From Myxococcota bacterium (GTDB lineage Bacteria; Myxococcota_A; UBA796; CAJQPC01), in contig DASCPX010000246.1 of assembly GCA_036012755.1 (NCBI GenBank), forward strand, positions 1-64,000: a stretch of DNA of 64,000 bases. Reading direction: 5' to 3'. How positions within the stretch are numbered: the stretch's first letter is position 1; every line of letters starts with the position of its first letter. A program made the position numbers and the translations under genes. Positions 1 to 64,000 of this stretch are shown in pieces. The notes beneath the pieces are model-generated. The model had not been told where the DNA came from, made no database searches, and worked only from the letters and a program-made list of their open reading frames with translations.

Positions 1-2153
1 CGGGCTGGGACACAGGCGACACGGGCTGGGACACGGACGACACAGGCTGGGACACAGGCTGGGACACAGGCTGGGACACAGGCTGGGACACAGGCTGGGA
101 CACGGGCTGGGACACGGGCTGGGACACGGGCGACACAGGCTGGGACTCCGGCTGGGACTCCGGCTGGGACTCCGGCTGGGACTCCGGCAAGATGGCCCAG
201 GACGACGAACCGGGCGGCCCGGGCGCTCGCGGTGGCCCTCCCTACACCGTCTACGCTTGCGACGAGCCGAGCGGCTACGCCGACAACGACCTCGATTGCA
301 ACGACACCGACGGCGCGATCAACCCCGACGGACTCGAGACCTGTGACAGCGTCGACAACGACTGCGACGGCGAGATCGACGGGCCGAGCAGCCTCGACGC
401 GACCACGCTCTACCACGACGACGACAGCGACGGCTTCGGCGACCCCGACGACAGCCTCACGGACTGCAGCCATCCCTCGGACTACGTGACGGACAACACC
501 GACTGCGACGACACGCAGGACGACGTGAACCCCGACGCCACCGAGTACTGCGACGAGGAGGACGACGACTGCGACGGCACGATCGACGAGGACGACTCGG
601 TGGACGCCGAGACCTGGTACGTCGACAACGACAGCGACGGCTTCGGAAACGCCTCCACCACCATGCAGTCCTGCTCCCAGCCGAGTGGCTACGTCAGTGA
701 CGCCACCGACTGCGACGACACGGCCTACTCCACGAACCCGGACGCCGACGAGATCTGCGAAGACAGCGCCGACAACGACTGCGACGGAACCCTCGACGAG
801 TGCGCCATAACCGGCGACCTCGACGCTTCGACCGACGCCGAGGCGATCCTCCTCGGCGGCATGGCCAACGACAACGCGGGGACCGCCGTGGCCGGGGTCG
901 GTGACCTGGACGACGACGGCAACGACGACATCGCCATCGGGGCCCCCTACTACGACGACGGCAGCGGAAACAATCTCGGCATCGTCTACCTGATGTACGG
1001 CAGCGTCTCTGGGACCAAGACGCTCTCGACCGACTCCGACGCCCGACGCACCGGCGCCAGCGCCCTGGCGCGCTTCGGCGGGTCGATCGCTGGACTGGGG
1101 GACATCGACTCCGACGGCTTCGATGACGTCGTCGTCGGCTCCCCCTACGCCGACGACACCGACACCAACGCCGGCATGGCCTACATCATGAGCGGTCCGA
1201 TCACAGGCGCCACCAGCATCAGCGGCGAGACGATGGCCGGTGACCACAGCTACGCCTACTTCGGGTTCGCTGTGGCAGGCTGCGACTTCTCCCAGGACAG
1301 CGTGCCGGACGCCATCATCGGCGCGCCTGGCATGACCAATGACGACGACACCAACCCGGGCTCGGTCTTCGTCTACGCGGGACCCGTGACCAGCGGCAGC
1401 GACGCTGACAATGCCGCCACCCAGCTCGACGGACGCTCGGACGAGGACGAGGCCGGCCACGCGGTGGCCTGTGTCTCCGACAACGACGGCGACGGCTACC
1501 CCGATCTCGTCGTCGGAGCCCACTACTTCGGCAACGACGCCGGAACTGCCTACGTCGTCCACGGTCCGGCGACGGGCAACGCAGACCTCGATGACTTCGT
1601 GGGTCTCTCGGCAGTCGCCTCGGAGGATCTCATGGGCCACTCGGTCGCTGACGCCGGTGACTGGGACGGCGACGGCTACGGGGACTTCTTCGTCGGCGCG
1701 CCCTACGCAGACGGCGGGGCCAGCGAAGGTGGCGAGACCTACCTGCTCCTCGGCCCGACCACGAGCGACCAGAGCGTCACCACCGCGGACATCACCATCG
1801 AGGGCGCGAACGCGAGCGACTTCTCCGGCTGGTCGGTGGCCAGCGGCTTCGACAGCGACGACGACGGCAACATCGACGTGGTCATCGGTGCCTACGGAAA
1901 CGACGACGCCTCGGCCACAGCTGGCGCCGCATACCTCTTCTACGGCCCGCTCTCGAGTGGGACGTGGAGCGTCGGCAGCGCAGACGCGACCATCACGGGC
2001 TCGTCCGCCAGCGGCCAGTTGGGCTACGCGGTCTCGAGCGCCGGCGACACCGACGGCGACGGCTTCGACGACCTCTTGCTGGGTGCGCGACGCGACAGCA
2101 CGACCGACACCTACGCAGGCGCCGTCTACCTCTTCATGGGCGATACGCGATGA
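1..2153 (+). CDS. Large exported acidic protein with MopE-like (Asp/Cys) putative metal-binding repeats and a C-terminal FG-GAP/integrin-alpha-like beta-propeller; 5'-truncated by the window edge
   Basis: The frame of ORF 192..2153 stays open back to base 3 (GWDT/GWDS repeats). It has repeated DCDD..NP.A.E.CD..DNDCDG and WY.D.D.DGFG motifs, and FG-GAP units (GDLDDDGNDDIAIGAPY, GDTDGDGFDDLLLGA). Confidence 0.85.
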   Translation, partial: GWDTGDTGWDTDDTGWDTGWDTGWDTGWDTGWDTGWDTGWDTGDTGWDSGWDSGWDSGWDSGKMAQDDEPGGPGARGGPPYTVYACDEPSGYADNDLDCNDTDGAINPDGLETCDSVDNDCDGEIDGPSSLDATTLYHDDDSDGFGDPDDSLTDCSHPSDYVTDNTDCDDTQDDVNPDATEYCDEEDDDCDGTIDEDDSVDAETWYVDNDSDGFGNASTTMQSCSQPSGYVSDATDCDDTAYSTNPDADEICEDSADNDCDGTLDECAITGDLDASTDAEAILLGGMANDNAGTAVAGVGDLDDDGNDDIAIGAPYYDDGSGNNLGIVYLMYGSVSGTKTLSTDSDARRTGASALARFGGSIAGLGDIDSDGFDDVVVGSPYADDTDTNAGMAYIMSGPITGATSISGETMAGDHSYAYFGFAVAGCDFSQDSVPDAIIGAPGMTNDDDTNPGSVFVYAGPVTSGSDADNAATQLDGRSDEDEAGHAVACVSDNDGDGYPDLVVGAHYFGNDAGTAYVVHGPATGNADLDDFVGLSAVASEDLMGHSVADAGDWDGDGYGDFFVGAPYADGGASEGGETYLLLGPTTSDQSVTTADITIEGANASDFSGWSVASGFDSDDDGNIDVVIGAYGNDDASATAGAAYLFYGPLSSGTWSVGSADATITGSSASGQLGYAVSSAGDTDGDGFDDLLLGARRDSTTDTYAGAVYLFMGDTR
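3..185 (+). repeat. In-frame 12-bp tandem repeat GGCTGGGAC(ACA/ACG/TCC) encoding (GWDT)x9 and (GWDS)x4, with three 9-bp GDT/DDT interruptions
   Basis: Units read directly: starts at 3, 24, 45, 57, 69, 81, 93, 105, 117 (GWDT) and 138, 150, 162, 174 (GWDS). Confidence 0.95.
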
Positions 2154-2572
2154 AGCGGGTCCTTGCCGGCGTCGCCCTGGGACTGGTCTGCGGGGCGGCG
2201 CTGGCGACCCAGACGCGTGCCCCCAGCGTCGTCGCGCTCGCCGACGCACAGGTCCGCGAGCCACCGAGCAAGAAGGCCTCCATCACCCTGCTGGCCCAAG
2301 GTGAGGAGGCCTTCCTCGGCAAGCTCACCCTGGCCCCAGGCGGCAAAGTCACCCAGCATCGGGACCCCACAGAGGAGTACATCCACGTCCTCGAAGGAAG
2401 CGGCGTCATCACCATCGACGGCGTCGAGCACACCCTGTCGCCTGGCCACACCGTCTACATGCCGGCGAACGCAGAGGTCAGCTACCAAAACGGCGACGAC
2501 GTGCTCGTGGCGTTTCAGGTCTTCGCTGGCCCAAAGAGCGCGGACAAGTACGACGCGTGGGGGACGCGCTAG
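2150..2572 (+). CDS. Exported cupin-domain protein
   Basis: ATG at 2150 overlaps the upstream TGA. Signal peptide MKRVLAGVALGLVCGAALA. Cupin motifs HRDPTEEYIHVLEGSG and LSPGHTVYMPAN. Confidence 0.85.
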   Translation: MKRVLAGVALGLVCGAALATQTRAPSVVALADAQVREPPSKKASITLLAQGEEAFLGKLTLAPGGKVTQHRDPTEEYIHVLEGSGVITIDGVEHTLSPGHTVYMPANAEVSYQNGDDVLVAFQVFAGPKSADKYDAWGTR

Positions 2573-2581
2573 AAGGACGCG

Positions 2582-5014
2582 CTAGAAGAAGGAGCCGATC
2601 GAGAAGTCGAAGACGCTGGTGCGCTCGTCCTCGTAGGGGGCGATGGGGAAGCCCCACTCGAAGCGGAGGGGGCCGATGGGGGAGAACCACCGGATACCGA
2701 AGCCGTAGCTGTAGCGGAGCCCCGCGACGTTGATGTGCTCCTCGTCGTAGGGGCCGTTGAAGGCGTTGCCCGCGTCGAAGAAGACCACCGCGGAGATGCC
2801 AGCGGCCTTGATGATCGGTGACTCCAGCTCGAAGTTGTTGATCCAGGTCTCGGTGCCGCCGACGATGAGGCGGTCGTCAGCGTGGGTCGGGTCGTCGGAC
2901 TGGAGGTTGCGGAGGCTCGGGCCGAGGCTGTACCAGTTGTAGCCGCGCACGGAGTTGATGCCGCCAGCCCGATAGCGGTGGATGTAGGGCACGACCGAGC
3001 CGTCGGTGGACTGGATGTGGCCCAGCGTCGTGTTGAAGCGGAAGATCAGGATGTCCTTGCCCGGGATGACCGGCTGGAACCACCGCACGTTCATGCGGTT
3101 CTCCCAGAGGTTGAACTGGCCGCCGAGCACGTTCACGACATCGTCGGTGTCACCGATACGGAAGCCGCCCGAGAGCTCGGAGCTGGCCGAGGCATAGAGG
3201 CCCTTCGTCGCCTTGATCCGGTTGTCGCGCTTGTCGACGTTGAGGTTCAGGCCCACGGTGGAGGTCAGGCCGTTGCGGTAGAGCTGACCACCGAAGAGGT
3301 GGGCCTGGTAGGGCGTGATGCGGGTGAGCCCGACGTCCTCCAGCGTGTAGTTCACGGTCAGGCGCCAGTCGTCCCGCCGATCGAGGTAGCGACCGACCGC
3401 GACTCCCCCACCCCGCTGGTACTGGTCCTCGACGTACTGCTGGCTGATGCTGAAGCCATCGACCTTGAGCGTCCAGCGCGTGTCGAGCAGGTAGGGATCG
3501 AAGAAGGACAGGTTCCACTGCTGGCGCAGGCTGGACCAGTTGATCGCGGCGTTCATGATGTAGCCGAGACCCAGGAAGTTCTGCTTGCTGACAGAGCCCG
3601 TGAGCACGAAGTTCTCGAGGTTCGAGAACCCCATGCCGACCGAGAAGCTGCCCGTGGGCTGTTCGACCACGTCGACGTTCATGTCGAGCACGTCCGCGGA
3701 CGCCCCCCGAGGAGTCGTGATGCGGACCTCCTCGAAGAAGCCGAGGCGCTCGAGGCGCTGGCGGGACTCGCGGATCTGGCTGCCGTTGTAGATCTCCCCT
3801 TCGTTGATGGGGATCTCCCGGCGGACGACCTTGTCCCAGGTCGGATCGTTGCCTGTGATGTTGATGCGCCCGATGCGGACCTTCTCTCCCCTGCTGATGA
3901 GGAAGGTCACGTCGACGACCTCGCTCTCGGGGTCGGTCCGGGTGTCCGGGTAGACGTTCACGAAGGCGTAGCCCTGGTCCCCATAGAGATCAGAGATGCG
4001 CTGCATCGTCAGCTGGACGTCCGAGAGCTTGAACCAGTCGCCGGTCTCCAAGGGCTGCGCGGCGCTGCTGTCGGCCGAGTAGTCGAAGAGCCGCCGCAGG
4101 CGAGGCAGGCGCCGGGCCTTCTCGTCCTGGACCTCCTTGACCGTCTCGCCACGCACGAGCCGCATCACGGCGTCCTCTGTGAGGCCCTCTTCCTCGACCC
4201 ACTCGCCGTCCGTGCGGAGGTGGCCGAGCTTGTAGCGCTTGCCCTCGTCGACGTGCACCGAGATGTAGATGTAGCGCTTGTCCGGGGAGAGGTAGACCTT
4301 TGGCTCGCCGATGGTGGCGTCGACGTAGCCCTCCTCCAGGTACACCGACTTGATGATCATGATGTCGGCGTCGAGGGCCTCCCAGTTGAAGGTGCCCGAA
4401 GAGGTCAGCCAGGGCGCGATGCCCCCCTCGCGGGTCTGGAGGAAGCGCTTGATCTTCCGGTCGGGGACGCCCTCGTTGCCCGTGATGTCGATGCTCTGGA
4501 CGATGACCTTGCGGTTCTCGACGATGTCGAAGGTGAGCTCGACGAGGTCGTCTCCGACCTCTGTCAGGTTCGGGTCGACCTCTGCGAGGAAGTAGCCCTT
4601 CTCGACGTAGAGGTCGCGGATGCGCTGCTGGTTCAGCGCTATGTCCGTGTCGTTGAGGACTGAGTACGGCGTGATGTCGATGACCTCGCGCAGATCGTCC
4701 TCGTCGACCTTCTTGTTGCCAGCGACGAGGACCTCGCGGACCGCGGGGTTCTCCTCGACGAGGAAGGTGACGATGACACCACCGGCCACGTCCGCGTCGG
4801 CGACGTCGACCTGGACATCCTCGAAGAAGCCCGTGCGGTAGACGGACTTGATGTCGCGGCGGATCTTCCAGGGCGCGAGGGTCTCGCCCTCCTGGAGCTG
4901 GACGGCGGCCAGCACCGCGGCGTCCTCGATGCGCTTGTTGCCCTCGACGCGGAGGTCCTTCACGGTCCCCGACTGCGCCAGGGCGATCCAGAAGGCGAGC
5001 AGGAGGTGAATCAC
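2582..5014 (-). CDS. bamA: Outer membrane protein assembly factor BamA
   Basis: POTRA repeats (VEGNKRIE, ITGN), VRGY motif, SPIGPLRFEWG, C-terminal Phe. Confidence 0.97.
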   Translation of the reverse strand: MIHLLLAFWIALAQSGTVKDLRVEGNKRIEDAAVLAAVQLQEGETLAPWKIRRDIKSVYRTGFFEDVQVDVADADVAGGVIVTFLVEENPAVREVLVAGNKKVDEDDLREVIDITPYSVLNDTDIALNQQRIRDLYVEKGYFLAEVDPNLTEVGDDLVELTFDIVENRKVIVQSIDITGNEGVPDRKIKRFLQTREGGIAPWLTSSGTFNWEALDADIMIIKSVYLEEGYVDATIGEPKVYLSPDKRYIYISVHVDEGKRYKLGHLRTDGEWVEEEGLTEDAVMRLVRGETVKEVQDEKARRLPRLRRLFDYSADSSAAQPLETGDWFKLSDVQLTMQRISDLYGDQGYAFVNVYPDTRTDPESEVVDVTFLISRGEKVRIGRINITGNDPTWDKVVRREIPINEGEIYNGSQIRESRQRLERLGFFEEVRITTPRGASADVLDMNVDVVEQPTGSFSVGMGFSNLENFVLTGSVSKQNFLGLGYIMNAAINWSSLRQQWNLSFFDPYLLDTRWTLKVDGFSISQQYVEDQYQRGGGVAVGRYLDRRDDWRLTVNYTLEDVGLTRITPYQAHLFGGQLYRNGLTSTVGLNLNVDKRDNRIKATKGLYASASSELSGGFRIGDTDDVVNVLGGQFNLWENRMNVRWFQPVIPGKDILIFRFNTTLGHIQSTDGSVVPYIHRYRAGGINSVRGYNWYSLGPSLRNLQSDDPTHADDRLIVGGTETWINNFELESPIIKAAGISAVVFFDAGNAFNGPYDEEHINVAGLRYSYGFGIRWFSPIGPLRFEWGFPIAPYEDERTSVFDFSIGSFF

Positions 5015-5724
5015 GTCCGCTCCACCAGCCCACCGTCGACGACCTCGAAGCGGCGAGCGAAGCGCTGGGCGAGAGCGTCCGCGTGGGTCACGACCACCAG
5101 CGTGCTGCCGTGCTCCTGGTTGAGCTCGAGCAACAGCTCGAAGACGGTCTCGGCGGTCTTCGGGTCGAGGTTTCCGGTCGGTTCGTCAGCGAGGAGCAGG
5201 CCCGGATCCATCACGAGAGCGCGTGCGATCGCCACGCGCTGCTGTTCACCCCCCGAGAGCTCGGAAGGGTAGTGCGTCAGCCGCTGGCCGAGCCCGACCC
5301 GCTCCAAGCGTGCCTGCGCGACCGACAGCGCTTCTTCGGTGGAGGTGCCCTGGATGATGAGCGGCAGCGCGACGTTCCCCTGGGCGGTCTGGTCTGGCAG
5401 CAGGTGGTGAAACTGGAAGACGAAGCCGATGCGGCGGTTCCGCAGACGGTCGACCTCTCGCTCCGGGAGCCGGAAGACCTTGCGGTCGTCCAGCAGGACC
5501 AGCCCCGATGTGGGTCGGTCCAGGGTGCCCAGTATCTGCAGGAAGGTGCTCTTGCCAGAGCCGGAGGGCCCGACGATGGCGACGGCGTCACCCGGTTCCA
5601 GCAGGAGATCGACCCCCTTGAGGACCTCGATGAGGCGACCGCCCTTCTGGAAGTTCTTGACGAGGTCCATGACCTCGACCCGGGCCCCCACGCGGACCTC
5701 GTTCTTCTGGAGCAGCTCATTCAC
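5011..5724 (-). CDS. lolD: Lipoprotein-releasing ABC transporter ATP-binding protein
   Basis: GPSGSGKS, LSGGEQQRVAIARAL, ADEPTGNLD and GFVFQFHHLL; adjacent to a LolC/E permease. Confidence 0.93.
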   Translation of the reverse strand: MNELLQKNEVRVGARVEVMDLVKNFQKGGRLIEVLKGVDLLLEPGDAVAIVGPSGSGKSTFLQILGTLDRPTSGLVLLDDRKVFRLPEREVDRLRNRRIGFVFQFHHLLPDQTAQGNVALPLIIQGTSTEEALSVAQARLERVGLGQRLTHYPSELSGGEQQRVAIARALVMDPGLLLADEPTGNLDPKTAETVFELLLELNQEHGSTLVVVTHADALAQRFARRFEVVDGGLVERT

Positions 5725-7018
5725 CGCGGAGGCCCTCGACGGGGTTCAACGAGGCCGCTCGTATCGCGGGGTAGAGGGTGGCGAGGAAGCAGATCACCAC
5801 GGCGCTGACGGCGACGATCGCGACCATGACCGGCTCGATCTCCACCGGAAGGGTGTCGAGGTAGTAGACGTCGGTGTTCAGCGGGTAGCCATAGGTCTCG
5901 AGGAACCAGCAGCCGGCGAGCCCGAGCGTCGTGCCGATGCAGCCACCGACGAGCCCGATGAGCACGCCCTCGGTCATGAAGATCGCGAGGATCTGCCGCC
6001 TGGTGGCGCCCATCGCCTTCATGATGGCGATCTCGCGACCCTTCGTGAGCACCACGAGGATCATCGTGCCGACGATGTTCAGCGAGGCGACGCTGACGAT
6101 GAGGCTCAGGATGAGCCCCATGACCACCTTCTCGAGCTTCAGCGCGTCGAAGAGGTTGCGGTTCAGGTTCTTCCAGTGCCGCGTGTAGTACGGGTACTGG
6201 AGCTCGCTCTCGATTGCCAGCGCGACCGGGTCGACGTCGTAGATGTCCTCGACCGTGACCTCGAGCCCGGTCACGGCGTCGCCCATCTTCAGAAGCTCCT
6301 GGGCGTCTTCGATGGTGATGTAGGTCCACTTCGTGTCGTACTCGTACATGCCCGAGTAGTAGATCCCGGCGACGCGGAAGGGCTTCACAGAGGGCAGCGG
6401 CGTGCCGAAGGGCCCGATGCCGTTGCCCAGCGGGTTGATGATGTGGACCTTGTCTCCCACGAAGACCTTGAGGCTGTGGGCGAGCTCCTCGCCGATCAGG
6501 ATGCCGGGGATCTCGTCGGTGTCGTCTTCGTCCTGCAGGAAGCTCCGCTGCGGGCTGCCGAGCGCGTCCAGGATTGCCTGGCGCTCCAAGTCGCTCGACG
6601 GCGCACCGTCGGGGCCCATGATGAGGTTCTTCGAAAGGTCGACGACGTCCCTGACCAGGGTCGTGTCGATGCCCTTGACGATCACCCCCTCGCCGGAGGA
6701 GTGCTCCGACTTGACCATCATCTCCGTGTAGATGAAGGGCGCGGCGCCGACGACCCCGTCGACCTCGGCGGCGGTCTCGGTGGCGCTCAGGTAGTCCTCG
6801 ATCGGCGCCCCGTAGCGGAGGACGACGATGTGGGCGTTGCTGCCGAGGATCTTGTCGCGCAGGTCGATCTCGAAGCCCGCCATCACCGAGAGCACGATGA
6901 TGAGCGCGCACACGCCGATGGTCACGCCCAGCGTGGAGATGGCCGTGATGGCGGAGACACCCAGCTCCTGGCTGCGTCCACGAAGGTGGGACAGTGCGAT
7001 GACAACGGCGAAACGCAA
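5717..7018 (-). CDS. lolE: Lipoprotein-releasing ABC transporter permease LolC/E
   Basis: IGVCALIIVLSVMAGF, GMYEYD, REIAIMKAMGA and ATLYPAIRAASLNPVEGLR: FtsX/MacB-type architecture. Confidence 0.92.
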   Translation of the reverse strand: MRFAVVIALSHLRGRSQELGVSAITAISTLGVTIGVCALIIVLSVMAGFEIDLRDKILGSNAHIVVLRYGAPIEDYLSATETAAEVDGVVGAAPFIYTEMMVKSEHSSGEGVIVKGIDTTLVRDVVDLSKNLIMGPDGAPSSDLERQAILDALGSPQRSFLQDEDDTDEIPGILIGEELAHSLKVFVGDKVHIINPLGNGIGPFGTPLPSVKPFRVAGIYYSGMYEYDTKWTYITIEDAQELLKMGDAVTGLEVTVEDIYDVDPVALAIESELQYPYYTRHWKNLNRNLFDALKLEKVVMGLILSLIVSVASLNIVGTMILVVLTKGREIAIMKAMGATRRQILAIFMTEGVLIGLVGGCIGTTLGLAGCWFLETYGYPLNTDVYYLDTLPVEIEPVMVAIVAVSAVVICFLATLYPAIRAASLNPVEGLRGE

Positions 7019-7024
7019 GGTCGG

Positions 7025-8521
7025 TCAGTCGCTCTCGGGGCTTCCCTGGGTGCCGAGGGGGCGGCGGGTCGGGAAGAGGATGACCTCGCGGATCGAGGGT
7101 TGGTTGCACAGCAGCATGACGAGGCGGTCGATGCCTATGCCCTCGCCGGCCGTCGGCGGCATTCCGTAGGACAGGGCGCGCACGTAGTCGGCGTCGAAGA
7201 ACATGGCCTCGTCGTCTCCGCCGGCCTTGGCCTCGGCCTGGGCCTGGAACCGAGCCGCCTGGTCCACAGGGTCGTTGAGCTCGCTGAAGCCATTGGCGAT
7301 CTCGGCGCCGGCGACGACGAGCTCGAAGCGGTCGACGACAGAGGGGTCGTCGTCGTTCCGGCGAGACAGCGGGCTGATCTCGGTGGGGAACTGGGTGACG
7401 AAGATCGGGTCCCGGAGGTGGTCCTCGACGAACTCGTCGAAGTAGAGCTCGAACCACTTGCCGATGGTCGTCGGGAGGTCCTCTGCCCCCGGCTTGTGCT
7501 GGAGCCAGCGAGCGCGCAGCTCGTCTGTGTCCCAGGGGTCTGACAGCCCGGCGTGCTCGGCGATGAGCTCGGCCATGGACGCCCGCCGCCAGGGTCGTGA
7601 GAAGTCGAGGGTCTCCTCGCCATGAGGGAGCTCGGTCGTGCCGAGCAGCTCCTCGCAGAGGGTCACGACGAGGTCCTCTGTGAGGTCCATGAGGTCTTCG
7701 TACGTCGCGTGGGCCTGGTACCACTCGAGCATCGTGAACTCGGGGTTGTGCTTCTGCGACAGCCCCTCGTTCCGGAAGTTCTTGTTGATCTCGTAGACGC
7801 GCTCGAGGCCACCGACGACGAGGCGCTTGAGGTAGAGCTCCGGCGCGACGCGCATGTAGAGGTCCAGCGACAAGGCGTTGTGGTGGGTGACGAAGGGCCG
7901 GGCGTTGGCGCCGCCGGGGATCGTCTGCAGCATCGGTGTCTCGACCTCCATGAAGCCGAGATCGTCGAAGTAGCGCCGGATGCGACGGATGATCGAGGAC
8001 CGCAGCTCGAAGGTGCGGCGCACGTCGTCGTTGACGAAGAGGTCGACGTAGCGCATGCGGTGTCGCATGTCCGGATCCGAGAAGCCCTTGTGCTTGTCAG
8101 GCAGCGACTCGATGCACTTCGAGTAGAGCTTGATCTCGGAGAGGCGCAGCGAGAGCTCACCCTTGCGGGTGCGCATGAGCCTGCCCTTGGCCCAGACCCA
8201 GTCGCCGAGGTCGAGCTTCTTCCAGACGGTGTCGAAGGCCGTCTCTCCGATGTCGTTTCGGCGCACGAAGAGCTGGATGCGTCCGGACTGGTCCTGGATG
8301 CGCGCGAAGCCGGCCTTGCCCATCTCGTTCTTGAAGCGCAGGCGCCCGGCCACGACGAAGGTCCGGTCGATGGCCGTGAGCGACTCGTCGTCCTTGTCAC
8401 CTCCGAGAGCGACGACATCTCCCAGCCGGTCGGTGACCGGCAGCCCGCTCGGGTAGGGCGCCACGCCCGCCTCACGCAAGGCGGCGAGCTTCTCGAGCCG
8501 CTTCGGATCGAAGGGGTACAT
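7025..8521 (-). CDS. lysS: Lysine--tRNA ligase (class II)
   Basis: RMRYVDL, GGANARPF, APELYLKRL, FRNEG, HNPEFTMLE, GMPPTAGEGIGIDRL. Confidence 0.98.
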   Translation of the reverse strand: MYPFDPKRLEKLAALREAGVAPYPSGLPVTDRLGDVVALGGDKDDESLTAIDRTFVVAGRLRFKNEMGKAGFARIQDQSGRIQLFVRRNDIGETAFDTVWKKLDLGDWVWAKGRLMRTRKGELSLRLSEIKLYSKCIESLPDKHKGFSDPDMRHRMRYVDLFVNDDVRRTFELRSSIIRRIRRYFDDLGFMEVETPMLQTIPGGANARPFVTHHNALSLDLYMRVAPELYLKRLVVGGLERVYEINKNFRNEGLSQKHNPEFTMLEWYQAHATYEDLMDLTEDLVVTLCEELLGTTELPHGEETLDFSRPWRRASMAELIAEHAGLSDPWDTDELRARWLQHKPGAEDLPTTIGKWFELYFDEFVEDHLRDPIFVTQFPTEISPLSRRNDDDPSVVDRFELVVAGAEIANGFSELNDPVDQAARFQAQAEAKAGGDDEAMFFDADYVRALSYGMPPTAGEGIGIDRLVMLLCNQPSIREVILFPTRRPLGTQGSPESD

Positions 8522-8548
8522 CGACCCGGAACTAACCTGCCGAGTGAA

Positions 8549-9211
8549 TCAGTAGTCGGGAAAAGCGCCCGCGTTGAGGAGGTCGGCGCAGTACTCAGCG
8601 TCGATGGTGCCAGAGATCTCTCCGCTGCCCTGGATGGGTTCGACGACGGTCGGGTAGCTGCCGGCGAACTGGGAGCCCATCGAGACCTCGATGGTGTACC
8701 CGCCGTCTTCGCCGTCGCCCGAAATCGTGGTGTCCCAGGCGGCGGGCGACGAGAGGTACTCGACGCCGGTCCAGAAGTAGTCGTAGTAGGGGCTGCCCTC
8801 GTCACGGGTGCCCCACTCGAAGGCCCCCTCCCCCATCGCGCAGCGCACGGACCAGAAGCCCAGGAGGACCCCGTCCGCGTCCGTGAAGCCGAAGGTCTCA
8901 CCGGGCACGTAGTCGATCGAGGAGTCCTGCGGGTTGATGACCAGCGTGAGGACGCAGTCGCCGCCCTCCCAGATGCCGGCCGGGTCGTGCTCGTCGGCGC
9001 TCGCCGCCAGGTAGGTGCTGACGCTGTCGCAGGTGGCGTCGGGGCTGGAGGCTAAGAACCAGAGCGCGTCGCCGTCGTAGTCGCGCCCGAAGGCCTTGTA
9101 GATGTTGACCTCTGCGGAGGCGTCGTCGGTGGACAGCGAGCCGGTCACCTGGGGATCTTCGGTGGCAGAGTCCCCCGGAACACCCTTGCAAGCCAACAGG
9201 AGCGTGAGCAT
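8549..9211 (-). CDS. Hypothetical acidic lipoprotein
   Basis: ATG at 9211 follows GGAGGT. Lipobox-like N-terminus MLTLLLAC. Upstream extension of the ORF would overlap truB. Confidence 0.7.
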   Translation of the reverse strand: MLTLLLACKGVPGDSATEDPQVTGSLSTDDASAEVNIYKAFGRDYDGDALWFLASSPDATCDSVSTYLAASADEHDPAGIWEGGDCVLTLVINPQDSSIDYVPGETFGFTDADGVLLGFWSVRCAMGEGAFEWGTRDEGSPYYDYFWTGVEYLSSPAAWDTTISGDGEDGGYTIEVSMGSQFAGSYPTVVEPIQGSGEISGTIDAEYCADLLNAGAFPDY

Positions 9212-9231
9212 CGGACCTCCAGTTGGGGAGA

Positions 9232-10158
9232 CTAACCGCCAGCAAGCGACTTCAGGATCCTCCCTCCATCCAGCACCGCTTGGAACTCGCCTTCGTACAG
9301 AGCGACCCACCGCCCAGCAGGCCCCGGGACCAGCTGGCCAAAGCCCAGCTTGCGCTGCTGCTCCGCCGAGAGCTCTCGCGCCGGCAGGTGGCGAAAGGCA
9401 GGCGCCATCGGAGTCGTCCAGGCACCGAGCGCCTCCGCCACCTCCTCCCTTGGCTTCCACTCCAGCCAGTCGGGTGCGTTCCGGTTGCGACGAAAGGCGC
9501 GATCCCAGTCCTCCTGGTCCGTCGCCAGGCGACTGAGGGTCGACAGATCGAGCGCCCCCTCCAGCGAAAACGGCCCGGAACGCAGCCGGCGAAGGGCCAC
9601 GAGGTGACCGACGGTTCCGAGGGACTCCGCGATCTCTGCACCGAGGACGCGGACGTAGGTCCCACGACTGCAGCGGATCCGCACCCGGAGTGCCTCCTCG
9701 CTGGCCTCGAGCACCTCGACTCCGCCGATGGTGATGGGCCGGGGCCGAGCCCGTTTCTCGATGCCGGCCCGAGCGTACTCATAGAGCCTCCTGCCGTCGA
9801 CCTTGACCGCCGAGTAGGCAGGCGGCGTCTGCATGCGCTCCCCGAGGAAGGAGGCGATGACCTCGTCGAGACGAGCCAGCTCGGGCGGCCCCGCCGACTC
9901 CACGACCGACCCCTCTGGATCCCCCGTGGTCGTCGACGAGCCGAAGGCGATCGTGGCGTCGTAGACCTTCTCCGACTCGTCCAGGAACTGGATGAAGCGG
10001 GTCGCGCGACCAAGCGCCAGCGGCAGCACCCCCGTGGCAAAGGGGTCCAGGGTGCCTGTGTGACCGGCCTTTTCGCCCGTCACCGAGCGCAGGATGCGGA
10101 CGATGTCGTGAGAGGTCACCCCGACCGGCTTGTCGACGACGACAAAGGCGGGGCTCAC
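9232..10158 (-). CDS. truB: tRNA pseudouridine(55) synthase
   Basis: DKPVGVTSHD, GHTGTLDPFATG, PPAYSAVKVDG, CSRGTYVR. GTG start overlaps the rbfA stop. Confidence 0.96.
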   Translation of the reverse strand: MSPAFVVVDKPVGVTSHDIVRILRSVTGEKAGHTGTLDPFATGVLPLALGRATRFIQFLDESEKVYDATIAFGSSTTTGDPEGSVVESAGPPELARLDEVIASFLGERMQTPPAYSAVKVDGRRLYEYARAGIEKRARPRPITIGGVEVLEASEEALRVRIRCSRGTYVRVLGAEIAESLGTVGHLVALRRLRSGPFSLEGALDLSTLSRLATDQEDWDRAFRRNRNAPDWLEWKPREEVAEALGAWTTPMAPAFRHLPARELSAEQQRKLGFGQLVPGPAGRWVALYEGEFQAVLDGGRILKSLAGG

Positions 10159-10562
10159 TCCTCGGCGCCCTCCGCGTCCGCAGAGTCCTCTGCGTCCTCG
10201 GAGCTCTCGCGGGCTTGGCGATCGGCCTCCATCCGACCGAGCATGGCGGTCAGCTCCACCGAGTGGTCCAGCCCCTCGTCCAGCCGGAACTCCAGCTCCG
10301 GCGCGTGGCGCAGCTTCAGCGCCCGTCCGACGCGACCGCGGAGGAACCTCGCGGCGCTCTGGAGCCCGCGAAGCATCTGCTTGTCGTCGCCGCCCCCGCC
10401 GAGAGAGGTGACGTACACCCGCGCCTGCCGAAGATCTCCAGTCACCTGGATGTGGGTGATGGAGACGTCGCCGACCCGGGGGTCCTTGATGTCCGTGCGC
10501 AACAGCACCGCCAGCTCGCGGTGGACGAGCTCGGCGACTCGCTGCGGTCTGATTCCCTTCAT
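10155..10562 (-). CDS. rbfA: Ribosome-binding factor A
   Basis: RPQRVAE, KDPRV, DLRQARVY, LRHAPELEF; immediately upstream of truB. Confidence 0.95.
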   Translation of the reverse strand: MKGIRPQRVAELVHRELAVLLRTDIKDPRVGDVSITHIQVTGDLRQARVYVTSLGGGGDDKQMLRGLQSAARFLRGRVGRALKLRHAPELEFRLDEGLDHSVELTAMLGRMEADRQARESSEDAEDSADAEGAEE

Positions 10563-10583
10563 CAACCGCGAATAACCAGCTCC

Positions 10584-11672
10584 TCAGAGGCTGAGGATGA
10601 TCTCCTCGAGCATCTTGTCCATGTCGCCGGTCGTCTGACGCTCGTTGTGGAACGATGTGTAGATCATGTTGCCGCCGTTGGGATTGATCTGCACGGCGAG
10701 TGGCACGTTCTTGAGCTCGCCCATCTGCCAGGTGTTCCAGTCGAAGTAGGTCGCGTCGCCCTCGAGCAACACGGTCGCGGTGGAGTTGGCGCTCTCCATG
10801 AGCGCCCATGCAGCGAGGTCGTAGTTGATGTTCGCGGTGCTCTTGCCGAGCACTGCCTGCATGTTGGCGTCGATGACGTCAGCGTTGACGTTGCCGGACT
10901 CGCCGACGTAGGCGTCGCCGGAGATGTTGTCGTTGCCGTAGAAGGTGATGGCGTCGGGGAAGGCGACCTCGAAGGCGTAGTAGGACCAGTCCGAGGTGTA
11001 GACGGAGCCACCGGAGGTGACGTAGCTCTTCAGGTTGGCGCCGATCTCGCTCTTGCTGTTGACCCAGCCGTCGCTCATCCCGCAGTTCAGGAAGATGATG
11101 TCGTAGTCCGACATCCTGCTCGGGTCCTTCAGGAAGGTCGTGTGGGCGTTGCCGCTGGTGCCGTTGACGATGTCGTGCTCGACGCCCATGCGGTCGAGCA
11201 CATCCTCGATCGAGTCGTAGGCGCCGGTGACGACGACGATCTCCGGCGGCAGCAGGCACTCCGGATCCGGGAGCTCGTACATGCCGCCGTTGAGCGTCAC
11301 GTCGAAGTTCGTCGCGAAGGAGCCCTTCTCGACGTAGACGGTCCAGGTCCCAGCCGGCAGACCGGTGAGGGTGAAGCGCCCGTCGACGTCCGTGAGGTCC
11401 TCTACATAGACGTCGCCCGTGCCGTCGCCGTCGACGTCCGCGTCGACATAGACGAGGGCCCCCACGACCCAGTCACCGCCGCTCGGATCGCAGATGCGAC
11501 CGGTGACGCCCGCGTCGTAGTCCGTGTCCGGGTCGTCCGTGTCACCGGTGTCGAGACCGGTGTCCTCCGGATCCGCGCTGTCCTGGTCGTGCGGGTCGTC
11601 CCCATCGGGGAACGTGTGCAGGTTCTGGTCCATGCACGCGAGGTTCGATCCGAGGACGAGCAGTAGGTGCAC
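10584..11672 (-). CDS. Exported/lipoprotein with a carboxypeptidase-regulatory-like (Ig) domain and a C-terminal glutamine-amidotransferase-like fold
   Basis: GTG after GGAGG; LAC lipobox-like motif; DTG-rich linker; TDVDGRFTLTGLPAG; YDIIFLNCG, GGSVYTSDW, YTSFHNE. Confidence 0.7.
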   Translation of the reverse strand: MHLLLVLGSNLACMDQNLHTFPDGDDPHDQDSADPEDTGLDTGDTDDPDTDYDAGVTGRICDPSGGDWVVGALVYVDADVDGDGTGDVYVEDLTDVDGRFTLTGLPAGTWTVYVEKGSFATNFDVTLNGGMYELPDPECLLPPEIVVVTGAYDSIEDVLDRMGVEHDIVNGTSGNAHTTFLKDPSRMSDYDIIFLNCGMSDGWVNSKSEIGANLKSYVTSGGSVYTSDWSYYAFEVAFPDAITFYGNDNISGDAYVGESGNVNADVIDANMQAVLGKSTANINYDLAAWALMESANSTATVLLEGDATYFDWNTWQMGELKNVPLAVQINPNGGNMIYTSFHNERQTTGDMDKMLEEIILSL

Positions 11673-11727
11673 GAATGCCTCCAGGGTACGCGAATACACT
11701 TGTAGGGAAAACCCAACACCATCGCAA

Positions 11728-11752
11728 GAAAAAAGCGTCTCCAAACGCTTTC
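11728..11752 (-). terminator. Putative intrinsic terminator downstream of the biotin carboxylase-like gene
   Basis: Minus strand reads AAAGCGT-TTGGAG-ACGCTTT followed by TTTCTT, about 14 nt after the stop at 11766. Confidence 0.6.
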
Positions 11753-11765
11753 GTGACGCCTCAGC

Positions 11766-12992
11766 TCACCCGCAGAGGACCTCGCCGGTCCAGAAGCGTG
11801 GCTCGCTGATCGCCTCGACCAGCCGCTGTCGTCCGATGTCGACGCCCTCGACCTCCAGATCGCGCAGCGCAGCCACCGCCCGGACGACAGAGGCCTGTGC
11901 GGTGGGCCCGTGAACGACCAGCACCCCGAGGAGACCGCTCGCCACGCTGCCCTCGACGAGGTGGGAGTGAAGTGTCACCCCCTCTGGGGCTCTCCACTTC
12001 TTCAGGATGCCGCGCTTGTCAGCTCGCAGGCGGATCCCGATAGCGTGGCCCTTGGGCTCGAGATCCTCCTGGTCCCAGCCGATGTCGTCGCCCCCCGCCA
12101 TTCGCAGCTGCAGCTCCGCGAGCCTGATGCCGTGGACGATGTCGTTCAGCAGCGCACCCAGGTCGAGCCGTGGACGCAGACCGATGCAGTAGGCGGCGCC
12201 GGAGTCGTCGACCAGGAAGCCCACCGTGCCGACACCCGTGTAGCGCACGGCCTCTGCGAAGGTCACCGCGGCCGCCTCGACCGTCGCGGCCAGGTCCGCC
12301 TCGATCGGCGCAGGGAAGCGGTCGACGGAGAGCTTGCCCATGCGCCGCAGGGCCCGGTCGCGGACCCCGAAGGGCACGACCTCGCCCTCTTCGTCACCTG
12401 CGAAGCTGACCACCACGTGACGGGCCCGCGGGATGTGGCCCTCGACCCAGACCTGCTGGCCCGAGTGGATGCGCTCGCGAACGAGCCGGGCGAGCTCGAC
12501 GTCGCTCTCCGCGAGCACGGCCTCGAGACCCCAGGTGTCCTTCACCCACAGCGGATAGCCCAGGCGCTGGACGGGCTCCTCGAGCTCTGGGAGGTTGTAG
12601 ATCGGCGAGGAGCTCGGGACCACGGGGACCCCAGCCGCGATGGCGATCTCTCGAGTGGTCCAGCGATCGGCGAGGGCGGCGATCTGCTCCGGCAGCGGCC
12701 CGAGGTAGCCGAGGCTGGCTTCCATGCACGCCCGCGCGAGGTCCGGGGACTCCGCGTCGGGGCCAACCCCGGGGTGGACCGCGTCACAGCCCGCGTCCAG
12801 GGCGGCGGCGACGAGGTCCTGCGCCCGGTTCAGGGAGGGCACGACCATCGCGTAGTCCGCCTCCTCCATGTAGGAGGGCTCCGGCTCCGTGCCGCCGTCG
12901 ATGGCCACGGTCTCCGCCGCGGTCGCCCGGAGACTCCTGTGAAGGTGTCCTGCCATCGGGCCGCGCTCGGCGACGAGGATGCGGACGGTCAT
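11766..12992 (-). CDS. Biotin carboxylase-like ATP-grasp protein with degenerate active-site motifs
   Basis: RILVAERG, GCDAVHPG, GVPVVP, GYPLWVK, YTGVGTVGFL and GHAIGIRL align with AccC, but catalytic residues differ. ATG at 12992. Confidence 0.8.
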   Translation of the reverse strand: MTVRILVAERGPMAGHLHRSLRATAAETVAIDGGTEPEPSYMEEADYAMVVPSLNRAQDLVAAALDAGCDAVHPGVGPDAESPDLARACMEASLGYLGPLPEQIAALADRWTTREIAIAAGVPVVPSSSPIYNLPELEEPVQRLGYPLWVKDTWGLEAVLAESDVELARLVRERIHSGQQVWVEGHIPRARHVVVSFAGDEEGEVVPFGVRDRALRRMGKLSVDRFPAPIEADLAATVEAAAVTFAEAVRYTGVGTVGFLVDDSGAAYCIGLRPRLDLGALLNDIVHGIRLAELQLRMAGGDDIGWDQEDLEPKGHAIGIRLRADKRGILKKWRAPEGVTLHSHLVEGSVASGLLGVLVVHGPTAQASVVRAVAALRDLEVEGVDIGRQRLVEAISEPRFWTGEVLCG

Positions 12993-13067
12993 GCTGTCCA
13001 CCACGAGTCGTAGAGAACGACCTCTGACATGGCTCTCCCGGAGTCGGGGGAGGATAGCAGTGCAGTG

Positions 13068-13796
13068 ATGGTGGTCGGCATCCTCGGCATGGGACGCCTC
13101 GGCGGCTCGATGACGCAGCTCTTGCGCGCTCGCGGACACGAGGTCCGTACCTGGCGCCGTGGGGAGGAGTTTCCCGAGTGCGAGGTCGCCTGGCTGACTG
13201 TCAGCGACGAGGCGATCGCCACCGTCGCGGCGGCGCTGCCCGCAGGGCCCATCGTGCTCCACGCCTCCGGCGCCACGGATCTCACGCCGCTGGCCCGGCA
13301 CGCCGAGCACGGCTCGCTTCACCCGCTCCAGTCCTTTCCGGGCGTCGCGGTCGCGATGCCGCCTGTTACGGGCGTCCCCGCCGCCATCGCCGGCACGACC
13401 CGGGGCCTCGAGGTCGCCCGCCGCCTCGCGCAGGAGATCGGTTTCCGTCCCGTCGAGGTGCCCGGCGACCGGCGCCTCTACCACGCCTCTGCGGTCATGG
13501 CGGGGAACTTCGGCACGACGCTCCTCCACGTGGCCTCGCAGCTGCTCGCCGAAGCCGGAGTCGATCCGGATCTCGCTCCGCGCCTGCTCGCGCCGCTGGC
13601 AATCGCCAGCATCCGACAAGCCGCCGAGCGCGGCCCCGCAGAGGCACTCACCGGACCGCACGCCCGCGGGGACGAGGCGGTGGTGGCGGCCCACGAGGCA
13701 GCGATCTCCGAGGTCGTTCCTGAGCTTTCAGAGGTCTACCAGAAGCTGTCCGAGGAAACCTGGAAGCTGGCGAGTTGCCGGGTACCCAAAGCGTGA
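13068..13796 (+). CDS. Rossmann-like and DUF2520 domain protein (PanG/ketopantoate reductase-like)
   Basis: GILGMGRLG, LTVSD, VLHASGA, SLHPLQSF, YHASAVMAGN, ALTGPHARGD. Confidence 0.88.
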   Translation: MVVGILGMGRLGGSMTQLLRARGHEVRTWRRGEEFPECEVAWLTVSDEAIATVAAALPAGPIVLHASGATDLTPLARHAEHGSLHPLQSFPGVAVAMPPVTGVPAAIAGTTRGLEVARRLAQEIGFRPVEVPGDRRLYHASAVMAGNFGTTLLHVASQLLAEAGVDPDLAPRLLAPLAIASIRQAAERGPAEALTGPHARGDEAVVAAHEAAISEVVPELSEVYQKLSEETWKLASCRVPKA

Positions 13797-13823
13797 ACAA
13801 AGGGGGGGCTCGATCCGTAGAGA

Positions 13824-13871
13824 GACACAAGTGTCACGCGGAATTGCTCCATGAAGACCCGGTGCTATATT
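13824..13871 (+). promoter_or_regulatory. Sigma70-like promoter with an upstream palindrome, for the small ORF at 13908
   Basis: TTGCTC (13844-13849), 16-nt spacer, TG-c-TATATT extended -10 (13866-13871). GACAC-AA-GTGTC inverted repeat at 13824-13835. Confidence 0.55.
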
Positions 13872-13907
13872 TCAAATAGACGCAACCTCCCGCGGAGGAT
13901 GGCTCCA

Positions 13908-14114
13908 ATGCTCGACAGCTTCATCATCGAGCGCATTCGCCAAGAGCGAGCGCAGCGGGACTCGGGCCTCCAGCCGCTGAGGATCCACGTCCCTCGCCCA
14001 GAGGACGACCCGCGCTACGAGCAGCAGCGGCGTCGGGACGAAGACGAGCGCAGTCGCCATGAAGACGACCGCAGCACCGACCGCGGCGTCGTCATCATCG
14101 ACTACAACGTCTGA
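13908..14114 (+). CDS. Small charged hypothetical protein (68 aa, MLDSFIIERIRQE...RGVVIIDYNV)
   Basis: GGAGG at 13894-13898, promoter upstream, high-GC codon usage. Confidence 0.7.
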   Translation: MLDSFIIERIRQERAQRDSGLQPLRIHVPRPEDDPRYEQQRRRDEDERSRHEDDRSTDRGVVIIDYNV

Positions 14115-14127
14115 GCCGGCCGGGGGG

Positions 14128-14841
14128 CTACCCGTTGCTGCGGCGCAGGCGACGCGCGACGTCCAGCGCGGAGCGGAGGACGGACGAAAGGCGCTCCGGC
14201 GGTACGAGGTCGGCCAGGATCTCGACCCCCTTCTGGTCGTGCTTGACCGCGCGGATCTCCGGGTGCTCCATCAGGCGCGACACGTCGTCGACGACGCCAC
14301 CGTCGGACAGCAGCGGTCGGGCGACGCTGGGCATCGCGGCGCGCAGCACCCAGCCACCTCGCCTGCCGACGAGGCGCCAGTCGGCGTCGTCGACCTCTGA
14401 GCCGTCGGCGTAGACGGGCAGGAACATCAGGCGCTGGCGCGCGGGTACCCCCATCCAGACGCTGATGAAGCCTGGCTGGGCCGGCTGGACCAGGACCTCG
14501 ACGCGCACTCCCTCGGCGCCACTGGCGAAGCCGAGGCCGTCGCGTGGATGCGTCTCCACTCCTCGTCCGAACTCCCCGGCCACCAGCCCGAGGGCCTCCG
14601 CGTAGGGCTGGTAGAGGGCGCCCCTGTCCGTGACGCCCTGGTAGAAGCGCACGGCGCTCGCGACGCTGCAGACCAACCCCAGGCCCCCGCACACCACGAA
14701 AGTGATCGTGTTGGCCCGGGCGCGATCATCCAGAGGCACACCGGCAGAGACCAGCATCTCCACGGCCGCGTCGGCGTACGAAGCCGCCAGCAGCATCAGC
14801 ACTCCCAGCACGAGAGCGAGCGCGGCGGAGAGCAGGCGCAT
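14128..14841 (-). CDS. Hypothetical membrane protein (two N-terminal TM helices)
   Basis: Two hydrophobic segments followed by a soluble domain; fills the gap between neighbouring genes. Confidence 0.65.
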   Translation of the reverse strand: MRLLSAALALVLGVLMLLAASYADAAVEMLVSAGVPLDDRARANTITFVVCGGLGLVCSVASAVRFYQGVTDRGALYQPYAEALGLVAGEFGRGVETHPRDGLGFASGAEGVRVEVLVQPAQPGFISVWMGVPARQRLMFLPVYADGSEVDDADWRLVGRRGGWVLRAAMPSVARPLLSDGGVVDDVSRLMEHPEIRAVKHDQKGVEILADLVPPERLSSVLRSALDVARRLRRSNG

Positions 14842-14968
14842 GCGGGGACCTCGGAGAGCGGGAGCCTACAGCAACCGGGCCCGGGGAGCTACGGCAGGCT
14901 TGCGGCGCCCCTGTCCTGGTATTAGTCAGGGCCGTCGCCACCTCGTAGTGGCTCAAAAGGAATCGAAG

Positions 14969-15214
14969 ATGGCTCGCCGTTGCGTCCTCACGGGCAAGCG
15001 CCCCAACACCGCGAACAAGGTCTCGCACTCCAACATCAAGACCAAGAAGCGCCAGCTCCCGAACCTGCAGAAGAAGCGCATCTGGTGGCCGGAGGAGGAG
15101 ACCTTCGTCCAGCTGCGTATCAGCACTCGCGCCCTGCGGACGATCCGCAAGAAGGGACTCCAGGCCTTCGCGAAAGAGGCCGGCGTCGACCTGCACAAGC
15201 ACAAGCAAGGCTGA
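14969..15214 (+). CDS. rpmB: 50S ribosomal protein L28
   Basis: MARRCVLTGKRP..NKVSHSNIKTKKRQLPNLQ; AAGGA ribosome-binding site upstream. Confidence 0.97.
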   Translation: MARRCVLTGKRPNTANKVSHSNIKTKKRQLPNLQKKRIWWPEEETFVQLRISTRALRTIRKKGLQAFAKEAGVDLHKHKQG

Positions 15215-16103
15215 GAATCAACAGCGCGCTCCGGGAGCCTCCCGCCCCGCAGCCACAACCCTCCGGCGGCGCCTCTGGTGCCTGGACAGCGGTCAGCTCG
15301 CGCGTGACGCAGTGCACCGCCCCGCCAGCGGCCACCAGCGAGTCCGCCGGGATGGGGACCACCTCGCGGTCGGGCAACAAGGCCTCCCAGTCCCCGACCG
15401 TGTCGGCCCCTGCATAGGACGGCACGAGGGCGACCTCGTCCAGGACCAGCGCGTTGGTGAAGCTCGGCCACGTCCCCTCGACGGGGTTGTGATCCCAGTC
15501 GACCTCGACGACCTCGATCACCTCTGAGAGCACCTCGGCGGCTGCATCGTCCGTCACCACCGCGAAGCCGTCGACGAGGAGCGAGAAGACATCTATGTGC
15601 TCGGTCGGCTCTCCCTCGAGCGGGTCCAGCCAGACGACCTCCTCACAGCCAAGGACCTCCAGGCGCGCTGCTGCCTCCTCCGCGTCCCACTCGTGGTCGC
15701 TGTGGATGGTCGAGCCGGCGACACAGAGGCCCCCGTCACGCAGGAGGTTGCCCCCTTCCAGCGGCAGGTCCACCGGCACGACCTCCTCGCCGAGGAGCTC
15801 TCCCAGGACCAGGGGCACGTCGTCGTCGCCCTGTCGGTTGCCGAAGTAGCGCGCATCTCCGAGCACGCGGACGCCATCCTCGACCACCGGTATCGGTCCG
15901 TAGTCCCGCATCCAGACGGTGTCGGTGGCGCAGTCGAGCCAGAGCACGCCGTCTACGAGAGCCTCTGCGTTGGCCGTGACCTCCGGGTCGGCCGCGCGAC
16001 AGACCCAGACGGGCACGTCGTGGTCCTGCAGCGCCTCGACCATCGCAAGGAAGGCATCGTCGTGCTCCGCGGGCCACGCGGCGAGCAGCACGGCCTCGGT
16101 CAC
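15120..16103 (-). CDS. Agmatine deiminase / peptidylarginine deiminase (PAD_porph) family protein with a MYXO-CTERM-like tail
   Basis: WMRDYGP, EGGN, HID and GGAVHCVT catalytic motifs. C-terminus GCGC-hydrophobic-RRR. Confidence 0.88.
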   Translation of the reverse strand: MTEAVLLAAWPAEHDDAFLAMVEALQDHDVPVWVCRAADPEVTANAEALVDGVLWLDCATDTVWMRDYGPIPVVEDGVRVLGDARYFGNRQGDDDVPLVLGELLGEEVVPVDLPLEGGNLLRDGGLCVAGSTIHSDHEWDAEEAAARLEVLGCEEVVWLDPLEGEPTEHIDVFSLLVDGFAVVTDDAAAEVLSEVIEVVEVDWDHNPVEGTWPSFTNALVLDEVALVPSYAGADTVGDWEALLPDREVVPIPADSLVAAGGAVHCVTRELTAVQAPEAPPEGCGCGAGGSRSALLILSLACACAGRRRPLSRRPGVPSCGSSAGREC

Positions 16104-16108
16104 CCCAC

Positions 16109-16720
16109 TCAGCGCAGCTCCGCCGCCCTGGCCGCGTCGATGCGGTCGAGGCTGCGATCCGCGTGCTTGACGACCTCTGAGGAGGGATCGCCAAGCAGCG
16201 GCGCGAGGGCCTCGAAGCCAGGCTCGTAGCCGATCCAGCCGATGCCGCGGGCGGCCATGGCGCGGACCTCTGCCGACTCGTCATCCAGCGCCGAGACCAG
16301 CGCTGGACCGCCGTCGGAGCGGTAGCCGAGGATCCGGGCGGCCTCGGCGCGGTTCTCGGCGCTGGCGGACTCGAGCTCCCCGACGAGGAGGTCCAGGGCC
16401 GCCTCGCCCTCGACACGCTTGAGGCCATCGAGCATCGGGCCGCGGACGGCCGCGTCCTCTTCCAGGGAGATGGCGACCACGAGCACCTCTGGAGAGTCGG
16501 CCTCGGCAAGCGCGCGGGCCACTGCCTGCTGGACCTCGAGGGACTCATCGACGTTCTGGAGGCGCCAGGCCAGCGCTTCGGCGGCGTCGGATGCCTCCAG
16601 CGAGGGACCACCGAGGCGGAGGAAACCGGCGCGTGTGGGCAGCGGCTCCAGCTCGATCACGGCCTCGGCCGAAGGGCTGGAAGGATCGAACGCCAGGGCG
16701 GCGGTGACGAACAACAGCAT
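16109..16720 (-). CDS. Exported HEAT-repeat protein
   Basis: Signal MLLFVTAALA; repeats LDDESAEVRAMAARGIG, LGDPSSEVVKHA, ENRAEAARILG. Confidence 0.82.
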   Translation of the reverse strand: MLLFVTAALAFDPSSPSAEAVIELEPLPTRAGFLRLGGPSLEASDAAEALAWRLQNVDESLEVQQAVARALAEADSPEVLVVAISLEEDAAVRGPMLDGLKRVEGEAALDLLVGELESASAENRAEAARILGYRSDGGPALVSALDDESAEVRAMAARGIGWIGYEPGFEALAPLLGDPSSEVVKHADRSLDRIDAARAAELR

Positions 16721-16722
16721 TT

Positions 16723-18330
16723 CTACTCCGAGATGAGGTGGCGGGCGTCCAGCCACCAGGTGGCGCTGTCGGCGGGGGTCCGGATGACGTTGGTGCCGCA
16801 GTGCACCTCGCCCATTCCCAGGTGGTAGATGTCCCAGTCGTCAATGAACTCGATCCGGAGATCAGAGGGCATCGAGTCAACGAACGCCTGGGCGACCGGA
16901 TCGCTTCCGAGGTCGTCCTCGTCGCTGCGCACGTAGGGATCGGGCACGAACAGGGTGGTCTGGCCGTTTGCGTCGTCGGCGACGATCAGGTTGGCCATGC
17001 CGGGGATCAGGGCCAGGCCCGTGTTGCTGCACCAGCCGAGCTCCTCGAAGAGCGCCGGGATGAGGATGACGTCGTCGTCCGTGAGCCCGAGCTCGGCCTT
17101 GAAGCCCTCCAGCTGCGGGTCGAGGTAGTCCTCCTGGACCTCCTCGTTGTACTTGACGAGCTCGTCGTCCTCGAGGATCTCCCCAACGGTCGCGAAGCCG
17201 TGACCCGAGCGGTAGCGCGGCAGCTCGGTCTCGGGGTCCATGCCCTCGAGGATCTCCCAGGCCACGTTCGTGTCGGACCAGACGAGCTTGAAGCCCTTCT
17301 CGGAGGAGGAGTCGGGGACGAAGGTCTGGTACTCGTCGACGTGGCCGACGCAGAGCCAGGTCGAGTCGAGGACGAAGGGGTCCTGGACCTTCTGGCTCTC
17401 CAGGAACTCGACGAGCTCGTCGGCCATCGAGAGCCGCCCGCCGTTGGTGCCGTAGTAGATGCGCCCGTAGGGATAGCCCTCGACCGGCGGCGTGATCTCC
17501 AGGTTGCCGAAGCTGTCCTGGCTCGTGGCGCGTCCGCTGCCCCACTCGCCGCGGATGAAGTCAGGGCCCTCGAACTCGTCCTCTGGGAGGTCGTCGAGCC
17601 CGTCCCCCGCCCGCCCCAGCCCGTTGCGGATGGAGTCGATGACGAGGTCCACGCGCTGGCCGTCAGCGGTCAGCGTGCCGAACTCGATCTCGTCCTGGAC
17701 CCAGACGTCCTGCTGGTAGTCGTTCTGGGCGATCCCGACGAAGACACCGTCCGGGAGCACGGCCTTGTAGTCGGCGATCATCGAGTCGTTGTCGCCCCAG
17801 CTGCTGCTGACCTTCATCACCGCCACGAGCTCGGAGGGCTGGAGGTGGTTGTTCAGGATGAGCGGGGCGCCCTGCAAGAGCACCTCGACTGACTCCCCCG
17901 TGACCGAGTCCGTCAGGAGGAGGTGGGCGGTGGCCAGGTAGTCGCCGAACTCGACCTGGAGCTCGACCGGGTCCTTGCTCTTGGTCATGGTCATGGACGT
18001 GAACTCGTCGTTGAGCACGACGTTTCCGCTGAGCCACACGCGCACTGCCTGGCCGCCGTTGTCGAAGGAGAGGTCGGTGGGGTGGGCAGGGAGGACGCTG
18101 AAGGTGGCCAGGTCGTTGTCGTCGCTGAGCCCCTGCTCCCAGTCGACCGTGCCGTCGGAGTCGTCGTCGTCGAGGTTTGGAATGCCGGGGACGATCGGGA
18201 GCACGTCGTCCGAGCCCGTGGGAGCCGTTGCGGGGGTCCAGACGCCGTCGGCGGTCATGACCTCGAGGGTGGGCTCGTCCGGGTTGTTGTCATCGGACTT
18301 GTTGCAGCCCAGCAGGGCGAGGAGGATCAT
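16723..18330 (-). CDS. Protein-arginine deiminase (PAD/PADI family) lipoprotein
   Basis: WVQDEIEFG, DSFGNLE, WLCVGHVDE and GEVHCGTN give the full Asp-His-Asp-Cys set. Lipobox MILLALLGC after GGAG. Confidence 0.92.
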   Translation of the reverse strand: MILLALLGCNKSDDNNPDEPTLEVMTADGVWTPATAPTGSDDVLPIVPGIPNLDDDDSDGTVDWEQGLSDDNDLATFSVLPAHPTDLSFDNGGQAVRVWLSGNVVLNDEFTSMTMTKSKDPVELQVEFGDYLATAHLLLTDSVTGESVEVLLQGAPLILNNHLQPSELVAVMKVSSSWGDNDSMIADYKAVLPDGVFVGIAQNDYQQDVWVQDEIEFGTLTADGQRVDLVIDSIRNGLGRAGDGLDDLPEDEFEGPDFIRGEWGSGRATSQDSFGNLEITPPVEGYPYGRIYYGTNGGRLSMADELVEFLESQKVQDPFVLDSTWLCVGHVDEYQTFVPDSSSEKGFKLVWSDTNVAWEILEGMDPETELPRYRSGHGFATVGEILEDDELVKYNEEVQEDYLDPQLEGFKAELGLTDDDVILIPALFEELGWCSNTGLALIPGMANLIVADDANGQTTLFVPDPYVRSDEDDLGSDPVAQAFVDSMPSDLRIEFIDDWDIYHLGMGEVHCGTNVIRTPADSATWWLDARHLISE

Positions 18331-18388
18331 GGAGACTCCAGGGTGGGAGGCGAATGTGCCCGGAGGGATCGACGCCTGTAAAGGAGGA

Positions 18389-19117
18389 CTAGGCAAGGAA
18401 GCCGAAAAGCCTGGGGAGGTTTTCGTACGCAGCGAGAGGACGGGGGCTGTGATCCGTCATCAGCCAGACGACGAGGGCCCCTGGGTGACGGTCGGCGAAG
18501 AGGTTCACGTTGCCGGGCTCGTTGTCGAGGAAGAGCACGATCGAGCCCCGCTGGTCGAGGGCCTCCAGCGCGTTTGCCTTGAACCGGGTGTCATCGTCCT
18601 CGAGGGCGCCCTTCACCACCAGGTGGCTCCGTTCGTCGCCGAAGGGGAAGCCATGGCGCCGCAGAGCACCCTCGGTCCCGGCGCGCGTCGGGGTGTGCCG
18701 CCCGGTCAGGTAGACGCAGTGCAGTCCAGCCTCGTGGACGGCCCTGACGAGCCCAACGGCCCCTGGCATCGGGAGGTCGTGGGCGTGGTAGGCGCCGTCG
18801 AAGAAGCGCTCCCACCAGAAGCTGCCGAGGCTCTCCCGGTGGGCGTCGATGAGTGCCGCGTCCAGGCCGGCGTTTCGCAGGGTGTTGTGGAGGTGCCAGT
18901 CCTCGAAGTGCTCGATCTGCACCCGGTAGAAGTCCCAACAGCCTGTCCGCGAGGCGTACTCGCGGAGGATGTAGACCTGCCGCGGCCGCGTGTCGAAGAG
19001 GCAACCGTCGAGATCGAAGACCGCCGTGTGACCCGGGCCCACCTCGTTGGCCAGAGTCACGATCCGCTCCAGCAGCTGGCTCTGCTCAGGGCTCCGATGC
19101 CAGGGCTGCCAGGCCAT
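18389..19117 (-). CDS. HAD-superfamily phosphatase
   Basis: VFDLDGCLFD, YLTGR, FK, FLDNEPGN motifs. Confidence 0.85.
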   Translation of the reverse strand: MAWQPWHRSPEQSQLLERIVTLANEVGPGHTAVFDLDGCLFDTRPRQVYILREYASRTGCWDFYRVQIEHFEDWHLHNTLRNAGLDAALIDAHRESLGSFWWERFFDGAYHAHDLPMPGAVGLVRAVHEAGLHCVYLTGRHTPTRAGTEGALRRHGFPFGDERSHLVVKGALEDDDTRFKANALEALDQRGSIVLFLDNEPGNVNLFADRHPGALVVWLMTDHSPRPLAAYENLPRLFGFLA

Positions 19118-20088
19118 CAGAGGGCTGACAGCAGCTGGTCGATCTCCGCCGCACCGTCTGTCCCTACGAGGTCCTCGCGGGCACGCTCGAGCATGGCGCG
19201 AGCCTCCGCGACGTCCCCGGTCGCGGCCAGGACCTGCCCGAGCATCGCGCGGGCCACGCCCTTGGCGGAGGGCATCGGGTAGGCATCTACGGCACCTCGA
19301 AAGTCCGCCGCGGCCCCCTCGAGGTCACCGGCGGCGATGCGGCGCTGGGCCGTCACGAAGCAGGCCGCGCCCAGGGCCGAGGGCTCGGCGGCGGCGATGC
19401 GCTGCTGGAGCAAGCCGAGGTCGATGGCCTCTGCATGAAGGCCGTGGGCGGAGGCGAGCTCGCCCGCGGCGTGAAGGGCCTCGAGTTGCTCGGCCGCGTC
19501 CCCGAGCTCGACCCAGGTCTCGGCGCAGTAGCGCAGGCGCCCGAGGGCCGATGTGACGTCCCCGAGTCCAGCCTCGATCCCCGCCAGCTGCTGGAGGATG
19601 CGAGCCCTCAAGGGCAGCTCCCGGAGGAGCTCGGCGCCGTCGAGGGCCTCCTCCAGCATCGAGCGAGCGCGCTGGCCGTCCTCGTCCATCAGCGCGTACT
19701 GGACGAGGGCGTCGATCAGCACGCGCCGCTTGCCCCCGCGGCGCGCCAGCCCCAGGGACTGCTTCGCCAGGGCCAGGGCGCGGGCTGGCTTGTCCTGGAC
19801 CAGGTTGATCTGGGCCGCCAGCACAAGGAGAGCAGCACGCTCCGACTCGTCCGAGGCCCGGTCGCAGAGCTCGAGTCCCGCGTGGACCTCGGAGAGCGCC
19901 GCGTCCGGGCGCTCCCGGAGCAGGAGCACCTGCGCGAGCTGATGGCGCACCTCGAGACGCCCCTCCCGATCACCCTCCCGCTCCCGGAGCTCCAACAGCG
20001 CACGCAGAGCCTTCTCCTGGGCTGCGGCGTGCTCGCCGCCCTGCTCGAGCGCGAGGGCCTCGTCTAGGGCGGTCTTGGGGTCGGACAA
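19117..20088 (-). CDS. Tetratricopeptide-repeat protein
   Basis: Ala/Leu-rich helical TPR-like repeats. TTG start at 20088 is inferred; the longer ORF extension overlaps the kinase. Confidence 0.7.
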   Translation of the reverse strand: MSDPKTALDEALALEQGGEHAAAQEKALRALLELREREGDREGRLEVRHQLAQVLLLRERPDAALSEVHAGLELCDRASDESERAALLVLAAQINLVQDKPARALALAKQSLGLARRGGKRRVLIDALVQYALMDEDGQRARSMLEEALDGAELLRELPLRARILQQLAGIEAGLGDVTSALGRLRYCAETWVELGDAAEQLEALHAAGELASAHGLHAEAIDLGLLQQRIAAAEPSALGAACFVTAQRRIAAGDLEGAAADFRGAVDAYPMPSAKGVARAMLGQVLAATGDVAEARAMLERAREDLVGTDGAAEIDQLLSAL

Positions 20089-20137
20089 GGGAGCTCCCGG
20101 ACACCCCGATAGCCTCTGGTGGGAGCCGCTGCCGTGA

Positions 20138-22759
20138 CTAGACCGAGCGACAGAGCCTGAAGCCGAGGTTGTTCTCCCGCCGCCCCGGGTCCAGGCCCGC
20201 GCGGGAGGCAGCGCGGCAGGCGCGGGCATCGAGATCCCAGGCGCCACCTCGCACGACACGGCGTGGGGCGTGGTTCGTCTTCTGCATGCTGTCGCCGTCG
20301 GGAGGCTCGGGTTGCACGGCGCGGGAGCCCTTGACCGGGGGTCCGTACGGCTGGAAGCGATCGGCACACCACTCGCGCACACCCCCGGCGAGCCCGTGGA
20401 CGAAGTAGGGGCTGGCGTCGACCGGGAAGTCCGCGGTGGCCGGAGCGCCGGGGTGGTCCAGCGGCGAGAGCTGCATGCAGTGGAAGGCGGGGTCGGCGAA
20501 GTCCCCCCACGGATAGGCGCGCCCGTCCGCACCACGGGCAGCCTTCTCACGCTCGAGTTCGCCGGGCAGGCGCCACGGGAGCCCGGTGCGCATGCCGATC
20601 CAGCGGCAGTAGGCGTTGGCCTGGAACCAGTCGACATACACGACGGGAGCGTCACCGGCGACGACCACGTCCGCACCGCCGGGCGGCAGGGTCCAGCGAC
20701 CCACCCGGTCGTCCCACCCGTCGGACTGCCACTGGTAGAGCGGCTCGGCCTCCTGGCCCTTGGCCTCGATGGTCGGACAGTAGAGGCTCGCCGAGCTGGC
20801 GTGCCCTCTGCTCACCAGGTCGTTGAGGAATGCGAGGTAGTCGGCGTGGGTGACGGGCCGGTCCCGCATGATGAAGCCGTCCACCCAGAGCCGGCGCCGA
20901 CCGAGGGCCCCTCGCGCCTCCGAGTCCCCGCCGCTGAGCATCCATCCGGCGGGCACGTAGCGGTCACCCTGCGGGAGCTTGCCCTTCGAGAACAGGGCGA
21001 CCGGGGTGTGGGCCTTGCTGCCAGGCGCCTGGCTCGTCCAGTGCTGCCCTCGGTCGGACGTCACCGGGTATCGAGCCGGCTCGTGTCCCTCGGCCCGGAT
21101 GACCGCGAGGTAGCTGCCCTCTGGCAGGTTCACCTCGTCGACCGGGGCGGTCAGCGGGGCGCCGTAGGGCTTCGGTTGCAACCGCCGGGCCTCCATCTCG
21201 AAGCGGTAGAGGCGGACCTCGGCGGCCTCGGGCTTCGTGTGGAGCGAGAAGGAGCCCTCGGCGCGCAGGTAGTCCGCGTGCTTGCCGTCGTCGTGCTCGG
21301 CCAACATCTCCTGGTACTCGCGGTGAGCCTTGCGGTCGGCGGCCTGCTCGGCGTCCTCGGACCGCATGCGGTAGAGATCGGCCATCAGCTCGCGGGCCTC
21401 TGGGAGGTCCGGGACCTGGGCGAGCGCGGCACGCCCGCGGCCCGCGACCGTACGGTAGATGCGGTCGACCTCGTCGGACAGCCGCCCGGCCTCCTCTTCC
21501 AGCACCCAGGCCTCCTCCTTGGTCCCGAGGGAGTCGGTCGGGCGCAGCAGCTGGACACGCTTGCGGGCTGCGTTCCGCTTCATGCGCGCGTCGGTCTTGG
21601 CGGCGGGCAGGTCTCCTTCCATCAGCTCCCGCCCTTGCCCGACGAGCTTGCGGGCCCGATCCCTGGCCAGGGCGCCCTCGATGAAAGCGGCAAGGACCTC
21701 GCCCATCTCGGAGGCCGACTGGTAGCGCTTGGAGCGGTCCATGTGCATGGCCCGCCGCCAGATCTCGACGAGGGCGTCGGGCACCTCGACGTCCTCGCGC
21801 GGCTTGGGCGGTCCAGCGCGGACCTTGTCGATCACCTCGCGAGCGTTGCCGCTGTACGGCGCGCGGCCGTAGAGGATGCAGTAGAGAATGCCGCCCAGGG
21901 CCCACACGTCGGACCAGGTGCCGAGCTCGTCGTGTCTTCCCGCGGCCTGCTCGGGGGGCATGAAGGCCGGAGTGCCGGCGACGACGCCGTAGCGGGTCTT
22001 CGCAGGCGATGACTCCGACCAGTGGTCACCTTGCTCCGCGAGCAGATCGTCGTACTCGTCGCGCTCTTCAGAGCCCGTGATCTTCGCCAGGCCCCAGTCG
22101 ACGACCCGGATCTCACCGTGGCTGCCGATCATCACGTTCTCGGGCTTCAGGTCGCGGTGGATGACCCCCTTGGTGTGGGCGAAACCCACGGCTTGGCAGA
22201 TGGTGTTGAGCGTGTCGATCATCCGCCGCAGCGTCCAGCCGGCGCGCACGCCACCGAGGGGCCCACCAGCGCGACGATGGTGGAACCGGCGGATGATCTT
22301 GTCGAAGTCCTCGCCGCGGATCTCGGTCATGGTGATGAACCACTGACCGTCGGGGAGCCGCCCGAGGTCGTGGACCGGCACGATCGCAGGGTGCTCGAGC
22401 TGGGCGACGATCTGGGCCTCGTGGATGAAGCGGCGGACCATCTGCTCGTTGTGGGCATAGACCGTCCGCAGCGTCTTCACAGCGATCAGTCGGTTCAGCG
22501 TGCGGTCGAGGACCTGGCGCACCTCGCCGGCCCCGCCGACCCCGAGCAGCCCGAGCTCTCGATAGCGTTCCATCGGCAGGCCGAGACCGTCTTGGGCCGC
22601 GGCCTCGTCGCTGTCCTGGACCGTGACCGGTCGCTCCGACTCCTGACCCGGCTCCACGGGCCACTGGCCATCGAAACCAGGGAAGAGCGTCGCCTTGTCG
22701 AGGTCGACCTCCTCCACTTCGTCGGAACCGCCGTCCTTGTCCGCCACGAGCGCAAGCAT
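20138..22759 (-). CDS. Ser/Thr protein kinase fused to a C-terminal FGE-sulfatase (SUMF1/EgtB-like) domain
   Basis: GVGGAGEV, IAVK, HRDLKPEN, DWG, GTPAFMPPE, DVWALG; then RLPGELEREKAARG, YPWG, VREWC, RGGAW, NLGFRL. Confidence 0.93.
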   Translation of the reverse strand: MLALVADKDGGSDEVEEVDLDKATLFPGFDGQWPVEPGQESERPVTVQDSDEAAAQDGLGLPMERYRELGLLGVGGAGEVRQVLDRTLNRLIAVKTLRTVYAHNEQMVRRFIHEAQIVAQLEHPAIVPVHDLGRLPDGQWFITMTEIRGEDFDKIIRRFHHRRAGGPLGGVRAGWTLRRMIDTLNTICQAVGFAHTKGVIHRDLKPENVMIGSHGEIRVVDWGLAKITGSEERDEYDDLLAEQGDHWSESSPAKTRYGVVAGTPAFMPPEQAAGRHDELGTWSDVWALGGILYCILYGRAPYSGNAREVIDKVRAGPPKPREDVEVPDALVEIWRRAMHMDRSKRYQSASEMGEVLAAFIEGALARDRARKLVGQGRELMEGDLPAAKTDARMKRNAARKRVQLLRPTDSLGTKEEAWVLEEEAGRLSDEVDRIYRTVAGRGRAALAQVPDLPEARELMADLYRMRSEDAEQAADRKAHREYQEMLAEHDDGKHADYLRAEGSFSLHTKPEAAEVRLYRFEMEARRLQPKPYGAPLTAPVDEVNLPEGSYLAVIRAEGHEPARYPVTSDRGQHWTSQAPGSKAHTPVALFSKGKLPQGDRYVPAGWMLSGGDSEARGALGRRRLWVDGFIMRDRPVTHADYLAFLNDLVSRGHASSASLYCPTIEAKGQEAEPLYQWQSDGWDDRVGRWTLPPGGADVVVAGDAPVVYVDWFQANAYCRWIGMRTGLPWRLPGELEREKAARGADGRAYPWGDFADPAFHCMQLSPLDHPGAPATADFPVDASPYFVHGLAGGVREWCADRFQPYGPPVKGSRAVQPEPPDGDSMQKTNHAPRRVVRGGAWDLDARACRAASRAGLDPGRRENNLGFRLCRSV

Positions 22760-22803
22760 AGTCCAGCGCCAGCGTGCTAAACACGGCGGTTGGAGGTCCC
22801 CAG

Positions 22804-24276
22804 ATGCGCGTGATGGTGAGCTACCCCCCCTTGGAGGGAAAGGGCAGCCCCATGCTGACGCAGAACCGGCAGTTCCAGTGGTTCCACGAGCCGAGCTACC
22901 TCTATCCGTGCGTCCCGGCGTCGGCGGCCACGCTCATCCAGTCGATGGGTCACGAGGTCCTCTGGAACGACTGCATCGCCGAGAGACGGGACTGGTCCCA
23001 GTTCGTGCGCCTGCTCGGAGACTTCTCACCCGAGCTCATCGCGATGGAGACGAAGTCACCGGTGGTGCGCCAGCACTGGGCCATCACCGAGCGCATCAAG
23101 CAGCTCGTGCCGGGCTGCAAGGTCGTGCTCTTCGGCGACCACATCGCCGGCAACCCGGGCGAGACGATGGACAACAGCGCCGTCGACTTCTGCATCGCCG
23201 GGGGTGACTACGACTTCTCGCTCCGCAGCATCGTGCGCCACCTCGATGAGGGCGTCGAGCTCGAGTCCGGTATCGCCTATCGGAGCGACGACGGCACCTG
23301 GAGCCAGACGGCACCCTACGAGCAGATCTACGACCTCGAGTCGCTGCCGTGGATGGACCGTGACCTCACCAACGCCCACCTCTACTTCGAGAAGTGGAAG
23401 AAACGACTGCCTTTCTTGTGGACGATGGCCGGGCGGGACTGCCCCTACGGCAAGTGCACCTTCTGCAGCTGGACCGTGACCTACCCGAAGTTCTCGACCG
23501 TGAGCCCGGAGTTCCTCGCCGACGAGATGGAGATGCTCGTCCGGCGCTTCGGGGCCCGCGAGATCTTCGACGACACCGGCGCCCTGCCAGGCGGCAACTG
23601 GCTCAACCGGCTGTGCACCGAGATGATCGACCGCCGGCTCGCCGACGAGGTCATCTTCGACTGCAACTTCCGCTTCGACTACTTCACGGAGAAGAACGTC
23701 CACCTCATGAAGAAGGCGGGCTTCCGCAAGCTCATCCTGGGCATCGAGTCGGCCAGCGAGCGGACGATCGACATCCTCGACAAGTCGCTCACCCGCGAGC
23801 AGATCGTCGAAGGCTGCAAGATGGCCTCGATGGCTGGGCTGCAGCCCCACCTGACCCTGATGGTCGGCTACCCGTGGGAGACGAAGGAGGACGCGCTGGA
23901 GACCCTCGATCTGGCTCGGTACCTCATGCACGAGGGCCTCGCCCATCACCTCCAGGCGACCGTCGTCATGCCCTACCCGGGGACGCCCCTGTTCGAGCTG
24001 TGCAACCGCAACGGCTGGATCCGCTTCGAGGAGACGGAGTACGAGCGCTACGACATGACCGAGCCGGTCTGCGCCCTCACCGACATGGACCCCCAGGAGG
24101 TCGTGCAGATGGCTGGCCAGTTCTACAAGCTCTACATGCACCCCAGGTTCGTCGCCCGACAGCTGCTCGAGATCCGCTCGACCGAGGACCTCGACTACGC
24201 CGCCCGCGGGGTCAAGGCCATCTGGGGGCACATCAAGGACTTCGCGAAGATCAGGGGCAACGACTACCTCCGCTAG
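22804..24276 (+). CDS. Cobalamin-binding-domain radical SAM protein
   Basis: GGAGGT ribosome-binding site; GRDCPYGKCTFC, FDDT, GIESAS, MVGYPWET, PYPGTPL. Confidence 0.9.
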   Translation: MRVMVSYPPLEGKGSPMLTQNRQFQWFHEPSYLYPCVPASAATLIQSMGHEVLWNDCIAERRDWSQFVRLLGDFSPELIAMETKSPVVRQHWAITERIKQLVPGCKVVLFGDHIAGNPGETMDNSAVDFCIAGGDYDFSLRSIVRHLDEGVELESGIAYRSDDGTWSQTAPYEQIYDLESLPWMDRDLTNAHLYFEKWKKRLPFLWTMAGRDCPYGKCTFCSWTVTYPKFSTVSPEFLADEMEMLVRRFGAREIFDDTGALPGGNWLNRLCTEMIDRRLADEVIFDCNFRFDYFTEKNVHLMKKAGFRKLILGIESASERTIDILDKSLTREQIVEGCKMASMAGLQPHLTLMVGYPWETKEDALETLDLARYLMHEGLAHHLQATVVMPYPGTPLFELCNRNGWIRFEETEYERYDMTEPVCALTDMDPQEVVQMAGQFYKLYMHPRFVARQLLEIRSTEDLDYAARGVKAIWGHIKDFAKIRGNDYLR

Positions 24277-24395
24277 GGCCCCTCGGCAGAAGTCGCGACG
24301 CGCCTTCCACCGGCGCCTTTCGGCGCGCGCCGCGGCGCGTACCGGCGTTCACCCCGTCGCAGCCCCGACTGCGTCGGAACTCGCGCCGGAGAGAA

Positions 24396-25469
24396 CTATC
24401 CCCCGAACTCGATGCCCACGGCCCTGGCGGTCTCGATGAGCTCGCCCTCCGGATCGACGAGCCTGTAGGTCTGCGTCGCGTCCTCGATCGGGACGCCGAT
24501 GACGCTGCCGTTCTGCAGCACCGTGATCTCACCCCAGCGCTCCTGGGCCACCAGGTCGACCGCGCGCACCCCGAAGCGGGTGGCGAGCACACGGTCGAAT
24601 GGGATCGGTGAGCCGCCGCGCTGGAGGTGGCCCAGCACGGTGACCCGCACGTCGACGTCGATCGCCGCGGCGATCTGCTCCGCCAACAGGGGCCCCGGGC
24701 CACCGACCCGCACGGTGCCCTTGCCGTGGACCCTGACGGGCTCGCTGCCCTCTCCGCCTGCGGGTCGGGCGCCCTCGGCGACCACGATCAGGGTGAAGAG
24801 CCGCCCGAGGGCCCGGCGCTTCTCGATCTTGCGGACGAGGGGGTCGAGGTCGTAGGGGATCTCCGGGATCACGATGCAGTCCGCACCACCGGCGAGGCCC
24901 GCGTGCAGCGCGATGTGGCCGGCGTCCCGGCCCATGACCTCCAGGATCAGGACGCGGTCGTGGGACTCGGCGGTGGTGTGGAGCCGGTCCAGCGCTTCGC
25001 TGGCCACGTCGACCGCCGACTGGAACCCGAAGGTGTAGTCGGTGGCGGACAGATCGTTGTCGATGGTCTTCGGAACGCCGACGACCTTGACCCCGCGCTC
25101 CAGCATCAGCCGCAGGCCGATCTTCTGGGTGCCGTCACCACCGATGACGACCAGCCCTTCGAGCCCGAGCTCCTCGACCGCCTCGGCGATGCGGCCGCTC
25201 ACATCCCCCCGGTCGTGGTAGTCGAAGGGATCCCCCTTGTTGGTCGTCCCGAGCACGGTGCCGCCCCGAGCGAGCAGACCGCTGCAGGACCGGGGGGTCA
25301 TCGCCTGGACCCGGAAGGGGCGCTCCAGGATGCCGTCGAAGCTGTCCTCGATGCCCAGGACCTGCCAGCGCAGCTGCCCTACGGCCCTCTTGACGAAGGC
25401 GCGGATGACAGCGTTGAGGCCAGGGGCGTCGCCCCCGCCGGTGAGGATTCCGACGCGATGGATTTCCAT
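24396..25469 (-). CDS. pfkA: 6-phosphofructokinase
   Basis: LTGGGDAPGLN, GGTVLGT, IGGDGT, PKTIDND, EVMGR, LGHLQRGG. Confidence 0.96.
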   Translation of the reverse strand: MEIHRVGILTGGGDAPGLNAVIRAFVKRAVGQLRWQVLGIEDSFDGILERPFRVQAMTPRSCSGLLARGGTVLGTTNKGDPFDYHDRGDVSGRIAEAVEELGLEGLVVIGGDGTQKIGLRLMLERGVKVVGVPKTIDNDLSATDYTFGFQSAVDVASEALDRLHTTAESHDRVLILEVMGRDAGHIALHAGLAGGADCIVIPEIPYDLDPLVRKIEKRRALGRLFTLIVVAEGARPAGGEGSEPVRVHGKGTVRVGGPGPLLAEQIAAAIDVDVRVTVLGHLQRGGSPIPFDRVLATRFGVRAVDLVAQERWGEITVLQNGSVIGVPIEDATQTYRLVDPEGELIETARAVGIEFGG

Positions 25470-25481
25470 CGCGCCAGGGTA

Positions 25482-26195
25482 CTACTCGGTGTTGAAGGCG
25501 TAGCCGACGGTCGCCGCGTGGGCTTCGAGGGCTTCGAGATAGCGCATCGAGCGGGGGCTGGGGTCAGCGGCGTAGGCCTCCCTGGCGAGGCGCATCGCAC
25601 CGTCGAGATCGCCGGACTGCTCGGCCGCGACGGCCTCGTTGTGGAGGGCCCGAGCGGTGCCGGGCTCCGACTGGGCGTAGACACGGCGGGAGAGCTGCGC
25701 GGGGAGCGGGGCGAGGTCGTCGGCGACCTGCTGGGCGAGGCCCTCGTCCAGGGCGGAGCTGACGGCGCGAGCACGAGGTGCCGGAATGCGCCCCTCGTTG
25801 GCCCAGCTGCTGCTCTCCGAGTGATAGTGCTGCGGGTCCAGGGTGCCTATGGTCATGCTGGCCACCCGCACCTCGACGGTGGCGTTGCCAGTGCCCTCGA
25901 CGGTCACGCGCCGACGCTCGACCTCGTCGATCTCGACCCACTCGCCCTCGACCTCCACGATGGTCGAGAGGAACTCGTCGCAGTCCTTGACGACCAGGGT
26001 GGTGCTCGCGCCCGGGTCGATCGCAACGCCAGGGCGGGCGTCCATCGCGACCAGGACTGCGTCCGCTACGTCCCTGCACTCGGCTCCTTCCGCGGCGACC
26101 GAGAGAGTCGTGACATCGACCTCGACGGCGGGCGCCGGGGCCACTTTCCAGGCCACGTGCTGGGCGCAGCCGGTGAGGAGGACGAGCAGTGTCAT
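25482..26195 (-). CDS. Hypothetical lipoprotein with a C-terminal TPR-like helix pair
   Basis: MTLLVLLTGC lipobox; C-terminal HNEAVAAEQSGDLDGA. Confidence 0.65.
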   Translation of the reverse strand: MTLLVLLTGCAQHVAWKVAPAPAVEVDVTTLSVAAEGAECRDVADAVLVAMDARPGVAIDPGASTTLVVKDCDEFLSTIVEVEGEWVEIDEVERRRVTVEGTGNATVEVRVASMTIGTLDPQHYHSESSSWANEGRIPAPRARAVSSALDEGLAQQVADDLAPLPAQLSRRVYAQSEPGTARALHNEAVAAEQSGDLDGAMRLAREAYAADPSPRSMRYLEALEAHAATVGYAFNTE

Positions 26196-26232
26196 GGTCA
26201 GAGTGTGGCTCAAACCTGCCAAGTACGCAATA

Positions 26233-27063
26233 TCACCAAACGTTCGTGGCCAACCGGAGGGGCTCGGCCACACCCTCCTGGCCAGCGACGTGCACCTCGA
26301 CGTGCCGGGCGCCCGCAGCGTCGAGGGCACGCCGACATGCCGCGCGGGCCTTCTCGGGAGTGTTGTTCTCCTCAGAGAGGTGAGCGAGGGTGACGTACCT
26401 GAGCCTCTCACCCAGCCCCGCCGTCAGGAGCTTCGAGGCCTGCGTGTTGCTCAGGTGCCCGTGATTGCTACGGATTCGCTGCTTGAGATGCCAGGGATAG
26501 GGCCCCTCCATCAGCATCTCGACGTCGTGGTTGTACTCGAGGACGAGCACATCGCAGTCCCGCATCTGGCGGGCGACGAGGGCCGTGGGACGCCCGAGGT
26601 CGGTGACCACGGCGACCTTGATGTCCCCACAGCCGACCTTGTAGGCGACCGGGTCCAGCACGTCGTGAGGCACGGTGAAAGGCTCGACCTCCAGGTGCCG
26701 CACGCGAAAACGGGCACCGGACTCGACGATCGCTACCCCTTCCTTTGGCAGGCACCGGGGGTCGGCCGCGCCGCGGGTGCCGCTGGTCATGTGGACCGGC
26801 ACCTCCTTGCCCTGGAGGCGACGGAGGCGCTCGGACAGGATCCTTGCAGACCCGACGTGGTCCTTGTGCTCGTGGGTCACCAGCACGGCGTCGATGGGCC
26901 AACCTCCGATGCCGTGTCCGTCCATGCGAGCGAGGATGCGCCGGGTCGAGATGCCGCAGTCGATGAGCACGCCGGCCTTGCCGTCGCCGACGTAGGTGCA
27001 GTTGCCCGCCGACCCAGACGCGAGAACCGCGATGGTCACGTCCCGGGAGAAGAGTCCGACCAC
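26233..27063 (-). CDS. MBL-fold metallo-hydrolase (YycJ/WalJ-like)
   Basis: LASGSAGN, IDCG, THEHKDH, PHD, TDLG, LEYNHD, GHLSN, HLSEENN. Start codon uncertain. Confidence 0.9.
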   Translation of the reverse strand: MVGLFSRDVTIAVLASGSAGNCTYVGDGKAGVLIDCGISTRRILARMDGHGIGGWPIDAVLVTHEHKDHVGSARILSERLRRLQGKEVPVHMTSGTRGAADPRCLPKEGVAIVESGARFRVRHLEVEPFTVPHDVLDPVAYKVGCGDIKVAVVTDLGRPTALVARQMRDCDVLVLEYNHDVEMLMEGPYPWHLKQRIRSNHGHLSNTQASKLLTAGLGERLRYVTLAHLSEENNTPEKARAACRRALDAAGARHVEVHVAGQEGVAEPLRLATNVW

Positions 27064-27073
27064 GGCCTCCGCC

Positions 27074-27358
27074 CTAGAAGGGAACCGTCGGGGGCTGGAT
27101 CTCCAGACCCTCGAGCAGGCCACCGGCGTCGGTCGGCCCCTCGTCCGACAGAGCGGTGGCGTCGACCCAACCGAAGTCCTGGCCCGAGCGGATCCGCACG
27201 CGCTCGTCCTCGCGGAAGAGCACCTCGACCTTCACCTCCGAGGCCACCGTGGCGACGATCGGGTTGTCCTCTGCCGCGCCCGGCCAGCGCAGCAACTCCG
27301 CTTCCTCCGTCGTCCAGGCGTCCTCGGCGAGACAGAGCGCGATCAGGGTCATCCACAT
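27074..27358 (-). CDS. Small exported SH3b-like domain protein
   Basis: Short signal MWMTLIALCLA; LRWP...KVEVL...RVRIR...FGWV pattern. Confidence 0.65.
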   Translation of the reverse strand: MWMTLIALCLAEDAWTTEEAELLRWPGAAEDNPIVATVASEVKVEVLFREDERVRIRSGQDFGWVDATALSDEGPTDAGGLLEGLEIQPPTVPF

Positions 27359-27389
27359 GACTTGCCCGTAACGCGATACCTGCGGTGCC

Positions 27390-28136
27390 GTGCAGGCTCT
27401 CGCCGCGATCGGCCGCTTCGCGATCTGGTCGGGCGAGGTGGGCCTCCGGATGGTCCGTGGCCCCTGGTTCCTCAGGCCCGCGGCGCGTCATTGCTGGATC
27501 GTGGTGATGCGATGCCTGCTGCCGGTGATCGCGGTCGTCTTCCCATTCGGCATGGTCATGGCGCTCCAGGGCCTGGCGATCTTCGAGCTCTTCGGCGCCC
27601 ACCGCATGCTGGCCTCACTCATCAGCGTCGCCATCCTCCGAGAGCTGTCCCCCGTGCTGGCGAGCGTGCTCGTCGCTGCTCAAGGCGGCTGCTCCATCGC
27701 GGCAGAGCTGGGATCGATGCGCATCAAGGAAGAGCTCGACGCCACCGACGTGATGGCCGTCGACAGCCTCGCCTACCACGTCGTCCCGAGGGTGCTCGCG
27801 CTCACCCTCGCCTGCCCGATCCTGAACCTCGTCGGCAGCATCGCCGGACTCACCGGGGGCTTCGTCACCGCCGTGTTCTTCAAGGGCGAACAGGCCGGGA
27901 TCTTCCTGGCCGAGCTCTGGGCCTTCACGAGCCCCGTCGACCTGTGGGGTGGCTTGCTGAAGACCACCATCTTCGGCGCCATCATCGGACTGGTCGCCTG
28001 CTACCACGGCTACAACGCCACCGGCGGGGCTGCAGGCGTCGGCAGGGCCGTCAATGACACCGTCGTCTACGCCGTCCTCTTCTTCATCACCGCCAACTAC
28101 TTCCTCACCTCAGCGCTGTTCGGGACCATCGGATGA
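27390..28136 (+). CDS. mlaE: MlaE-family ABC permease (copy 1)
   Basis: RELSPVL, AAELGSMRIKEELDA, VVPR, GGAAGVGRA. Confidence 0.92.
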   Translation: MQALAAIGRFAIWSGEVGLRMVRGPWFLRPAARHCWIVVMRCLLPVIAVVFPFGMVMALQGLAIFELFGAHRMLASLISVAILRELSPVLASVLVAAQGGCSIAAELGSMRIKEELDATDVMAVDSLAYHVVPRVLALTLACPILNLVGSIAGLTGGFVTAVFFKGEQAGIFLAELWAFTSPVDLWGGLLKTTIFGAIIGLVACYHGYNATGGAAGVGRAVNDTVVYAVLFFITANYFLTSALFGTIG

Positions 28137-28870
28137 GCTGGATCGCCGGTGTCGGCCGCTTCGCCTTCTTCGCGCTGGAGACCACCCGCGCGATGCCCGG
28201 CACCCACCGGCCCTGGTCGCGTGCGATCGCCGAGGCCTACAACATCGGCATCAAGTCCCTGCCGATCCTGCTGGTCATCGCCGCCTTCGTCGGCACGAAC
28301 CTGAGCCTGCAGGGCTACCTCGCCTTCGAGCCCCTCGGGGGGCAGCGGCTGGTCGGCATGTTCGTGGCGCTGGCCGGCATGCGAGAGCTCGCCCCCATCA
28401 TCGCGGCCTCGATGGTGGCGGCGAAGGCCGGGACCGAGATGGCGAGCGCCATCGCCGTGATGCGCATCCGCGAACAGATCGACGCCCTGGAGGTCCTCGC
28501 GGTGGAGCCCAGGGGTCACCTGGTGACGCCCCGCTTCCTCGGCATCCTCCTGGTCATGCCGGCGCTCACGGCGATCTCGATCGCGACGATGGTGGGAGCC
28601 GGCTACCTCGTCGCCACCCTGCAGCTGGGCCTGAACGGGGCGACCTTCATGGAGCACGCCATCGCGGCGTCCGAGCCCGGCGACATCTTCTGGAGCCTGT
28701 TCAAGGCGCTGCTCTTCGGCGTCGTCATCTGCCTCGTGTCCTGCTACCAGGGCTTCAACAGCGGTCCGGGCCCAGAGGGGGTCGGCTCCGCGACCAACCG
28801 CGCGGTCGTGGTCAGCGCCGTCACCTGCGTGGCCTTGAACTACCTCCTCAGCGAGATCTACTACGGTTGA
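28133..28870 (+). CDS. mlaE: MlaE-family ABC permease (copy 2)
   Basis: RELAPII, MRIREQIDALEV, LVTPR, GPEGVGSATNRAVV. Confidence 0.92.
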   Translation: MSWIAGVGRFAFFALETTRAMPGTHRPWSRAIAEAYNIGIKSLPILLVIAAFVGTNLSLQGYLAFEPLGGQRLVGMFVALAGMRELAPIIAASMVAAKAGTEMASAIAVMRIREQIDALEVLAVEPRGHLVTPRFLGILLVMPALTAISIATMVGAGYLVATLQLGLNGATFMEHAIAASEPGDIFWSLFKALLFGVVICLVSCYQGFNSGPGPEGVGSATNRAVVVSAVTCVALNYLLSEIYYG

Positions 28871-28893
28871 CCGCTGGGTTATAGGCCGGGGCT

Positions 28894-30692
<1,799 letters not shown>

Positions 30693-30696
<4 letters not shown>

Positions 30697-31424
30697 TCCA
30701 GCTCTCCGGAGTCAACAAGTCCTTCGGCGACCTCGTCGTGCTCGACGGCATCGATCTCAGCTTCGAGATGGGTCTCACCACGGCGATCATCGGGCCCTCC
30801 GGCGCAGGAAAGAGCGTGCTCATCAAGCACCTCGTCGGGCTCATCAGGCCCGACTCCGGCAGGGTCGAGGTCTTCGGTACCGACATGGCGAGGGCACCCA
30901 AGCGCGCGCTGTACGAGGTGCGTCGCCGCTTCGGCATGCTCTTCCAGGACGGCGCGCTCTTCGACTCGCTCAGCGTCGGCGACAACGTGGGCTTTCCGCT
31001 GGAACACCACCGACCGGATCTGTCCTACCAAGCCCGCCGACAACGCGTGGACGCCGTGCTCGAGCAGGTCGAGCTGCCAGGTTTCGCCGACCGCGACGTG
31101 AGCGAGCTCTCCGGAGGTCAGCGCAAGCGCGTCGGACTCGCCCGCGCCATCGTGGCGGAGCCCGAGGTGGTGCTCTTCGACGAGCCGAACTCGGGGCTCG
31201 ACCCGATGACCTCGGACTCGATCGACAACCTCATCCTCCAGATGAAGGAGGCGCTGGGAATCACCTTCATCGTCATCTCCCACGACATCGTCGGCACCTT
31301 CAACGTGGCCGACAGGATCGGAATGCTGTACGGAGGGAAGCTCATCGCCTACGGCTCTCCCGGGGAGCTGCGAGCGAGCGAGCACCCCATCATCAAGCGC
31401 TTCCTGAGCCGGAACCTGCATTGA
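30693..31424 (+). CDS. mlaF: MlaF-family ABC ATP-binding protein
   Basis: GPSGAGKS, FQDGALFDSL, LSGGQRKRVGLARA, DEPNSGLDP, SHD. Confidence 0.92.
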
Positions 31425-32344
31425 GTCGCACCAAGAAGCACGAGATCGGCGTCGGACTGCTAGTCATCGGGGCGGCGCTGTTGCTGGGCTTCATGGCCAT
31501 CAAGGTCGGCGCGATCGGCTCGCTGGGGGAACGGATCACCGTCGTCGCGGTCTTCGACGACGCGGCTGGCCTGAAGCAGGGTGCCGCCGTGACCGTCGCC
31601 GGGGTCGAGGTCGGCCGCGTGGAGTCGCTGGAGGTGGACTTCGACACCGCCAGGGTGACCTTGACCGTGGACCCGGCGGCGGAGATCCGCGAGGACGTCG
31701 TGGTCGCGATGCGCGCTCGCTCGGTCCTCGGCGAGAAATACCTGGAGATCCTGCCGCAGAGCCGTGAGGCGCCGCTGCTGCAAGACGGCGCAGTGATCAC
31801 CGAGACCCACGGACAGTACGAGATCGACCAGTTCGTCACTGGCCTGGAGCCCCTCGTACAGAGCCTCGATCCCGCGGAGATCGACGCCATGCTGCAGCCG
31901 CTGGTGACCGCCATGAAGGAGGACCCCGAGCGGCCGGCCCGAATGCTGAACGACCTGGAGGCGACCCTGGCCAACCTCCGCGAGGCCAGCGAGGAGGCCC
32001 CTGCCCTGGTGCGCGAGGCCCGAGCCACGATGGCCGAGGTCAGGGCCACCTCCAGCGAAGCTCGCGGCGCTGTCGCCCGGGCCGACGCCGTGCTCGCGGA
32101 CGTCGAAGAGGCCACCGCCGAGCTGCCCGGGACGATGGAGCGGATCCCGGGCCTGTTGGACGATGCGCAGGCGACGCTGGCCGACACCCGAGTGGCGGTC
32201 AGAACGCTGAACGACTCCAGCCAGTCACTGGCGAAGGTCCTCTCGAACTTCGAGGACATCGACAAGTGGGAGCTCAGGCGCCTGCTGCGAGAGGAGGGCA
32301 TCGTCGTCCGCCTCTCCCCGAGCGACGTCGTCCCGACCGAGTGA
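31421..32344 (+). CDS. mlaD: MlaD/MCE-family protein with a long helical tail
   Basis: N-terminal TM; FDDAAGLKQGAAVTVAGVEVGRV; SVLGEKYLEI. Confidence 0.9.
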   Translation: MSRTKKHEIGVGLLVIGAALLLGFMAIKVGAIGSLGERITVVAVFDDAAGLKQGAAVTVAGVEVGRVESLEVDFDTARVTLTVDPAAEIREDVVVAMRARSVLGEKYLEILPQSREAPLLQDGAVITETHGQYEIDQFVTGLEPLVQSLDPAEIDAMLQPLVTAMKEDPERPARMLNDLEATLANLREASEEAPALVREARATMAEVRATSSEARGAVARADAVLADVEEATAELPGTMERIPGLLDDAQATLADTRVAVRTLNDSSQSLAKVLSNFEDIDKWELRRLLREEGIVVRLSPSDVVPTE

Positions 32345-33421
32345 TCAGCCGAACTGCTCCAGCAGCTCGGCGACCTCTTCGGCGACATGGAGGCGACCCT
32401 GGCCCCGAGCCGCCTCGCTCATGGCGGAGAGGGCCTCTGCGTCACCGAGCAGGGCGGTGATGCGATCGAGAGCGGCGGGAATGTCCAGGTCCGACTCCGT
32501 GAGGACCAACGCAGCGCCCAGCTCTTCGAGGCCCCTCGCGTTGGCTTCCTGGTGGTTGTCGGTCACGTTCGGAGAGGGGATCAACAGGGCCGGCTTGCCG
32601 AGGGCGGTCAGCTCGGCGAGGGTGGACGAGCCCGCCCGGGCCACGACCAGGTCAGAGGCGGCGTAGGCCCTCCCCATCTTGTCCTCGTAGTCGACCAACG
32701 CCACGCCCTCCGGGATCTCACCGAGGTCTCGCAGCGCTCCGTCGTGGTAGCGAGGGCCAGTGACCCAGAGCAGCTGCCAGGGGCGGTTCTGCATCCGGGC
32801 TGCGGCGAGGGCCACCGCGTTGATCGTCGCTGCGCCCAGGCTGCCTCCGACCACGAGGAGGGTCGAGCCGTGCTCGTCCAGACCGTAGTGTTGCCGGGCC
32901 TCGCTCCGCTCTCCGAGGAGGACCTTCGGGTTCACCGGGCAGCCGACGGTCTTCTTCGGCGCCGAGCCGCCGAGGCGGGGACCGCTGGCTTCGTAGGTCA
33001 GCATCGCCAGGTTCGCGACCCGGGCGCAGAGCCGATTGGCCAGCCCGGGGGCGACGTTGGCCTCGTGGATCACGCGCGGGATGCCCAGGGTCCACGCGGC
33101 CAGCACCGTGGGGGCCGAGATGTAGCCCCCTACCCCCAGGACCAGCTCCGCACGGAGCTCCTTCAGCAGCCCGCGAGCCTCGACGATCGAGCCGAGCAGG
33201 GAGAAGGCGAAACCGAGCTTTCCGACGACACCTCCGCGGGGGTACTTCGGGGCTTGTATCGGGCGAAAGTCGTAGCCCCGCTGGGGCGCGACGCGACCCT
33301 CCAGTCGGCCGGCGTCGCCGACGTAGAAGAGCTCGTGCCCGCGAGCCCTGAGGGCATCGCCCATGGCCAGCGCCGGGTAGACGTGGCCACCGGTTCCTCC
33401 GCCTGCCAGAACGACGCGCAT
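32345..33421 (-). CDS. murG: Undecaprenyl-PP-MurNAc-pentapeptide GlcNAc transferase
   Basis: GGGTGGHVYP, GGYIS, HEAN, GGSLGA, RAGSST, HQEANA. Confidence 0.95.
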   Translation of the reverse strand: MRVVLAGGGTGGHVYPALAMGDALRARGHELFYVGDAGRLEGRVAPQRGYDFRPIQAPKYPRGGVVGKLGFAFSLLGSIVEARGLLKELRAELVLGVGGYISAPTVLAAWTLGIPRVIHEANVAPGLANRLCARVANLAMLTYEASGPRLGGSAPKKTVGCPVNPKVLLGERSEARQHYGLDEHGSTLLVVGGSLGAATINAVALAAARMQNRPWQLLWVTGPRYHDGALRDLGEIPEGVALVDYEDKMGRAYAASDLVVARAGSSTLAELTALGKPALLIPSPNVTDNHQEANARGLEELGAALVLTESDLDIPAALDRITALLGDAEALSAMSEAARGQGRLHVAEEVAELLEQFG

Positions 33422-33453
33422 CGTGCCTCCGTTAGCACGTTACGGAGCCGTGC

Positions 33454-35865
33454 ATGGGCCTTCGATTCTCCCGCGCGGCCGCGGCACGGATGCGGGCCGC
33501 AATCAGGGAGGCCGGAGGCGTCGAGGTCTTCGCGATCGGCGACGTCGACGGCATCGGCCGCGTCAGCGGACTGGAGATCCACTGCCGCGGCGACGAGGGG
33601 GCCGTCCCCGCCTTGCTCACCCGGCCTCGCAACGGCCAGGTCGTCATCCACAACCACCCCTCGGGCGTCCTGCGGCCAAGCGCCGCGGACTTCGCCCTGG
33701 CGAACCGCTACGGCGACGAGGGCGTCGGTGTGGTCATCGTCGACAACGACCTCGACAACGACTTCTGGGTCGTGGAGCCAGCCCGGAAGGTCGCCGAGCC
33801 GATCGACCGGGACCGCCTGAGGGCCTTCTTCCTCGAGGATCTCCCGCGGGTCATGCGCGGAGCGGAGCCCAGACCCCAACAGCTGGAGATGGCGCTGTCG
33901 GTGGCCGACGCCCTCGACGGCGGCGAGGTCCTCGTCATCGAGGCGGGGACCGGCACCGGCAAGTCCCTCGCCTACCTCGCGCCAGCGGTCCTCTGGGCGC
34001 TGGCGAACGACTCGAAGGTGGCGGTCTCCACCTACACGCGTCCGCTTCAGGCCCAGCTCCTCTGTTGCGACATCCCCTACCTGCGGGCCGCCGGCATCGA
34101 GTTCGAGGCGGCGCTGGTCAAGGGGCGCAGCAACTACATCTGCCGGCGCAAGCTCATCGCCGCCGGGCTCGACCCGGGGCCCGACGAGCGCGCGCTGGGT
34201 CGCCTCGCCGCCTTCGCCGCGACCGCCGAAGAGGGCTCGGTCCAGGAGCTCGGCGAGGAGCTCGATGAGGCTCTCCGGGAGCGGGTGGTCTCCCACGCCG
34301 ACCAGACCCTGAGGGCGCGCTGCCCGCACTACAACCAGTGCTTCTACTACGGCGCCCGGCGGCGAGCGGCGGCGAGCCACCTCCTCGTGCTGAACCACGC
34401 CCTGTTGCTGGCGGACCTGTCGTTGAAGGCCCAGACAGACGGCGACGGCGTGCTCCCGCGCTTCGGTCGCGTCGTGCTCGACGAGGGCCACCACCTCGAA
34501 GACGCCGCCACCTCGGTCCTCGGGGAGCGCCTCACGGCCCGCGCCGTCACACGCGCCATCGCGCCGCTGTTGGATCGCAAGCGGCGGACCGGGGCGCTCT
34601 CCAAGCTCGCAGAGCGCTTCGGGACGGACGCCAACGGCCTCGCAGAGGCCTGCGGGAGGGCCAAGGACGAGCTCGCGCAGCTGCACCAGGAGATCGAGCC
34701 CCGCTTCGAGCTGATGGGTGCCGCGATGCTCGAACCAAGGCCCACGCTCCGGGTCACGGACGAGCTGCAGCAGGCTCAGCCGTGGTCCCACCAGGTGGTC
34801 CCGACCCTCTCCGAGCTCGAGCGCGACCTGAGGAGCAGTCACAACCGCCTGGCCGCCATCGCCGCCCGCCTCGACGAGACGGAGATCCCTCCAGAGCAGG
34901 CCCAGCCGGTGCTCGACCTGGCCCGCGGCCTCCGGCGCCTGCGGGAGAAGGCCGACGCGTCGACGCGCTTTCGTCGAGGCAGCGAGGGCCGGGTGCGCTG
35001 GTTCGAGCGCGAGCGAGGCCCGGTGGCCCTCTGCGAGGCGCCGGTCGATGTCGCGCCGACACTTCGGGATCTGCTCTGGGAGCGCATGGAGGCAGCGACG
35101 GTGACAAGCGCCACCCTCGCCGTCGGCGGCCGCTTCGAGCACTGGATGGAGCGCCACGGCGCTCCGGAGCAGACCACCTGCGACGTGCTGGCCTCGCCCT
35201 TCGACTTCGAGAAGCAGGCCCTGTTGGCCCTGCCGCGGGACCTCCCTCGCCCGGACGAGCATGGCTGGCTGGAGGCCTGCGGCGCCCTGAGCGCGGAGCT
35301 CCTGCGCCGAAGCGGGGGCGGGGCCTTCGTCCTGTGCACCTCTCATGCGCAGGTTCGCTTCTTCGGCGAGGCCCTCCGCCGCGACGTCGGCGGGGAGCTT
35401 CCGGTGCTCCAGCAGGGGCGCGGCAGCCGGGAGCGCCTGTTGCGACGCTTCAAGGAGGCCGACGGCAGCGTGCTGGTCGGCACCGACAGCTTCTGGGAGG
35501 GGGTCAGCGTGAAGGGCGACGCCCTGCGGCTGGTCGTCATCCCGCGCCTGCCCTTCCGCGTTCCTACAGCGCCGGTGGCCCAGGCCCGCTACGAGCGCCT
35601 CGTCGCCCAGGGTCGGGACCCCTTCCGCGCCTGGAGCCTGCCCGAGGCGGTCATCAAGCTCCGACAGGGCTTCGGCCGACTCATCCGCTCACGCACCGAC
35701 CGCGGCGTGGTCGCCCTGCTCGACCGCCGGGTGAACGAGCGCTGGTATGGCCGGGTCTTCCTCAACGCCCTCCCACCTGCCCGCCGGGTCACCGGCCCAT
35801 CACGACGTGTGCTCGCAGCCCTCGAAGCGTTCTATGGTGAAGGCGAGGTGGGCGACAATGGATGA
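33454..35865 (+). CDS. DinG/YoaA-family helicase with an N-terminal JAB/RadC-like domain
   Basis: N-terminal EV...HNHPSG...PSAAD; EAGTGTGKS, KGRSNYIC, DEGHH, TSATL, FWEGV, QGFGRLIR. Confidence 0.92.
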   Translation: MGLRFSRAAAARMRAAIREAGGVEVFAIGDVDGIGRVSGLEIHCRGDEGAVPALLTRPRNGQVVIHNHPSGVLRPSAADFALANRYGDEGVGVVIVDNDLDNDFWVVEPARKVAEPIDRDRLRAFFLEDLPRVMRGAEPRPQQLEMALSVADALDGGEVLVIEAGTGTGKSLAYLAPAVLWALANDSKVAVSTYTRPLQAQLLCCDIPYLRAAGIEFEAALVKGRSNYICRRKLIAAGLDPGPDERALGRLAAFAATAEEGSVQELGEELDEALRERVVSHADQTLRARCPHYNQCFYYGARRRAAASHLLVLNHALLLADLSLKAQTDGDGVLPRFGRVVLDEGHHLEDAATSVLGERLTARAVTRAIAPLLDRKRRTGALSKLAERFGTDANGLAEACGRAKDELAQLHQEIEPRFELMGAAMLEPRPTLRVTDELQQAQPWSHQVVPTLSELERDLRSSHNRLAAIAARLDETEIPPEQAQPVLDLARGLRRLREKADASTRFRRGSEGRVRWFERERGPVALCEAPVDVAPTLRDLLWERMEAATVTSATLAVGGRFEHWMERHGAPEQTTCDVLASPFDFEKQALLALPRDLPRPDEHGWLEACGALSAELLRRSGGGAFVLCTSHAQVRFFGEALRRDVGGELPVLQQGRGSRERLLRRFKEADGSVLVGTDSFWEGVSVKGDALRLVVIPRLPFRVPTAPVAQARYERLVAQGRDPFRAWSLPEAVIKLRQGFGRLIRSRTDRGVVALLDRRVNERWYGRVFLNALPPARRVTGPSRRVLAALEAFYGEGEVGDNG

Positions 35866-36331
35866 GCAGGAAAAGAAGGGCCCCCGCCACCCGAGCCTCC
35901 GCGGCGCGGCTCGACGTGTTCTCGGAGCCGGAGCCGGGGAGCGTCCCCTTCCCCGGACCCGTGAGGTGCTGGCGGGCCTCCTCGACTCCAGCGACAAGGT
36001 CAAGACCGAAGCTGTCCGGGCGCTGGGCCGAGAGGTCCGCTCCTACCTGGAGGGGCTCGGCATGGACGAGGCCCTCATGCACCTGTTCACGAACTACTCC
36101 CTGGAGGTCAACGCCAGCTTCAGCCTCAAGCCGCTGAGCGCCTCACCGGCGCCGACCGACGAGGAACAGCAGCAGGAACCAGGGGCCGAGAGCGACGTGA
36201 GCGCAGCTGGTGTCCGGTGGGAGAGCGTCCCGGACCCGGAGCTCGGCGCCGGAGACGAGGCGCAGGCCGTCGTCGACGACGACGCCGCGGACGCCGAGGG
36301 GGGCGAGGGGGTCGACGACGACGTCGACTGA
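35858..36331 (+). CDS. Hypothetical protein
   Basis: ATG overlaps the DinG 3' end; helical core (KTEAVRALGREVRSYL). The acidic tail overlaps the opposite-strand gene. Confidence 0.65.
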   Translation: MDEQEKKGPRHPSLRGAARRVLGAGAGERPLPRTREVLAGLLDSSDKVKTEAVRALGREVRSYLEGLGMDEALMHLFTNYSLEVNASFSLKPLSASPAPTDEEQQQEPGAESDVSAAGVRWESVPDPELGAGDEAQAVVDDDAADAEGGEGVDDDVD

Positions 36332-37837
36332 GACCTCCTCCTCCCTGACACGGACCGCCTCGACGACGACGCCATCGCCGAGGTCGACGACGACCTCCTC
36401 GCTGCCCGGGGGCTCCGACAGCGTGATCACGACGGTCTCCTGGTCCCCCTGGCGCAGGGAGTCAGGCTCGATGGACTCGATGGATGGCCGCCCCGCGCCG
36501 TCGAGGACCATGAAGGCCTCTGCGAGCTCGACCTCGACGCCGGCGGTGGTCAGCGCGAGATCGCGGAGGCCGACGGTCGCGTCCGTCTCGACGCGGACGA
36601 GCAGCTCGGCTCGATCGACGTCGAGCACCTCGATGGACTCGATCGTGATGCCCACCCCGAGCTCGGCCTCCACCTCTCCGTCGACGAGCAGCAGGTACTC
36701 GCCGAGCAGGTCGAGACGCAGCAGGTCGCCCTGCCAGGCGGAGCTCGGATCGAGGGTCTCCACCCGGGGCCGGTACACATCCAGCGACAGCTCCTCCGAG
36801 AGATCGCCCTCGCCCACGTCATAGACCGCCGAGACCGCGAAGACGTCGAGACCGTCGCCGTCCACGGCGACGATGGCTCCTTCGATCTCGGGCTCCGCGA
36901 CGAGCTCGCCGCCGCGGTAGACCCGGTAGCTCTCGAGGTCGTGGATCGAGCTCGGCGCGCTCCAGGTCAGGCCGGCCTCGACGTCGATGATCCTCCCCTC
37001 CGGGCCTGCGAGATCCTCTGGTGCCAGGAGGCGGACCCGGAAGTCCTGCAGATCCGTCTGGCTCGTGTTGATTCCGTCGCTGGCCTCGATCCACCAGGAC
37101 ACGACCGTGTCGGGGGGCTGCCCGGGGATGCCGCCAGCCCACACCTCGCCGAAGCGCACCAGCTCGGCGAGCCCCGAGTCGACGTCGGTCTCCCAGAAGA
37201 GCCCGAGCGAGGCCAGGCCCTGATCGTCCTCGGCCTCGACCTCGACCACGTAGGGTCCGTCGAGGTCCTCTGTGTCGCTGGGGGTCGAGATCACCACCAG
37301 GCGCGGCGGCACGATGTCCCCGTCCCACAGCTCGAGGTCGTCGATGTACCAGCCGGTCCCCTGAACGCTGGCGTCGCTCGAGAACACGAGCCGGAGCTCG
37401 GACAGATCGGAGAGCCCCGAGAGGTCGACGTAGACCTGCTGCCAGCCGCCGGTGTCCCCTGTGAAACCCGAGGGGTCCGGGTAGCCGTAGGCGGGCTCGA
37501 CACGTGTCCAGCCCCCCTGCCCGTCCGAGGCCTCGAGATAGGCCGCGTCGCCGCTCTGGATCTCGGTCCAGTGCCAGAAGACCAGGGACGGGTTCACCGT
37601 CGAGCCCAGGTCGAAGGCGGGGAGGTAGAGCAGGCCCTCCGCGTCGTTCAGGTAGGGGCCATCGAGGCGCGTGGCCCACACGCGGGACCCCGTGTGCGCG
37701 GCGCCGGGACCGGTGCTCGGCAGCCCCCACTCCCACTGGAGGTCACCGACCTCGGGGCCGAGTCCGCCGTCGTCCTCTTCGAGATCGATGCTCCAGAGCG
37801 ACGTCGCAGCCGCGACCGCGACGCTGACGAAGATCAT
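36143..37837 (-). CDS. Surface protein with a lectin/MAM-like domain, Fn3 and Ig/IPT-like domains and a C-terminal sorting signal
   Basis: Short signal; WEWGLP, GWYIDD, LTWSAP..SYRVYR; C-terminus SC-hydrophobic-RRR. Confidence 0.8.
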   Translation of the reverse strand: MIFVSVAVAAATSLWSIDLEEDDGGLGPEVGDLQWEWGLPSTGPGAAHTGSRVWATRLDGPYLNDAEGLLYLPAFDLGSTVNPSLVFWHWTEIQSGDAAYLEASDGQGGWTRVEPAYGYPDPSGFTGDTGGWQQVYVDLSGLSDLSELRLVFSSDASVQGTGWYIDDLELWDGDIVPPRLVVISTPSDTEDLDGPYVVEVEAEDDQGLASLGLFWETDVDSGLAELVRFGEVWAGGIPGQPPDTVVSWWIEASDGINTSQTDLQDFRVRLLAPEDLAGPEGRIIDVEAGLTWSAPSSIHDLESYRVYRGGELVAEPEIEGAIVAVDGDGLDVFAVSAVYDVGEGDLSEELSLDVYRPRVETLDPSSAWQGDLLRLDLLGEYLLLVDGEVEAELGVGITIESIEVLDVDRAELLVRVETDATVGLRDLALTTAGVEVELAEAFMVLDGAGRPSIESIEPDSLRQGDQETVVITLSEPPGSEEVVVDLGDGVVVEAVRVREEEVSVDVVVDPLAPLGVRGVVVDDGLRLVSGAELRVRDALPPDTSCAHVALGPWFLLLFLVGRRR

Positions 37838-38757
37838 TCTGTCTGCAGCTCGTACCGGACCTCGATCAGGCTTCCGGCCGGAGGTGCGTCGTCGAAGGAC
37901 AGGGTCGTGCCCTCGAGAACCCAGCCGCCGTCGAGGCGCTCGTCATCGATGGCGACCCGCGGCTTGTTGGCCGGCTCGGCCTGGAGCTCGAAGGTGGTCG
38001 GATAGTGGGCGGAGAGCTCGACGATGGCTTCCAGGACCGCATCCAGATCGGCCTCACAGATGCTGCCGACGGTCCCGCCGGTGTTCTCGGCGACCTCCGC
38101 ATAGGTCGTGCCGGGAAAGGCCTCTCCCCCCGGTCCCCGACATCCGCCGGGCACGTCACCGATCACGGCGGACAGCTGGGCGTCGAAGCCGGTGCCCTCG
38201 GCCTGCTCTTCGAGGAAGGCGGTGGCGCTCGCCGCCGCATCGGCTCCGAGGACGTCCTCGCTCGCGTCATCGTCGTCCGAGAGCACGACGACGTGCAGCG
38301 CCGCGTCTGCACGGCGGAAGCCCCGGTTGTCGTCGTCGACCAGGGGTGTCGACAGGGCCAGGACCATCGCTCCGAGGCCAGCCTCGTCGACCCCGTCCGT
38401 GCCTACATCCACCGCCTGCGCGAGGTCCCCCACCGGGTCCTGGCTCGCCGCCGTGATGATCCACGGATCACCCTGGAGGATCCCCGCTTCGTCGCTCTCC
38501 GAGGCCGTGGTGACGACCCCGATGTGGTAGGCGAGACCGAGCTCGTCGATGGCCCCGACGAAGGCGGCGAAGGACTCCGCCAGGGCTGCTTGCTCCTCTG
38601 CCATCGAGCCGGTGTCGTCGACCACGAAGAGCAGATCGACCTTCTGGTGCGGGGCCTGCTCGAAGGTCTCCACGACCACGACGGGGTCTTGGAACTCGGG
38701 GTCCTGGCCGCGGACGAGGTTCTCGATACCGCAGCCCGCGAGGACGCAGAGGAGCAT
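37834..38757 (-). CDS. vWA-domain lipoprotein
   Basis: MLLCVLAGC; DLLFVVDDTGSM MIDAS-like motif; VVLSDDDD. Confidence 0.82.
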   Translation of the reverse strand: MLLCVLAGCGIENLVRGQDPEFQDPVVVVETFEQAPHQKVDLLFVVDDTGSMAEEQAALAESFAAFVGAIDELGLAYHIGVVTTASESDEAGILQGDPWIITAASQDPVGDLAQAVDVGTDGVDEAGLGAMVLALSTPLVDDDNRGFRRADAALHVVVLSDDDDASEDVLGADAAASATAFLEEQAEGTGFDAQLSAVIGDVPGGCRGPGGEAFPGTTYAEVAENTGGTVGSICEADLDAVLEAIVELSAHYPTTFELQAEPANKPRVAIDDERLDGGWVLEGTTLSFDDAPPAGSLIEVRYELQTE

Positions 38758-38778
38758 CGGCTCAGTATCGCACCACGC

Positions 38779-39276
38779 TCACCGATCCCGCGGGTCGAAC
38801 TTCAGGGCCTCCACCCAGATGACCATGTCGCCCTCTCGAACCTCGCGCCCCATGCGGATGCGGTCGAAGCCGCTGTGCCAGCGCAGGCGGACCTCGTTCG
38901 TGAGGTTGTAGGGCCGATCGATGTCCGACGGCAGACCGGTGGCGTGGAGCGCAGGACCCTGGCGCATCGCGCGCGGCAGGTCCACGTGCACCAGGTAGAT
39001 GGTGCCGTCCTTCACCTTCACGCGGCCGCGCTCCATGACGTACTCGGTGCCGTCCATGACGCCGAGGTCGTTGACCTCCTGGATGTCACCGAGCTGGATG
39101 CTCACCTCGCCGCGGACCTCGTCGAAGCTGCGCCCCCCCAGGAACTGGATGTCGACGTAGACACCCTCTTTGCGCTCGTAGGCCGTCTCGAACTCGACGG
39201 ACTCCTCGTCCACGACGGGGACGCCAGGAAGGATTGGCTCGGAGGGGCCGCAGCCCCAGATCAGAAAGACCCACAT
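38779..39276 (-). CDS. Hypothetical lipoprotein
   Basis: MWVFLIWGC lipobox-like N-terminus; alternative start at 39294. Confidence 0.65.
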   Translation of the reverse strand: MWVFLIWGCGPSEPILPGVPVVDEESVEFETAYERKEGVYVDIQFLGGRSFDEVRGEVSIQLGDIQEVNDLGVMDGTEYVMERGRVKVKDGTIYLVHVDLPRAMRQGPALHATGLPSDIDRPYNLTNEVRLRWHSGFDRIRMGREVREGDMVIWVEALKFDPRDR

Positions 39277-39299
39277 CACACAGAGGTTATCCAACCGGC

Positions 39300-39530
39300 A
39301 TGCCGCGCATCACGCTGAGGACCTTTGCCCAGCTCCGCGAACAGCGTGGAGTCGCCAAGGAGGAGGTCGTGCTCCCAGAGGGAACGACCGCGCTGGAGGC
39401 CTACGCCTCGCTGTTCGCAGAGCCCCGTGTTCCCGTCGGCTTCGCCGTGAACCACGAGCTGGTTCGGGGCGAGGTGATCCTCGTGGAGGGCGACGAGCTG
39501 GCGCTGATCCCCCCGGTAGGAGGCGGCTGA
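39300..39530 (+). CDS. moaD: Molybdopterin synthase sulfur carrier subunit
   Basis: FAQLRE, FAVN, GDELALIPPVGGG with C-terminal GG. Confidence 0.93.
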   Translation: MPRITLRTFAQLREQRGVAKEEVVLPEGTTALEAYASLFAEPRVPVGFAVNHELVRGEVILVEGDELALIPPVGGG

Positions 39531-39943
39531 TGCTGGAGTTGACGGCGGAGGCTCTCGACGTCGCGGCGATCCGCGCGCGGGTCGACGACCCGGGCTTCGG
39601 CGCGGTGCTCGTCTTCGAGGGGGTCGTGCGCAACAACTTCGATGGGCGCCCGGTGACCGGGCTGGTCTACGAAGCCTACGAGGAGCTGGCCAGTCCCGTC
39701 GTCAGCGCGATCCGCGGGGAGATCACGGCGCGCTGGCCGGGAACACGGGTCGCCGTGGCCCACCGGACGGGCCCCCTGGTCATCGGCGAGACCTCGATGG
39801 TGATCGCGGTCGGAACCCCCCATCGCGCCGCCTGCTTCGAGGCGAGCCGCTATGCGATCGAGGCCATCAAGGACCGACTCCCGGTCTGGAAGAAGGAGGT
39901 CTACGCCGATGGCGAGGCGTGGAAGCCCAATCCCGAGGTCTGA
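39530..39943 (+). CDS. moaE: Molybdopterin synthase catalytic subunit
   Basis: GAVLVFEGVVR, YEAY, HRTG, PHR, PVWKKE. Confidence 0.95.
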   Translation: MLELTAEALDVAAIRARVDDPGFGAVLVFEGVVRNNFDGRPVTGLVYEAYEELASPVVSAIRGEITARWPGTRVAVAHRTGPLVIGETSMVIAVGTPHRAACFEASRYAIEAIKDRLPVWKKEVYADGEAWKPNPEV

Positions 39944-40631
39944 GCGTCTCTTCGTCGACAAGCCCCCCGACGAGTACCCCAAGCCGGACGTCAATCCCTA
40001 CCTCAAGCAGCACTTCAGCTACGGGCGGCCCGTGCTCACCGCGGACCAGGCGGCGGCCTGCCGTGGGGCCTGGAGCGACGAGTTCGGGCGAGAGGCGCCG
40101 CTCCATGTCGAGATCGGACCGGGCAACGGCTTCTTCTTCTCTGGCATGGCGTCCCGGTTCCCGGAGCGCAACTGGCTGGGCGTAGAGATCCGCTTCAAGC
40201 GGGTGATGCTCACGGCGAAGAAGCTCCGCACCGCAGGCGCGGAGGAGTTCGCGAGGGTCTGCCGGTACGACGCCTCGGCGATCAGCGACCTGTTCGTGCC
40301 CGGCGAGATCGCAGCGCTGTACATCAACCACCCCGACCCCTGGCCAAAGGACCGGCAGGCCAAGAACCGCCTGCTGGGACCTCGCTTCCTCGAGGTCTGC
40401 GCCTCGGTCCTCGAGGCAGGCGCCGAGATCCGCCTCAAGACCGACCACGTGGTCAACGTCGAGGCACTGTCCTCCGCGGTCTCGACCCACCCACAGTTCG
40501 AGCTCGTCGGCACCTGCGATGACGTCAGCGGCCTGGGCGCCCCCTGGGGCGAGGACCTGCGCACGAACTACCAGCGCAAGTTCGACGAGAAGGGCGAGCC
40601 GGTCCTCGCCGTGTGGGTGCGGAGGGTCTGA
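39909..40631 (+). CDS. trmB: tRNA (guanine-N7)-methyltransferase
   Basis: VEIGPGNG, LGVEIR, HPDPWPK, LKTD, TNYQRKF. Start uncertain. Confidence 0.9.
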   Translation: MARRGSPIPRSERLFVDKPPDEYPKPDVNPYLKQHFSYGRPVLTADQAAACRGAWSDEFGREAPLHVEIGPGNGFFFSGMASRFPERNWLGVEIRFKRVMLTAKKLRTAGAEEFARVCRYDASAISDLFVPGEIAALYINHPDPWPKDRQAKNRLLGPRFLEVCASVLEAGAEIRLKTDHVVNVEALSSAVSTHPQFELVGTCDDVSGLGAPWGEDLRTNYQRKFDEKGEPVLAVWVRRV

Positions 40632-40636
40632 GCGAC

Positions 40637-41710
40637 CTACTGCTCGGGATCCCCACCTCGCCCCAGGGCGCGCATCATCAGGGCCCACCAGCCCTCCGAC
40701 TCCTGGCGGAAGAACCACCACGCCGTCAGCGCCTGCACCGCGTAGGTCCAGTAGTGGAGCACCAGCGCGTAGGCGATGGCCTTGCCCGAGAGCAGCTCTC
40801 CGTGCACGCCGAAGAGCGCGAGCGCGCCCCTGGCTGCGGCCTCGTAGACGCCGACGAACCCGGGAGGTGCCGGGGCCATCGTGCCGAGCATGATGAGCAC
40901 CATGACGCCCAGACCCTCGAGAAAGCCGATGAGCTCCGGGAAGCCGAAAGCGGCCGCGAGGCAGGTGTACATGAAGGCGCTGCCAACCCAGGTGGCGGCG
41001 GTCAGCGCCACGAGGATCACCAGTCGACCGGGGCTGCGCACGCTGTCGAGCCCCCGCACGAAGCTCTCTGCGAAGCCGAGGAGCCATCGGCCGAGCCGAT
41101 CGAGCCAACTCCAGGTGACGCGGGCGGTGACGGCGCGGTGGATCCAGGCGCTCAGGGTGAGCACCTGCCTCCCGAAGAACAACAGCCCCAGCGCCACGAT
41201 GCCTAGAGGCAACAGCATGGTCATGGCCACGCGAGCGCCCAGCTCGGTGACGTCCCAGGTGGAGCCGGCCAGCTCGATTTGGTGGGTGGGCAGCTCCGCG
41301 AAGGTCATCACCAGCGCGAGGATCAACAGGGTCGCGGTGAGGTCGAGGAGGCGCTCGACGAAGGTCAGGCCAAAGCCGGCACCCATCGGGATGCCTTCCT
41401 TCTGCTTCAACAGGTAGGGCCGGACGAACTCGCCGAGACGAGCGGGGAAGGTGTTGATGCAGAGGAAGCCCATGCAGAGGATCCCCAGGTTCGTCCAGTA
41501 GGTCGAGCTCGGGACCAGCGCGCGGACCATCACCATCTGGCGCAGGGCGCGGATGGCCTGCTGGTAGAGGAAGATCAGCGCCACCGGCACGAGCCACGCA
41601 GGGTTCATCTGGGCCAGCGCGCCGCGGACGTCTTCCAGCGGCACGCCCCAGAAGGCGAGCGCGAGCAGGAGGACTCCGATGAGGAGCCCGATGGCGACCT
41701 TCTTGATCAA
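40637..41710 (-). CDS. Lysylphosphatidylglycerol-synthase TM domain (flippase-like) membrane protein
   Basis: Multiple TM helices; PARLGEFVR, ERLLD, PAPPGFVGVYE. Confidence 0.88.
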   Translation of the reverse strand: MIKKVAIGLLIGVLLLALAFWGVPLEDVRGALAQMNPAWLVPVALIFLYQQAIRALRQMVMVRALVPSSTYWTNLGILCMGFLCINTFPARLGEFVRPYLLKQKEGIPMGAGFGLTFVERLLDLTATLLILALVMTFAELPTHQIELAGSTWDVTELGARVAMTMLLPLGIVALGLLFFGRQVLTLSAWIHRAVTARVTWSWLDRLGRWLLGFAESFVRGLDSVRSPGRLVILVALTAATWVGSAFMYTCLAAAFGFPELIGFLEGLGVMVLIMLGTMAPAPPGFVGVYEAAARGALALFGVHGELLSGKAIAYALVLHYWTYAVQALTAWWFFRQESEGWWALMMRALGRGGDPEQ

Positions 41711-43416
41711 CGACGTCGTGAGAACAGCAGCGGTAGGAGCCAGACTCCCACGAACAGACCGCTCGGGCCACAGCCCCCCCGACAGCGGCGGCCCTCCGCC
41801 TCCATCGGGTTGGTGCCCTCCCAGTACTCGCGGAGGTTGATCACTCCGTCGCCGTCCGGGTCTTCGGCAGAGTCGTCGCGTCCGACATGCAGCCCCCAGT
41901 GATCCTCCCAGCCATCACCCATGTCGTCGCGGTCGGTGTCGACGGGCATCGTGAAGTCGAGCTCGAACTCGACGCCCGCCGCGATGTTCACGGTGGTCTG
42001 GACCTCCGGGTTGACGGTGCCCGGCCAGAACACGCTCACCCACCCCGGATCGCGGTCGCAGTACGGGGTGTAGAAGACCTCTGCGAACCAGACGCCCGGC
42101 CGCAGGCCCTCCGCCCGCCAAAGCCCCTCGGCGTCCGTGGTGGCGGCCTTGGCGTCGGTGTCGACATCGAGGGGCTCGAGGTACACCGTCGCGCCCTGCA
42201 CCGGGAAGCCCTGGTCATCCTCTACGGCGCCGAAGGCCACACCGGCCTGCTCGAGGGAGACCACCACCTCCGTGTCCTCGCCGTAGTCGACCTCGTAGTA
42301 GACGCGCTCTCCGGCCTCGTCGCTGACGTAGTCCTGCACGTAGCCCTCCGGCTCTGCGTACACGAAGAGGCTGTAGCGGCCTGCGTGCAGTCGGCCCGCG
42401 CGGAAGTACCCGTCCTCGTCGGCCTGCGTGCCGAGGCCCACCGTGTTGCTCTCGTTGAAGGCGATCAGCGTGACCCCCGAGAGGTCGCCCTCCAGGTCGA
42501 GGACCCCGGTGATGGCGGCCTCTTCGTACATGGTCAGGTCGTAGTCGACCAGGAGCTCGCCCTCCTCGATGGGGGTCGTCTGGGTGGGGACGGCCTCGTC
42601 CGGCCAGTAGGTGTGGGCCCAGCCCTCGCGAGAGGCCCAGCCGACGAGATCACCGGCCGGGAGTCCCTCCGCGGCGTAGAGGCCGTCGGCGTCGGAGGAC
42701 ACGGTCACTACCTGCCCGTTGGAGTAGAGGTGGACCGACGCGGCCGACACGGGCCCGTCGAAGCCCTCGAGCATGCCCTCGACCCCAGCGCCGACGAGCA
42801 GGGGGACGACGCCGACGTCGAGATCGTCTCCGCGCCCGAGAACGACATGGTCTCCGTCTTCGTAGACCCCGCCGAGCTGTTGTGTCGGGAGCCCCTCCGC
42901 GGAGAAGCCCAGGGAGTAGGGCTCCGTGTCGCCCGAGTCGGCGTCGAGGCCGAGGATCGAGAACCGCCCCTCCGCGTCGGTAGTGGTGGACCGCACGATG
43001 CCCTGGCTGCGGATCCCCTCTCCCCGGCAGACGACCTGGGCCCCCTCCTCGGGCACACCGTCGAGCTCGAGGAGACCGGAGAGCGCCCCGCCCGCGACGA
43101 GCTGGAAGTCGAGGTCCCCGACGACATCATCGGACTCGAGCTCCAGGCGAGCGCCGTCGCAGAAGCTCCAGGCCCCTGGGTAGTAGCGCTCGACGTGGTT
43201 GAGATCGATGGGCACGGCGCGCAGCCGGTAGTGACCCCTCGGGAGACCCTCGACCACGTACTCCCCGTCGGCGTCCGTGGTGGTCTGGGTGTTGGACAGC
43301 GCCGAGTCGTAGGCCACGACGTAGACGCCTTGAAGCGGCTCACCCTCCGGCGTCGTCACCGTCCCGCTGAGCGTTGCCGCCAGCGCGCTCGTCTGCAACC
43401 AGGACATCCGGCGCAT
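41707..43416 (-). CDS. Surface protein with tandem carboxypeptidase-regulatory-like Ig domains and a MYXO-CTERM-like tail
   Basis: Repeated TTDADG.Y...GLP.G; DTDRDDMGDGWE and DPDGDG Ca-binding-like motifs; C-terminus GGC-hydrophobic-RRR. Possible start at 43407. Confidence 0.82.
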   Translation of the reverse strand: MRRMSWLQTSALAATLSGTVTTPEGEPLQGVYVVAYDSALSNTQTTTDADGEYVVEGLPRGHYRLRAVPIDLNHVERYYPGAWSFCDGARLELESDDVVGDLDFQLVAGGALSGLLELDGVPEEGAQVVCRGEGIRSQGIVRSTTTDAEGRFSILGLDADSGDTEPYSLGFSAEGLPTQQLGGVYEDGDHVVLGRGDDLDVGVVPLLVGAGVEGMLEGFDGPVSAASVHLYSNGQVVTVSSDADGLYAAEGLPAGDLVGWASREGWAHTYWPDEAVPTQTTPIEEGELLVDYDLTMYEEAAITGVLDLEGDLSGVTLIAFNESNTVGLGTQADEDGYFRAGRLHAGRYSLFVYAEPEGYVQDYVSDEAGERVYYEVDYGEDTEVVVSLEQAGVAFGAVEDDQGFPVQGATVYLEPLDVDTDAKAATTDAEGLWRAEGLRPGVWFAEVFYTPYCDRDPGWVSVFWPGTVNPEVQTTVNIAAGVEFELDFTMPVDTDRDDMGDGWEDHWGLHVGRDDSAEDPDGDGVINLREYWEGTNPMEAEGRRCRGGCGPSGLFVGVWLLPLLFSRRR

Positions 43417-44269
43417 CGTACTCGGGGCCGAGCAGGGACAGGGCTGCGCCAGGCTCGATCATGCGCAGTTTGCGCTCGCTCAGCCACTCTGTCGCAGCCT
43501 CCCGCCGCCCGAGCGGCCACCACTCCGCGTCTTCGAAGCGATTCTGGGCCCGCAACGCCGCGAGCCCATCGAGCCAGGGGAAGCCCGCCCCGCAGGCCAC
43601 CAGCACGAGCTCGATGCCCTCTGGCACCTGGACCTCGGCCAGAGCCACCAGGCGCCTCAGCGCGTCGCCCTCGGCGGGGAGCACGCTGGCACGCTCGATC
43701 GCACCGAGCACGAGCGCGAGCAGGACCAACAACGCCACCACCGAGCGCCCGAGTGCCTGGAGCCAGCCTGCTTCGAGGCCACCCCAGCGGAGCAGGAGCG
43801 CGACCACCGCCACACCGGTGAGGGTCCAGGCGATGCTCAGCAGCGGCGTGACCAGGCGCTGCAGTCGCCTCGGCGCGTCGACGAAGGCGAAGACGACCAC
43901 CCGGCGCGGGCCCTCGCCTCGCCGCACGACCAGGTTGTAGCTGCGTCCACGCACCAGCAGGTGCCGAAGGAGCGGGCCGACGCGGGGCTGGAAGACGCTG
44001 GATGCGACCAGCAACAGCGCCAACAGCAGGCCAAAAGCTGGCCGGAACTCGCCGACGAGGATCGCGACCGCCAGGCACAAGGCATGGGCCGCGGCGTCGA
44101 GGGCGGCCCCGGGCCAGCAGACGAAACCCTGCACCCGCACCCGGTGACCCAGGACCTCCAGTCGTGCCCTCAACCAGCTCGTGCGGAGGCCCTCAGCTGC
44201 GCTTCCCGCAGCTCCAGTCGGGGGCGGTGGGCCCTCGCCGTGACGCCGTCCGCTTGTCTGCTCCATCAT
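43340..44269 (-). CDS. Membrane protein, degenerate M28 peptidase-like
   Basis: SYNLVV..RRVVVFAFVDA and LVLVACGAG resemble the M28 strands; four TM inserts; no metal ligands. Confidence 0.5.
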   Translation of the reverse strand: MMEQTSGRRHGEGPPPPTGAAGSAAEGLRTSWLRARLEVLGHRVRVQGFVCWPGAALDAAAHALCLAVAILVGEFRPAFGLLLALLLVASSVFQPRVGPLLRHLLVRGRSYNLVVRRGEGPRRVVVFAFVDAPRRLQRLVTPLLSIAWTLTGVAVVALLLRWGGLEAGWLQALGRSVVALLVLLALVLGAIERASVLPAEGDALRRLVALAEVQVPEGIELVLVACGAGFPWLDGLAALRAQNRFEDAEWWPLGRREAATEWLSERKLRMIEPGAALSLLGPEYDAPDVLVADERAGGNAQRDGDDAGG

Positions 44270-44324
44270 GGACCGCTAACATCTGCGCCTCAGACGGCCT
44301 CAAGAGGTTGGTGCAGCAGCGCAG

Positions 44325-45086
44325 ATGCGGTTCAGAGGCAAGGACTACGACGGCGAGGGGGTCACCATCGCCATCATCGACAGCGGGATCGACAAGAACG
44401 ATCCCCGACTCGCTGGCGTCGACGTCGATGGCTGGAACATCCAGCTGAGCGCGACGGGCCACGCCCTGCTCGGCGCGGAGTTCCGGGACGACAACGGGCA
44501 CGGCACGGAGATCGCGGTCGCCGTGCATCGGATCGCCCCGAAGGCCAGCCTCCTGGCCGTCAAGATCATGGACGCCAAGCTGAAGACATCAGCGGATCTG
44601 ATGGCCGCGGGCATCGAGACCTCGACGCGCAACGGCGCCAAGGTCATCAACCTGTCCCTCGGCACGCCGAACATGGGCAAGGCGCTCCTGCTCCGTGACT
44701 GCTGCGCGCTGGCGGTGGAGAACGGCAGCGTGGTGCTCGCCGCGGCCCACCCGAAGGGCGAGCGGGCCTACCCCGCGGACCTCCCCGAGACCGTCGGAGC
44801 GGCCAGCCACCCCGACTGTCCGCTCGAGAAGTACTACTATTTCGCGCCCCACCGCTTCCCGCGGAAGGAGTGGGGCAACCTCACCGGCAAGTTCCTCGCC
44901 CATGGCTACGCCGTGAAGGGCGAGCGGGACCGCGGCTCCTACCGCGGCTCCGGCATGGCGACTGCCTACCTCTCCGCGCGCGCATCCTGCATCTGGCAGG
45001 CCTTGCCCAAGGAGACCCCGATGGGCATCGTCGATGTGTTGCGCCAACTGGCGCTGACTCCGGTCCCCGAGATCGGCTACGGCTGA
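44325..45086 (+). CDS. Small S8 (subtilase) family protein
   Basis: IAIIDSGID, NGHGTE, VINLSLG, YPA. Nucleophile motif reads GSGMA. Confidence 0.85.
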   Translation: MRFRGKDYDGEGVTIAIIDSGIDKNDPRLAGVDVDGWNIQLSATGHALLGAEFRDDNGHGTEIAVAVHRIAPKASLLAVKIMDAKLKTSADLMAAGIETSTRNGAKVINLSLGTPNMGKALLLRDCCALAVENGSVVLAAAHPKGERAYPADLPETVGAASHPDCPLEKYYYFAPHRFPRKEWGNLTGKFLAHGYAVKGERDRGSYRGSGMATAYLSARASCIWQALPKETPMGIVDVLRQLALTPVPEIGYG

Positions 45087-45091
45087 GCACC

Positions 45092-46543
45092 GTGTGGCTC
45101 CTCGCCGCCAAGTTCGCACACGCGAGCCCGGCTGAACTCTACGGCTTCGGCGCCCGAGCGATGGGCCGGGCCCAGGGTGGTGTCTCCCTCGAAGGCGACG
45201 CCGGCTCCGCCCTGCTGAACCCGGCGCTCCTGGCAGGGCACGACAAGTCACAAGTGCTCATCGGCTACGCGCTCGTGCGCTTCGACTTCGACGAGATCCC
45301 ACCCCTGTACTGGGACACCAACCGGGACGGGCTCATCGACGAATACGACGAGCCCCTCAGCATGGGGGACTACGACAAGGGCGACGGCTTCATGCTCGGG
45401 CTGCGCCGCCCCATCGGCGAGCGCTTCGGCATCGGCGCCGCCCTGTTCGTGCCGCAGGCGCGGCTGCTCCGCATCCAGACGGTCGATCCCCAGCTGCCGA
45501 ACTACATCATGTACCGGAACCGGACCCAGCGGTACGCGCTGGCCCTGGGATTCGCCGCCGAGCCCGTCCGGAGCTTGCAGGTCGGGGGCGGGGTGCGGTT
45601 GTTGTCCCGCTCGGTCCTCGACGTCACCTTCACCATCGACAGCGTCGTCCACGGCGATCAGCCCGCGGATGCAGGGGTCGAGGACGTCACGGAGCTCGAG
45701 GCGCGGGTCCATGACCTCTCCTTCGACCTCAAGCCCGCGGCTGTCCCGGTCTTCGGCCTCCGCTGGGACGCCGGCGAGCTCGTCGAGCCCCTCGACGGCC
45801 TCGCGCTCGGTTTCGTGTGGCGAAACGAGGGGGGCATTCCGATCGACGTGAACCTCGACGCCCAGCTCAACGCCTCGGCAGAGGACGTCGGAGAGCTCGA
45901 GCCGGTCAGCGTCGCGGCGCTGGGCAAGGTCTACATCAACATCTTCGATCACTACATGCCGATGCAGTTCCAGTTCGGCGGGAGCTACTCGGTCGACGAC
46001 ATCCTGCACTTCTACCTGGACGTGCACCACACGCGCTGGGGAGCGATGCAGCTGAACTCCACGCAGCTGCTCGACGCGGAGCTGCAAGCGACGATGGCCG
46101 ATCTCGGAGATCTGACCATCGAAAACGGCCACGACGTGAGCGGCATCGAGTGGCGGAACACCTGGAGCATTCGCACCGGAACGGAGCTCTTCCTGCCCCG
46201 CTTCCCCTTGCCGGGCGACCTCGGCTGGAAGGCCGCCCATGTCCGCGGTGGCTTTGGATACGAGCCAAGCCCGCTGGTCGCCCAGACAGCCGAGACCTCG
46301 CTCCTGGACGCTGACCGACTGCTCTTCGGCCTCGGCATCGGCGTCTCCCATGGCGCCATCAACAACACGGTCGAGGGGCCCGTGAGCTGGGACCTCTTCT
46401 TCCAGTACCACACGCTCGCCCGCGGAACGCTGAAGCGCCCTGCAACTGACGAGCACCGCGCGGGTTACCCGGTAAACGGCGCGCCCATCCCGATCGGAGG
46501 CCGCTTCTTCACGACCGGATTGCAGTGCAGCTTTGACTACTAG
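45092..46543 (+). CDS. OmpP1/FadL-like outer-membrane transporter
   Basis: YGFGARAMG, NPA plug motif, alternating beta-strands, RGGFGYEPSP, C-terminal aromatic residue. Confidence 0.85.
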   Translation: MWLLAAKFAHASPAELYGFGARAMGRAQGGVSLEGDAGSALLNPALLAGHDKSQVLIGYALVRFDFDEIPPLYWDTNRDGLIDEYDEPLSMGDYDKGDGFMLGLRRPIGERFGIGAALFVPQARLLRIQTVDPQLPNYIMYRNRTQRYALALGFAAEPVRSLQVGGGVRLLSRSVLDVTFTIDSVVHGDQPADAGVEDVTELEARVHDLSFDLKPAAVPVFGLRWDAGELVEPLDGLALGFVWRNEGGIPIDVNLDAQLNASAEDVGELEPVSVAALGKVYINIFDHYMPMQFQFGGSYSVDDILHFYLDVHHTRWGAMQLNSTQLLDAELQATMADLGDLTIENGHDVSGIEWRNTWSIRTGTELFLPRFPLPGDLGWKAAHVRGGFGYEPSPLVAQTAETSLLDADRLLFGLGIGVSHGAINNTVEGPVSWDLFFQYHTLARGTLKRPATDEHRAGYPVNGAPIPIGGRFFTTGLQCSFDY

Positions 46544-48050
46544 CCTCCTCGCGACGTGGGCCGAGTGGTCCACTTCACTGCAGCTGGGCGACGTGCCCGA
46601 GCGCGTGCTGGAGCGGGCCCGCCTCCAGCACCTCTCGACCGCCGGGGCTGTGCACACCTCGCTCGCCGCGGGCCAGGCGCTGGGGCTGGGACTGGGCAGG
46701 GGAAAGGAGCCGGCGCTGGCCTCTGGGCGCCGGGTCGGCCAGAAGCAGGCGCTGCGCTACCACGCGGGCAACGCAGCGGCCTGGGACTGCTGCGATCAGA
46801 TCCTCTGGGGTCCCGCCGGCCCCGGCTCGGTCTGTGGGACGTGGTCGAGCGCGCGCGAGCACACCCTGGGCGAGCTGCTCCTGGCCACCGTCATCGCCAA
46901 CGAGCTCTCCGCTCGGGTCGGCGCCGCCGGGCTGCTCGCCCCCAACAGCGCGACCGGCTGGACCGGGCTCCAGGCCGTCGCCGCCGCCGCCGCCATCGCC
47001 CGACTGCGCGGCTCGAGCGCCGAGACGACAGCCAACGCGCTGGCGCTGTCGTTGAGCGACGGCGGGTGCGCCTCCACCGCGGGCCTGGCCACGAGCCACC
47101 ACGTTCGCGCCCGTGTCGCCGCCAACGCCGTCGTCGCCGGCGCCTCCGCGGTGGACGCTGCCAGCGATGGCATCGCCGGGCCGGTCTCGCTGCTCGACAC
47201 CGACGCCTGGTACCAGGCCCTCGGCTGTCCCGTGGTGCTCCGGCATGTCTTCGGAGGGCTCGGCACCGCCTGGCTCACCGACACCCTCTGGTTCAAGCTG
47301 ACGGCGGGCTCACCCTGGCACAACGTGGCCATGCAGGCGCTGGAGGAGATCCACAGCCGCCACATCCGGGCAGCGGACAAGCGCCTCCGACCCGACCAGT
47401 GGACCGAGGCGGTGATCCGAGTGTCCTTGCCGGTCTGGGCCGCGGACCAGGTGGCGTCGGTGGACCGAGAGGGCCTCACATGGAGCTTGAGGGCCGCGTA
47501 CGCGACGAGCTCCCGCGCGCACCAGCTGGGCCCGCGGGAGTTCGGGGAGTCCTTCTGGGCCGAAGAGGGCGGCGACATCGCCGAGCTCGCCGGCAGGATC
47601 CGCGTCGAACACGCCTGGGAACACACGGTCGCGGCCATCCGCGGACTGGCCGAGCAGGGCATCCTCGGCGGCCTGACACTGGGTCAGCTCAAGCACGCCG
47701 CGGGTGCCTTCCGCACCGCGCTGCCGGGCCCCGAGACCCCGGCGGGGGCGGACCTGCTGGAGCTGGCGAAGCTCGGGCCACTGGCCGGTGGCCTCTCCGC
47801 TGGAGCCTTCGACCCCAGGGCCTTCCGCTACGTGCTCCCGATGGACGTGAAGGTCCACACGACCCGCGGCGGCTTCTGGCCAGAGACGCGCTCGCTCCCA
47901 GAGGGCTCTCCCGGCTGGAACTGGGAGGACACGCTGGCCCGCGTCCAGGCCAAGTTCGCTGGCGGCGACCCGGCTCGCACCGAGCTGGCACAGGAGCTGC
48001 TCACGCGCTCGACGGAGAGCTCGGCCGAGGACTTCGTCTCGGCGCTCTAG
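46533..48050 (+). CDS. MmgE/PrpD-family protein (divergent)
   Basis: LATWAEW..SLQLGDVPERVLERA, ELLLATVIANE, FGGLGTAWL..LWFK, GSPG, KF. Confidence 0.78.
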   Translation: MTTSLLATWAEWSTSLQLGDVPERVLERARLQHLSTAGAVHTSLAAGQALGLGLGRGKEPALASGRRVGQKQALRYHAGNAAAWDCCDQILWGPAGPGSVCGTWSSAREHTLGELLLATVIANELSARVGAAGLLAPNSATGWTGLQAVAAAAAIARLRGSSAETTANALALSLSDGGCASTAGLATSHHVRARVAANAVVAGASAVDAASDGIAGPVSLLDTDAWYQALGCPVVLRHVFGGLGTAWLTDTLWFKLTAGSPWHNVAMQALEEIHSRHIRAADKRLRPDQWTEAVIRVSLPVWAADQVASVDREGLTWSLRAAYATSSRAHQLGPREFGESFWAEEGGDIAELAGRIRVEHAWEHTVAAIRGLAEQGILGGLTLGQLKHAAGAFRTALPGPETPAGADLLELAKLGPLAGGLSAGAFDPRAFRYVLPMDVKVHTTRGGFWPETRSLPEGSPGWNWEDTLARVQAKFAGGDPARTELAQELLTRSTESSAEDFVSAL

Positions 48051-48052
48051 CG

Positions 48053-48544
48053 CTAGGGGGTGGTGACCTCTCCAGAAGCGAAGAAGTCCTTCTCCACGTC
48101 GGAGAGGCTCTCCTCGACCTCGGCCTCGGCGAAGACGGGCGGCGGAGGCGCCTCCTCGCTCGGAAGGTCGGTGGCGGTATCGTCGACGGCCACGGAAGCA
48201 ACGGCCACGGCGGCGGTGGCTCCGTTCGTCTCGACGGCGGCGGTCTCCTCCACCTCGACGGCGGTGTTCTCGACCTCGGCCTCGTCGATCTCGATCTCGG
48301 CCATCGAGACCTCGGCTTCATCCTCTGTGACTGCCTTGGGCGTGATGTCGTACTCGTTCTCGAGGACGCGGAGCGTGGCGAAAGCGAGCACCGGATCGAG
48401 GGGCACGGTCGCGGCGAGCTTGCGGGCGATCTGGTAGCCGACGACGCTCACGATGGGCGCCCCGCAGCTGGGGCAGACACCTTGCTCGATGGCGAAGCCG
48501 AAGGACGAGGGAGTGCGGTGACCGTAGAGGCAGCGGTAGTCCAT
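48053..48544 (-). CDS. Hypothetical protein with an N-terminal zinc-ribbon-like motif and an acidic tail
   Basis: GGAGGT ribosome-binding site; CLYGH...CPSCG. Confidence 0.7.
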   Translation of the reverse strand: MDYRCLYGHRTPSSFGFAIEQGVCPSCGAPIVSVVGYQIARKLAATVPLDPVLAFATLRVLENEYDITPKAVTEDEAEVSMAEIEIDEAEVENTAVEVEETAAVETNGATAAVAVASVAVDDTATDLPSEEAPPPPVFAEAEVEESLSDVEKDFFASGEVTTP

Positions 48545-48639
48545 TTGGACCTCCTGGACGCATAGAGTATCTCGGCTGGCGGCGCCGTGATTTCTCTCCT
48601 GTTGACGCTCAGGTGGAGCCAAACAGCGACGAACCGTGC

Positions 48640-51126
48640 TCAGTTCGCAGTGAGGTCCCCGCCGAAGGTCACGTAGCCGTCCTCCGCGCCGTCCAGATCG
48701 ATGTTCACGTTGTCCAGGGTGAAACCTTCCAGATCCGGGATCGGGAACTCGCCGAGGGCGCCCGTCAGGGTCGGCAGCAGCAGGTCGACCAGCTCGCCGA
48801 GGAAGCTCTCGACCCCATCGGCGTGGATGCTGCGCTCGTTCGGGTAGACCAGGTCGAAGAGGATCTCCGTGTCGCCGAGGCCCGCCGACAGGGTGCTGTC
48901 CGCTGTCGCCTCCAGCTCGAGGCCGACGGTGACGGTCACGTAGAAGCGCATCCAGAGGTTCGCCTCGTCGATGTCCCCGTCGTAGAGGCTGACCTCGAGG
49001 TCCCCCAGCTGGAGGTCCAGCAGCTCGGACCCGGTACCGGGGATGACCACCGGCGGCAGGTAGGCCACCGTGCCGATGCCCAGGGAGGAGAACGGCAGGA
49101 ACTCGCCGAACTCGCCGACGTCCAGGCCCAGCTCCTCGGCGGGCATCTGCATGTCGAGCAGGCCGCCGACCCAAAGGGCGTGGAAGGCCTGGTTCAGGAA
49201 GTCCTCTGAGATGCCCAGGATCATCGCGTTGGTCGCGCCGGAGTAGGTCGGCGCCGTGTAGGGGTACACGAGGCTGCCCGGCGTGTCGGTAAACGGCGAC
49301 ATCCAGGCCTGGGCCGTGAACCAGGTCTCGAGCCCGAGCGTGAGGCCGTAGTCGTCAACGCTGACGCTGTAGGGGATGGCGTCGAAGTCGTAGGTGTTGT
49401 CCTCGATCTCGAAGGTCTCGCCGATCTCCAGGCCCTGGACCGCGTCCGCGAAGAGCGAGGGGATCTCGTCCTCTGCCATGTCCTCCATCAGCCCGCCGAG
49501 CACGCTCCAGACCAGCGCGTCGACCGGGATTCCGAAGAAGTCGATGACATCCCAGAGCCAGCCTTCGAGATCGAAGTCGAAGCCGTCCTCGTCAGTGGAG
49601 ACGTTCGCGACCGTGACTCCGAGCTGTCCGCTGGAGACATAGGGCGTCATCTCCATCGAGATGCTGATCCAGTCCGCGTCGATGGAGCCCGACTGGCTGT
49701 AGCTGATGCCGATGACCTTGCCCGAGGCGTTGAAGTCGAGGTGCGGGTCGTAGATGATGGCTTCGGTGTCGAGGTAGCCACCGCTGGTCGGATCGATGTC
49801 CAGCGAGGTCGACCCGATGGAGGGGTTCGTGACCCGGAAGGTCACCGAGTACCACTCCCAGCACCAGGAGACGATGCAGCTCTCGGCGCTGTCCTCGAAG
49901 ACCGGATCCGGGATCGCCGAGGCCAGGGCGTCGGTGTCGATGAAGTCTCCGGCGAGCTCCTCCAGCGTGTCGAAGCCGTCCTCTGTGATGCGGGCCTGGA
50001 AGCCGTCCCCGATGCCGTAGCCGTAGCTGTTGAACTCGCCGGCGATCACGGCGCGGGTGTCGGTGGTGCGGTTGCCGTCACCGTCGATGGCGACGGTCTC
50101 CAGCGTGGTCATGCCGAAGTCGTAGGCCTGCAGCGACTCCCAGGTGCCGTCGGAGTTCAGGGTCGCCGTGTCGCCGTTGACCGTGATCGAAGAGACCCCG
50201 GACCACTCCTCGAAGACCGTGCCGCCGACGTACTGGCCGTCGTCGGTGGTCTGGGTGCCGCGCTCGGGGACGAAGACCTCCAGCTCGGGGCCGGTGGAGT
50301 CGATGAGGAAGGGCCCGACGCTGTCTGACAGGGCCTCGTCCGTGGTCGCGGCGTAGACCGTGTACCAGCCCTCGGCGTCGAAGGTGATGGCGTTGTAGGA
50401 CACGGTGACGTCGGTCATCGGGTCGGTCCAGAGGTCCCAGGGCTCGTCGCCCGCGGGGTTGCCGTACGCATCGACGATGGTGACGGTGGCCAGCGTCGTC
50501 TCGGAGACCTCCAGGTCCGTCCGGGAGAGCTCGAGGTCCAGTCCGGCGGCCGGTCCGGGCACGACCACGAACTCCTCGATGTCCGAGACCACGTCGTTGG
50601 ACGCGGTCGCTTCGTAGAGGCCGGAGACGGTGCTGTAGAAGGTGTTGCCCTCGATCGCGACGTCGGAGGAGTCCAGCGTGACCTCGATGCCGGTGGTCGG
50701 GGTCTCGTTGCCGAAGGCGTCCCAGGCGACCACGCCGAAGGTGATGGGCACCCCGGCGTCGGTCTGCAGGTCGGAGAGCTGGAGGTCTACCAGCGCCGGC
50801 GCCCCGGGAGACACGGCCATGTCCACCGTCACCACGTAGAGCTCGCCCTCGAACATCGTCGAGGCGGTCAGCTCGTGCGGACCGGCGACCGTCGGGACCA
50901 GCGTGCCGTCGCCCCAGTCCAGCATCTCCTCGAGCGAGGAGCTCATCATCAGCTCGTCGTCGAGCGCTATGGGCTCCGAAGCACCGTCCATGTATGCGAG
51001 GTAGGCGACCTCGTCCCCAGCGGTCGGCGTCGGGTCGTCCAGCGTGACGACCAGATCGAGCACGTTGCGGAAGGTGCTGTACTCGTTCCGGCAGCCAGAC
51101 AGGGCGATGAGCACGAACAAGGGCAT
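48640..51126 (-). CDS. Large lipoprotein with Ig-like repeats and a C-terminal BPI/LBP (TULIP)-like region
   Basis: LSGC lipobox; DAFGN/DAYGN/DGDGN Ig repeats; GFQARITEDGFD and MILGISEDFLNQAF..LW.GGLL motifs. Alternative start at 51147. Confidence 0.75.
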   Translation of the reverse strand: MPLFVLIALSGCRNEYSTFRNVLDLVVTLDDPTPTAGDEVAYLAYMDGASEPIALDDELMMSSSLEEMLDWGDGTLVPTVAGPHELTASTMFEGELYVVTVDMAVSPGAPALVDLQLSDLQTDAGVPITFGVVAWDAFGNETPTTGIEVTLDSSDVAIEGNTFYSTVSGLYEATASNDVVSDIEEFVVVPGPAAGLDLELSRTDLEVSETTLATVTIVDAYGNPAGDEPWDLWTDPMTDVTVSYNAITFDAEGWYTVYAATTDEALSDSVGPFLIDSTGPELEVFVPERGTQTTDDGQYVGGTVFEEWSGVSSITVNGDTATLNSDGTWESLQAYDFGMTTLETVAIDGDGNRTTDTRAVIAGEFNSYGYGIGDGFQARITEDGFDTLEELAGDFIDTDALASAIPDPVFEDSAESCIVSWCWEWYSVTFRVTNPSIGSTSLDIDPTSGGYLDTEAIIYDPHLDFNASGKVIGISYSQSGSIDADWISISMEMTPYVSSGQLGVTVANVSTDEDGFDFDLEGWLWDVIDFFGIPVDALVWSVLGGLMEDMAEDEIPSLFADAVQGLEIGETFEIEDNTYDFDAIPYSVSVDDYGLTLGLETWFTAQAWMSPFTDTPGSLVYPYTAPTYSGATNAMILGISEDFLNQAFHALWVGGLLDMQMPAEELGLDVGEFGEFLPFSSLGIGTVAYLPPVVIPGTGSELLDLQLGDLEVSLYDGDIDEANLWMRFYVTVTVGLELEATADSTLSAGLGDTEILFDLVYPNERSIHADGVESFLGELVDLLLPTLTGALGEFPIPDLEGFTLDNVNIDLDGAEDGYVTFGGDLTAN

Positions 51127-51264
51127 GGGGATCTCCGGCGCGCGCATTTTAGTTGCTCGCACCGCGCTTGGCCCATGGTTTCGACATCCGCGACTCCAGC
51201 ATGCCCTGACCACGGTGGACACAAGACTGGCGACTCAGGCACCATCTGCACGGATTCGTCACAG

Positions 51265-51637
51265 ATGCAGGACCTCGCCGAGTTCGTAGCCATGGTCGAA
51301 GCCGGCAGCGTGTCCGAGGCCGCGCGCCGACTCGACGTGCCCCGGGCGTCCCTGTCCCGGCGGATGTCACGGATGGAGGCACGGCTCGGCGTCGTGCTGG
51401 CTCACCGCAGCACACGGCGTCTGACGCTGACCGACGCCGGCCGTGAGCTCTACGAACGCGGACGTCTCATCGCCGCTGGTCGAACGAGACCTGTCATCCG
51501 GTGCGTTGCTCCAGGTCCTCCGAGGTCAGGCAGGCGCGATCACGGCGCTCTCGGTCGTCTACGCCGAGCGGCTCTACCGACAGCCGAAGGTCCGGGCCTT
51601 CGTCGACCACATGGTCGCGCGCTGCCCGGAGACCTGA
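51265..51637 (+). pseudogene. LysR-family regulator with a large internal deletion and frameshift
   Basis: HTH (FVAMVEAGSVSEAARRL..LSRR..LGVVL.HRSTRRLTLTDAG) joins out of frame at about 51470 to a LysR C-terminus (DLSSGALLQVL..VVY..PKVRAFVDHM). Confidence 0.88.
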
Positions 51638-51674
51638 GTCGTGCCTGCCGAATCCCCGAGCGATAGTTGAGCTC

Positions 51675-52157
51675 ATGATCTGGCTGTTCGCCTGCGCGAT
51701 CCCCGAGTACCCGACAGACGTCGAGCTCAATCCGACCTCCGTCGAGTTCCCCTGGGTCTCCTACGAAGAGGAGCCCCCCGAGTCCGTCGAGGTGGGTGTT
51801 CGCAACCACGGCGAGGGCCCCGCATACTTCACGCTCGTCGGGCTCGAGGGCGAGGGACTCGGCAACCTCATGGTCGTCGGCGAGTGGTCCGACGCCATCG
51901 TGCCACCAGGACAGGGCAAGTCCTTCAGGGTCGCGATCTCCCGGGTCTACGAGGACTGGGACCACGGCGAGTACGACGTCGACGTGGTGGTCGAGGCGAT
52001 CGCGGCCTACGGCGGAGGCTGGGGAACGCCCTATGACCAGTCCGACACGGTCGACACCTACACCCTGCCGGTCATCGTGAGGATCGACTGCGATCTGGAC
52101 GCCGACGGCGAGGAGTCCACGGTCTGCGGGGGCACGGACTGGGACGACAAGCTCTAG
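51675..52157 (+). CDS. Hypothetical lipoprotein (Ig-like domain)
   Basis: MIWLFAC; PTSVEF..VRNHGEGP; terminal DCDLDADG..CGG.D motif. Confidence 0.65.
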   Translation: MIWLFACAIPEYPTDVELNPTSVEFPWVSYEEEPPESVEVGVRNHGEGPAYFTLVGLEGEGLGNLMVVGEWSDAIVPPGQGKSFRVAISRVYEDWDHGEYDVDVVVEAIAAYGGGWGTPYDQSDTVDTYTLPVIVRIDCDLDADGEESTVCGGTDWDDKL

Positions 52158-53050
52158 CCCAGGAACGCGAACACATCCGCCCAGCAGCGCAGGGCCGCCT
52201 TGCGCCAGAGGTAGGCGTGGAAGGCGTGCGGCATGCCGCCGTACTCCTGGCCTTCGACGGGGGCGCCTAGACGTCCCAGCGTCCTGGCGAGGCGGGCGCT
52301 GTCTTCTCCGATGGGGTCCGAGCCGCCCCAGGGCACGAAGGTGCGCGGCCAGTCCACCAGCTCCTCGGCCCGCTCCAGCTCCACGAGGGGATCCGCGAGG
52401 CCCAGACCGGGGGTCGGGTTGTAGCTCTCGCAGGTGAAGTCGATGATGTCCTGCATGTAGAAGGGCACGCTGCCTCGGAAGCGCGCCGGGTCGCTGGTCT
52501 GGAGCAGCCCGCAGAACGGGACCACCGCCGTCGGCCGCACGACTCCCAGCTGCGCCCAGGGCTCGGGGCGCTCGGTGCACGCCGCCAGGGCAGTGACCAG
52601 GCAGAGGTTTCCACCCGCGGACTCACCGCTGAGCACGAAGGTGGAGCGGTCCCCTTCGTGTCGGTGGGCGTTGTCCCAGACCCAGCGCGTGGCCAGGCAG
52701 GCATCGGTCGGGGCCGCCGGGTAGGGGTGCTTCGGCAGCAGGCGGTAGTCGGGGAGGAAGCAGGCGAAGCCCCTCCGAGCGAAGGCCAGGCCCATGAGCC
52801 AGTGGGTCTTCCGAGAGAGCGCCTGGAAGCCCCCGCCGTGGAAGTAGAGGACCACCGGATGCGGACCCGGCGTGGGCGGCAGGTAGACGTCGAGGTGGTG
52901 CTCCGGCAGCGGCCCGTAGGTGATGTCCTCGATCCGCCGCAGGCCGTGGTAGCCGGGTTTCGCCCACGGAGTGAGACCTCCCCCCTGGGCCAGCACCTGG
53001 AAGCCCTCGTTCGCGATCAGGCTGAACAGGCGTCGCCGGCGAAGTCGCAT
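52154..53050 (-). CDS. Alpha/beta hydrolase, hormone-sensitive-lipase-like esterase
   Basis: HGGGF, DYRL.P, GESAGG, DP, PHAF. Confidence 0.92.
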   Translation of the reverse strand: MRLRRRRLFSLIANEGFQVLAQGGGLTPWAKPGYHGLRRIEDITYGPLPEHHLDVYLPPTPGPHPVVLYFHGGGFQALSRKTHWLMGLAFARRGFACFLPDYRLLPKHPYPAAPTDACLATRWVWDNAHRHEGDRSTFVLSGESAGGNLCLVTALAACTERPEPWAQLGVVRPTAVVPFCGLLQTSDPARFRGSVPFYMQDIIDFTCESYNPTPGLGLADPLVELERAEELVDWPRTFVPWGGSDPIGEDSARLARTLGRLGAPVEGQEYGGMPHAFHAYLWRKAALRCWADVFAFLG

Positions 53051-53131
53051 GCCCCCTGCGTACCATGCCTCCTCGCACCTGGCGGTCCACCGGGTAGGAT
53101 CGATGAAGGTCAGGGCGGCGAGGAGCACGAC

Positions 53132-53491
53132 ATGTCTTTCCTACTAGCCGCATGCACCGGGACCCCCAGCATCGAGACCGTCACCATCGAGGACGAAGGT
53201 GTCGTCTGCTGGACCACGGATGGGGACCTCATCATCGACTTCCAGGAGTGCCTGAGCTCCAGCTGCGACACCCTCCTGTCCTCGAGCTGCAGCGCCAGCC
53301 TCGACGAGGACGTGCTGATGGTCACTGGAGCGGCGGAGATCGAGAGCTACGTGGACACCGTCTGCACAGACGACTGCGGCTTCGTCGGCGCCACCTGCGA
53401 GCTGCCGCTCATCGAAGATCCGGCCACGGTGACCGTGAGCTACGGAGGCGTCGATACTCCGATGGAGGAGGTCCCGGACTGCGGCTGGTAG
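53132..53491 (+). CDS. Small Cys-rich lipoprotein
   Basis: AGGAG ribosome-binding site; MSFLLAAC; CLSSSC and CTDDC. Confidence 0.7.
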   Translation: MSFLLAACTGTPSIETVTIEDEGVVCWTTDGDLIIDFQECLSSSCDTLLSSSCSASLDEDVLMVTGAAEIESYVDTVCTDDCGFVGATCELPLIEDPATVTVSYGGVDTPMEEVPDCGW

Positions 53492-53513
53492 TTCACGCGG
53501 CGTCCCTGGGAGC

Positions 53514-55178
53514 TCAGGGAACCACCACGTCTCCGTAGGCGAAGTCCAGGTTCACGGTGCGGGCCTTGCGGGAGGGCCACTGGCGACGGAGGCCCCTGCC
53601 CGCTGCGGCGTGCACCGGGGGATCACCGGGGCCAGAGAGCGCCGCCCGGTAGTCCTCGACTGCGCCAAGGCGGTCACGCCCGAGGTCGCGGGCCCGCCCC
53701 CTCCAGAGGTGGAAGGTGGCCAGCCGCTCTGCGTCAGGGTGACCCAGCTCCAGGGCCCGGGAGAAGGCCTGGGCGGCGCTGGAGCCCTGCCCGGCGCGGA
53801 GGTGGAGCAGCCCGCGCAGGTGGTGGTAGAGGGGCTGCCGGGGCTGAGCCCCACAGGCGCGCTCCATGTGCGCGAGAGCAGCCGAGACGTCCTCGTCGTC
53901 GATGCAGGCGAGGTAGGCACGCCGGTAGGCCTCGAAGGCCTTGGCCTCTTCCGGATCCGTGTCCACGGCCAGCTCGCCATGCTCCGGCGCCGGTCCACCT
54001 CGGGCCAGGCTGAAGGGAAGGAAGGGCCGGCGGCTCGTCGGTGACTCCCCCGCGGCCATCCAGAAGACACCGTCAGCGGGCCGGAAGACCACCGAGCCGA
54101 CGGTCATCAGCATGGCGATGGCGCTGTGCAACCGACAGGGGGTGGTCCCGATGTCCGCGAGCATGGCCGCCATCGCGGCTGGGTCCAGGCTGCCATCTCC
54201 GAGCTGCAGGAGCTCGTTGACGCGCTCGTAGCGGGCGCGGTTGTGGCGCCAGTAGGAACCGTAGAGGTTGCGCTCGGTGGCGCCGAGCTCCGGATCCAGG
54301 AAGATGTTGGCGTAACCGAGCGTTCTGTCTCCAGGCTGCGTGCGCAGCGCCACGCAGCGGCGCGGGTTCTGCTCCAGGCAGAGCACCTCGCCTCGCCGAC
54401 CGTCGCTGATCACGTAGGTCCAGCTGCCGATGGGGCGGTCCTCGCGCAGCATGGCCTCGGCCTCGTCCAGGGTCTCGGCCTCGCGCATGACCCGATCTCC
54501 GGCGACCCCGATGGGCAGGCCTCCCAGGCGCGCCTGGTCGGTGAACATGTGCTGGTGGACGGCCAGGGTCAGGCCCGCCTCGTTCATGGCGGTGGCCCCT
54601 CCCATGGGCACGCCGGCAGCGGCAATCGAGACGTAGCGCTGGCCGCGCTCGGGCTCCTGGAAGAGCACCGTCGCGGTCTTGGGCCAGTGGCCGACGCCGT
54701 GGTAGTCGAAGTTCCGAGCGTGGAGAAGCAGCCCGTCGCTGGTCGCCGGTCCCCAGGCGATGGCGCTGGTGCAGCCCATGCCCAGGGCGACCCGATGCTC
54801 TACGGCTGGACCGATGCGCTTGGCGCGGATCAGGCCGCTGACGACCACCAACAGCGCATCGGGCATCGTGGCGGCCTCCAGGACCACCTCCGGAGGCATT
54901 CCCGCGCCCTCGGCCAGCCCGCGCATGGTCTCCAGGGCGAACTCGGGCATGCGCATCGCCACCTTTCGCCCGATCAGGTGCTTGACGAGCGGCCACGCGA
55001 GAGGCGACAGCGGCCCCAGCAACGAGCGCCCGACCAACCGCTCGACATAGCTGCGGAAGTAGGGCACCGGACCTTCGTGGACCTGCTCGCGCAGGAGCTG
55101 GCCGTGCTGGTGGCCCATCTCGTAGAAGCTGCCACGGACTGTGAGGACGTTCAGTGCGCCGACGCGCTCGAGGCTCAT
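53514..55178 (-). CDS. C45-family Ntn-hydrolase (autoproteolytic acyltransferase/amidase) with C-terminal TPR
   Basis: YEMGHQHG, G|CTS nucleophile, HARNFDY, MNEAGL. ATG overlaps the GntR stop. Confidence 0.88.
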   Translation of the reverse strand: MSLERVGALNVLTVRGSFYEMGHQHGQLLREQVHEGPVPYFRSYVERLVGRSLLGPLSPLAWPLVKHLIGRKVAMRMPEFALETMRGLAEGAGMPPEVVLEAATMPDALLVVVSGLIRAKRIGPAVEHRVALGMGCTSAIAWGPATSDGLLLHARNFDYHGVGHWPKTATVLFQEPERGQRYVSIAAAGVPMGGATAMNEAGLTLAVHQHMFTDQARLGGLPIGVAGDRVMREAETLDEAEAMLREDRPIGSWTYVISDGRRGEVLCLEQNPRRCVALRTQPGDRTLGYANIFLDPELGATERNLYGSYWRHNRARYERVNELLQLGDGSLDPAAMAAMLADIGTTPCRLHSAIAMLMTVGSVVFRPADGVFWMAAGESPTSRRPFLPFSLARGGPAPEHGELAVDTDPEEAKAFEAYRRAYLACIDDEDVSAALAHMERACGAQPRQPLYHHLRGLLHLRAGQGSSAAQAFSRALELGHPDAERLATFHLWRGRARDLGRDRLGAVEDYRAALSGPGDPPVHAAAGRGLRRQWPSRKARTVNLDFAYGDVVVP

Positions 55179-55882
55179 GACTCGGACTCCGTCTCGCCCA
55201 AGGCGGCGAGCAGGGTGGGGGTGGCCCACGCATGCCACGTGAGCACCAGGGCTTCGGCTTCCTCGGCGCGGCGCTCGCGCACGAGCTCGACCAGCAAGCG
55301 CAGACCCTGGAGGTGTTCCGGCACCGGCAGGCGGAAGGGGGAGATCACCCCCCCGACGTCCCGGATGATGCGGGCGTGCCAGTGCACCAGCATAGGGAAG
55401 AGCCGGTTGCGGGTTGCCTGGGCGAGCGCCAGCGCCAGCCGATCCTGAGCGGCGCCATAGGCCACGTGATCGCCCAGCGCGGCCTCGAGCTCCGCCAGCG
55501 CCGCATCCATCGCCGCGAGGTCCGCCTCAGCTCGGCGTGCAGCAGCCAACCCGGCCATCCAGGCATCCAGCCTGGTCCGCAGCTCGAGGAGGTCCTTCAA
55601 GACGTCGATGTCGACGCGACCAGCCTCTGGCACGAGCAGGACACGGATGACCTCTGCGCTCAGCGAAGTGCTGGGGTCGAGCACGATCGTGCCCCGCCGC
55701 TTGATCGGCCGCACGAGGCGGTGGACCTCCAGTCGCTTCAGCGCCTCTCGCACGACCGAGCGGTTCACCCGGAAGACCTCGGCCAGGTCCGCCTCGCGTG
55801 GCAGGACGGCGCCGGGCGAGAGCTCTCCGCTGACGATGCGGCGAAGGAGGTGCTCTGCAACCCTGTCGGTCTTTCGGCTCAC
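55175..55882 (-). CDS. GntR/FadR-family transcriptional regulator
   Basis: I.SGEL.PG..LPREADLAEVFRVNRSVVREAL; FCD-like ELRTRLD...ATRNRL. Confidence 0.92.
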   Translation of the reverse strand: MSRKTDRVAEHLLRRIVSGELSPGAVLPREADLAEVFRVNRSVVREALKRLEVHRLVRPIKRRGTIVLDPSTSLSAEVIRVLLVPEAGRVDIDVLKDLLELRTRLDAWMAGLAAARRAEADLAAMDAALAELEAALGDHVAYGAAQDRLALALAQATRNRLFPMLVHWHARIIRDVGGVISPFRLPVPEHLQGLRLLVELVRERRAEEAEALVLTWHAWATPTLLAALGETESES

Positions 55883-55893
55883 GGCTCTTGCGT

Positions 55894-55910
55894 AATAAGT
55901 CCGACTTATT
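55894..55910. promoter_or_regulatory. 17-bp palindrome AATAAGTC-C-GACTTATT, probable FadR-type operator
   Basis: Perfect 8-bp inverted repeat with a 1-nt spacer, 11 nt upstream of the GntR start. Confidence 0.75.
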
Positions 55911-55923
55911 CGCGCACCCTGGA

Positions 55924-57111
55924 TCAGTAGCGAAGCACCAGCTTTCTCAGGTCCGCCAGCGCGACCTCGCTCACCGTCGCAGACCCGGCCAGCACCGCCA
56001 ACAGCGTGGAGAAGACCTCCGGGTTGCGAGCCAGGTTCTCGACCACGTAGCCGCGGAGCATCGGCTGGTGGACCCACCACAGGATGAGCTCGGTCAGGCG
56101 CAGCGGGTCCTTCAGCGCCACGGCCAGGCCCTCGGCATAGGGCCGGAGCAGGGCTTCGGTGGCCCCGTCAGGCAGCGCCTCCGCGAGCACGCGCGCCGCC
56201 AACCCTGCGTGTGCCAGGGCCACGCTCAGGCCCTCTCCGGTGATCGGATCGAGGAAGCCGGCGGCGTCGCCTACCAGCAGGGTCCGATCACTGACGATGT
56301 CCTTCACGGTCTGGCGCAAAGGCCCGGTCAACATCGCCTCGGAGATCACCTCGCTGCCCTCGAGCCAGGTCTCGAGCGAAGCGCAGTCTCCAGCCAGCCG
56401 AAGGAGTCCCCCTTCCAGGTCCCCACCCAGGGTGGCGCTGACCTCCTTCTCACAGAGGAAGGCCAGGTTGACGAGGCCCTCGCCCACCGGCGTGAGGTAG
56501 ACCTCGGAGCCCTCGCCCAGGTGGACCTCGACGAGCTCTGGTCCGGCCCGTCCGGCGGCCAGCTGCAGGTGTAGGCGGGCTCCGTAGCGGGGCCTGCCAG
56601 CCGGGCTCATGCGCAACCCCAGCTTGCGGCGGATCATCGAGTTGAGACCGTCGGCCCCGACGAGCGCCCGAGCCTCCAGGGTCCCCATGGCCGACTCCAC
56701 GCGCACGCCATCTTCCTCCACATGGAACCCGGTCACCTCCACCTCGGTGTGGAGGCGCACCTCTGCCCGGGAGGCGGCCGCCTCCTGGAAGATGGGGTCC
56801 ATGTGGAGCCGCCGCAGGGCCAGGCCGTGGTCGAAGCCCTGGACCTCGGGGAAGCGCCCCTCGGCCCGGCGGGCCCCGTCGTGGTAGGCGATGCCAAAGA
56901 AGGGCTGAGCTCCGGCCTGGACCAGGCGCTCCCGCAGACCGAGGGCCTCCAGCGCGGCCACGCCGTGGGGCATGAGGCCCTCGCCACAGACCTTGTCGCG
57001 AGGGAAGGCTGCCCGGTCCAGCACCAGCACCTCCAGACCACGGTCAGCCAGGCCCATTGCGGTGGCGCAGCCGGAGGGTCCGGCTCCTACGATGATGATG
57101 TCGGCGTCCAC
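55924..57111 (-). CDS. NAD(P)/FAD-dependent oxidoreductase (geranylgeranyl reductase-like)
   Basis: IVGAGPSG, FPRDKVCGEG, GADG, LVGDAAGFLDPITGEG. Confidence 0.9.
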   Translation of the reverse strand: MDADIIIVGAGPSGCATAMGLADRGLEVLVLDRAAFPRDKVCGEGLMPHGVAALEALGLRERLVQAGAQPFFGIAYHDGARRAEGRFPEVQGFDHGLALRRLHMDPIFQEAAASRAEVRLHTEVEVTGFHVEEDGVRVESAMGTLEARALVGADGLNSMIRRKLGLRMSPAGRPRYGARLHLQLAAGRAGPELVEVHLGEGSEVYLTPVGEGLVNLAFLCEKEVSATLGGDLEGGLLRLAGDCASLETWLEGSEVISEAMLTGPLRQTVKDIVSDRTLLVGDAAGFLDPITGEGLSVALAHAGLAARVLAEALPDGATEALLRPYAEGLAVALKDPLRLTELILWWVHQPMLRGYVVENLARNPEVFSTLLAVLAGSATVSEVALADLRKLVLRY

Positions 57112-57157
57112 GGTCTCCCTCGCTGCTGCTCGGCCTACATCCAGCATAGGATTCGGC

Positions 57158-58099
57158 ATGCGCGACCTCACCCGCCCGCTCTTCCACTGGTACGTCGACT
57201 GCACCTCTGGCAAGGAGCTCGTCTTCGCGCTCTACACCCGCCCCTGCCGCTACGCGCGCTGCGCCTTCTGCTCCCTGCCCAGCCTGGCCGAAGGCGGCGA
57301 GCGGGTGCGCCCCCAGGACATCGAGGCCCAGGTGGACTGGATCCTCTCCCACTACGAGCCCACCCAGTTGGAGCAGGTGACCAAGGTCTCGATCTACACG
57401 GCCTCGTCCGGCCTGGACCAGAAGTGCTTGCCGACCCGCAGCCTGATGTACCTGCTGCTGAAGGTCTGCGACCTCCCCGAGCTGGAGCTGGTCTCACTCG
57501 AGACGCGCCCCGAGTACGTCGAGGACTGGGAGCTGCGGGTCCTGACCGAGGTGTTGGGAGAGGGTGTCCAGGTCGAGGTGGCCATCGGCTACGAGACCCA
57601 CGACCCGGACCTTCGCAACCGCGTCCTGGGAAAAGGCCTGATCGAGCCGGAGCTGCGCAAGCTGATGCGCACGATCGCTGATCACGGCGGCGCGTTGAAG
57701 GCCTACCTGATGCTCAAGCCTCACCACAGCCTCAGCGAAGAAGGGGGGGTGCAAGAGGCCATCAACGGGCTCGAGCATCTGCGCAGCCTCGGCGAGGAGC
57801 ATGGCGTGCCAGTGTCGATACACCTGAACCCCACCTACATCGCGGAGGGCTGCGCCCTGACCGAGGAGCTGGTCGCGGCGGGTTACCAACCCCCGGAGCT
57901 GAGCTCGGTGATCCGCGTGGCGGAGGGGGCGCTGAGCAGGGGACTGCCTCTCTACGTGGGCCTGGACGACGAGGGCCTGGCCCTCCAGGGGGGCACCTTC
58001 CGCTCCACCGGGCTCGACGCGGAGCGCGCGGTGGCGGCGATCCTCTCCTTCAACCGCCACCAGGACATCGACCGCCTGAAGCTCGAGGCCGGAGCGTGA
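57158..58099 (+). CDS. Radical SAM protein similar to the archaeosine-synthesis RaSEA family
   Basis: LYTRPCRYARCAFC, ETRPEYV, EVAIGYET, KAYLMLKP, HLNPTYI..G. Confidence 0.8.
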   Translation: MRDLTRPLFHWYVDCTSGKELVFALYTRPCRYARCAFCSLPSLAEGGERVRPQDIEAQVDWILSHYEPTQLEQVTKVSIYTASSGLDQKCLPTRSLMYLLLKVCDLPELELVSLETRPEYVEDWELRVLTEVLGEGVQVEVAIGYETHDPDLRNRVLGKGLIEPELRKLMRTIADHGGALKAYLMLKPHHSLSEEGGVQEAINGLEHLRSLGEEHGVPVSIHLNPTYIAEGCALTEELVAAGYQPPELSSVIRVAEGALSRGLPLYVGLDDEGLALQGGTFRSTGLDAERAVAAILSFNRHQDIDRLKLEAGA

Positions 58100-58929
58100 G
58101 CAAGGCAAGCACGCGGGTGCAGTTCACCCCCTACGAGATCTCCATGTGTCTCTACGACGTGCACCGCACGCGGCTGTGGAAGCAGGCCATCGAGGACCTC
58201 GTCCGACCAGGCGACGTCGTGGTGGACGCGGGCGCCGGCACCGGGATCCTCAGCGTCTTCGCGGCGCTGGATGGAGCCGCTCGGGTACACGCCGTCGAGC
58301 TGCACCCGCGCTTCGTCGCGTTGATCGAGCACATGGCTGCGAGGAACGGACTCAGCGACCGCGTCCACGTGCACCACGCCGACGCCAGCCAGCTGGAGCT
58401 GCCCGAGCCTGCCGATCTGCTGATCTGCGAGCTCCTCTGCACGGGCCAGTTCTTCGAGCCCGAGGTGCAGGTGATCAACCACCTACGGCAGTTCCTGGCC
58501 CCAGGAGGCCGGATCCTGCCCCGAAAGGTGGAGTCCTTCCTCCAGCTCCTGGACGCACAGGAGGAGCTCTACGGCGTGCGCATCGACACCGACAGCCGCT
58601 CTGATCTGCTGGCCGGCGACGAGCCGGTGTCCACCAGGACCCTCTACGACGTCATCGACCTGACCCAGCCCGTCGAGCCCGCTCGCGTCGACACCAGCGT
58701 GGTCGTGCGCGCCCGCAAGACACGGGTGGCCGACGCCGTGGTCATCACGAGCCGCGCCTGGCTGACAGAGGACCTCGTCACGGAGCGCACTCGCTTCCTC
58801 TACAACCCAGAGGTCATCTTCCTGAAGGAGCCTGTGCACCTGGTAGAGGACGAGACCTACAGGGTCGACATCGCCTACGACTACGGCTGCGACACCCTCG
58901 ACGTGGAGCTGGCGGTCACACCGGCCTGA
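58096..58929 (+). CDS. Class I SAM methyltransferase, PRMT-like
   Basis: D..RT..WKQAI, VVDAGAGTGILS, VHAVE, DLLICELLCTGQFFE, FLAPGGRILP; beta-rich C-terminal domain. Confidence 0.85.
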   Translation: MSKASTRVQFTPYEISMCLYDVHRTRLWKQAIEDLVRPGDVVVDAGAGTGILSVFAALDGAARVHAVELHPRFVALIEHMAARNGLSDRVHVHHADASQLELPEPADLLICELLCTGQFFEPEVQVINHLRQFLAPGGRILPRKVESFLQLLDAQEELYGVRIDTDSRSDLLAGDEPVSTRTLYDVIDLTQPVEPARVDTSVVVRARKTRVADAVVITSRAWLTEDLVTERTRFLYNPEVIFLKEPVHLVEDETYRVDIAYDYGCDTLDVELAVTPA

Positions 58930-58933
58930 GTGC

Positions 58934-60484
58934 CTACCACCCGGCGTCGGTGCCCAGCGGTGCGTCGCCGTAGCGCACCCGCCGTCGAGCATCGAAGGGC
59001 CCCTCCAGCACGGTCCATCCCTCCCGCGGCACCTCCAACAGGACGCTGTCCACCTGCTCCGCCGCGCCGAGCCCGACGTGAGCGATCGGCGGAGCCCAGA
59101 CGCCGTACCCCGGCTCGTCGGTGATCAGGACCGTGCGGGTCACACCTCCTGCCTCCACGTGGGCGATGCTGCCGGTCGGGGCCTCGATCTCCAGCCAGTT
59201 CTCAGCCGTGCAGCCATCGGACATCATCAACCAACCCCCGTGCGACATCTCCCCGGCCAGCACGTCCAGGACCCCGTCGCCGTTGAAGTCCCGGGCCAGC
59301 ACCGCTCGGGCGCCAGTCACCTGGGGAAACCCCAGCGCCTCGCTCTGGTCGGTCCACACGCCGTCCGACCCGCGGACGCCGACGAAGAAGGGCCAGTAGA
59401 CCGGGTCGAAGCCCACGAAGTCGCCAGTGCCCGCCACGATCTCCACGGTGCCGTCGTTGTCCAGGTCGGCCATGGCGCTGCCCCAGACCATCTGACCTTC
59501 CGCCAACGGCTCCAGCATCGCGTTGCTGGTGTCCACCCAGTCGTCGCCCATGCGCGTCAGGATCAAGTGTTCCCCGGTCGCCCCGAGGTACATGTCCAAC
59601 ACGCCGTCCTCGCTGAAGTCCGCGAAGCTGACGCTCATGCACCCCAACCGGCAGTCGGATCCCCGGCCGCCCACCGCATCGAGGCCGCCCTGGCCGTCGT
59701 TCTGGATAAGGGTGTTGGGGCCGACATAGCCCCGGTCGTTGCACTCGTAGACGTCCAGATCTCCGTCTCCGTCCAGGTCCAGGGTCACCGCGTCGAAGCT
59801 CATCCCCCAGCGGTCGGCCTCTCCCCCAGCCAGCGTGGGCTCGGGGTCGAAGTCCCCCCCCTCGTTCCAGAACACCCCTGATCGGTTGTCCTCGTTGACC
59901 TGGGTGCCGTCGTTGAAGCCAGCGAAGATGTCGGCGTCGCCGTCCTGGTCGAGGTCGACCACCAGCACCTCGAAGATGGCCCGGCCAGCCGACCAGGTGC
60001 CGTATTCGACGAGCACCTCCTCACGCTGGTCATCGGTGCCCCATGCATAGACCAGGACCAGCCCCTCCCCGGCCAGCACGAGGTCCGGGCGGCCGTCCCC
60101 GTCCAGGTCGCCCGAGGCCATCGTCAGGAAGGTCAGGCTGTACGACTCGGTGTCCCACTCGCCGCTCTCCAGCTCCACCCAGGCCAGACCCCTGTCGAAA
60201 GTCGTGAACACCAGGCGGTCCCCGACCATCGCCACCTCGCCCCGCTCGTCCAAGAAGGCGTTCTCGGGGGGGACAGGCAGGCGGTCGCTCTGGTCGGAAT
60301 AGCTCAAGGCGACCGGCTCCGGACAGTCCTGCAGGGGGCCGAGGGTCCAGGTGCCCGTGGCGCGCGGTCCAGCGTCTTCCGGCGCGCTGGTGTCCTGCGG
60401 GTGGCAGTCTCCGTCTTCGCCGAGCGCGAAGCCCGGGGGACACCACCCGGACGAACAGGCGAAGATGGAGAGAAGGCAGATCAA
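58934..60484 (-). CDS. CRTAC1/ASPIC-UnbV-like FG-GAP (VCBS) repeat lipoprotein
   Basis: DLDGDGRPDL, DLDQDGDAD, DLDNDG, DFNGDG repeats; NWLEI..AHVGLG..VDSV ASPIC-like C-terminus; IFAC lipobox. Start approximate. Confidence 0.82.
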   Translation of the reverse strand: MICLLSIFACSSGWCPPGFALGEDGDCHPQDTSAPEDAGPRATGTWTLGPLQDCPEPVALSYSDQSDRLPVPPENAFLDERGEVAMVGDRLVFTTFDRGLAWVELESGEWDTESYSLTFLTMASGDLDGDGRPDLVLAGEGLVLVYAWGTDDQREEVLVEYGTWSAGRAIFEVLVVDLDQDGDADIFAGFNDGTQVNEDNRSGVFWNEGGDFDPEPTLAGGEADRWGMSFDAVTLDLDGDGDLDVYECNDRGYVGPNTLIQNDGQGGLDAVGGRGSDCRLGCMSVSFADFSEDGVLDMYLGATGEHLILTRMGDDWVDTSNAMLEPLAEGQMVWGSAMADLDNDGTVEIVAGTGDFVGFDPVYWPFFVGVRGSDGVWTDQSEALGFPQVTGARAVLARDFNGDGVLDVLAGEMSHGGWLMMSDGCTAENWLEIEAPTGSIAHVEAGGVTRTVLITDEPGYGVWAPPIAHVGLGAAEQVDSVLLEVPREGWTVLEGPFDARRRVRYGDAPLGTDAGW

Positions 60485-60528
60485 CAGAGCGCCGAGGATA
60501 CGCCTCTGTCTCGTCAGAGTCCCTTTCT

Positions 60529-61230
60529 TTAGGCTTCCTCGGCGTCCAGGATGCGCCCGATCCGCAGAAAGACCTGTCGCGACATCAGCATGTCGAGGTG
60601 ACCAGCGCCCTCGAGGAGGATCTCCTCGCCGAATCCCAGCGCGTTTGTGCCCGGGAGCACCATCAGGTCCTCTGTCCCGGCGAAGCTGACGCAGCGCACT
60701 CCCTCCGGAGCTGGCAGCGAGTTCAGGTTGCTCAGGAAGGGGCCGTCCGGCTTGAGTTGGGAGACCAGTTGGGTGGGCATCCACGCCACCGCGTGGCTGC
60801 CGAGGTGTGGCGTGCCGAGGGTGATCAGCGTGTCCACCCTCCGGTCCCCGCCCAGCATCTGCAGGTAGACCCGGCTGACGAGCCCGCCCATCGAGTGCGC
60901 GACGAGGGTGATGCGCCCCCCCTTGATGTGCTCGTCCAGGTGCCGTTTGAGCTCCAGGCCCTTGGCCTCGATCGAGGCGGTGCTCCGGTAGTTGTAGGCG
61001 TACTGCCGACTGTAGCCACGCCACCTCAGGAAGCCCTGCAAGGGGAAGAACTGAGCCCGGTTTCCGGCGAGGCCGTGCACGAAGACGACCGTGTGGATGT
61101 CCTTTGCCCGCTCGGACCGGTGGCGACTCGGCAGGAACCCGAAGAGGTAGATCAGGCCGTGACCGAGGGTGGCAGCCGTCTCGCGGAGCAGGCCCTTGCG
61201 CACTTCGGCAGCGTCGTAGTCGTTGCGCAT
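60529..61230 (-). CDS. Alpha/beta-fold lipase/esterase
   Basis: VFVHG, AHSMGG, LGTPHLGS, DLMV, GH. Confidence 0.9.
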   Translation of the reverse strand: MRNDYDAAEVRKGLLRETAATLGHGLIYLFGFLPSRHRSERAKDIHTVVFVHGLAGNRAQFFPLQGFLRWRGYSRQYAYNYRSTASIEAKGLELKRHLDEHIKGGRITLVAHSMGGLVSRVYLQMLGGDRRVDTLITLGTPHLGSHAVAWMPTQLVSQLKPDGPFLSNLNSLPAPEGVRCVSFAGTEDLMVLPGTNALGFGEEILLEGAGHLDMLMSRQVFLRIGRILDAEEA

Positions 61231-61277
61231 GTCCCTTCATAAGGGCTGTGCCACCCTCTGGTGAGGAGGTCCGAGCA

Positions 61278-62246
61278 TTGAGAGCGCTCGTCACAGGCGG
61301 CTCCGGCTTCATCGGGTCCCACGTGGTGCGCGCGCTGCTCGAGGCCGGTCGGCGTGTCAGGGTGCTCCACCTGCCTGGTGACCCGTGCAGCAACCTGGCA
61401 GGGCTCGACGTGGAGCGGGTGCCCGGAGATCTGCGGTGGGATCCGATCCCGGTCGAGGGCTGTGAGCTGGTCTTCCACCTGGCAGCGGTCTACAGCCTCT
61501 GGCTTCCGGATCCTGGTCTCTTCGAGGCGGTCAACGTCGAGGGGACCCGGCGCGTCCTGCAGGCGGCGGCGCGGGTCGGTGCCCGGGTAGTCCACACGAG
61601 CTCGATCGCGGTCTTCGGAGGCCAGGGACAGACCGCGGAGGCCAACGAGGACAGCCCGTTTCGCCTCGGCATGGACCACTACTGCTGCTCCAAGGAGCGC
61701 TCCCACCGCCTGGCCGAGGAGCACGGAGCCGTGATCGTGGCCCCCGCGGTGCCGATCGGTCCCGGCGACCTGGCCCCCACACCTACGGGGAGGATCCTCG
61801 TCGAGGCCGCTCGCCTGCCGGTCGTCCCGGTCACCCGGGGCGAGATGAACTTCGTCGATGTGCGCGACGTCGCCCGCTGGCATGTCCTGGCGGCGGACCG
61901 CGGCGAGGCTGGCCAGAGCTACATCCTCGGGGGCGCCAACCACGCACTGATCGACGTGGCGCGAGCCGCCCGAGAGGTGCTCGGACGCCGGACGGTGCTC
62001 TTGGAGTTGCCCCCGCGGGCCCTGCTCCCGGCAGCCCATTGCATGATCTTGCGAGCGCGCTTGACCGGCCGCCCGCCGCCCTTCACGCCCGCCACCCTGG
62101 CCATCGCCGAGCTGGGGCTGCGAGCGAACTGCTCACGCGCACACGGCCTCCTCGGCCCGCCTTGTTTCGCCATGGAGCGGTCGGTCGCCGACGCCCTCGC
62201 CTGGTTCGCTCAGGCCGGGACGATCGTCGCGAACAGTCCGCCGTAG
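61278..62246 (+). CDS. NAD-dependent epimerase/dehydratase (HpnA/dihydroflavonol reductase-like)
   Basis: GAGGAGG ribosome-binding site; VTGGSGFIG, FHLAA, HTSS, YCCSK, GPGD..PTPTG, VDVRDVA. Confidence 0.9.
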   Translation: MRALVTGGSGFIGSHVVRALLEAGRRVRVLHLPGDPCSNLAGLDVERVPGDLRWDPIPVEGCELVFHLAAVYSLWLPDPGLFEAVNVEGTRRVLQAAARVGARVVHTSSIAVFGGQGQTAEANEDSPFRLGMDHYCCSKERSHRLAEEHGAVIVAPAVPIGPGDLAPTPTGRILVEAARLPVVPVTRGEMNFVDVRDVARWHVLAADRGEAGQSYILGGANHALIDVARAAREVLGRRTVLLELPPRALLPAAHCMILRARLTGRPPPFTPATLAIAELGLRANCSRAHGLLGPPCFAMERSVADALAWFAQAGTIVANSPP

Positions 62247-63550
62247 CGATCGAGGGTCTTCTGCCAGGTGGAGTCTGGCGAGCGGGCGTAGAAACCCGCC
62301 AACTCCTCGTGGCTGTCCTCGGACACCAGGATCCGCTCTCCGGTCCTCTGGGCGACGTCAGCGCAGAAGAAGCCGACCTTGAGGCGGTCGCAGCTCTCGA
62401 CGTAGCGGGCGTAGATGTCCTCGAAGGGCTCATCCAGCAGGTTCCCCAGCGCTGCCTTCGAGATGCACACCGTGACGTTGCCGGCGATGTCGACGTTGAG
62501 CAGCTTCCCACCGGCCCCCGCGCAGCCGAGGAAGGTGTCGATGGTGCCGAAGAGGAGGGCCACCGGGCGGCCCAGCTCCCGGCCGGTCTCGACGATGCGC
62601 TCGGCGACCTCGTGGCACTCCTCTGGTCGGCTGAAGCTGTCCACCTGGACTCCGCGCCCCGTCGCCAGCTGAGGGATGAAGTTCACGGCCACGCCGGGGT
62701 GGATGCCCTCGACGAAGCGCAGGAAGTCCGCGATCCGTGCTCGATTGCGGAAGCGCTGGCGGCCCACCACGCAGTTGACGTAGGTGAGCATGCCGGCCCG
62801 GGCGGAGCGGCGCAGAGCGGAGGTAGCCGCCTCGAAGGCACCCTCGAACCCGCGGACTCGATCGAAGGCGGCAGCGTCGGCGCCGTCCAGGCTCACGAAG
62901 ATCCCGGTCAGCCCAGCCTCCTCGAGCTCCGCCAGGCGCCGGTCGTCAAGGCCCAGGCCTGTCGTGAACATGCGCACCTCCGAGCCCGCAGAGAGGACAC
63001 GCACGGCCTTTTTGAGGCGGCTGTACCGGGTCAGCGGCTCGCCCCCGGAGATGTTCACCACCGGGACCCTCAAGCGAGCGACCTGGCGCGCCACCTCGAG
63101 CACAGCCTGATCACCGATGTCCTGGACTTCGCCGGCGGAGGCCCCTGCGTAGCAGTAGTCGCAGGTGCAGGGGCAGGCCCCGGTGAGGGAGAAATACAAC
63201 ACGTTGGGCCCCTGGCCGGGCAGGGCGAAGCGGCGCAGGGCCTCGTCGAAGTGCGGCCCGTCGAAGCGGGGCATGAAGATGTGCGGGAAGAGACCGTGGC
63301 GGCCTCGTAGCATCGACGCCGAGCCGAAGTGGCGGCAGGTGATCTCCATGAGGATGGCCCCGGCCAGGGCATTGCGGGCTGTGTCCGTGATCTCGGAGGG
63401 GCGCTGGTGGAGCTCCCGCAGCGCCTTCCTGGCGACGTGGGTGGCGAGCAAGGCGCGGGCGGCGAGCGGGCGGTCTGGGATGCCCGTCAGGGGCAGCCCC
63501 AGCAGAAGACGCGCCGTACGGTTCGGGGGAGAGGGATGCACGTCTCCCAT
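62210..63550 (-). CDS. Radical SAM protein with a Twitch/SPASM-like C-terminus
   Basis: CPCTCDYC, SGGEP, VSLDG, GCAGAG..NVD..GNV.VC...GNL. Confidence 0.88.
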   Translation of the reverse strand: MGDVHPSPPNRTARLLLGLPLTGIPDRPLAARALLATHVARKALRELHQRPSEITDTARNALAGAILMEITCRHFGSASMLRGRHGLFPHIFMPRFDGPHFDEALRRFALPGQGPNVLYFSLTGACPCTCDYCYAGASAGEVQDIGDQAVLEVARQVARLRVPVVNISGGEPLTRYSRLKKAVRVLSAGSEVRMFTTGLGLDDRRLAELEEAGLTGIFVSLDGADAAAFDRVRGFEGAFEAATSALRRSARAGMLTYVNCVVGRQRFRNRARIADFLRFVEGIHPGVAVNFIPQLATGRGVQVDSFSRPEECHEVAERIVETGRELGRPVALLFGTIDTFLGCAGAGGKLLNVDIAGNVTVCISKAALGNLLDEPFEDIYARYVESCDRLKVGFFCADVAQRTGERILVSEDSHEELAGFYARSPDSTWQKTLDRYGGLFATIVPA

Positions 63551-63576
63551 CGTACAGACGACGAACTGGCAGACGA

Positions 63577-63605
63577 AGGTCGCCCCTGCGAAGCAGAAGC
63601 GACCT
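63577..63605. other. Stem-loop in a divergent intergenic region
   Basis: AGGTCGC-CC-CTGC-GAA-GCAG-AA-GCGACCT; forms a 13-bp stem on the minus strand with G-U pairs. Confidence 0.6.
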
Positions 63606-63637
63606 CGACACCTATACTCCCGGCCGGAGGTGCCCCC

Positions 63638-64000
63638 ATGTGGCTGTTGTGTGCCTTGGCTCTGGCAGATGAAGGGATGTGGCTCCCCGAACAGATCCCT
63701 GCGATGTCCGATGACCTCGCGACCATGGGGCTCCGCATACCGGCCAACGAGGTCGCGGACCCGCAAGGGGACCTGCTCGGCTCGATCGTGTCACTCGGCC
63801 ACTGCACCGCGAGCTTCGTCTCCGAGACCGGGCTGATCCTCACCGCCGCGCACTGCGTCAGCGGCTACCTCCAGCAGGCAGAGCTGGCCGACGAGGACCT
63901 TCGTCGTGACGGCTACATCGCAGCCTACGGCGGCGCCGAGGCCTCGGCCGGACCGGGCGCCCATCTCTACGTCACCGAGCGCATCGAGGACGTCACCGAA
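63638..64000 (+). CDS. S46-family dipeptidyl peptidase, 3'-truncated by the window edge (not in the ORF track)
   Basis: TATACT at 63613 and GGAGGT ribosome-binding site; translation MWLLCALALA-DEGMWLP..GHCTASFVSETGLILTAAHC. Confidence 0.9.
   Translation, partial: MWLLCALALADEGMWLPEQIPAMSDDLATMGLRIPANEVADPQGDLLGSIVSLGHCTASFVSETGLILTAAHCVSGYLQQAELADEDLRRDGYIAAYGGAEASAGPGAHLYVTERIEDVTE

Follow-up and report, generated by a model that had tools for sequence, protein, structure and literature searches.

Ultrashort, uncharged export-type leaders are a genome-wide trait of a Myxococcota bacterium

To our knowledge, a tripartite signal of at least 15 residues with a basic n-region is regarded as near-universal in bacteria. 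A 64,000-nucleotide stretch of a Myxococcota genome, here called the window, raises the question of whether much shorter leaders without a basic n-region are genuine export signals or the product of misplaced start codons. A sequence-only reading had proposed that very short, mostly uncharged leaders are used window-wide, and all 13 N-termini that it named were recovered by translation. The claim stands for these 13 genes but not throughout the window, since the gene at 14841 (minus strand) looks canonical, and three others, at 51126, at 43416 and with its end at 58934 (all minus strand), are ambiguous or longer. The first of these three, a lipoprotein-type gene (48640..51126, minus strand) absent from the sequence-only list, has a leader of 11 aa, or of 18 aa if translation begins at an ATG that lies 7 codons further up.

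BamA (2582..5014, minus strand; five POTRA domains and Omp85 by Pfam) carries a 13-aa uncharged SPase I-type leader (4976-5014, minus strand). Its GTG start forms a GTGA that overlaps by 4 nt the stop of an upstream ORF for an ABC ATPase (5011..5724, minus strand), probably LolD judging from sequence and context. The same overlap is found in relatives, none of the 57 upstream codons is an in-frame ATG, GTG or TTG, and the start is preceded by an SD-like word. GTG also starts the FadL/TodX outer-membrane transporter gene (45092..46543, plus strand; Pfam), which begins 5 nt past the upstream stop and whose 11-aa leader contains one Lys, at residue 7. The S46 dipeptidyl peptidase (63638..64000, plus strand; SD-like word), which continues beyond the window end, has a 10-aa leader (63638-63667, plus strand) compared with 24 aa in DAP BII. 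Its Pfam profile match begins at residue 10, and residue 12 is aligned with the second residue of mature DAP BII chains (698 aa; full-length chain, 722 aa). Pfam bears out the proposed identities of BamA, FadL and the S46 peptidase, with the DAP BII alignment as further support for the last. Three other SPase I- or exported-type genes lie on the minus strand: a HEAT-repeat protein (16109..16720; Pfam) with a leader of about 10 aa, a start 2 nt past the upstream stop and an SD-like word; a small protein (27074..27358) with an 11-aa leader and no in-frame ATG, GTG or TTG in the 43 codons back to the stop; and a protein (36143..37837) with a leader of about 11 aa and an ATGA that overlaps the upstream stop by 4 nt.

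The remaining genes are of lipoprotein type. On the minus strand, 8549..9211 (no Pfam match) has a 7-aa leader followed by Cys and an SD-like word, the protein-arginine deiminase (PF03068 by Pfam; 16723..18330) an 8-aa leader and an SD-like word, and 25482..26195 a 9-aa leader. The leaders of 37834..38757 and 38779..39276, likewise on the minus strand, are 8 aa each, with in-frame stops 7 and 11 codons upstream, respectively; a -10-like box, TAACCT (39284..39289, minus strand), lies 13 nt before the 39276 start, and this mRNA is probably leaderless. On the plus strand, 51675..52157 has a 6-aa leader and 53132..53491 a 7-aa leader with an SD-like word. The earlier view that several starts are pinned holds, with those at 26195 and 51675 being the weakest. 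All five window proteins checked in public collections, including those of 8549..9211 and 37834..38757, have exactly the same starts there.

Across the genome, chance is excluded by two counts. The nearest ATG lies 6–9 codons ahead of a lipobox-like Cys at 389/838 sites near gene starts versus 17/320 internal sites, and of the 463 positions next to M-hhh-[AGS], 231 are occupied by Cys, compared with 1.2% Cys overall. It is extremely improbable that the real starts lie upstream with normal signals and are masked by rare start codons, frameshifts, recoded stops or assembly errors. A plausible canonical alternative is present upstream of 18 of the 673 short leaders, and normal signals are not otherwise restored. 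In 145 of 833 genes, however, an in-frame stop (all three stop types) falls within 14 codons of the Cys (within 10 codons in 79), which excludes a longer leader there, and 160/195 overlap-pinned leaders are at most 10 aa long. A TANNNT peak is found genome-wide at -12/-13, with a -10 box in 113/489 uncoupled cases versus a background of 0.1%. The codons upstream of short starts are non-coding and hydrophilic, and the pattern is repeated in many independent assemblies. For the pinned sets, upstream or rare starts are refuted by stops, overlaps and -10 boxes.

Length and charge were measured at 1,827 blind-pinned starts, which are fixed by stop/start overlap or a leaderless -10 box with the protein not consulted. 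The 304 lipoprotein-type leaders among them have a median of 7 residues; 275 are at most 10 residues long, and only 5 of these 275 contain K/R. The 179 SPase I-type leaders, assigned by an ad hoc rule that lets through some evident false positives, have a median of 12 and a mode of 10–11 aa; 117 are at most 14 aa, six of them with K/R. A near-identical test on outgroup genomes gave medians of 16.5 (lipoprotein-type) and 19 (SPase I-type), with K/R in 24 of a small sample of 25 leaders. Within the genome, charge follows length: K/R occurs in 1/181 leaders of 5–7 aa, 4/94 of 8–10 and 2/12 of 11–13, compared with 6/7 of 14–17 and 10/10 of 18 or more. Lipoprotein-type leaders of at most 10 residues are found in 673 of 5,514 genes, about one in eight; the start rule itself in part dictates the K/R count among them (7/673), and the blind-pinned count is preferred. 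Canonical signals are kept on a minority of proteins, and the idea that long signals mark foreign genes was rejected, since GC3 did not differ (p 0.33) and the coding score was only slightly lower (p 0.02). Ultrashort uncharged leaders are therefore real and genome-wide. With 6–13 residues, about half the textbook length, they precede hundreds of proteins that are predicted to be exported and probably lipid-anchored.

The families concerned include obligately exported ones, with cleavage sites placed by eye: BamA and SurA (13 aa), BamD (14), DegP (at most 13), LolA (11), TonB receptors and OEP (10–11), a Tgl/PilW-like protein (10) and three AcrA-like proteins (7–9). TolB, Pal and Skp have normal signals, and most carriers of short Cys leaders belong to no known family. 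Like canonical SPase I signals, those on BamA, SurA, DegP, FadL, TonB receptors and S46 combine an h-region with A-x-A, and in S46, BamA, SurA, DegP, TonB receptors and OEP the mature domain follows A-x-A directly; unlike them, they are uncharged, with a mode of 10–11 aa. SPdb treats 15–40 aa as normal and sets aside entries below 11 aa as unverified. The Cys leaders share with E. coli Lpp-type SPase II signals a hydrophobic stretch with L-x-[AGS]-Cys at its end, the AcrA-like and Tgl/PilW-like families and the encoded Lgt, LspA, Lnt and LolA. They differ in lacking a basic n-region, in having Leu at -2 in two thirds of cases (202/304 blind-pinned) and in placing Cys at residue 7–10, compared with about 21 in canonical lipoproteins (mean 21.4; PMC13068155).

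These leaders are, with a probability of roughly 75%, genuine cleavable Sec/Lgt/LspA/LepB signals minus the basic n-region, cleavage and lipidation being predicted from sequence. A lipoprotein leader (6–10 aa) would consist of Met and 5–8 hydrophobic residues ending in L-L-A-Cys, and an SPase I-type leader, mostly 9–14 aa, of the same run with A-x-A. SecA, or perhaps SRP in some cases, would deliver the preprotein to SecYEG, assisted by an acidic mature N-terminus; the first 20 mature residues have a mean net charge of about -3 versus -0.5 in other pinned genes. Shorter than a bilayer-spanning helix and without a cytoplasmic K/R anchor, the leader would be drawn into the membrane, and its lipobox Cys or A-x-A would thereby come to lie on the periplasmic side. 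Processing by Lgt, LspA and Lnt, or by LepB, would afterwards proceed normally, and canonical signals would still function.

The genome encodes Sec, five Lgt, two LspA with both catalytic motifs, Lnt, two LolA and LepB. This repertoire argues against the very unlikely possibility that short Cys leaders escape cleavage and serve as hydrophobic anchors, or that a different enzyme acylates them. The same holds for Leu at -3 in 451/673 short leaders, for A/G/S at -1 in all 673 (imposed by the search rule) and for homologues in which canonical lipoprotein signals precede the same Cys. What speaks for such anchors is a leader much shorter than a membrane-spanning helix, the non-standard -2 Leu (only 61/304 fit the standard lipobox [LVI][ASTVI][GAS]C; PMC8048626) and, in the accessible text of PMC13616975, myxobacterial metallo-beta-lactamases that are predicted lipoproteins yet soluble in E. 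coli. The type II signals of those enzymes resemble the present ones in being shorter than that of NDM-1 and poorly lipidated in E. coli; however, that text concerns one enzyme family in Myxococcia, takes an unusually long signal as its yardstick and reports neither 6–9-aa uncharged leaders nor a genome-wide trait.

Lgt expansion (five copies here, yet 2–7 in other orders) and LspA duplication (two here, 1–2 in relatives and in five outgroups) were rejected as causes, and a by-eye comparison of LspA revealed no clear order-specific change. Ffh has an order-specific loss in 0/153 conserved columns. Tat-like patterns occur at 8 of the 1,827 pinned starts, all of them long, and short leaders are without R. 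It is unlikely that the leaders are real signals on a separate route, served by a targeting factor of their own or inserted with the help of YidC/SRP, and that the SecY changes are incidental. Six to seven residues fall below the SRP preference for about 12–17 hydrophobic residues (PMC9360617), SecB was looked for and not found, and trait strength differs strongly between genera with an identical SecY residue, which hints at another factor. However, no candidate factor was found, Ffh is free of order-specific losses as above, and short and canonical signals form a length continuum both in one genome and in one family, which fits gradual trimming on a single pathway. Among the PF03068 deiminase homologues, lipoprotein signals of 7–34 aa precede matching Cys residues; for the same Cys in one family, K/R occurs in 62/62 signals of 15–34 aa, 14/23 of 11–14 and 0/9 of 7–10.

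The proposal of a lineage-specific trait is borne out by its distribution, which is strong in 41/127 genomes of one order and in 0/257 outside. The further suggestion of adapted machinery fares less evenly: it gains nothing from Ffh, or from Lgt and LspA, whose copy numbers are equally high in outgroups, but SecY and SecA carry suggestive changes. SecY residue 187, a pore-ring residue (PMC2171872), is Ala/Ser in 38/38 order genomes versus Ile in 15/15 outgroups, the other five ring residues being Ile/Val. I187 is one of seven order-specific losses among 174 conserved SecY columns, so that by our own arithmetic a pore-ring loss would arise by chance with a probability of about 0.2. SecY F192T and SecA L372Y and N369S are further such changes; we take L372 to be part of the signal groove, which our literature search did not confirm. 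Both the order and the outgroups lack the acidic-pocket segment of SecA (E. coli 289-294).

According to the accessible parts of PMC2585858 and PMC2171872, prlA changes in the pore ring and plug pass defective or missing signals. The order resembles them with A/S at 187, and one family (f7) additionally has A/V at 286. Of the prlA sites covered there, G69, I191, I278 and I408 are unchanged, and S282 is Ala in some genomes. Pore-ring substitutions often increase translocation (PMC13537251). Against the SecY step, the listed rows of a SecY variant supplement give only mild gains for I187M (log2 0.47) and F192S (0.28) and include no I187A/S. I187A/S is possibly a natural prl-like permissive change; unlike in the mutants, it is the wild-type state, and its permissiveness is predicted. 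The smaller ring residue, together with F192T, would let the translocon open for weak signals as in E. coli prlA mutants. This SecY step is the weakest of the mechanism and, taken on its own, is doubtful. I187A/S does not track trait strength: it also occurs in each of the 24 order genomes where 7-aa leaders are few, and only three columns (37, 356 and 376), all weak, part these from 14 high-count genomes. A similar small-residue motif occurs in 6/122 genomes of other classes, with no high counts where surveyed. We tentatively suggest that the order gained a permissive prl-like SecY first and that several branches then trimmed hundreds of signals to charge-free tags of 6–9 residues, which would sink into the membrane and not span it, as a second, minimal export code beside the canonical one.

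No description of the trait was found in the literature searched, which excluded subscription papers and bioRxiv supplements. Essential envelope proteins here would rely on uncharged signals of 10–14 residues, which points to a natural lower limit for signal length, with charge loss tied to length loss. Two SecY point changes in E. coli combined with natural minimal substrates would directly test the roles of the n-region and of SecY proofreading, and the leaders could serve in engineering as very short tags for secretion or for lipid anchoring. As anticipated, classical rules miss them: a PROSITE-style rule (Cys at 15–35 and K/R within the first 7 residues) passes 13 of the 304 lipoprotein-type leaders, so that rule-based prediction would overlook about 95% of the lineage's lipoproteins, and a G+LPP-like pattern passes 9/304.

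All 13 short N-termini claimed by the sequence-only reading are present in the window, on contig C246 of the genome under study (G000; 6.73 Mb, 68% G+C, 96% complete). Pfam agrees with that reading on BamA, FadL/TodX and the S46 peptidase and adds a protein-arginine deiminase and a HEAT-repeat protein; 8 of the 13 proteins have no Pfam match. Public collections give identical starts for all five window proteins looked up. Relatives of the window BamA (55–88% identity) are mostly titled Myxococcota or Deltaproteobacteria bacterium. Three loci titled Enterobacterales or Bifidobacterium breve (L003, L006 and L007; BamA 58–74% identical) are probably mislabelled or mixed bins. At window 1–2153 (+), a gene truncated by the contig start encodes a GWDT-type tandem peptide repeat, MopE-like metal-binding repeats and FG-GAP repeats.

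Gene calling with a self-trained model kept 5,816 genes, and 833 of the 5,514 analysed have a lipobox-like Cys near the start. A leader could be assigned for 796 of these, with a median of 8 residues and 673 of at most 10. At 389 of the 838 sites that lie close to a gene start, the ATG nearest to the Cys is 6–9 codons upstream, vs 17 of the 320 internal sites. The starts are pinned by three independent features. An in-frame stop occurs within 14 codons of the Cys in 145 genes and within 10 codons in 79; since all three stop codons are among them, an upstream start is impossible there whatever its codon. Where the start overlaps the upstream stop (195 cases), the leader has at most 10 residues in 160. 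Among uncoupled cases, TANNNT peaks at −12/−13 before the start (113 of 489, compared with 0.1% at 3,203 internal ATG/GTG codons), a hallmark of leaderless mRNAs. Longer canonical signals from upstream starts are a plausible alternative for only 18 of the 673 short leaders.

In a blind test, 1,827 starts were pinned without inspection of the protein, 1,300 by overlap and 527 by the −10 box. The genome-wide distances on which the sequence-only reading had staked its claim are short: the 304 pinned lipoprotein-type leaders have a median of 7 residues (275 of at most 10), and the 179 SPase I-type leaders, from a classifier that yields false positives, have a median of 12 and a mode of 10–11 (117 of at most 14). 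The claimed lack of charge holds as well, as K/R occurs in 5 of those 275 and 6 of those 117. Inside the genome, leader charge tracks leader length. K/R is found in 1/181 lipoprotein leaders of 5–7 residues, 4/94 of 8–10, 2/12 of 11–13, 6/7 of 14–17 and 10/10 of 18 or more, and in 3/84, 3/33, 12/22 and 34/40 SPase I leaders of successive length classes. As a control, the same classifier with a simpler gene model was applied to ~1.2 Mb from six genomes of other orders and eight of other classes (155 pinned starts). This small outgroup gave eight lipoprotein leaders (median 16.5, one short) and, by the rule with false positives, 17 SPase I leaders (median 19, one short); 24 of the 25 carry K/R. 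Behind the short leaders of G000, the first 20 mature residues have a net charge of about −3. Separately, its short-leader lipoproteins are strongly acidic (−13 net charges per 100 aa vs −3.3 in other pinned genes), and leaderless transcription looks common, with TANNNT at −12/−13 before 527 of the 1,827 pinned starts.

In window 15120–18330 (−), a Porphyromonas-type peptidyl-arginine deiminase (PF04371) is encoded two genes away from the deiminase lipoprotein that starts at 18330 (PF03068). Within the first 45 residues of the latter's 120 best homologues, a lipobox was matched in 95 and absent from 25; one match, at residue 3, was excluded. Leaders of 15–34 aa carry K/R in 62 of 62 homologues, those of 11–14 aa in 14 of 23 and those of 7–10 aa in 0 of 9, so the short leader occupies the place of the normal lipoprotein signal in the same family.

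Proteins with short leaders include ones whose export is obligatory. With sites judged by eye, SPase I-type leaders measure 13 aa in BamA and SurA, 13 or fewer in DegP, 11 in one LolA, and 10–11 in three TonB receptors and in OEP proteins; Cys-type leaders measure 7–8 in a CpoB-like protein, 10 in a Tgl/PilW-like protein and 7–9 in three of six AcrA-like proteins. Long K/R signals are retained by TolB, Pal, Skp, two AcrA-like proteins, two TonB receptors and one OEP protein. BamD (G000:C149) has a 14-aa SPase I-type leader without a lipobox Cys and may therefore be soluble and periplasmic. The S46 leader has 10 aa; the mature DAP BII chain begins at the matching residue and lacks 24 aa of the full-length protein.

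Judged from sequence, these leaders would work as Sec/SPase II and Sec/SPase I signals do but fail their length and charge rules. As the sequence-only reading anticipated, rule-based prediction misses them: 13 of the 304 pinned lipoprotein-type leaders satisfy a PROSITE-style rule, and 61 match the standard lipobox. In published work, the normal Cys position is 21.4 ± 2.7 (PMC13068155), normal signals have about 20 and 25 aa (PMC3824201), and a range of 15–40 aa is given with entries under 11 put aside (PMC1276010); in one enzyme family of myxobacteria the type II signals are shorter (PMC13616975). The available text on the large Myxococcota secretomes leaves short signals unmentioned (PMC11495043; general background in PMC8082313). 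Our search of literature outside subscription journals and bioRxiv supplements found no description of the trait, which appears to be a new form of the Sec-type signal, roughly half as long as the accepted minimum.

The trait is real, genome-wide and, within the phylum sampled, lineage-limited. Cys leaders of seven residues, sought as a DNA pattern, give 95 matches in G000 and two in the reverse control. Of the order's 127 genomes, 41 have at least 30 matches (families f1, 7/19; f2, 0/9; f3, 2/40; f4, 0/2; f5, 1/16; f6, 4/11; f7, 27/30), compared with 0 of 26 from other orders of the class and 0 of 257 sampled from the phylum outside the order (maximum 29). Low-count members of the order have leaders of intermediate length. 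In 15 relatives with a BamA start that overlaps the preceding stop codon, the leaders by eye span 15–25 aa, and 11 of the 15 lack K/R in the first seven residues; the remaining one of the 16 rows compared does not translate from the overlap. In a quick midpoint-rooted SecY tree, high-count genomes fall on four separate branches, a pattern suggestive of either recurrent trimming or recurrent reversal.

The genome encodes SecY, E, G, A, D and F, YajC, YidC, Ffh, FtsY, TatA/C, three LepB-like proteins, five Lgt, two LspA, Lnt and two LolA; SecB was not found in this 96% complete assembly. A tandem lspA-lspA-lgt-lgt operon lies at G000:C59:100000-102591 (L035, L260), and several relatives also have tandem lspA. 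YajC (G000:C27) differs from its E. coli counterpart in starting with a signal-like leader of 10 aa, which ends A-W-A, ahead of the only transmembrane segment. The same assembly yielded neither an LptE match nor an LptD match to the E. coli protein; LPS export may have diverged or be missing.

Leaders that are short, uncharged and correctly started sit on exported families in a genome with the standard enzymes, and the two export readings jointly make an export function likely (probability about 0.89, judged from sequence). We propose that SecA would target the preprotein through a hydrophobic tag plus an acidic mature start, and that a permissive translocon would accept the minimal leader. 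Such a leader would be too short to cross the bilayer as a helix and so would have to lack a cytoplasmic positive anchor; the Cys could then arrive at the interface of the outer leaflet, the site of Lgt and LspA action (PMC8048626). According to PMC9360617, the basic N-terminus contributes to efficiency and the h-region is indispensable, which fits loss of the n-region alone.

Of the machinery that the sequence-only reading had proposed to inspect, order-linked changes were found in SecY and SecA; Ffh and the Lgt and LspA copy numbers are not order-specific. At SecY position 187 in E. coli numbering, 38/38 genomes of the order have Ala/Ser and 15/15 from other orders have Ile; position 192 is T/S/A/V vs F/M. 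Position 286 is A/V in f7, including 7/7 high-count genomes (L330, L333, L334, L339, L340, L348, L352), and Leu in G209, a low-count f7 genome. In published work, I187 belongs to the pore ring and five prlA sites line the channel (PMC2171872), prl mutations reduce the requirement for a signal (PMC2585858), and super-active channels are frequent among pore-ring substitutions, with supplementary log2 values of 0.47 for I187M, among the two listed of five I187 occurrences, and 0.28 for F192S (PMC13537251). However, the 187 change is also present in all 24 low-count genomes, is one of seven losses among 174 conserved columns, and has a similar motif, at least one out of frame, in 6/122 genomes of other classes; SecY as the explanation is a testable but rather doubtful lead. 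In SecA of the order, Ser replaces N369 in 15/15 and Tyr replaces L372, which we take to line the signal groove, in 14/15. At the SecA C-terminus (L185–L214), the zinc-binding motif ends Cys-Cys in 15/15 genomes of the order and mostly Cys-His in outgroups.

Follow-up and report, generated by a model that had tools for sequence, protein, structure and literature searches.

The gene pair P0001-P0002 from a Myxococcota bacterium is, by comparison of sequences, a conserved, undescribed bacterial two-gene module, which joins a radical SAM enzyme of the TIGR01210/RaSEA superfamily to a class I methyltransferase with a PRMT fold. The pair was analyzed in a window of 64,000 nucleotides (contig DASCPX010000246.1, positions 1 to 64,000) of a genome that is 96% complete. 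Our tentative reading is that both products work jointly on a single amidino/guanidino-type nitrogen in a small molecule, which would be imported via an ABC importer that co-occurs with the pair; the module is probably not for a reaction on archaeosine tRNA. No description of the pair was found in open-access papers and bioRxiv, as judged from the listings. Feature coordinates are given in Table 1.

Table 1. Positions in the window of the two genes, their overlap and the sites discussed in the text
Feature	Position	Strand	Basis
Radical SAM enzyme gene P0001, 313 aa	57158..58099	+	ORF and translation; TIGR01210 match; start ATG 57158, stop TGA 58099
Codons of C30-x4-C35-x2-C38 triad, predicted [4Fe-4S]/SAM site	57245..57271	+	Sequence read directly
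GTGA overlap of gene 1 stop and gene 2 start	58096..58099	+	GTG 58096-58098 shares letters with TGA 58097-58099
PRMT-fold class I methyltransferase gene P0002, 277 aa	58096..58929	+	Start GTG 58096, stop TGA 58929; PRMT sequence and structure matches
SAM-binding motif I DAGAGTGIL, D44-L52	58225..58251	+	Sequence read directly; aligned to PRMT motif I
Double-E loop C111-E112-LLCTGQFF-E121	58426..58458	+	Aligned to PRMT6 and CARM1 Glu pair

The 4-nt GTGA overlap suggests translational coupling of P0001 and P0002, and both the overlap and all motifs listed in a sequence-only reading of the window were recovered in the two genes. The Cys motif of P0001, ALYTRPCRYARCAFC (C30-x4-C35-x2-C38), is unchanged in 24/24 aligned relatives and is accompanied by SLETRPEYV, VEVAIGYETHD, LKAYLMLKPHH and HLNPTYI. 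P0002 carries YDVHRTR, DAGAGTGILS, VHAVEL and the double-E loop ICELLCTGQFFE (E112, eight residues, E121). The N-termini of homologues agree with the ATG start of P0001 and fit the GTG start of P0002.

The sole NCBIfam match of P0001 is TIGR01210 (E 1.4e-30; residues 17-309, positions 12-291 of 313), with a score of 106.6 bits that is about half the curated cut-off of this RaSEA equivalog model (212.15 bits). The predicted model (pLDDT 88) has a radical SAM fold, and its Foldseek matches are Elp3, PFL activase, queuine lyase (6p78) and RlmN; full-length homology, the Cys triad and the fold of the TIGR01210-like branch of the radical SAM superfamily are all present. A tree of P0001 relatives was built with IQ-TREE PMSF from 69 rows; its RaSEA clade comprises 17 rows, with proteins scoring above or close to the TIGR01210 cut-off. 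The clade of P0001 and its paired relatives (100/100) and the RaSEA clade (100/99) are separated by a 96/85 branch, and their Cys spacing mostly differs: CX4CX2C occurs in 31/32 rows of four bacterial-branch groups of the superfamily, whereas the RaSEA clade has mostly CX8-9CX2C (12/16 rows, with CX4CX2C in 3/16). P0001 is thus placed by its sequence in the TIGR01210/RaSEA superfamily but in a separate bacterial clade, not in RaSEA. The earlier reading had called it RaSEA-like and looked to phylogeny for an archaeal affinity; the likeness stands at the level of the superfamily only.

A representative library contains 732 relatives (E ≤ 1e-3), and most of those inspected are bacterial and unnamed; ESM Atlas matches fell in generic radical SAM/RaSEA clusters only. 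For the sister clade (44-48% identical), the neighbors differ between loci, and a P0002-like gene adjoined in 0/3 loci with enough flank (L023, L026 and L027); loci L025, L028 and L029, which end within the gene, were left out of this count.

Compared with RaSEA itself, P0001 is of the same size, is homologous over nearly its full length and has a single [4Fe-4S] Cys triad. The differences, in addition to score, clade and Cys spacing, are that the hosts of the pair are bacterial, that the partner is a PRMT-fold methyltransferase and not ArcS, and that ArcS, arcTGT and QueC were not found in the source genome. In searches of that genome, ArcS (DUF5591) gave 0 matches, the arcTGT profile matched nothing but two bacterial Tgt genes, both scoring under the cut-off, and no QueC was found over the cut-off (best match 24 bits). 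The TGT matches lie only on two other contigs (C190 and C27), which agrees with the earlier observation that the window holds no arcS, tgt or que gene. An archaeosine link of the module, which that reading had raised, is unsupported by these sequence searches, and so is, for the pair clade, the label “archaeosine synthase beta-subunit” carried by homologues. One organizational parallel to RaSEA is that P0001 is encoded beside a group-transfer enzyme, and a relative is fused to one, while RaSEA, according to PMC11298593, has to be bound to ArcS, its own group-transfer partner, in order to work.

P0002 is a true PRMT-fold enzyme, barrel included, as judged from its sequence and predicted model, and the PRMT-like assignment made earlier is borne out. 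In a PDB profile search, PRMTs made up 60/60 among the matches listed (63 at E ≤ 1e-5), with PRMT6, CARM1 and PRMT1 as the best sequence matches. The model (pLDDT 76, pTM 0.75) matched PRMT7/6/1/5 over its full length in Foldseek (E 1e-18 to 1e-16; TMq 0.64-0.76), covering both the Rossmann domain and the barrel, and its C-terminal half is beta-rich as had been proposed (DSSP strands 144-276). In the alignments, E112 and E121 fall on the Glu pair of PRMT6 and CARM1, and the stretch from C111 to P122 is unchanged in 11/11 homologues. DAGAGTGILS and the post-I acidic residue E68, aligned to PRMT6/CARM1, are conserved in 11/11, with motif I unchanged or carrying A/S at one position. Likeness to PRMT6, CARM1, PRMT1 and PRMT7 extends to the D..RT motif, motif I, the post-I acidic residue, the double-E loop and the Rossmann plus beta-barrel arrangement. 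The eukaryotic enzymes differ in having a core of about 320-350 aa versus 277 aa in P0002, and their sequence homology to P0002 ends after about residue 150; P0002 is in addition a bacterial protein whose gene is paired with that of a radical SAM enzyme. At the place of the THW loop, P0002 has, by eye, the invariant T232-(R/K)233-F234-LYNPE. Residues 157-174, where the dimerization arm would be expected, form a conserved loop with pLDDT < 50; in the model the arm looks absent, and the protein is about 45-70 residues below PRMT cores.

Other labels on P0002 homologues were compared with these matches. PrmA identity was rejected: TIGR00406 scored 44.4 bits versus a cut-off of 183 and matched profile positions 146-236 only. 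The Pfam PrmA model does cover the core of the methyltransferase (47 bits, profile 148-256 of 296), but the N-terminal L11-binding part of PrmA is unmatched and PRMTs score higher over the whole fold. The NCBI label “50S ribosomal protein L11 methyltransferase” on some homologues is most likely an over-annotation. JGI labels P0002 homologues “predicted RNA methylase”.

The two genes were found together wherever the pair-clade loci could be inspected. A P0002 homologue adjoins the radical SAM gene in 12/12 genome loci, one of which is cut by a contig end after 91 aa, and in metagenome locus L024 (13/13 combined). These loci are labeled Bacteroidota, Chlorobiota, “Deltaproteobacteria” and “Proteobacteria/Rickettsiales” and span GC contents of 0.31 to 0.73, with the gene order reversed in L003 and L012. 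Cross-phylum identity of the pair proteins is 60-85%, and the identities of relatives' two proteins to P0001 and P0002 covary (r = 0.96, n = 12, descriptive only). We regard the features seen in the pair as beyond chance: the Cys triad (24/24), E112/E121 (11/11) and adjacency (12/12 genome loci plus L024) are all conserved. A natural fusion, P0267 (645 aa, 2 contigs), joins a P0002-like domain, which aligns to P0002 residues 12-277 (E 8e-16) with the double-E loop retained, to a RaSEA-like domain, and is placed on a different tree branch from the pair clade; in another relative, P0295, a RaSEA-like domain is fused to another class I methyltransferase. Conservation of the pair across genomes, which the sequence-only reading had asked about, is thus confirmed, and none of three outcomes named beforehand as telling against the pair (grouping of P0001 with YhcC/HemN proteins, a PrmA-type P0002 without the barrel, or a pair not conserved elsewhere) was found. 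The module is rare: its only orthologue among 201 genomes sampled from the source phylum was in the source genome, and the only one among 151 genomes of a Bacteroidales-type order was in the genome on which that sample was centered (G204). That P0001 and P0002 serve unrelated functions and adjoin one another through descent alone is very improbable. The complex prediction for the two proteins was uninformative (score 0.00), which says nothing for or against binding; this reading is contradicted by the fusion and by re-ordered adjacency across 13/13 loci of widely different GC whose neighbors otherwise differ.

Little else around the pair is conserved. ORF clustering of 12 loci and Pfam annotation of 56 neighbors in 7 low-GC loci revealed no neighbor family common to more than 2 loci. 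The FAD (geranylgeranyl) reductase at 55924-57111, earlier proposed as a partner, had 0 tblastn matches (E ≤ 1e-5) in 12 pair loci and was dropped; the GntR regulator and the FG-GAP protein likewise had no match at this threshold in the same loci. Both the window and L006 have SPASM radical SAM genes close to the pair, which are not orthologous to each other (22% identity). Defense or mobile genes lie close to the pair in some loci only. An anti-phage role was rejected: PADLOC gave no match for P0001, and for the core of P0002 it matched only mad2 of MADS (83 bits, profile 275-400 of 492). Phage records gave 0 pair matches and viral contigs a match to motif I only, and the plasmid search returned one weak match (24% identity), in a Streptomyces plasmid cluster where P450, glycosyltransferase and carbamoyltransferase genes surround the RaSEA-like gene. 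The GC of the pair equals that of its surroundings and thus gives no hint of recent transfer. A promoter and terminator scan of 56600-59400 found nothing, and a search for riboswitches and other Rfam elements around the pair and the ABC cassette in 14 sources found one tRNA only and no pointer to a ligand.

An unusual ABC cassette encodes one or more coiled-coil proteins, an NMT1/SsuA-like binding protein with an OmpA-like C-terminus, a permease and an ATPase. In two loci from two phyla it runs on directly from the pair in the same orientation, lying upstream in L004, 12 nt before the radical SAM gene, and downstream of the pair in L009; it adjoins the pair in only 2/13 loci. In L004 the cassette and the pair make up an operon of seven genes, with the binding protein encoded at 2584-4086; the source genome has a copy of the binding protein on contig C183 (L035, 7278-8918). 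A full-length homologue of the binding protein was present in 9/9 other pair-bearing genomes tested and in 4/4 genomes with only a distant RaSEA-like gene (13/13 combined), against 8/98 and 10/149 genomes without a RaSEA-like gene in the same samples; since the compared genomes are partly related and are MAGs that may be incomplete, this co-occurrence could mirror a shared niche. The cassette is also found without a RaSEA-like gene (a TIGR01210 recheck of such genomes gave 0/5). The best families of the binding protein are the urea-carboxylase-associated SBP (66 bits) and SsuA (63 bits), both far below cut-offs, and these sequence matches name no ligand.

For the chemistry of the module, we drew on RaSEA and queuine lyase, the only described members of the RaSEA superfamily that we found. 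By analogy to both, P0001 would carry out 5'-deoxyadenosyl radical chemistry at a carbon attached to the amidino/guanidino nitrogen. The reaction predicted is an O2-independent N-dealkylation, because RaSEA frees an amidine nitrogen of its lysine carbon chain and queuine lyase makes preQ1. Queuine lyase (6p78) resembles P0001 as a small bacterial radical SAM enzyme with CX4CX2C, matching in structure (Foldseek E 4e-6, TMt 0.59) and marginally in sequence (phmmer E 0.23); it differs in length (251 aa versus 313 aa), and we know of no methyltransferase partner reported for it. As described in PMC7694415, it belongs to a salvage route in which preQ1 is produced from queuine, a small molecule taken up by the cell.

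For P0002, the double-E loop would by analogy hold the planar cationic group, with N-methylation by SN2 transfer from SAM. On inspection by eye the THW loop is replaced by T-(R/K)-F, so that recognition of a guanidinium group is not certain. Elp3 offers a parallel for two activities on one site: its radical SAM domain is joined to a group-transfer domain and both act on one substrate atom. It is the best structural match of P0001 (8ptx_C, E 9e-7), but its transfer domain is an acetyltransferase, its substrate is tRNA U34 and P0001 has no sequence-family match to it.

The sequence-only reading had proposed an undescribed two-step pathway that acts on an amidino/guanidino group of tRNA, protein or a metabolite. 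The amidino/guanidino part is still the best chemical reading, while a tRNA or protein substrate now appears less likely than a small molecule, because the ABC cassette was found in every tested genome with a RaSEA-like gene and because both proteins are acidic and have no RNA-binding domain. The pI is 4.5-5.5 in 9/11 P0002-type methyltransferases and < 6 in 19/24 radical SAM rows, and Pfam searches of P0001 and P0002 found no RNA-binding domain and no PUA. Further points against the small-molecule reading are that cross-phylum identity as high as that of the pair, with no other conserved neighbor, would also fit a conserved macromolecular substrate, and that methylation and dealkylation of a compound in one pathway have no obvious metabolic logic.

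Protein modification is the alternative that survives best, and we consider it unlikely. Here P0002 would methylate an arginine of a conserved cellular protein, and P0001 would modify the same residue further or demethylate it without O2, as a writer/eraser pair. All closest solved relatives of P0002 act on protein arginine, the acidity of P0001 and P0002 is as expected for binding a basic protein, and very high cross-phylum conservation amid unrelated neighborhoods fits a ubiquitous conserved substrate; the rarity of the module does not, no candidate target gene lies nearby in 13 loci, and the link to the ABC importer would be left unexplained. A precedent for methylation of free arginine also weighs against it, in the form of the PRMT-like SznE, which is likened to P0002 by description only and whose biosynthetic cluster has no RaSEA-like enzyme. 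In PMC12637814, SznE is a methyltransferase of a bacterial biosynthetic cluster that was used to seek the enzyme forming omega-N-methylarginine for a small-molecule product, and arginine methylation therefore need not imply a protein substrate.

Modification or salvage of a nucleic-acid base, as a bacterial counterpart of archaeosine/queuosine chemistry on 7-deazaguanine (for example, salvage of a queuine-like precursor followed by methylation), is quite unlikely. RaSEA and queuine lyase, the only characterized relatives of P0001, both act on 7-deazaguanine side chains, and Tgt is present in the source genome and in five further genomes that carry the pair (6/6), whereas QueC over the cut-off is not (0/6); these genomes would therefore depend on salvage. 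As a signature of salvage, however, Tgt without QueC was rejected: QueC over the cut-off is present in only 18/101 sampled genomes of the source phylum and 12/61 of the Bacteroidales-type order, so that QueC-less genomes are the norm in both clades and its absence is uninformative. The position of P0001 outside the RaSEA clade, its marginal similarity to queuine lyase, the absence of ArcS/DUF5591 and arcTGT matches in the source genome and the acidity of two proteins in which no PUA or other RNA-binding domain was found argue against this reading as well.

It is highly improbable that P0001 and P0002 tailor a secondary metabolite or a ribosomally synthesized peptide. Radical SAM and methyltransferase pairs are common in such pathways, one RaSEA-like protein (P0302) is fused to YcaO and another lies in the Streptomyces plasmid cluster, but no biosynthetic core gene and no conserved cluster surround the pair in 13 loci, the intergenic gaps checked (L002 and L004) contain no conserved small ORF or precursor peptide, and the cross-phylum identity of the pair is unusually high for tailoring enzymes.

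Returning to the small-molecule reading, we can outline by analogy a specific form of it that is speculative and, taken as a whole, rather unlikely: an O2-independent pathway for N-alkyl-guanidines or N-alkyl-amidines, in which a radical SAM lyase would cleave an imported arginine-, homoarginine- or taurocyamine-type compound at its N-alkyl bond, a PRMT for small molecules would methylate the guanidino group, whether freed or bound, and an ABC importer with an OmpA-anchored SBP would supply the substrate. RaSEA cuts the same type of N-alkyl bond, in the lysine adduct of preQ0. Oxygenase routes release guanidine, and this pathway, if true, would be their anaerobic counterpart and the first function for a large bacterial branch of the RaSEA superfamily.

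This analysis corrects the annotation of homologues in two cases, namely “archaeosine synthase beta-subunit” for the radical SAM enzyme and “50S ribosomal protein L11 methyltransferase” for its partner. The PRMT fold has been studied mainly in eukaryotes, and the P0002 lineage is a well-conserved bacterial lineage with this fold. The bacterial RaSEA branch gains a fixed PRMT-fold partner, a natural fusion that lends itself to structural study and a co-occurring transporter with a binding protein on which ligands can be screened. If the chemistry proposed here is right, the module would show how anaerobes cut and methylate guanidino/amidino compounds without oxygen.

The two genes of the pair lie on the same strand and overlap by GTGA, and all the motifs that the sequence-only reading had listed for the radical SAM protein (gene 1, P0001) and the PRMT-like methyltransferase (gene 2, P0002) were found in them. 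Predicted starts of both genes agree with homologue N-termini, and the GC content of the pair is that of its surroundings (window GC ~68-70%). Because the gene 5' of the pair, which encodes a geranylgeranyl-reductase-family FAD protein, is divergent and the FG-GAP-type gene 3' is convergent, the pair forms a stand-alone two-gene unit. Possible starts of the FAD gene reach, or run past, that of the opposite-strand radical SAM gene (window 57111-57213), which leaves essentially zero intergenic region, so the promoters of both must be within coding sequence. A second, unrelated radical SAM/SPASM gene (window 62210-63400, - strand), adjoined by a gene for an NAD-dependent epimerase and by an alpha/beta-hydrolase-like ORF, lies 3 kb downstream; its adjacency to the pair is not kept in other loci.

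Coordinates of the pair, the ABC cassette and the tgt genes (L-numbers, comparison loci; G000:C-numbers, contigs of the window's genome)
Feature	Position	Strand	Description
Gene 1 (P0001)	ATG 57158 to TGA 58099	+	ORF, 313 aa
Gene 2 (P0002)	GTG 58096 to TGA 58929	+	ORF, 277 aa
ABC cassette	L004 922-5988; L009 8031-12482; L035 5674-9655; L036-L043		syntenic
Tgt gene	G000:C27, L018 1429-2607	-	full-length bacterial Tgt
Tgt gene	G000:C190, L017 1444-2601	-	full-length bacterial Tgt

Gene 1 matched no Pfam family, and its sole NCBIfam match was TIGR01210 (RaSEA), nearly full length (E 1.4e-30) with a score of 106.6 bits, below the cut-off of 212.15. By sequence, the only solved relative was queuine lyase 6p78 (weak match, E 0.23), which shares the CX4CX2C motif. 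With 24 relatives as input, the structure model (pLDDT 88) had an ordinary radical SAM fold, with Elp3, pyruvate formate-lyase activase, queuine lyase and RlmN as best structural matches. Word-based search returned 216 relatives; among the 120 listed, ~90 were 58-80% identical and came from MAGs whose labels include Bacteroidia and Deltaproteobacteria, where they are unnamed or called 'TIGR01210 family'. Exhaustive search of 50% representatives gave 732 relatives at E <= 1e-3, and an NCBIfam scan of 89 of the 150 listed found the RaSEA cut-off reached by 5 and nearly reached by 11. A tree was built from 69 rows hand-chosen from both searches, omitting fragments and most of the 732 (pair clade 9, sister 5, 'clade 2' 10, N-terminal extension 8, fusions 6, RaSEA/near-RaSEA 16, others 15). 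The pair clade was recovered with 100/100 support and a group at 44-48% identity as its sister, and all 16 RaSEA/near-RaSEA rows formed one clade (100/99) on the far side of a 96/85 branch; an earlier quick tree was consistent with this separation. Cysteine spacing also distinguishes the groups: CX4CX2C in 31/32 rows of four bacterial-branch groups, CX8-9CX2C in 12/16 rows of the RaSEA clade. The proposed RaSEA-like identity thus stands at the level of the superfamily, given the TIGR01210 match, and fails for RaSEA itself, given the sub-cut-off score and separate clade: gene 1 is a member of the RaSEA superfamily and is not RaSEA.

DUF5591/ArcS, arcTGT and QueC above its cut-off were not found in the window's genome (96% complete). 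With the separate clade and the sub-cut-off score, these absences mean that archaeosine synthesis is not the role of gene 1, and a tie of the pair to archaeosine is not supported. The genome has queA and two tgt genes of bacterial type, scoring 479 and 490 bits. In the Tgt copy from the usual queA/secDF neighbourhood, PCYTLRHF replaces the CxCxxC zinc motif, and the other copy has SCGCYTCQ.

Pfam matches of gene 2 were to generic class I methyltransferases (top, PrmA at 47 bits), and no NCBIfam model matched at its cut-off. JGI calls homologues 'predicted RNA methylase', and NCBI sometimes gives them the name 'L11 methyltransferase', which NCBIfam models do not support. The best single-sequence PDB matches were PRMT6 (E 1e-16), CARM1 and PRMT1, and with an 11-homologue profile PRMTs made up all 60 of the matches listed. 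The alignments take in motif I and the post-I Glu as well as the N-terminal D..RT motif and the double-E loop, where E112 and E121 correspond to the two catalytic-loop Glu of PRMTs; C111-P122 is invariant in 11/11 homologues. The gene 2 model (pLDDT 76, pTM 0.75) matched full-length PRMT7, PRMT6, PRMT1 and PRMT5 (E 1e-18 to 1e-16, query-normalised TM-score 0.64-0.76), so the beta-barrel is predicted in this product too. Aligned loop, PDB matches and modelled barrel together bear out the PRMT-like layout proposed from sequence. Compared with PRMT cores, the protein is shorter, residues 157-174 are conserved with low model confidence, and the THW position is taken by an invariant T-(R/K)-F in the homologues (alignment by eye).

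The expectation that the pair is conserved elsewhere was confirmed. Among species-representative genomes, a P0002 homologue stood beside a close gene 1 relative in 12/12 loci, full length in 11 and seen for 91 aa at L007, where the contig ends; a metagenome scan added a thirteenth paired locus (L024), and L029, whose contig ends within gene 1, was left outside the count. GC ranges from 0.31 to 0.73 among these loci, which carry several phylum labels, and the pair proteins are 60-85% identical across phyla. The pair is rare: an orthologue was present in the window's own genome only of 201 in its phylum sample (0/6 of the same family) and in the centre genome only of 151 in the Bacteroidales-type order sample. 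The pair was not found in phage records or viral contigs, and plasmids gave no convincing match. The methyltransferase gene comes first in L003 and L012, and spacing ranges from overlap to ~430 nt. No other conserved neighbours were found across loci; the FAD reductase, which had been proposed as a possible partner, gave no tblastn match in 12 loci and was rejected as part of the system. At L005, a TumE-type toxin gene, preceded by a small ORF, is inserted between the two genes (7050-7727); encoded upstream are Cas6b, RAMP and a PLP enzyme that has a long N-terminal extension. In the 400-nt spacer at L002, a short ORF (6929-7087) ending ...YLYGCDKLETMIEVNSV resembles the methyltransferase C-terminus and looks like a relic of duplication or rearrangement.

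A natural fusion was also found. P0267, a single 645-aa protein present on two contigs, aligns in its N-terminal part to P0002 residues 12-277 (25% identity, E 8e-16, double-E loop retained) and is RaSEA-like in its C-terminal part; in the tree it branches apart from the pair clade. In P0295 a RaSEA-like domain is fused to a class I methyltransferase of a different kind. Adjacency, swapped orders, natural fusion and varied neighbours, taken together, indicate that the two proteins almost certainly serve one pathway, and that the genes are uncoupled is scarcely credible. Physical binding of the two proteins is plausible; RaSEA itself is described as active only in complex with ArcS (PMC11298593). 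Among further RaSEA-like proteins (P0302, P0370, P0311, P0254-type), some are fusions with YcaO, a TIR domain or an EamA transporter domain, and a sizeable group, ~490 aa long, carries an N-terminal domain of ~185 aa. At a sister-clade locus (L027 3199-6002), the start of the RaSEA-like gene lies within a 4-nt overlap with a NodU/CmcH-type carbamoyltransferase gene, and a carbamoyltransferase also occurs in a Streptomyces plasmid cluster (L033) holding a distant relative.

In L004 (Bacteroidia), the pair ends a co-directional run with an ABC cassette, in the order two coiled-coil proteins, binding protein, permease, ATPase, 12-nt gap, radical SAM gene, methyltransferase; L009 ('Deltaproteobacteria') has, on one strand, the pair, a coiled-coil protein, binding protein, permease and ATPase. 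The binding protein is NMT1/SsuA-like with a C-terminal OmpA-like domain. A full-length homologue (E 1e-41 to 1e-152) was present in 9/9 other pair-bearing genomes tested (G000, G201, G202, G204, G205, G356-G359; the L003, L007 and L012 genomes are outside this count), in 4/4 genomes with a distant RaSEA-like gene only (G082, G011, G119, G348), and in 8/98 genomes of the window's phylum and 10/149 of the Bacteroidales-type order without a RaSEA-like gene, counts made after the pattern had been spotted, on partly related genomes and MAGs of uncertain completeness. A TIGR01210 recheck of cassette-positive genomes found a RaSEA-like gene in 0/5, so the relation runs in one direction only. Across 11 loci of these genomes the cassette is syntenic; in the window's genome it lies on another contig (L035), and it occurs in ~7-8% of sampled genomes, in two phyla-level groups. 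Its accessory proteins matched no Pfam or NCBIfam family. Among known families, the binding protein came closest to a urea-carboxylase-associated binding protein, at 66 bits, and to SsuA, at 63 bits, scores that fall far short of the respective cut-offs; its nearest solved relatives are binding proteins for sulfonate and nitrate. No riboswitch was found near pair or cassette.

The PRMT active site holds a planar guanidinium and methylates it. In the RaSEA superfamily, the known chemistry is a radical reaction that breaks the link from an exocyclic nitrogen to its alkyl substituent: RaSEA takes the lysine chain off the preQ0-lysine amidine (PMC11298593), and queuine lyase converts queuine to preQ1 (PMC7694415). 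The simplest reading, as in the sequence-only account, is combined dealkylation and methylation at one nitrogen: the radical SAM enzyme would dealkylate an amidino/guanidino nitrogen and its PRMT-like partner would methylate the same nitrogen, with the steps in either order. Since the pair is linked to an importer, both proteins are acidic (pI) and Pfam gives neither an RNA-binding domain, a small molecule is preferred over tRNA or protein as substrate, albeit tentatively. A protein arginine is unlikely, a nucleic-acid base somewhat more so, and tailoring of a secondary metabolite is improbable. Missing QueC, which had seemed to point to queuosine salvage, was dropped as evidence because QueC absence is the norm in both clades.

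Full-text searches of open-access literature and bioRxiv returned no description of the pair, or of a bacterial RaSEA-like protein with a methyltransferase. Both enzyme families are known, and the pairing, fusion and transporter link appear not to have been described. Other genomes of the window's phylum also encode proteins with 34-44% identity to the PRMT-like core (residues ~17-150, double-E region included; G082:C34, G082:C70, G119:C77, G011:C158, G011:C6 and G011:C113), none of them beside a gene of RaSEA-like type; enzymes with the PRMT fold may be more frequent in this phylum than is usually assumed.
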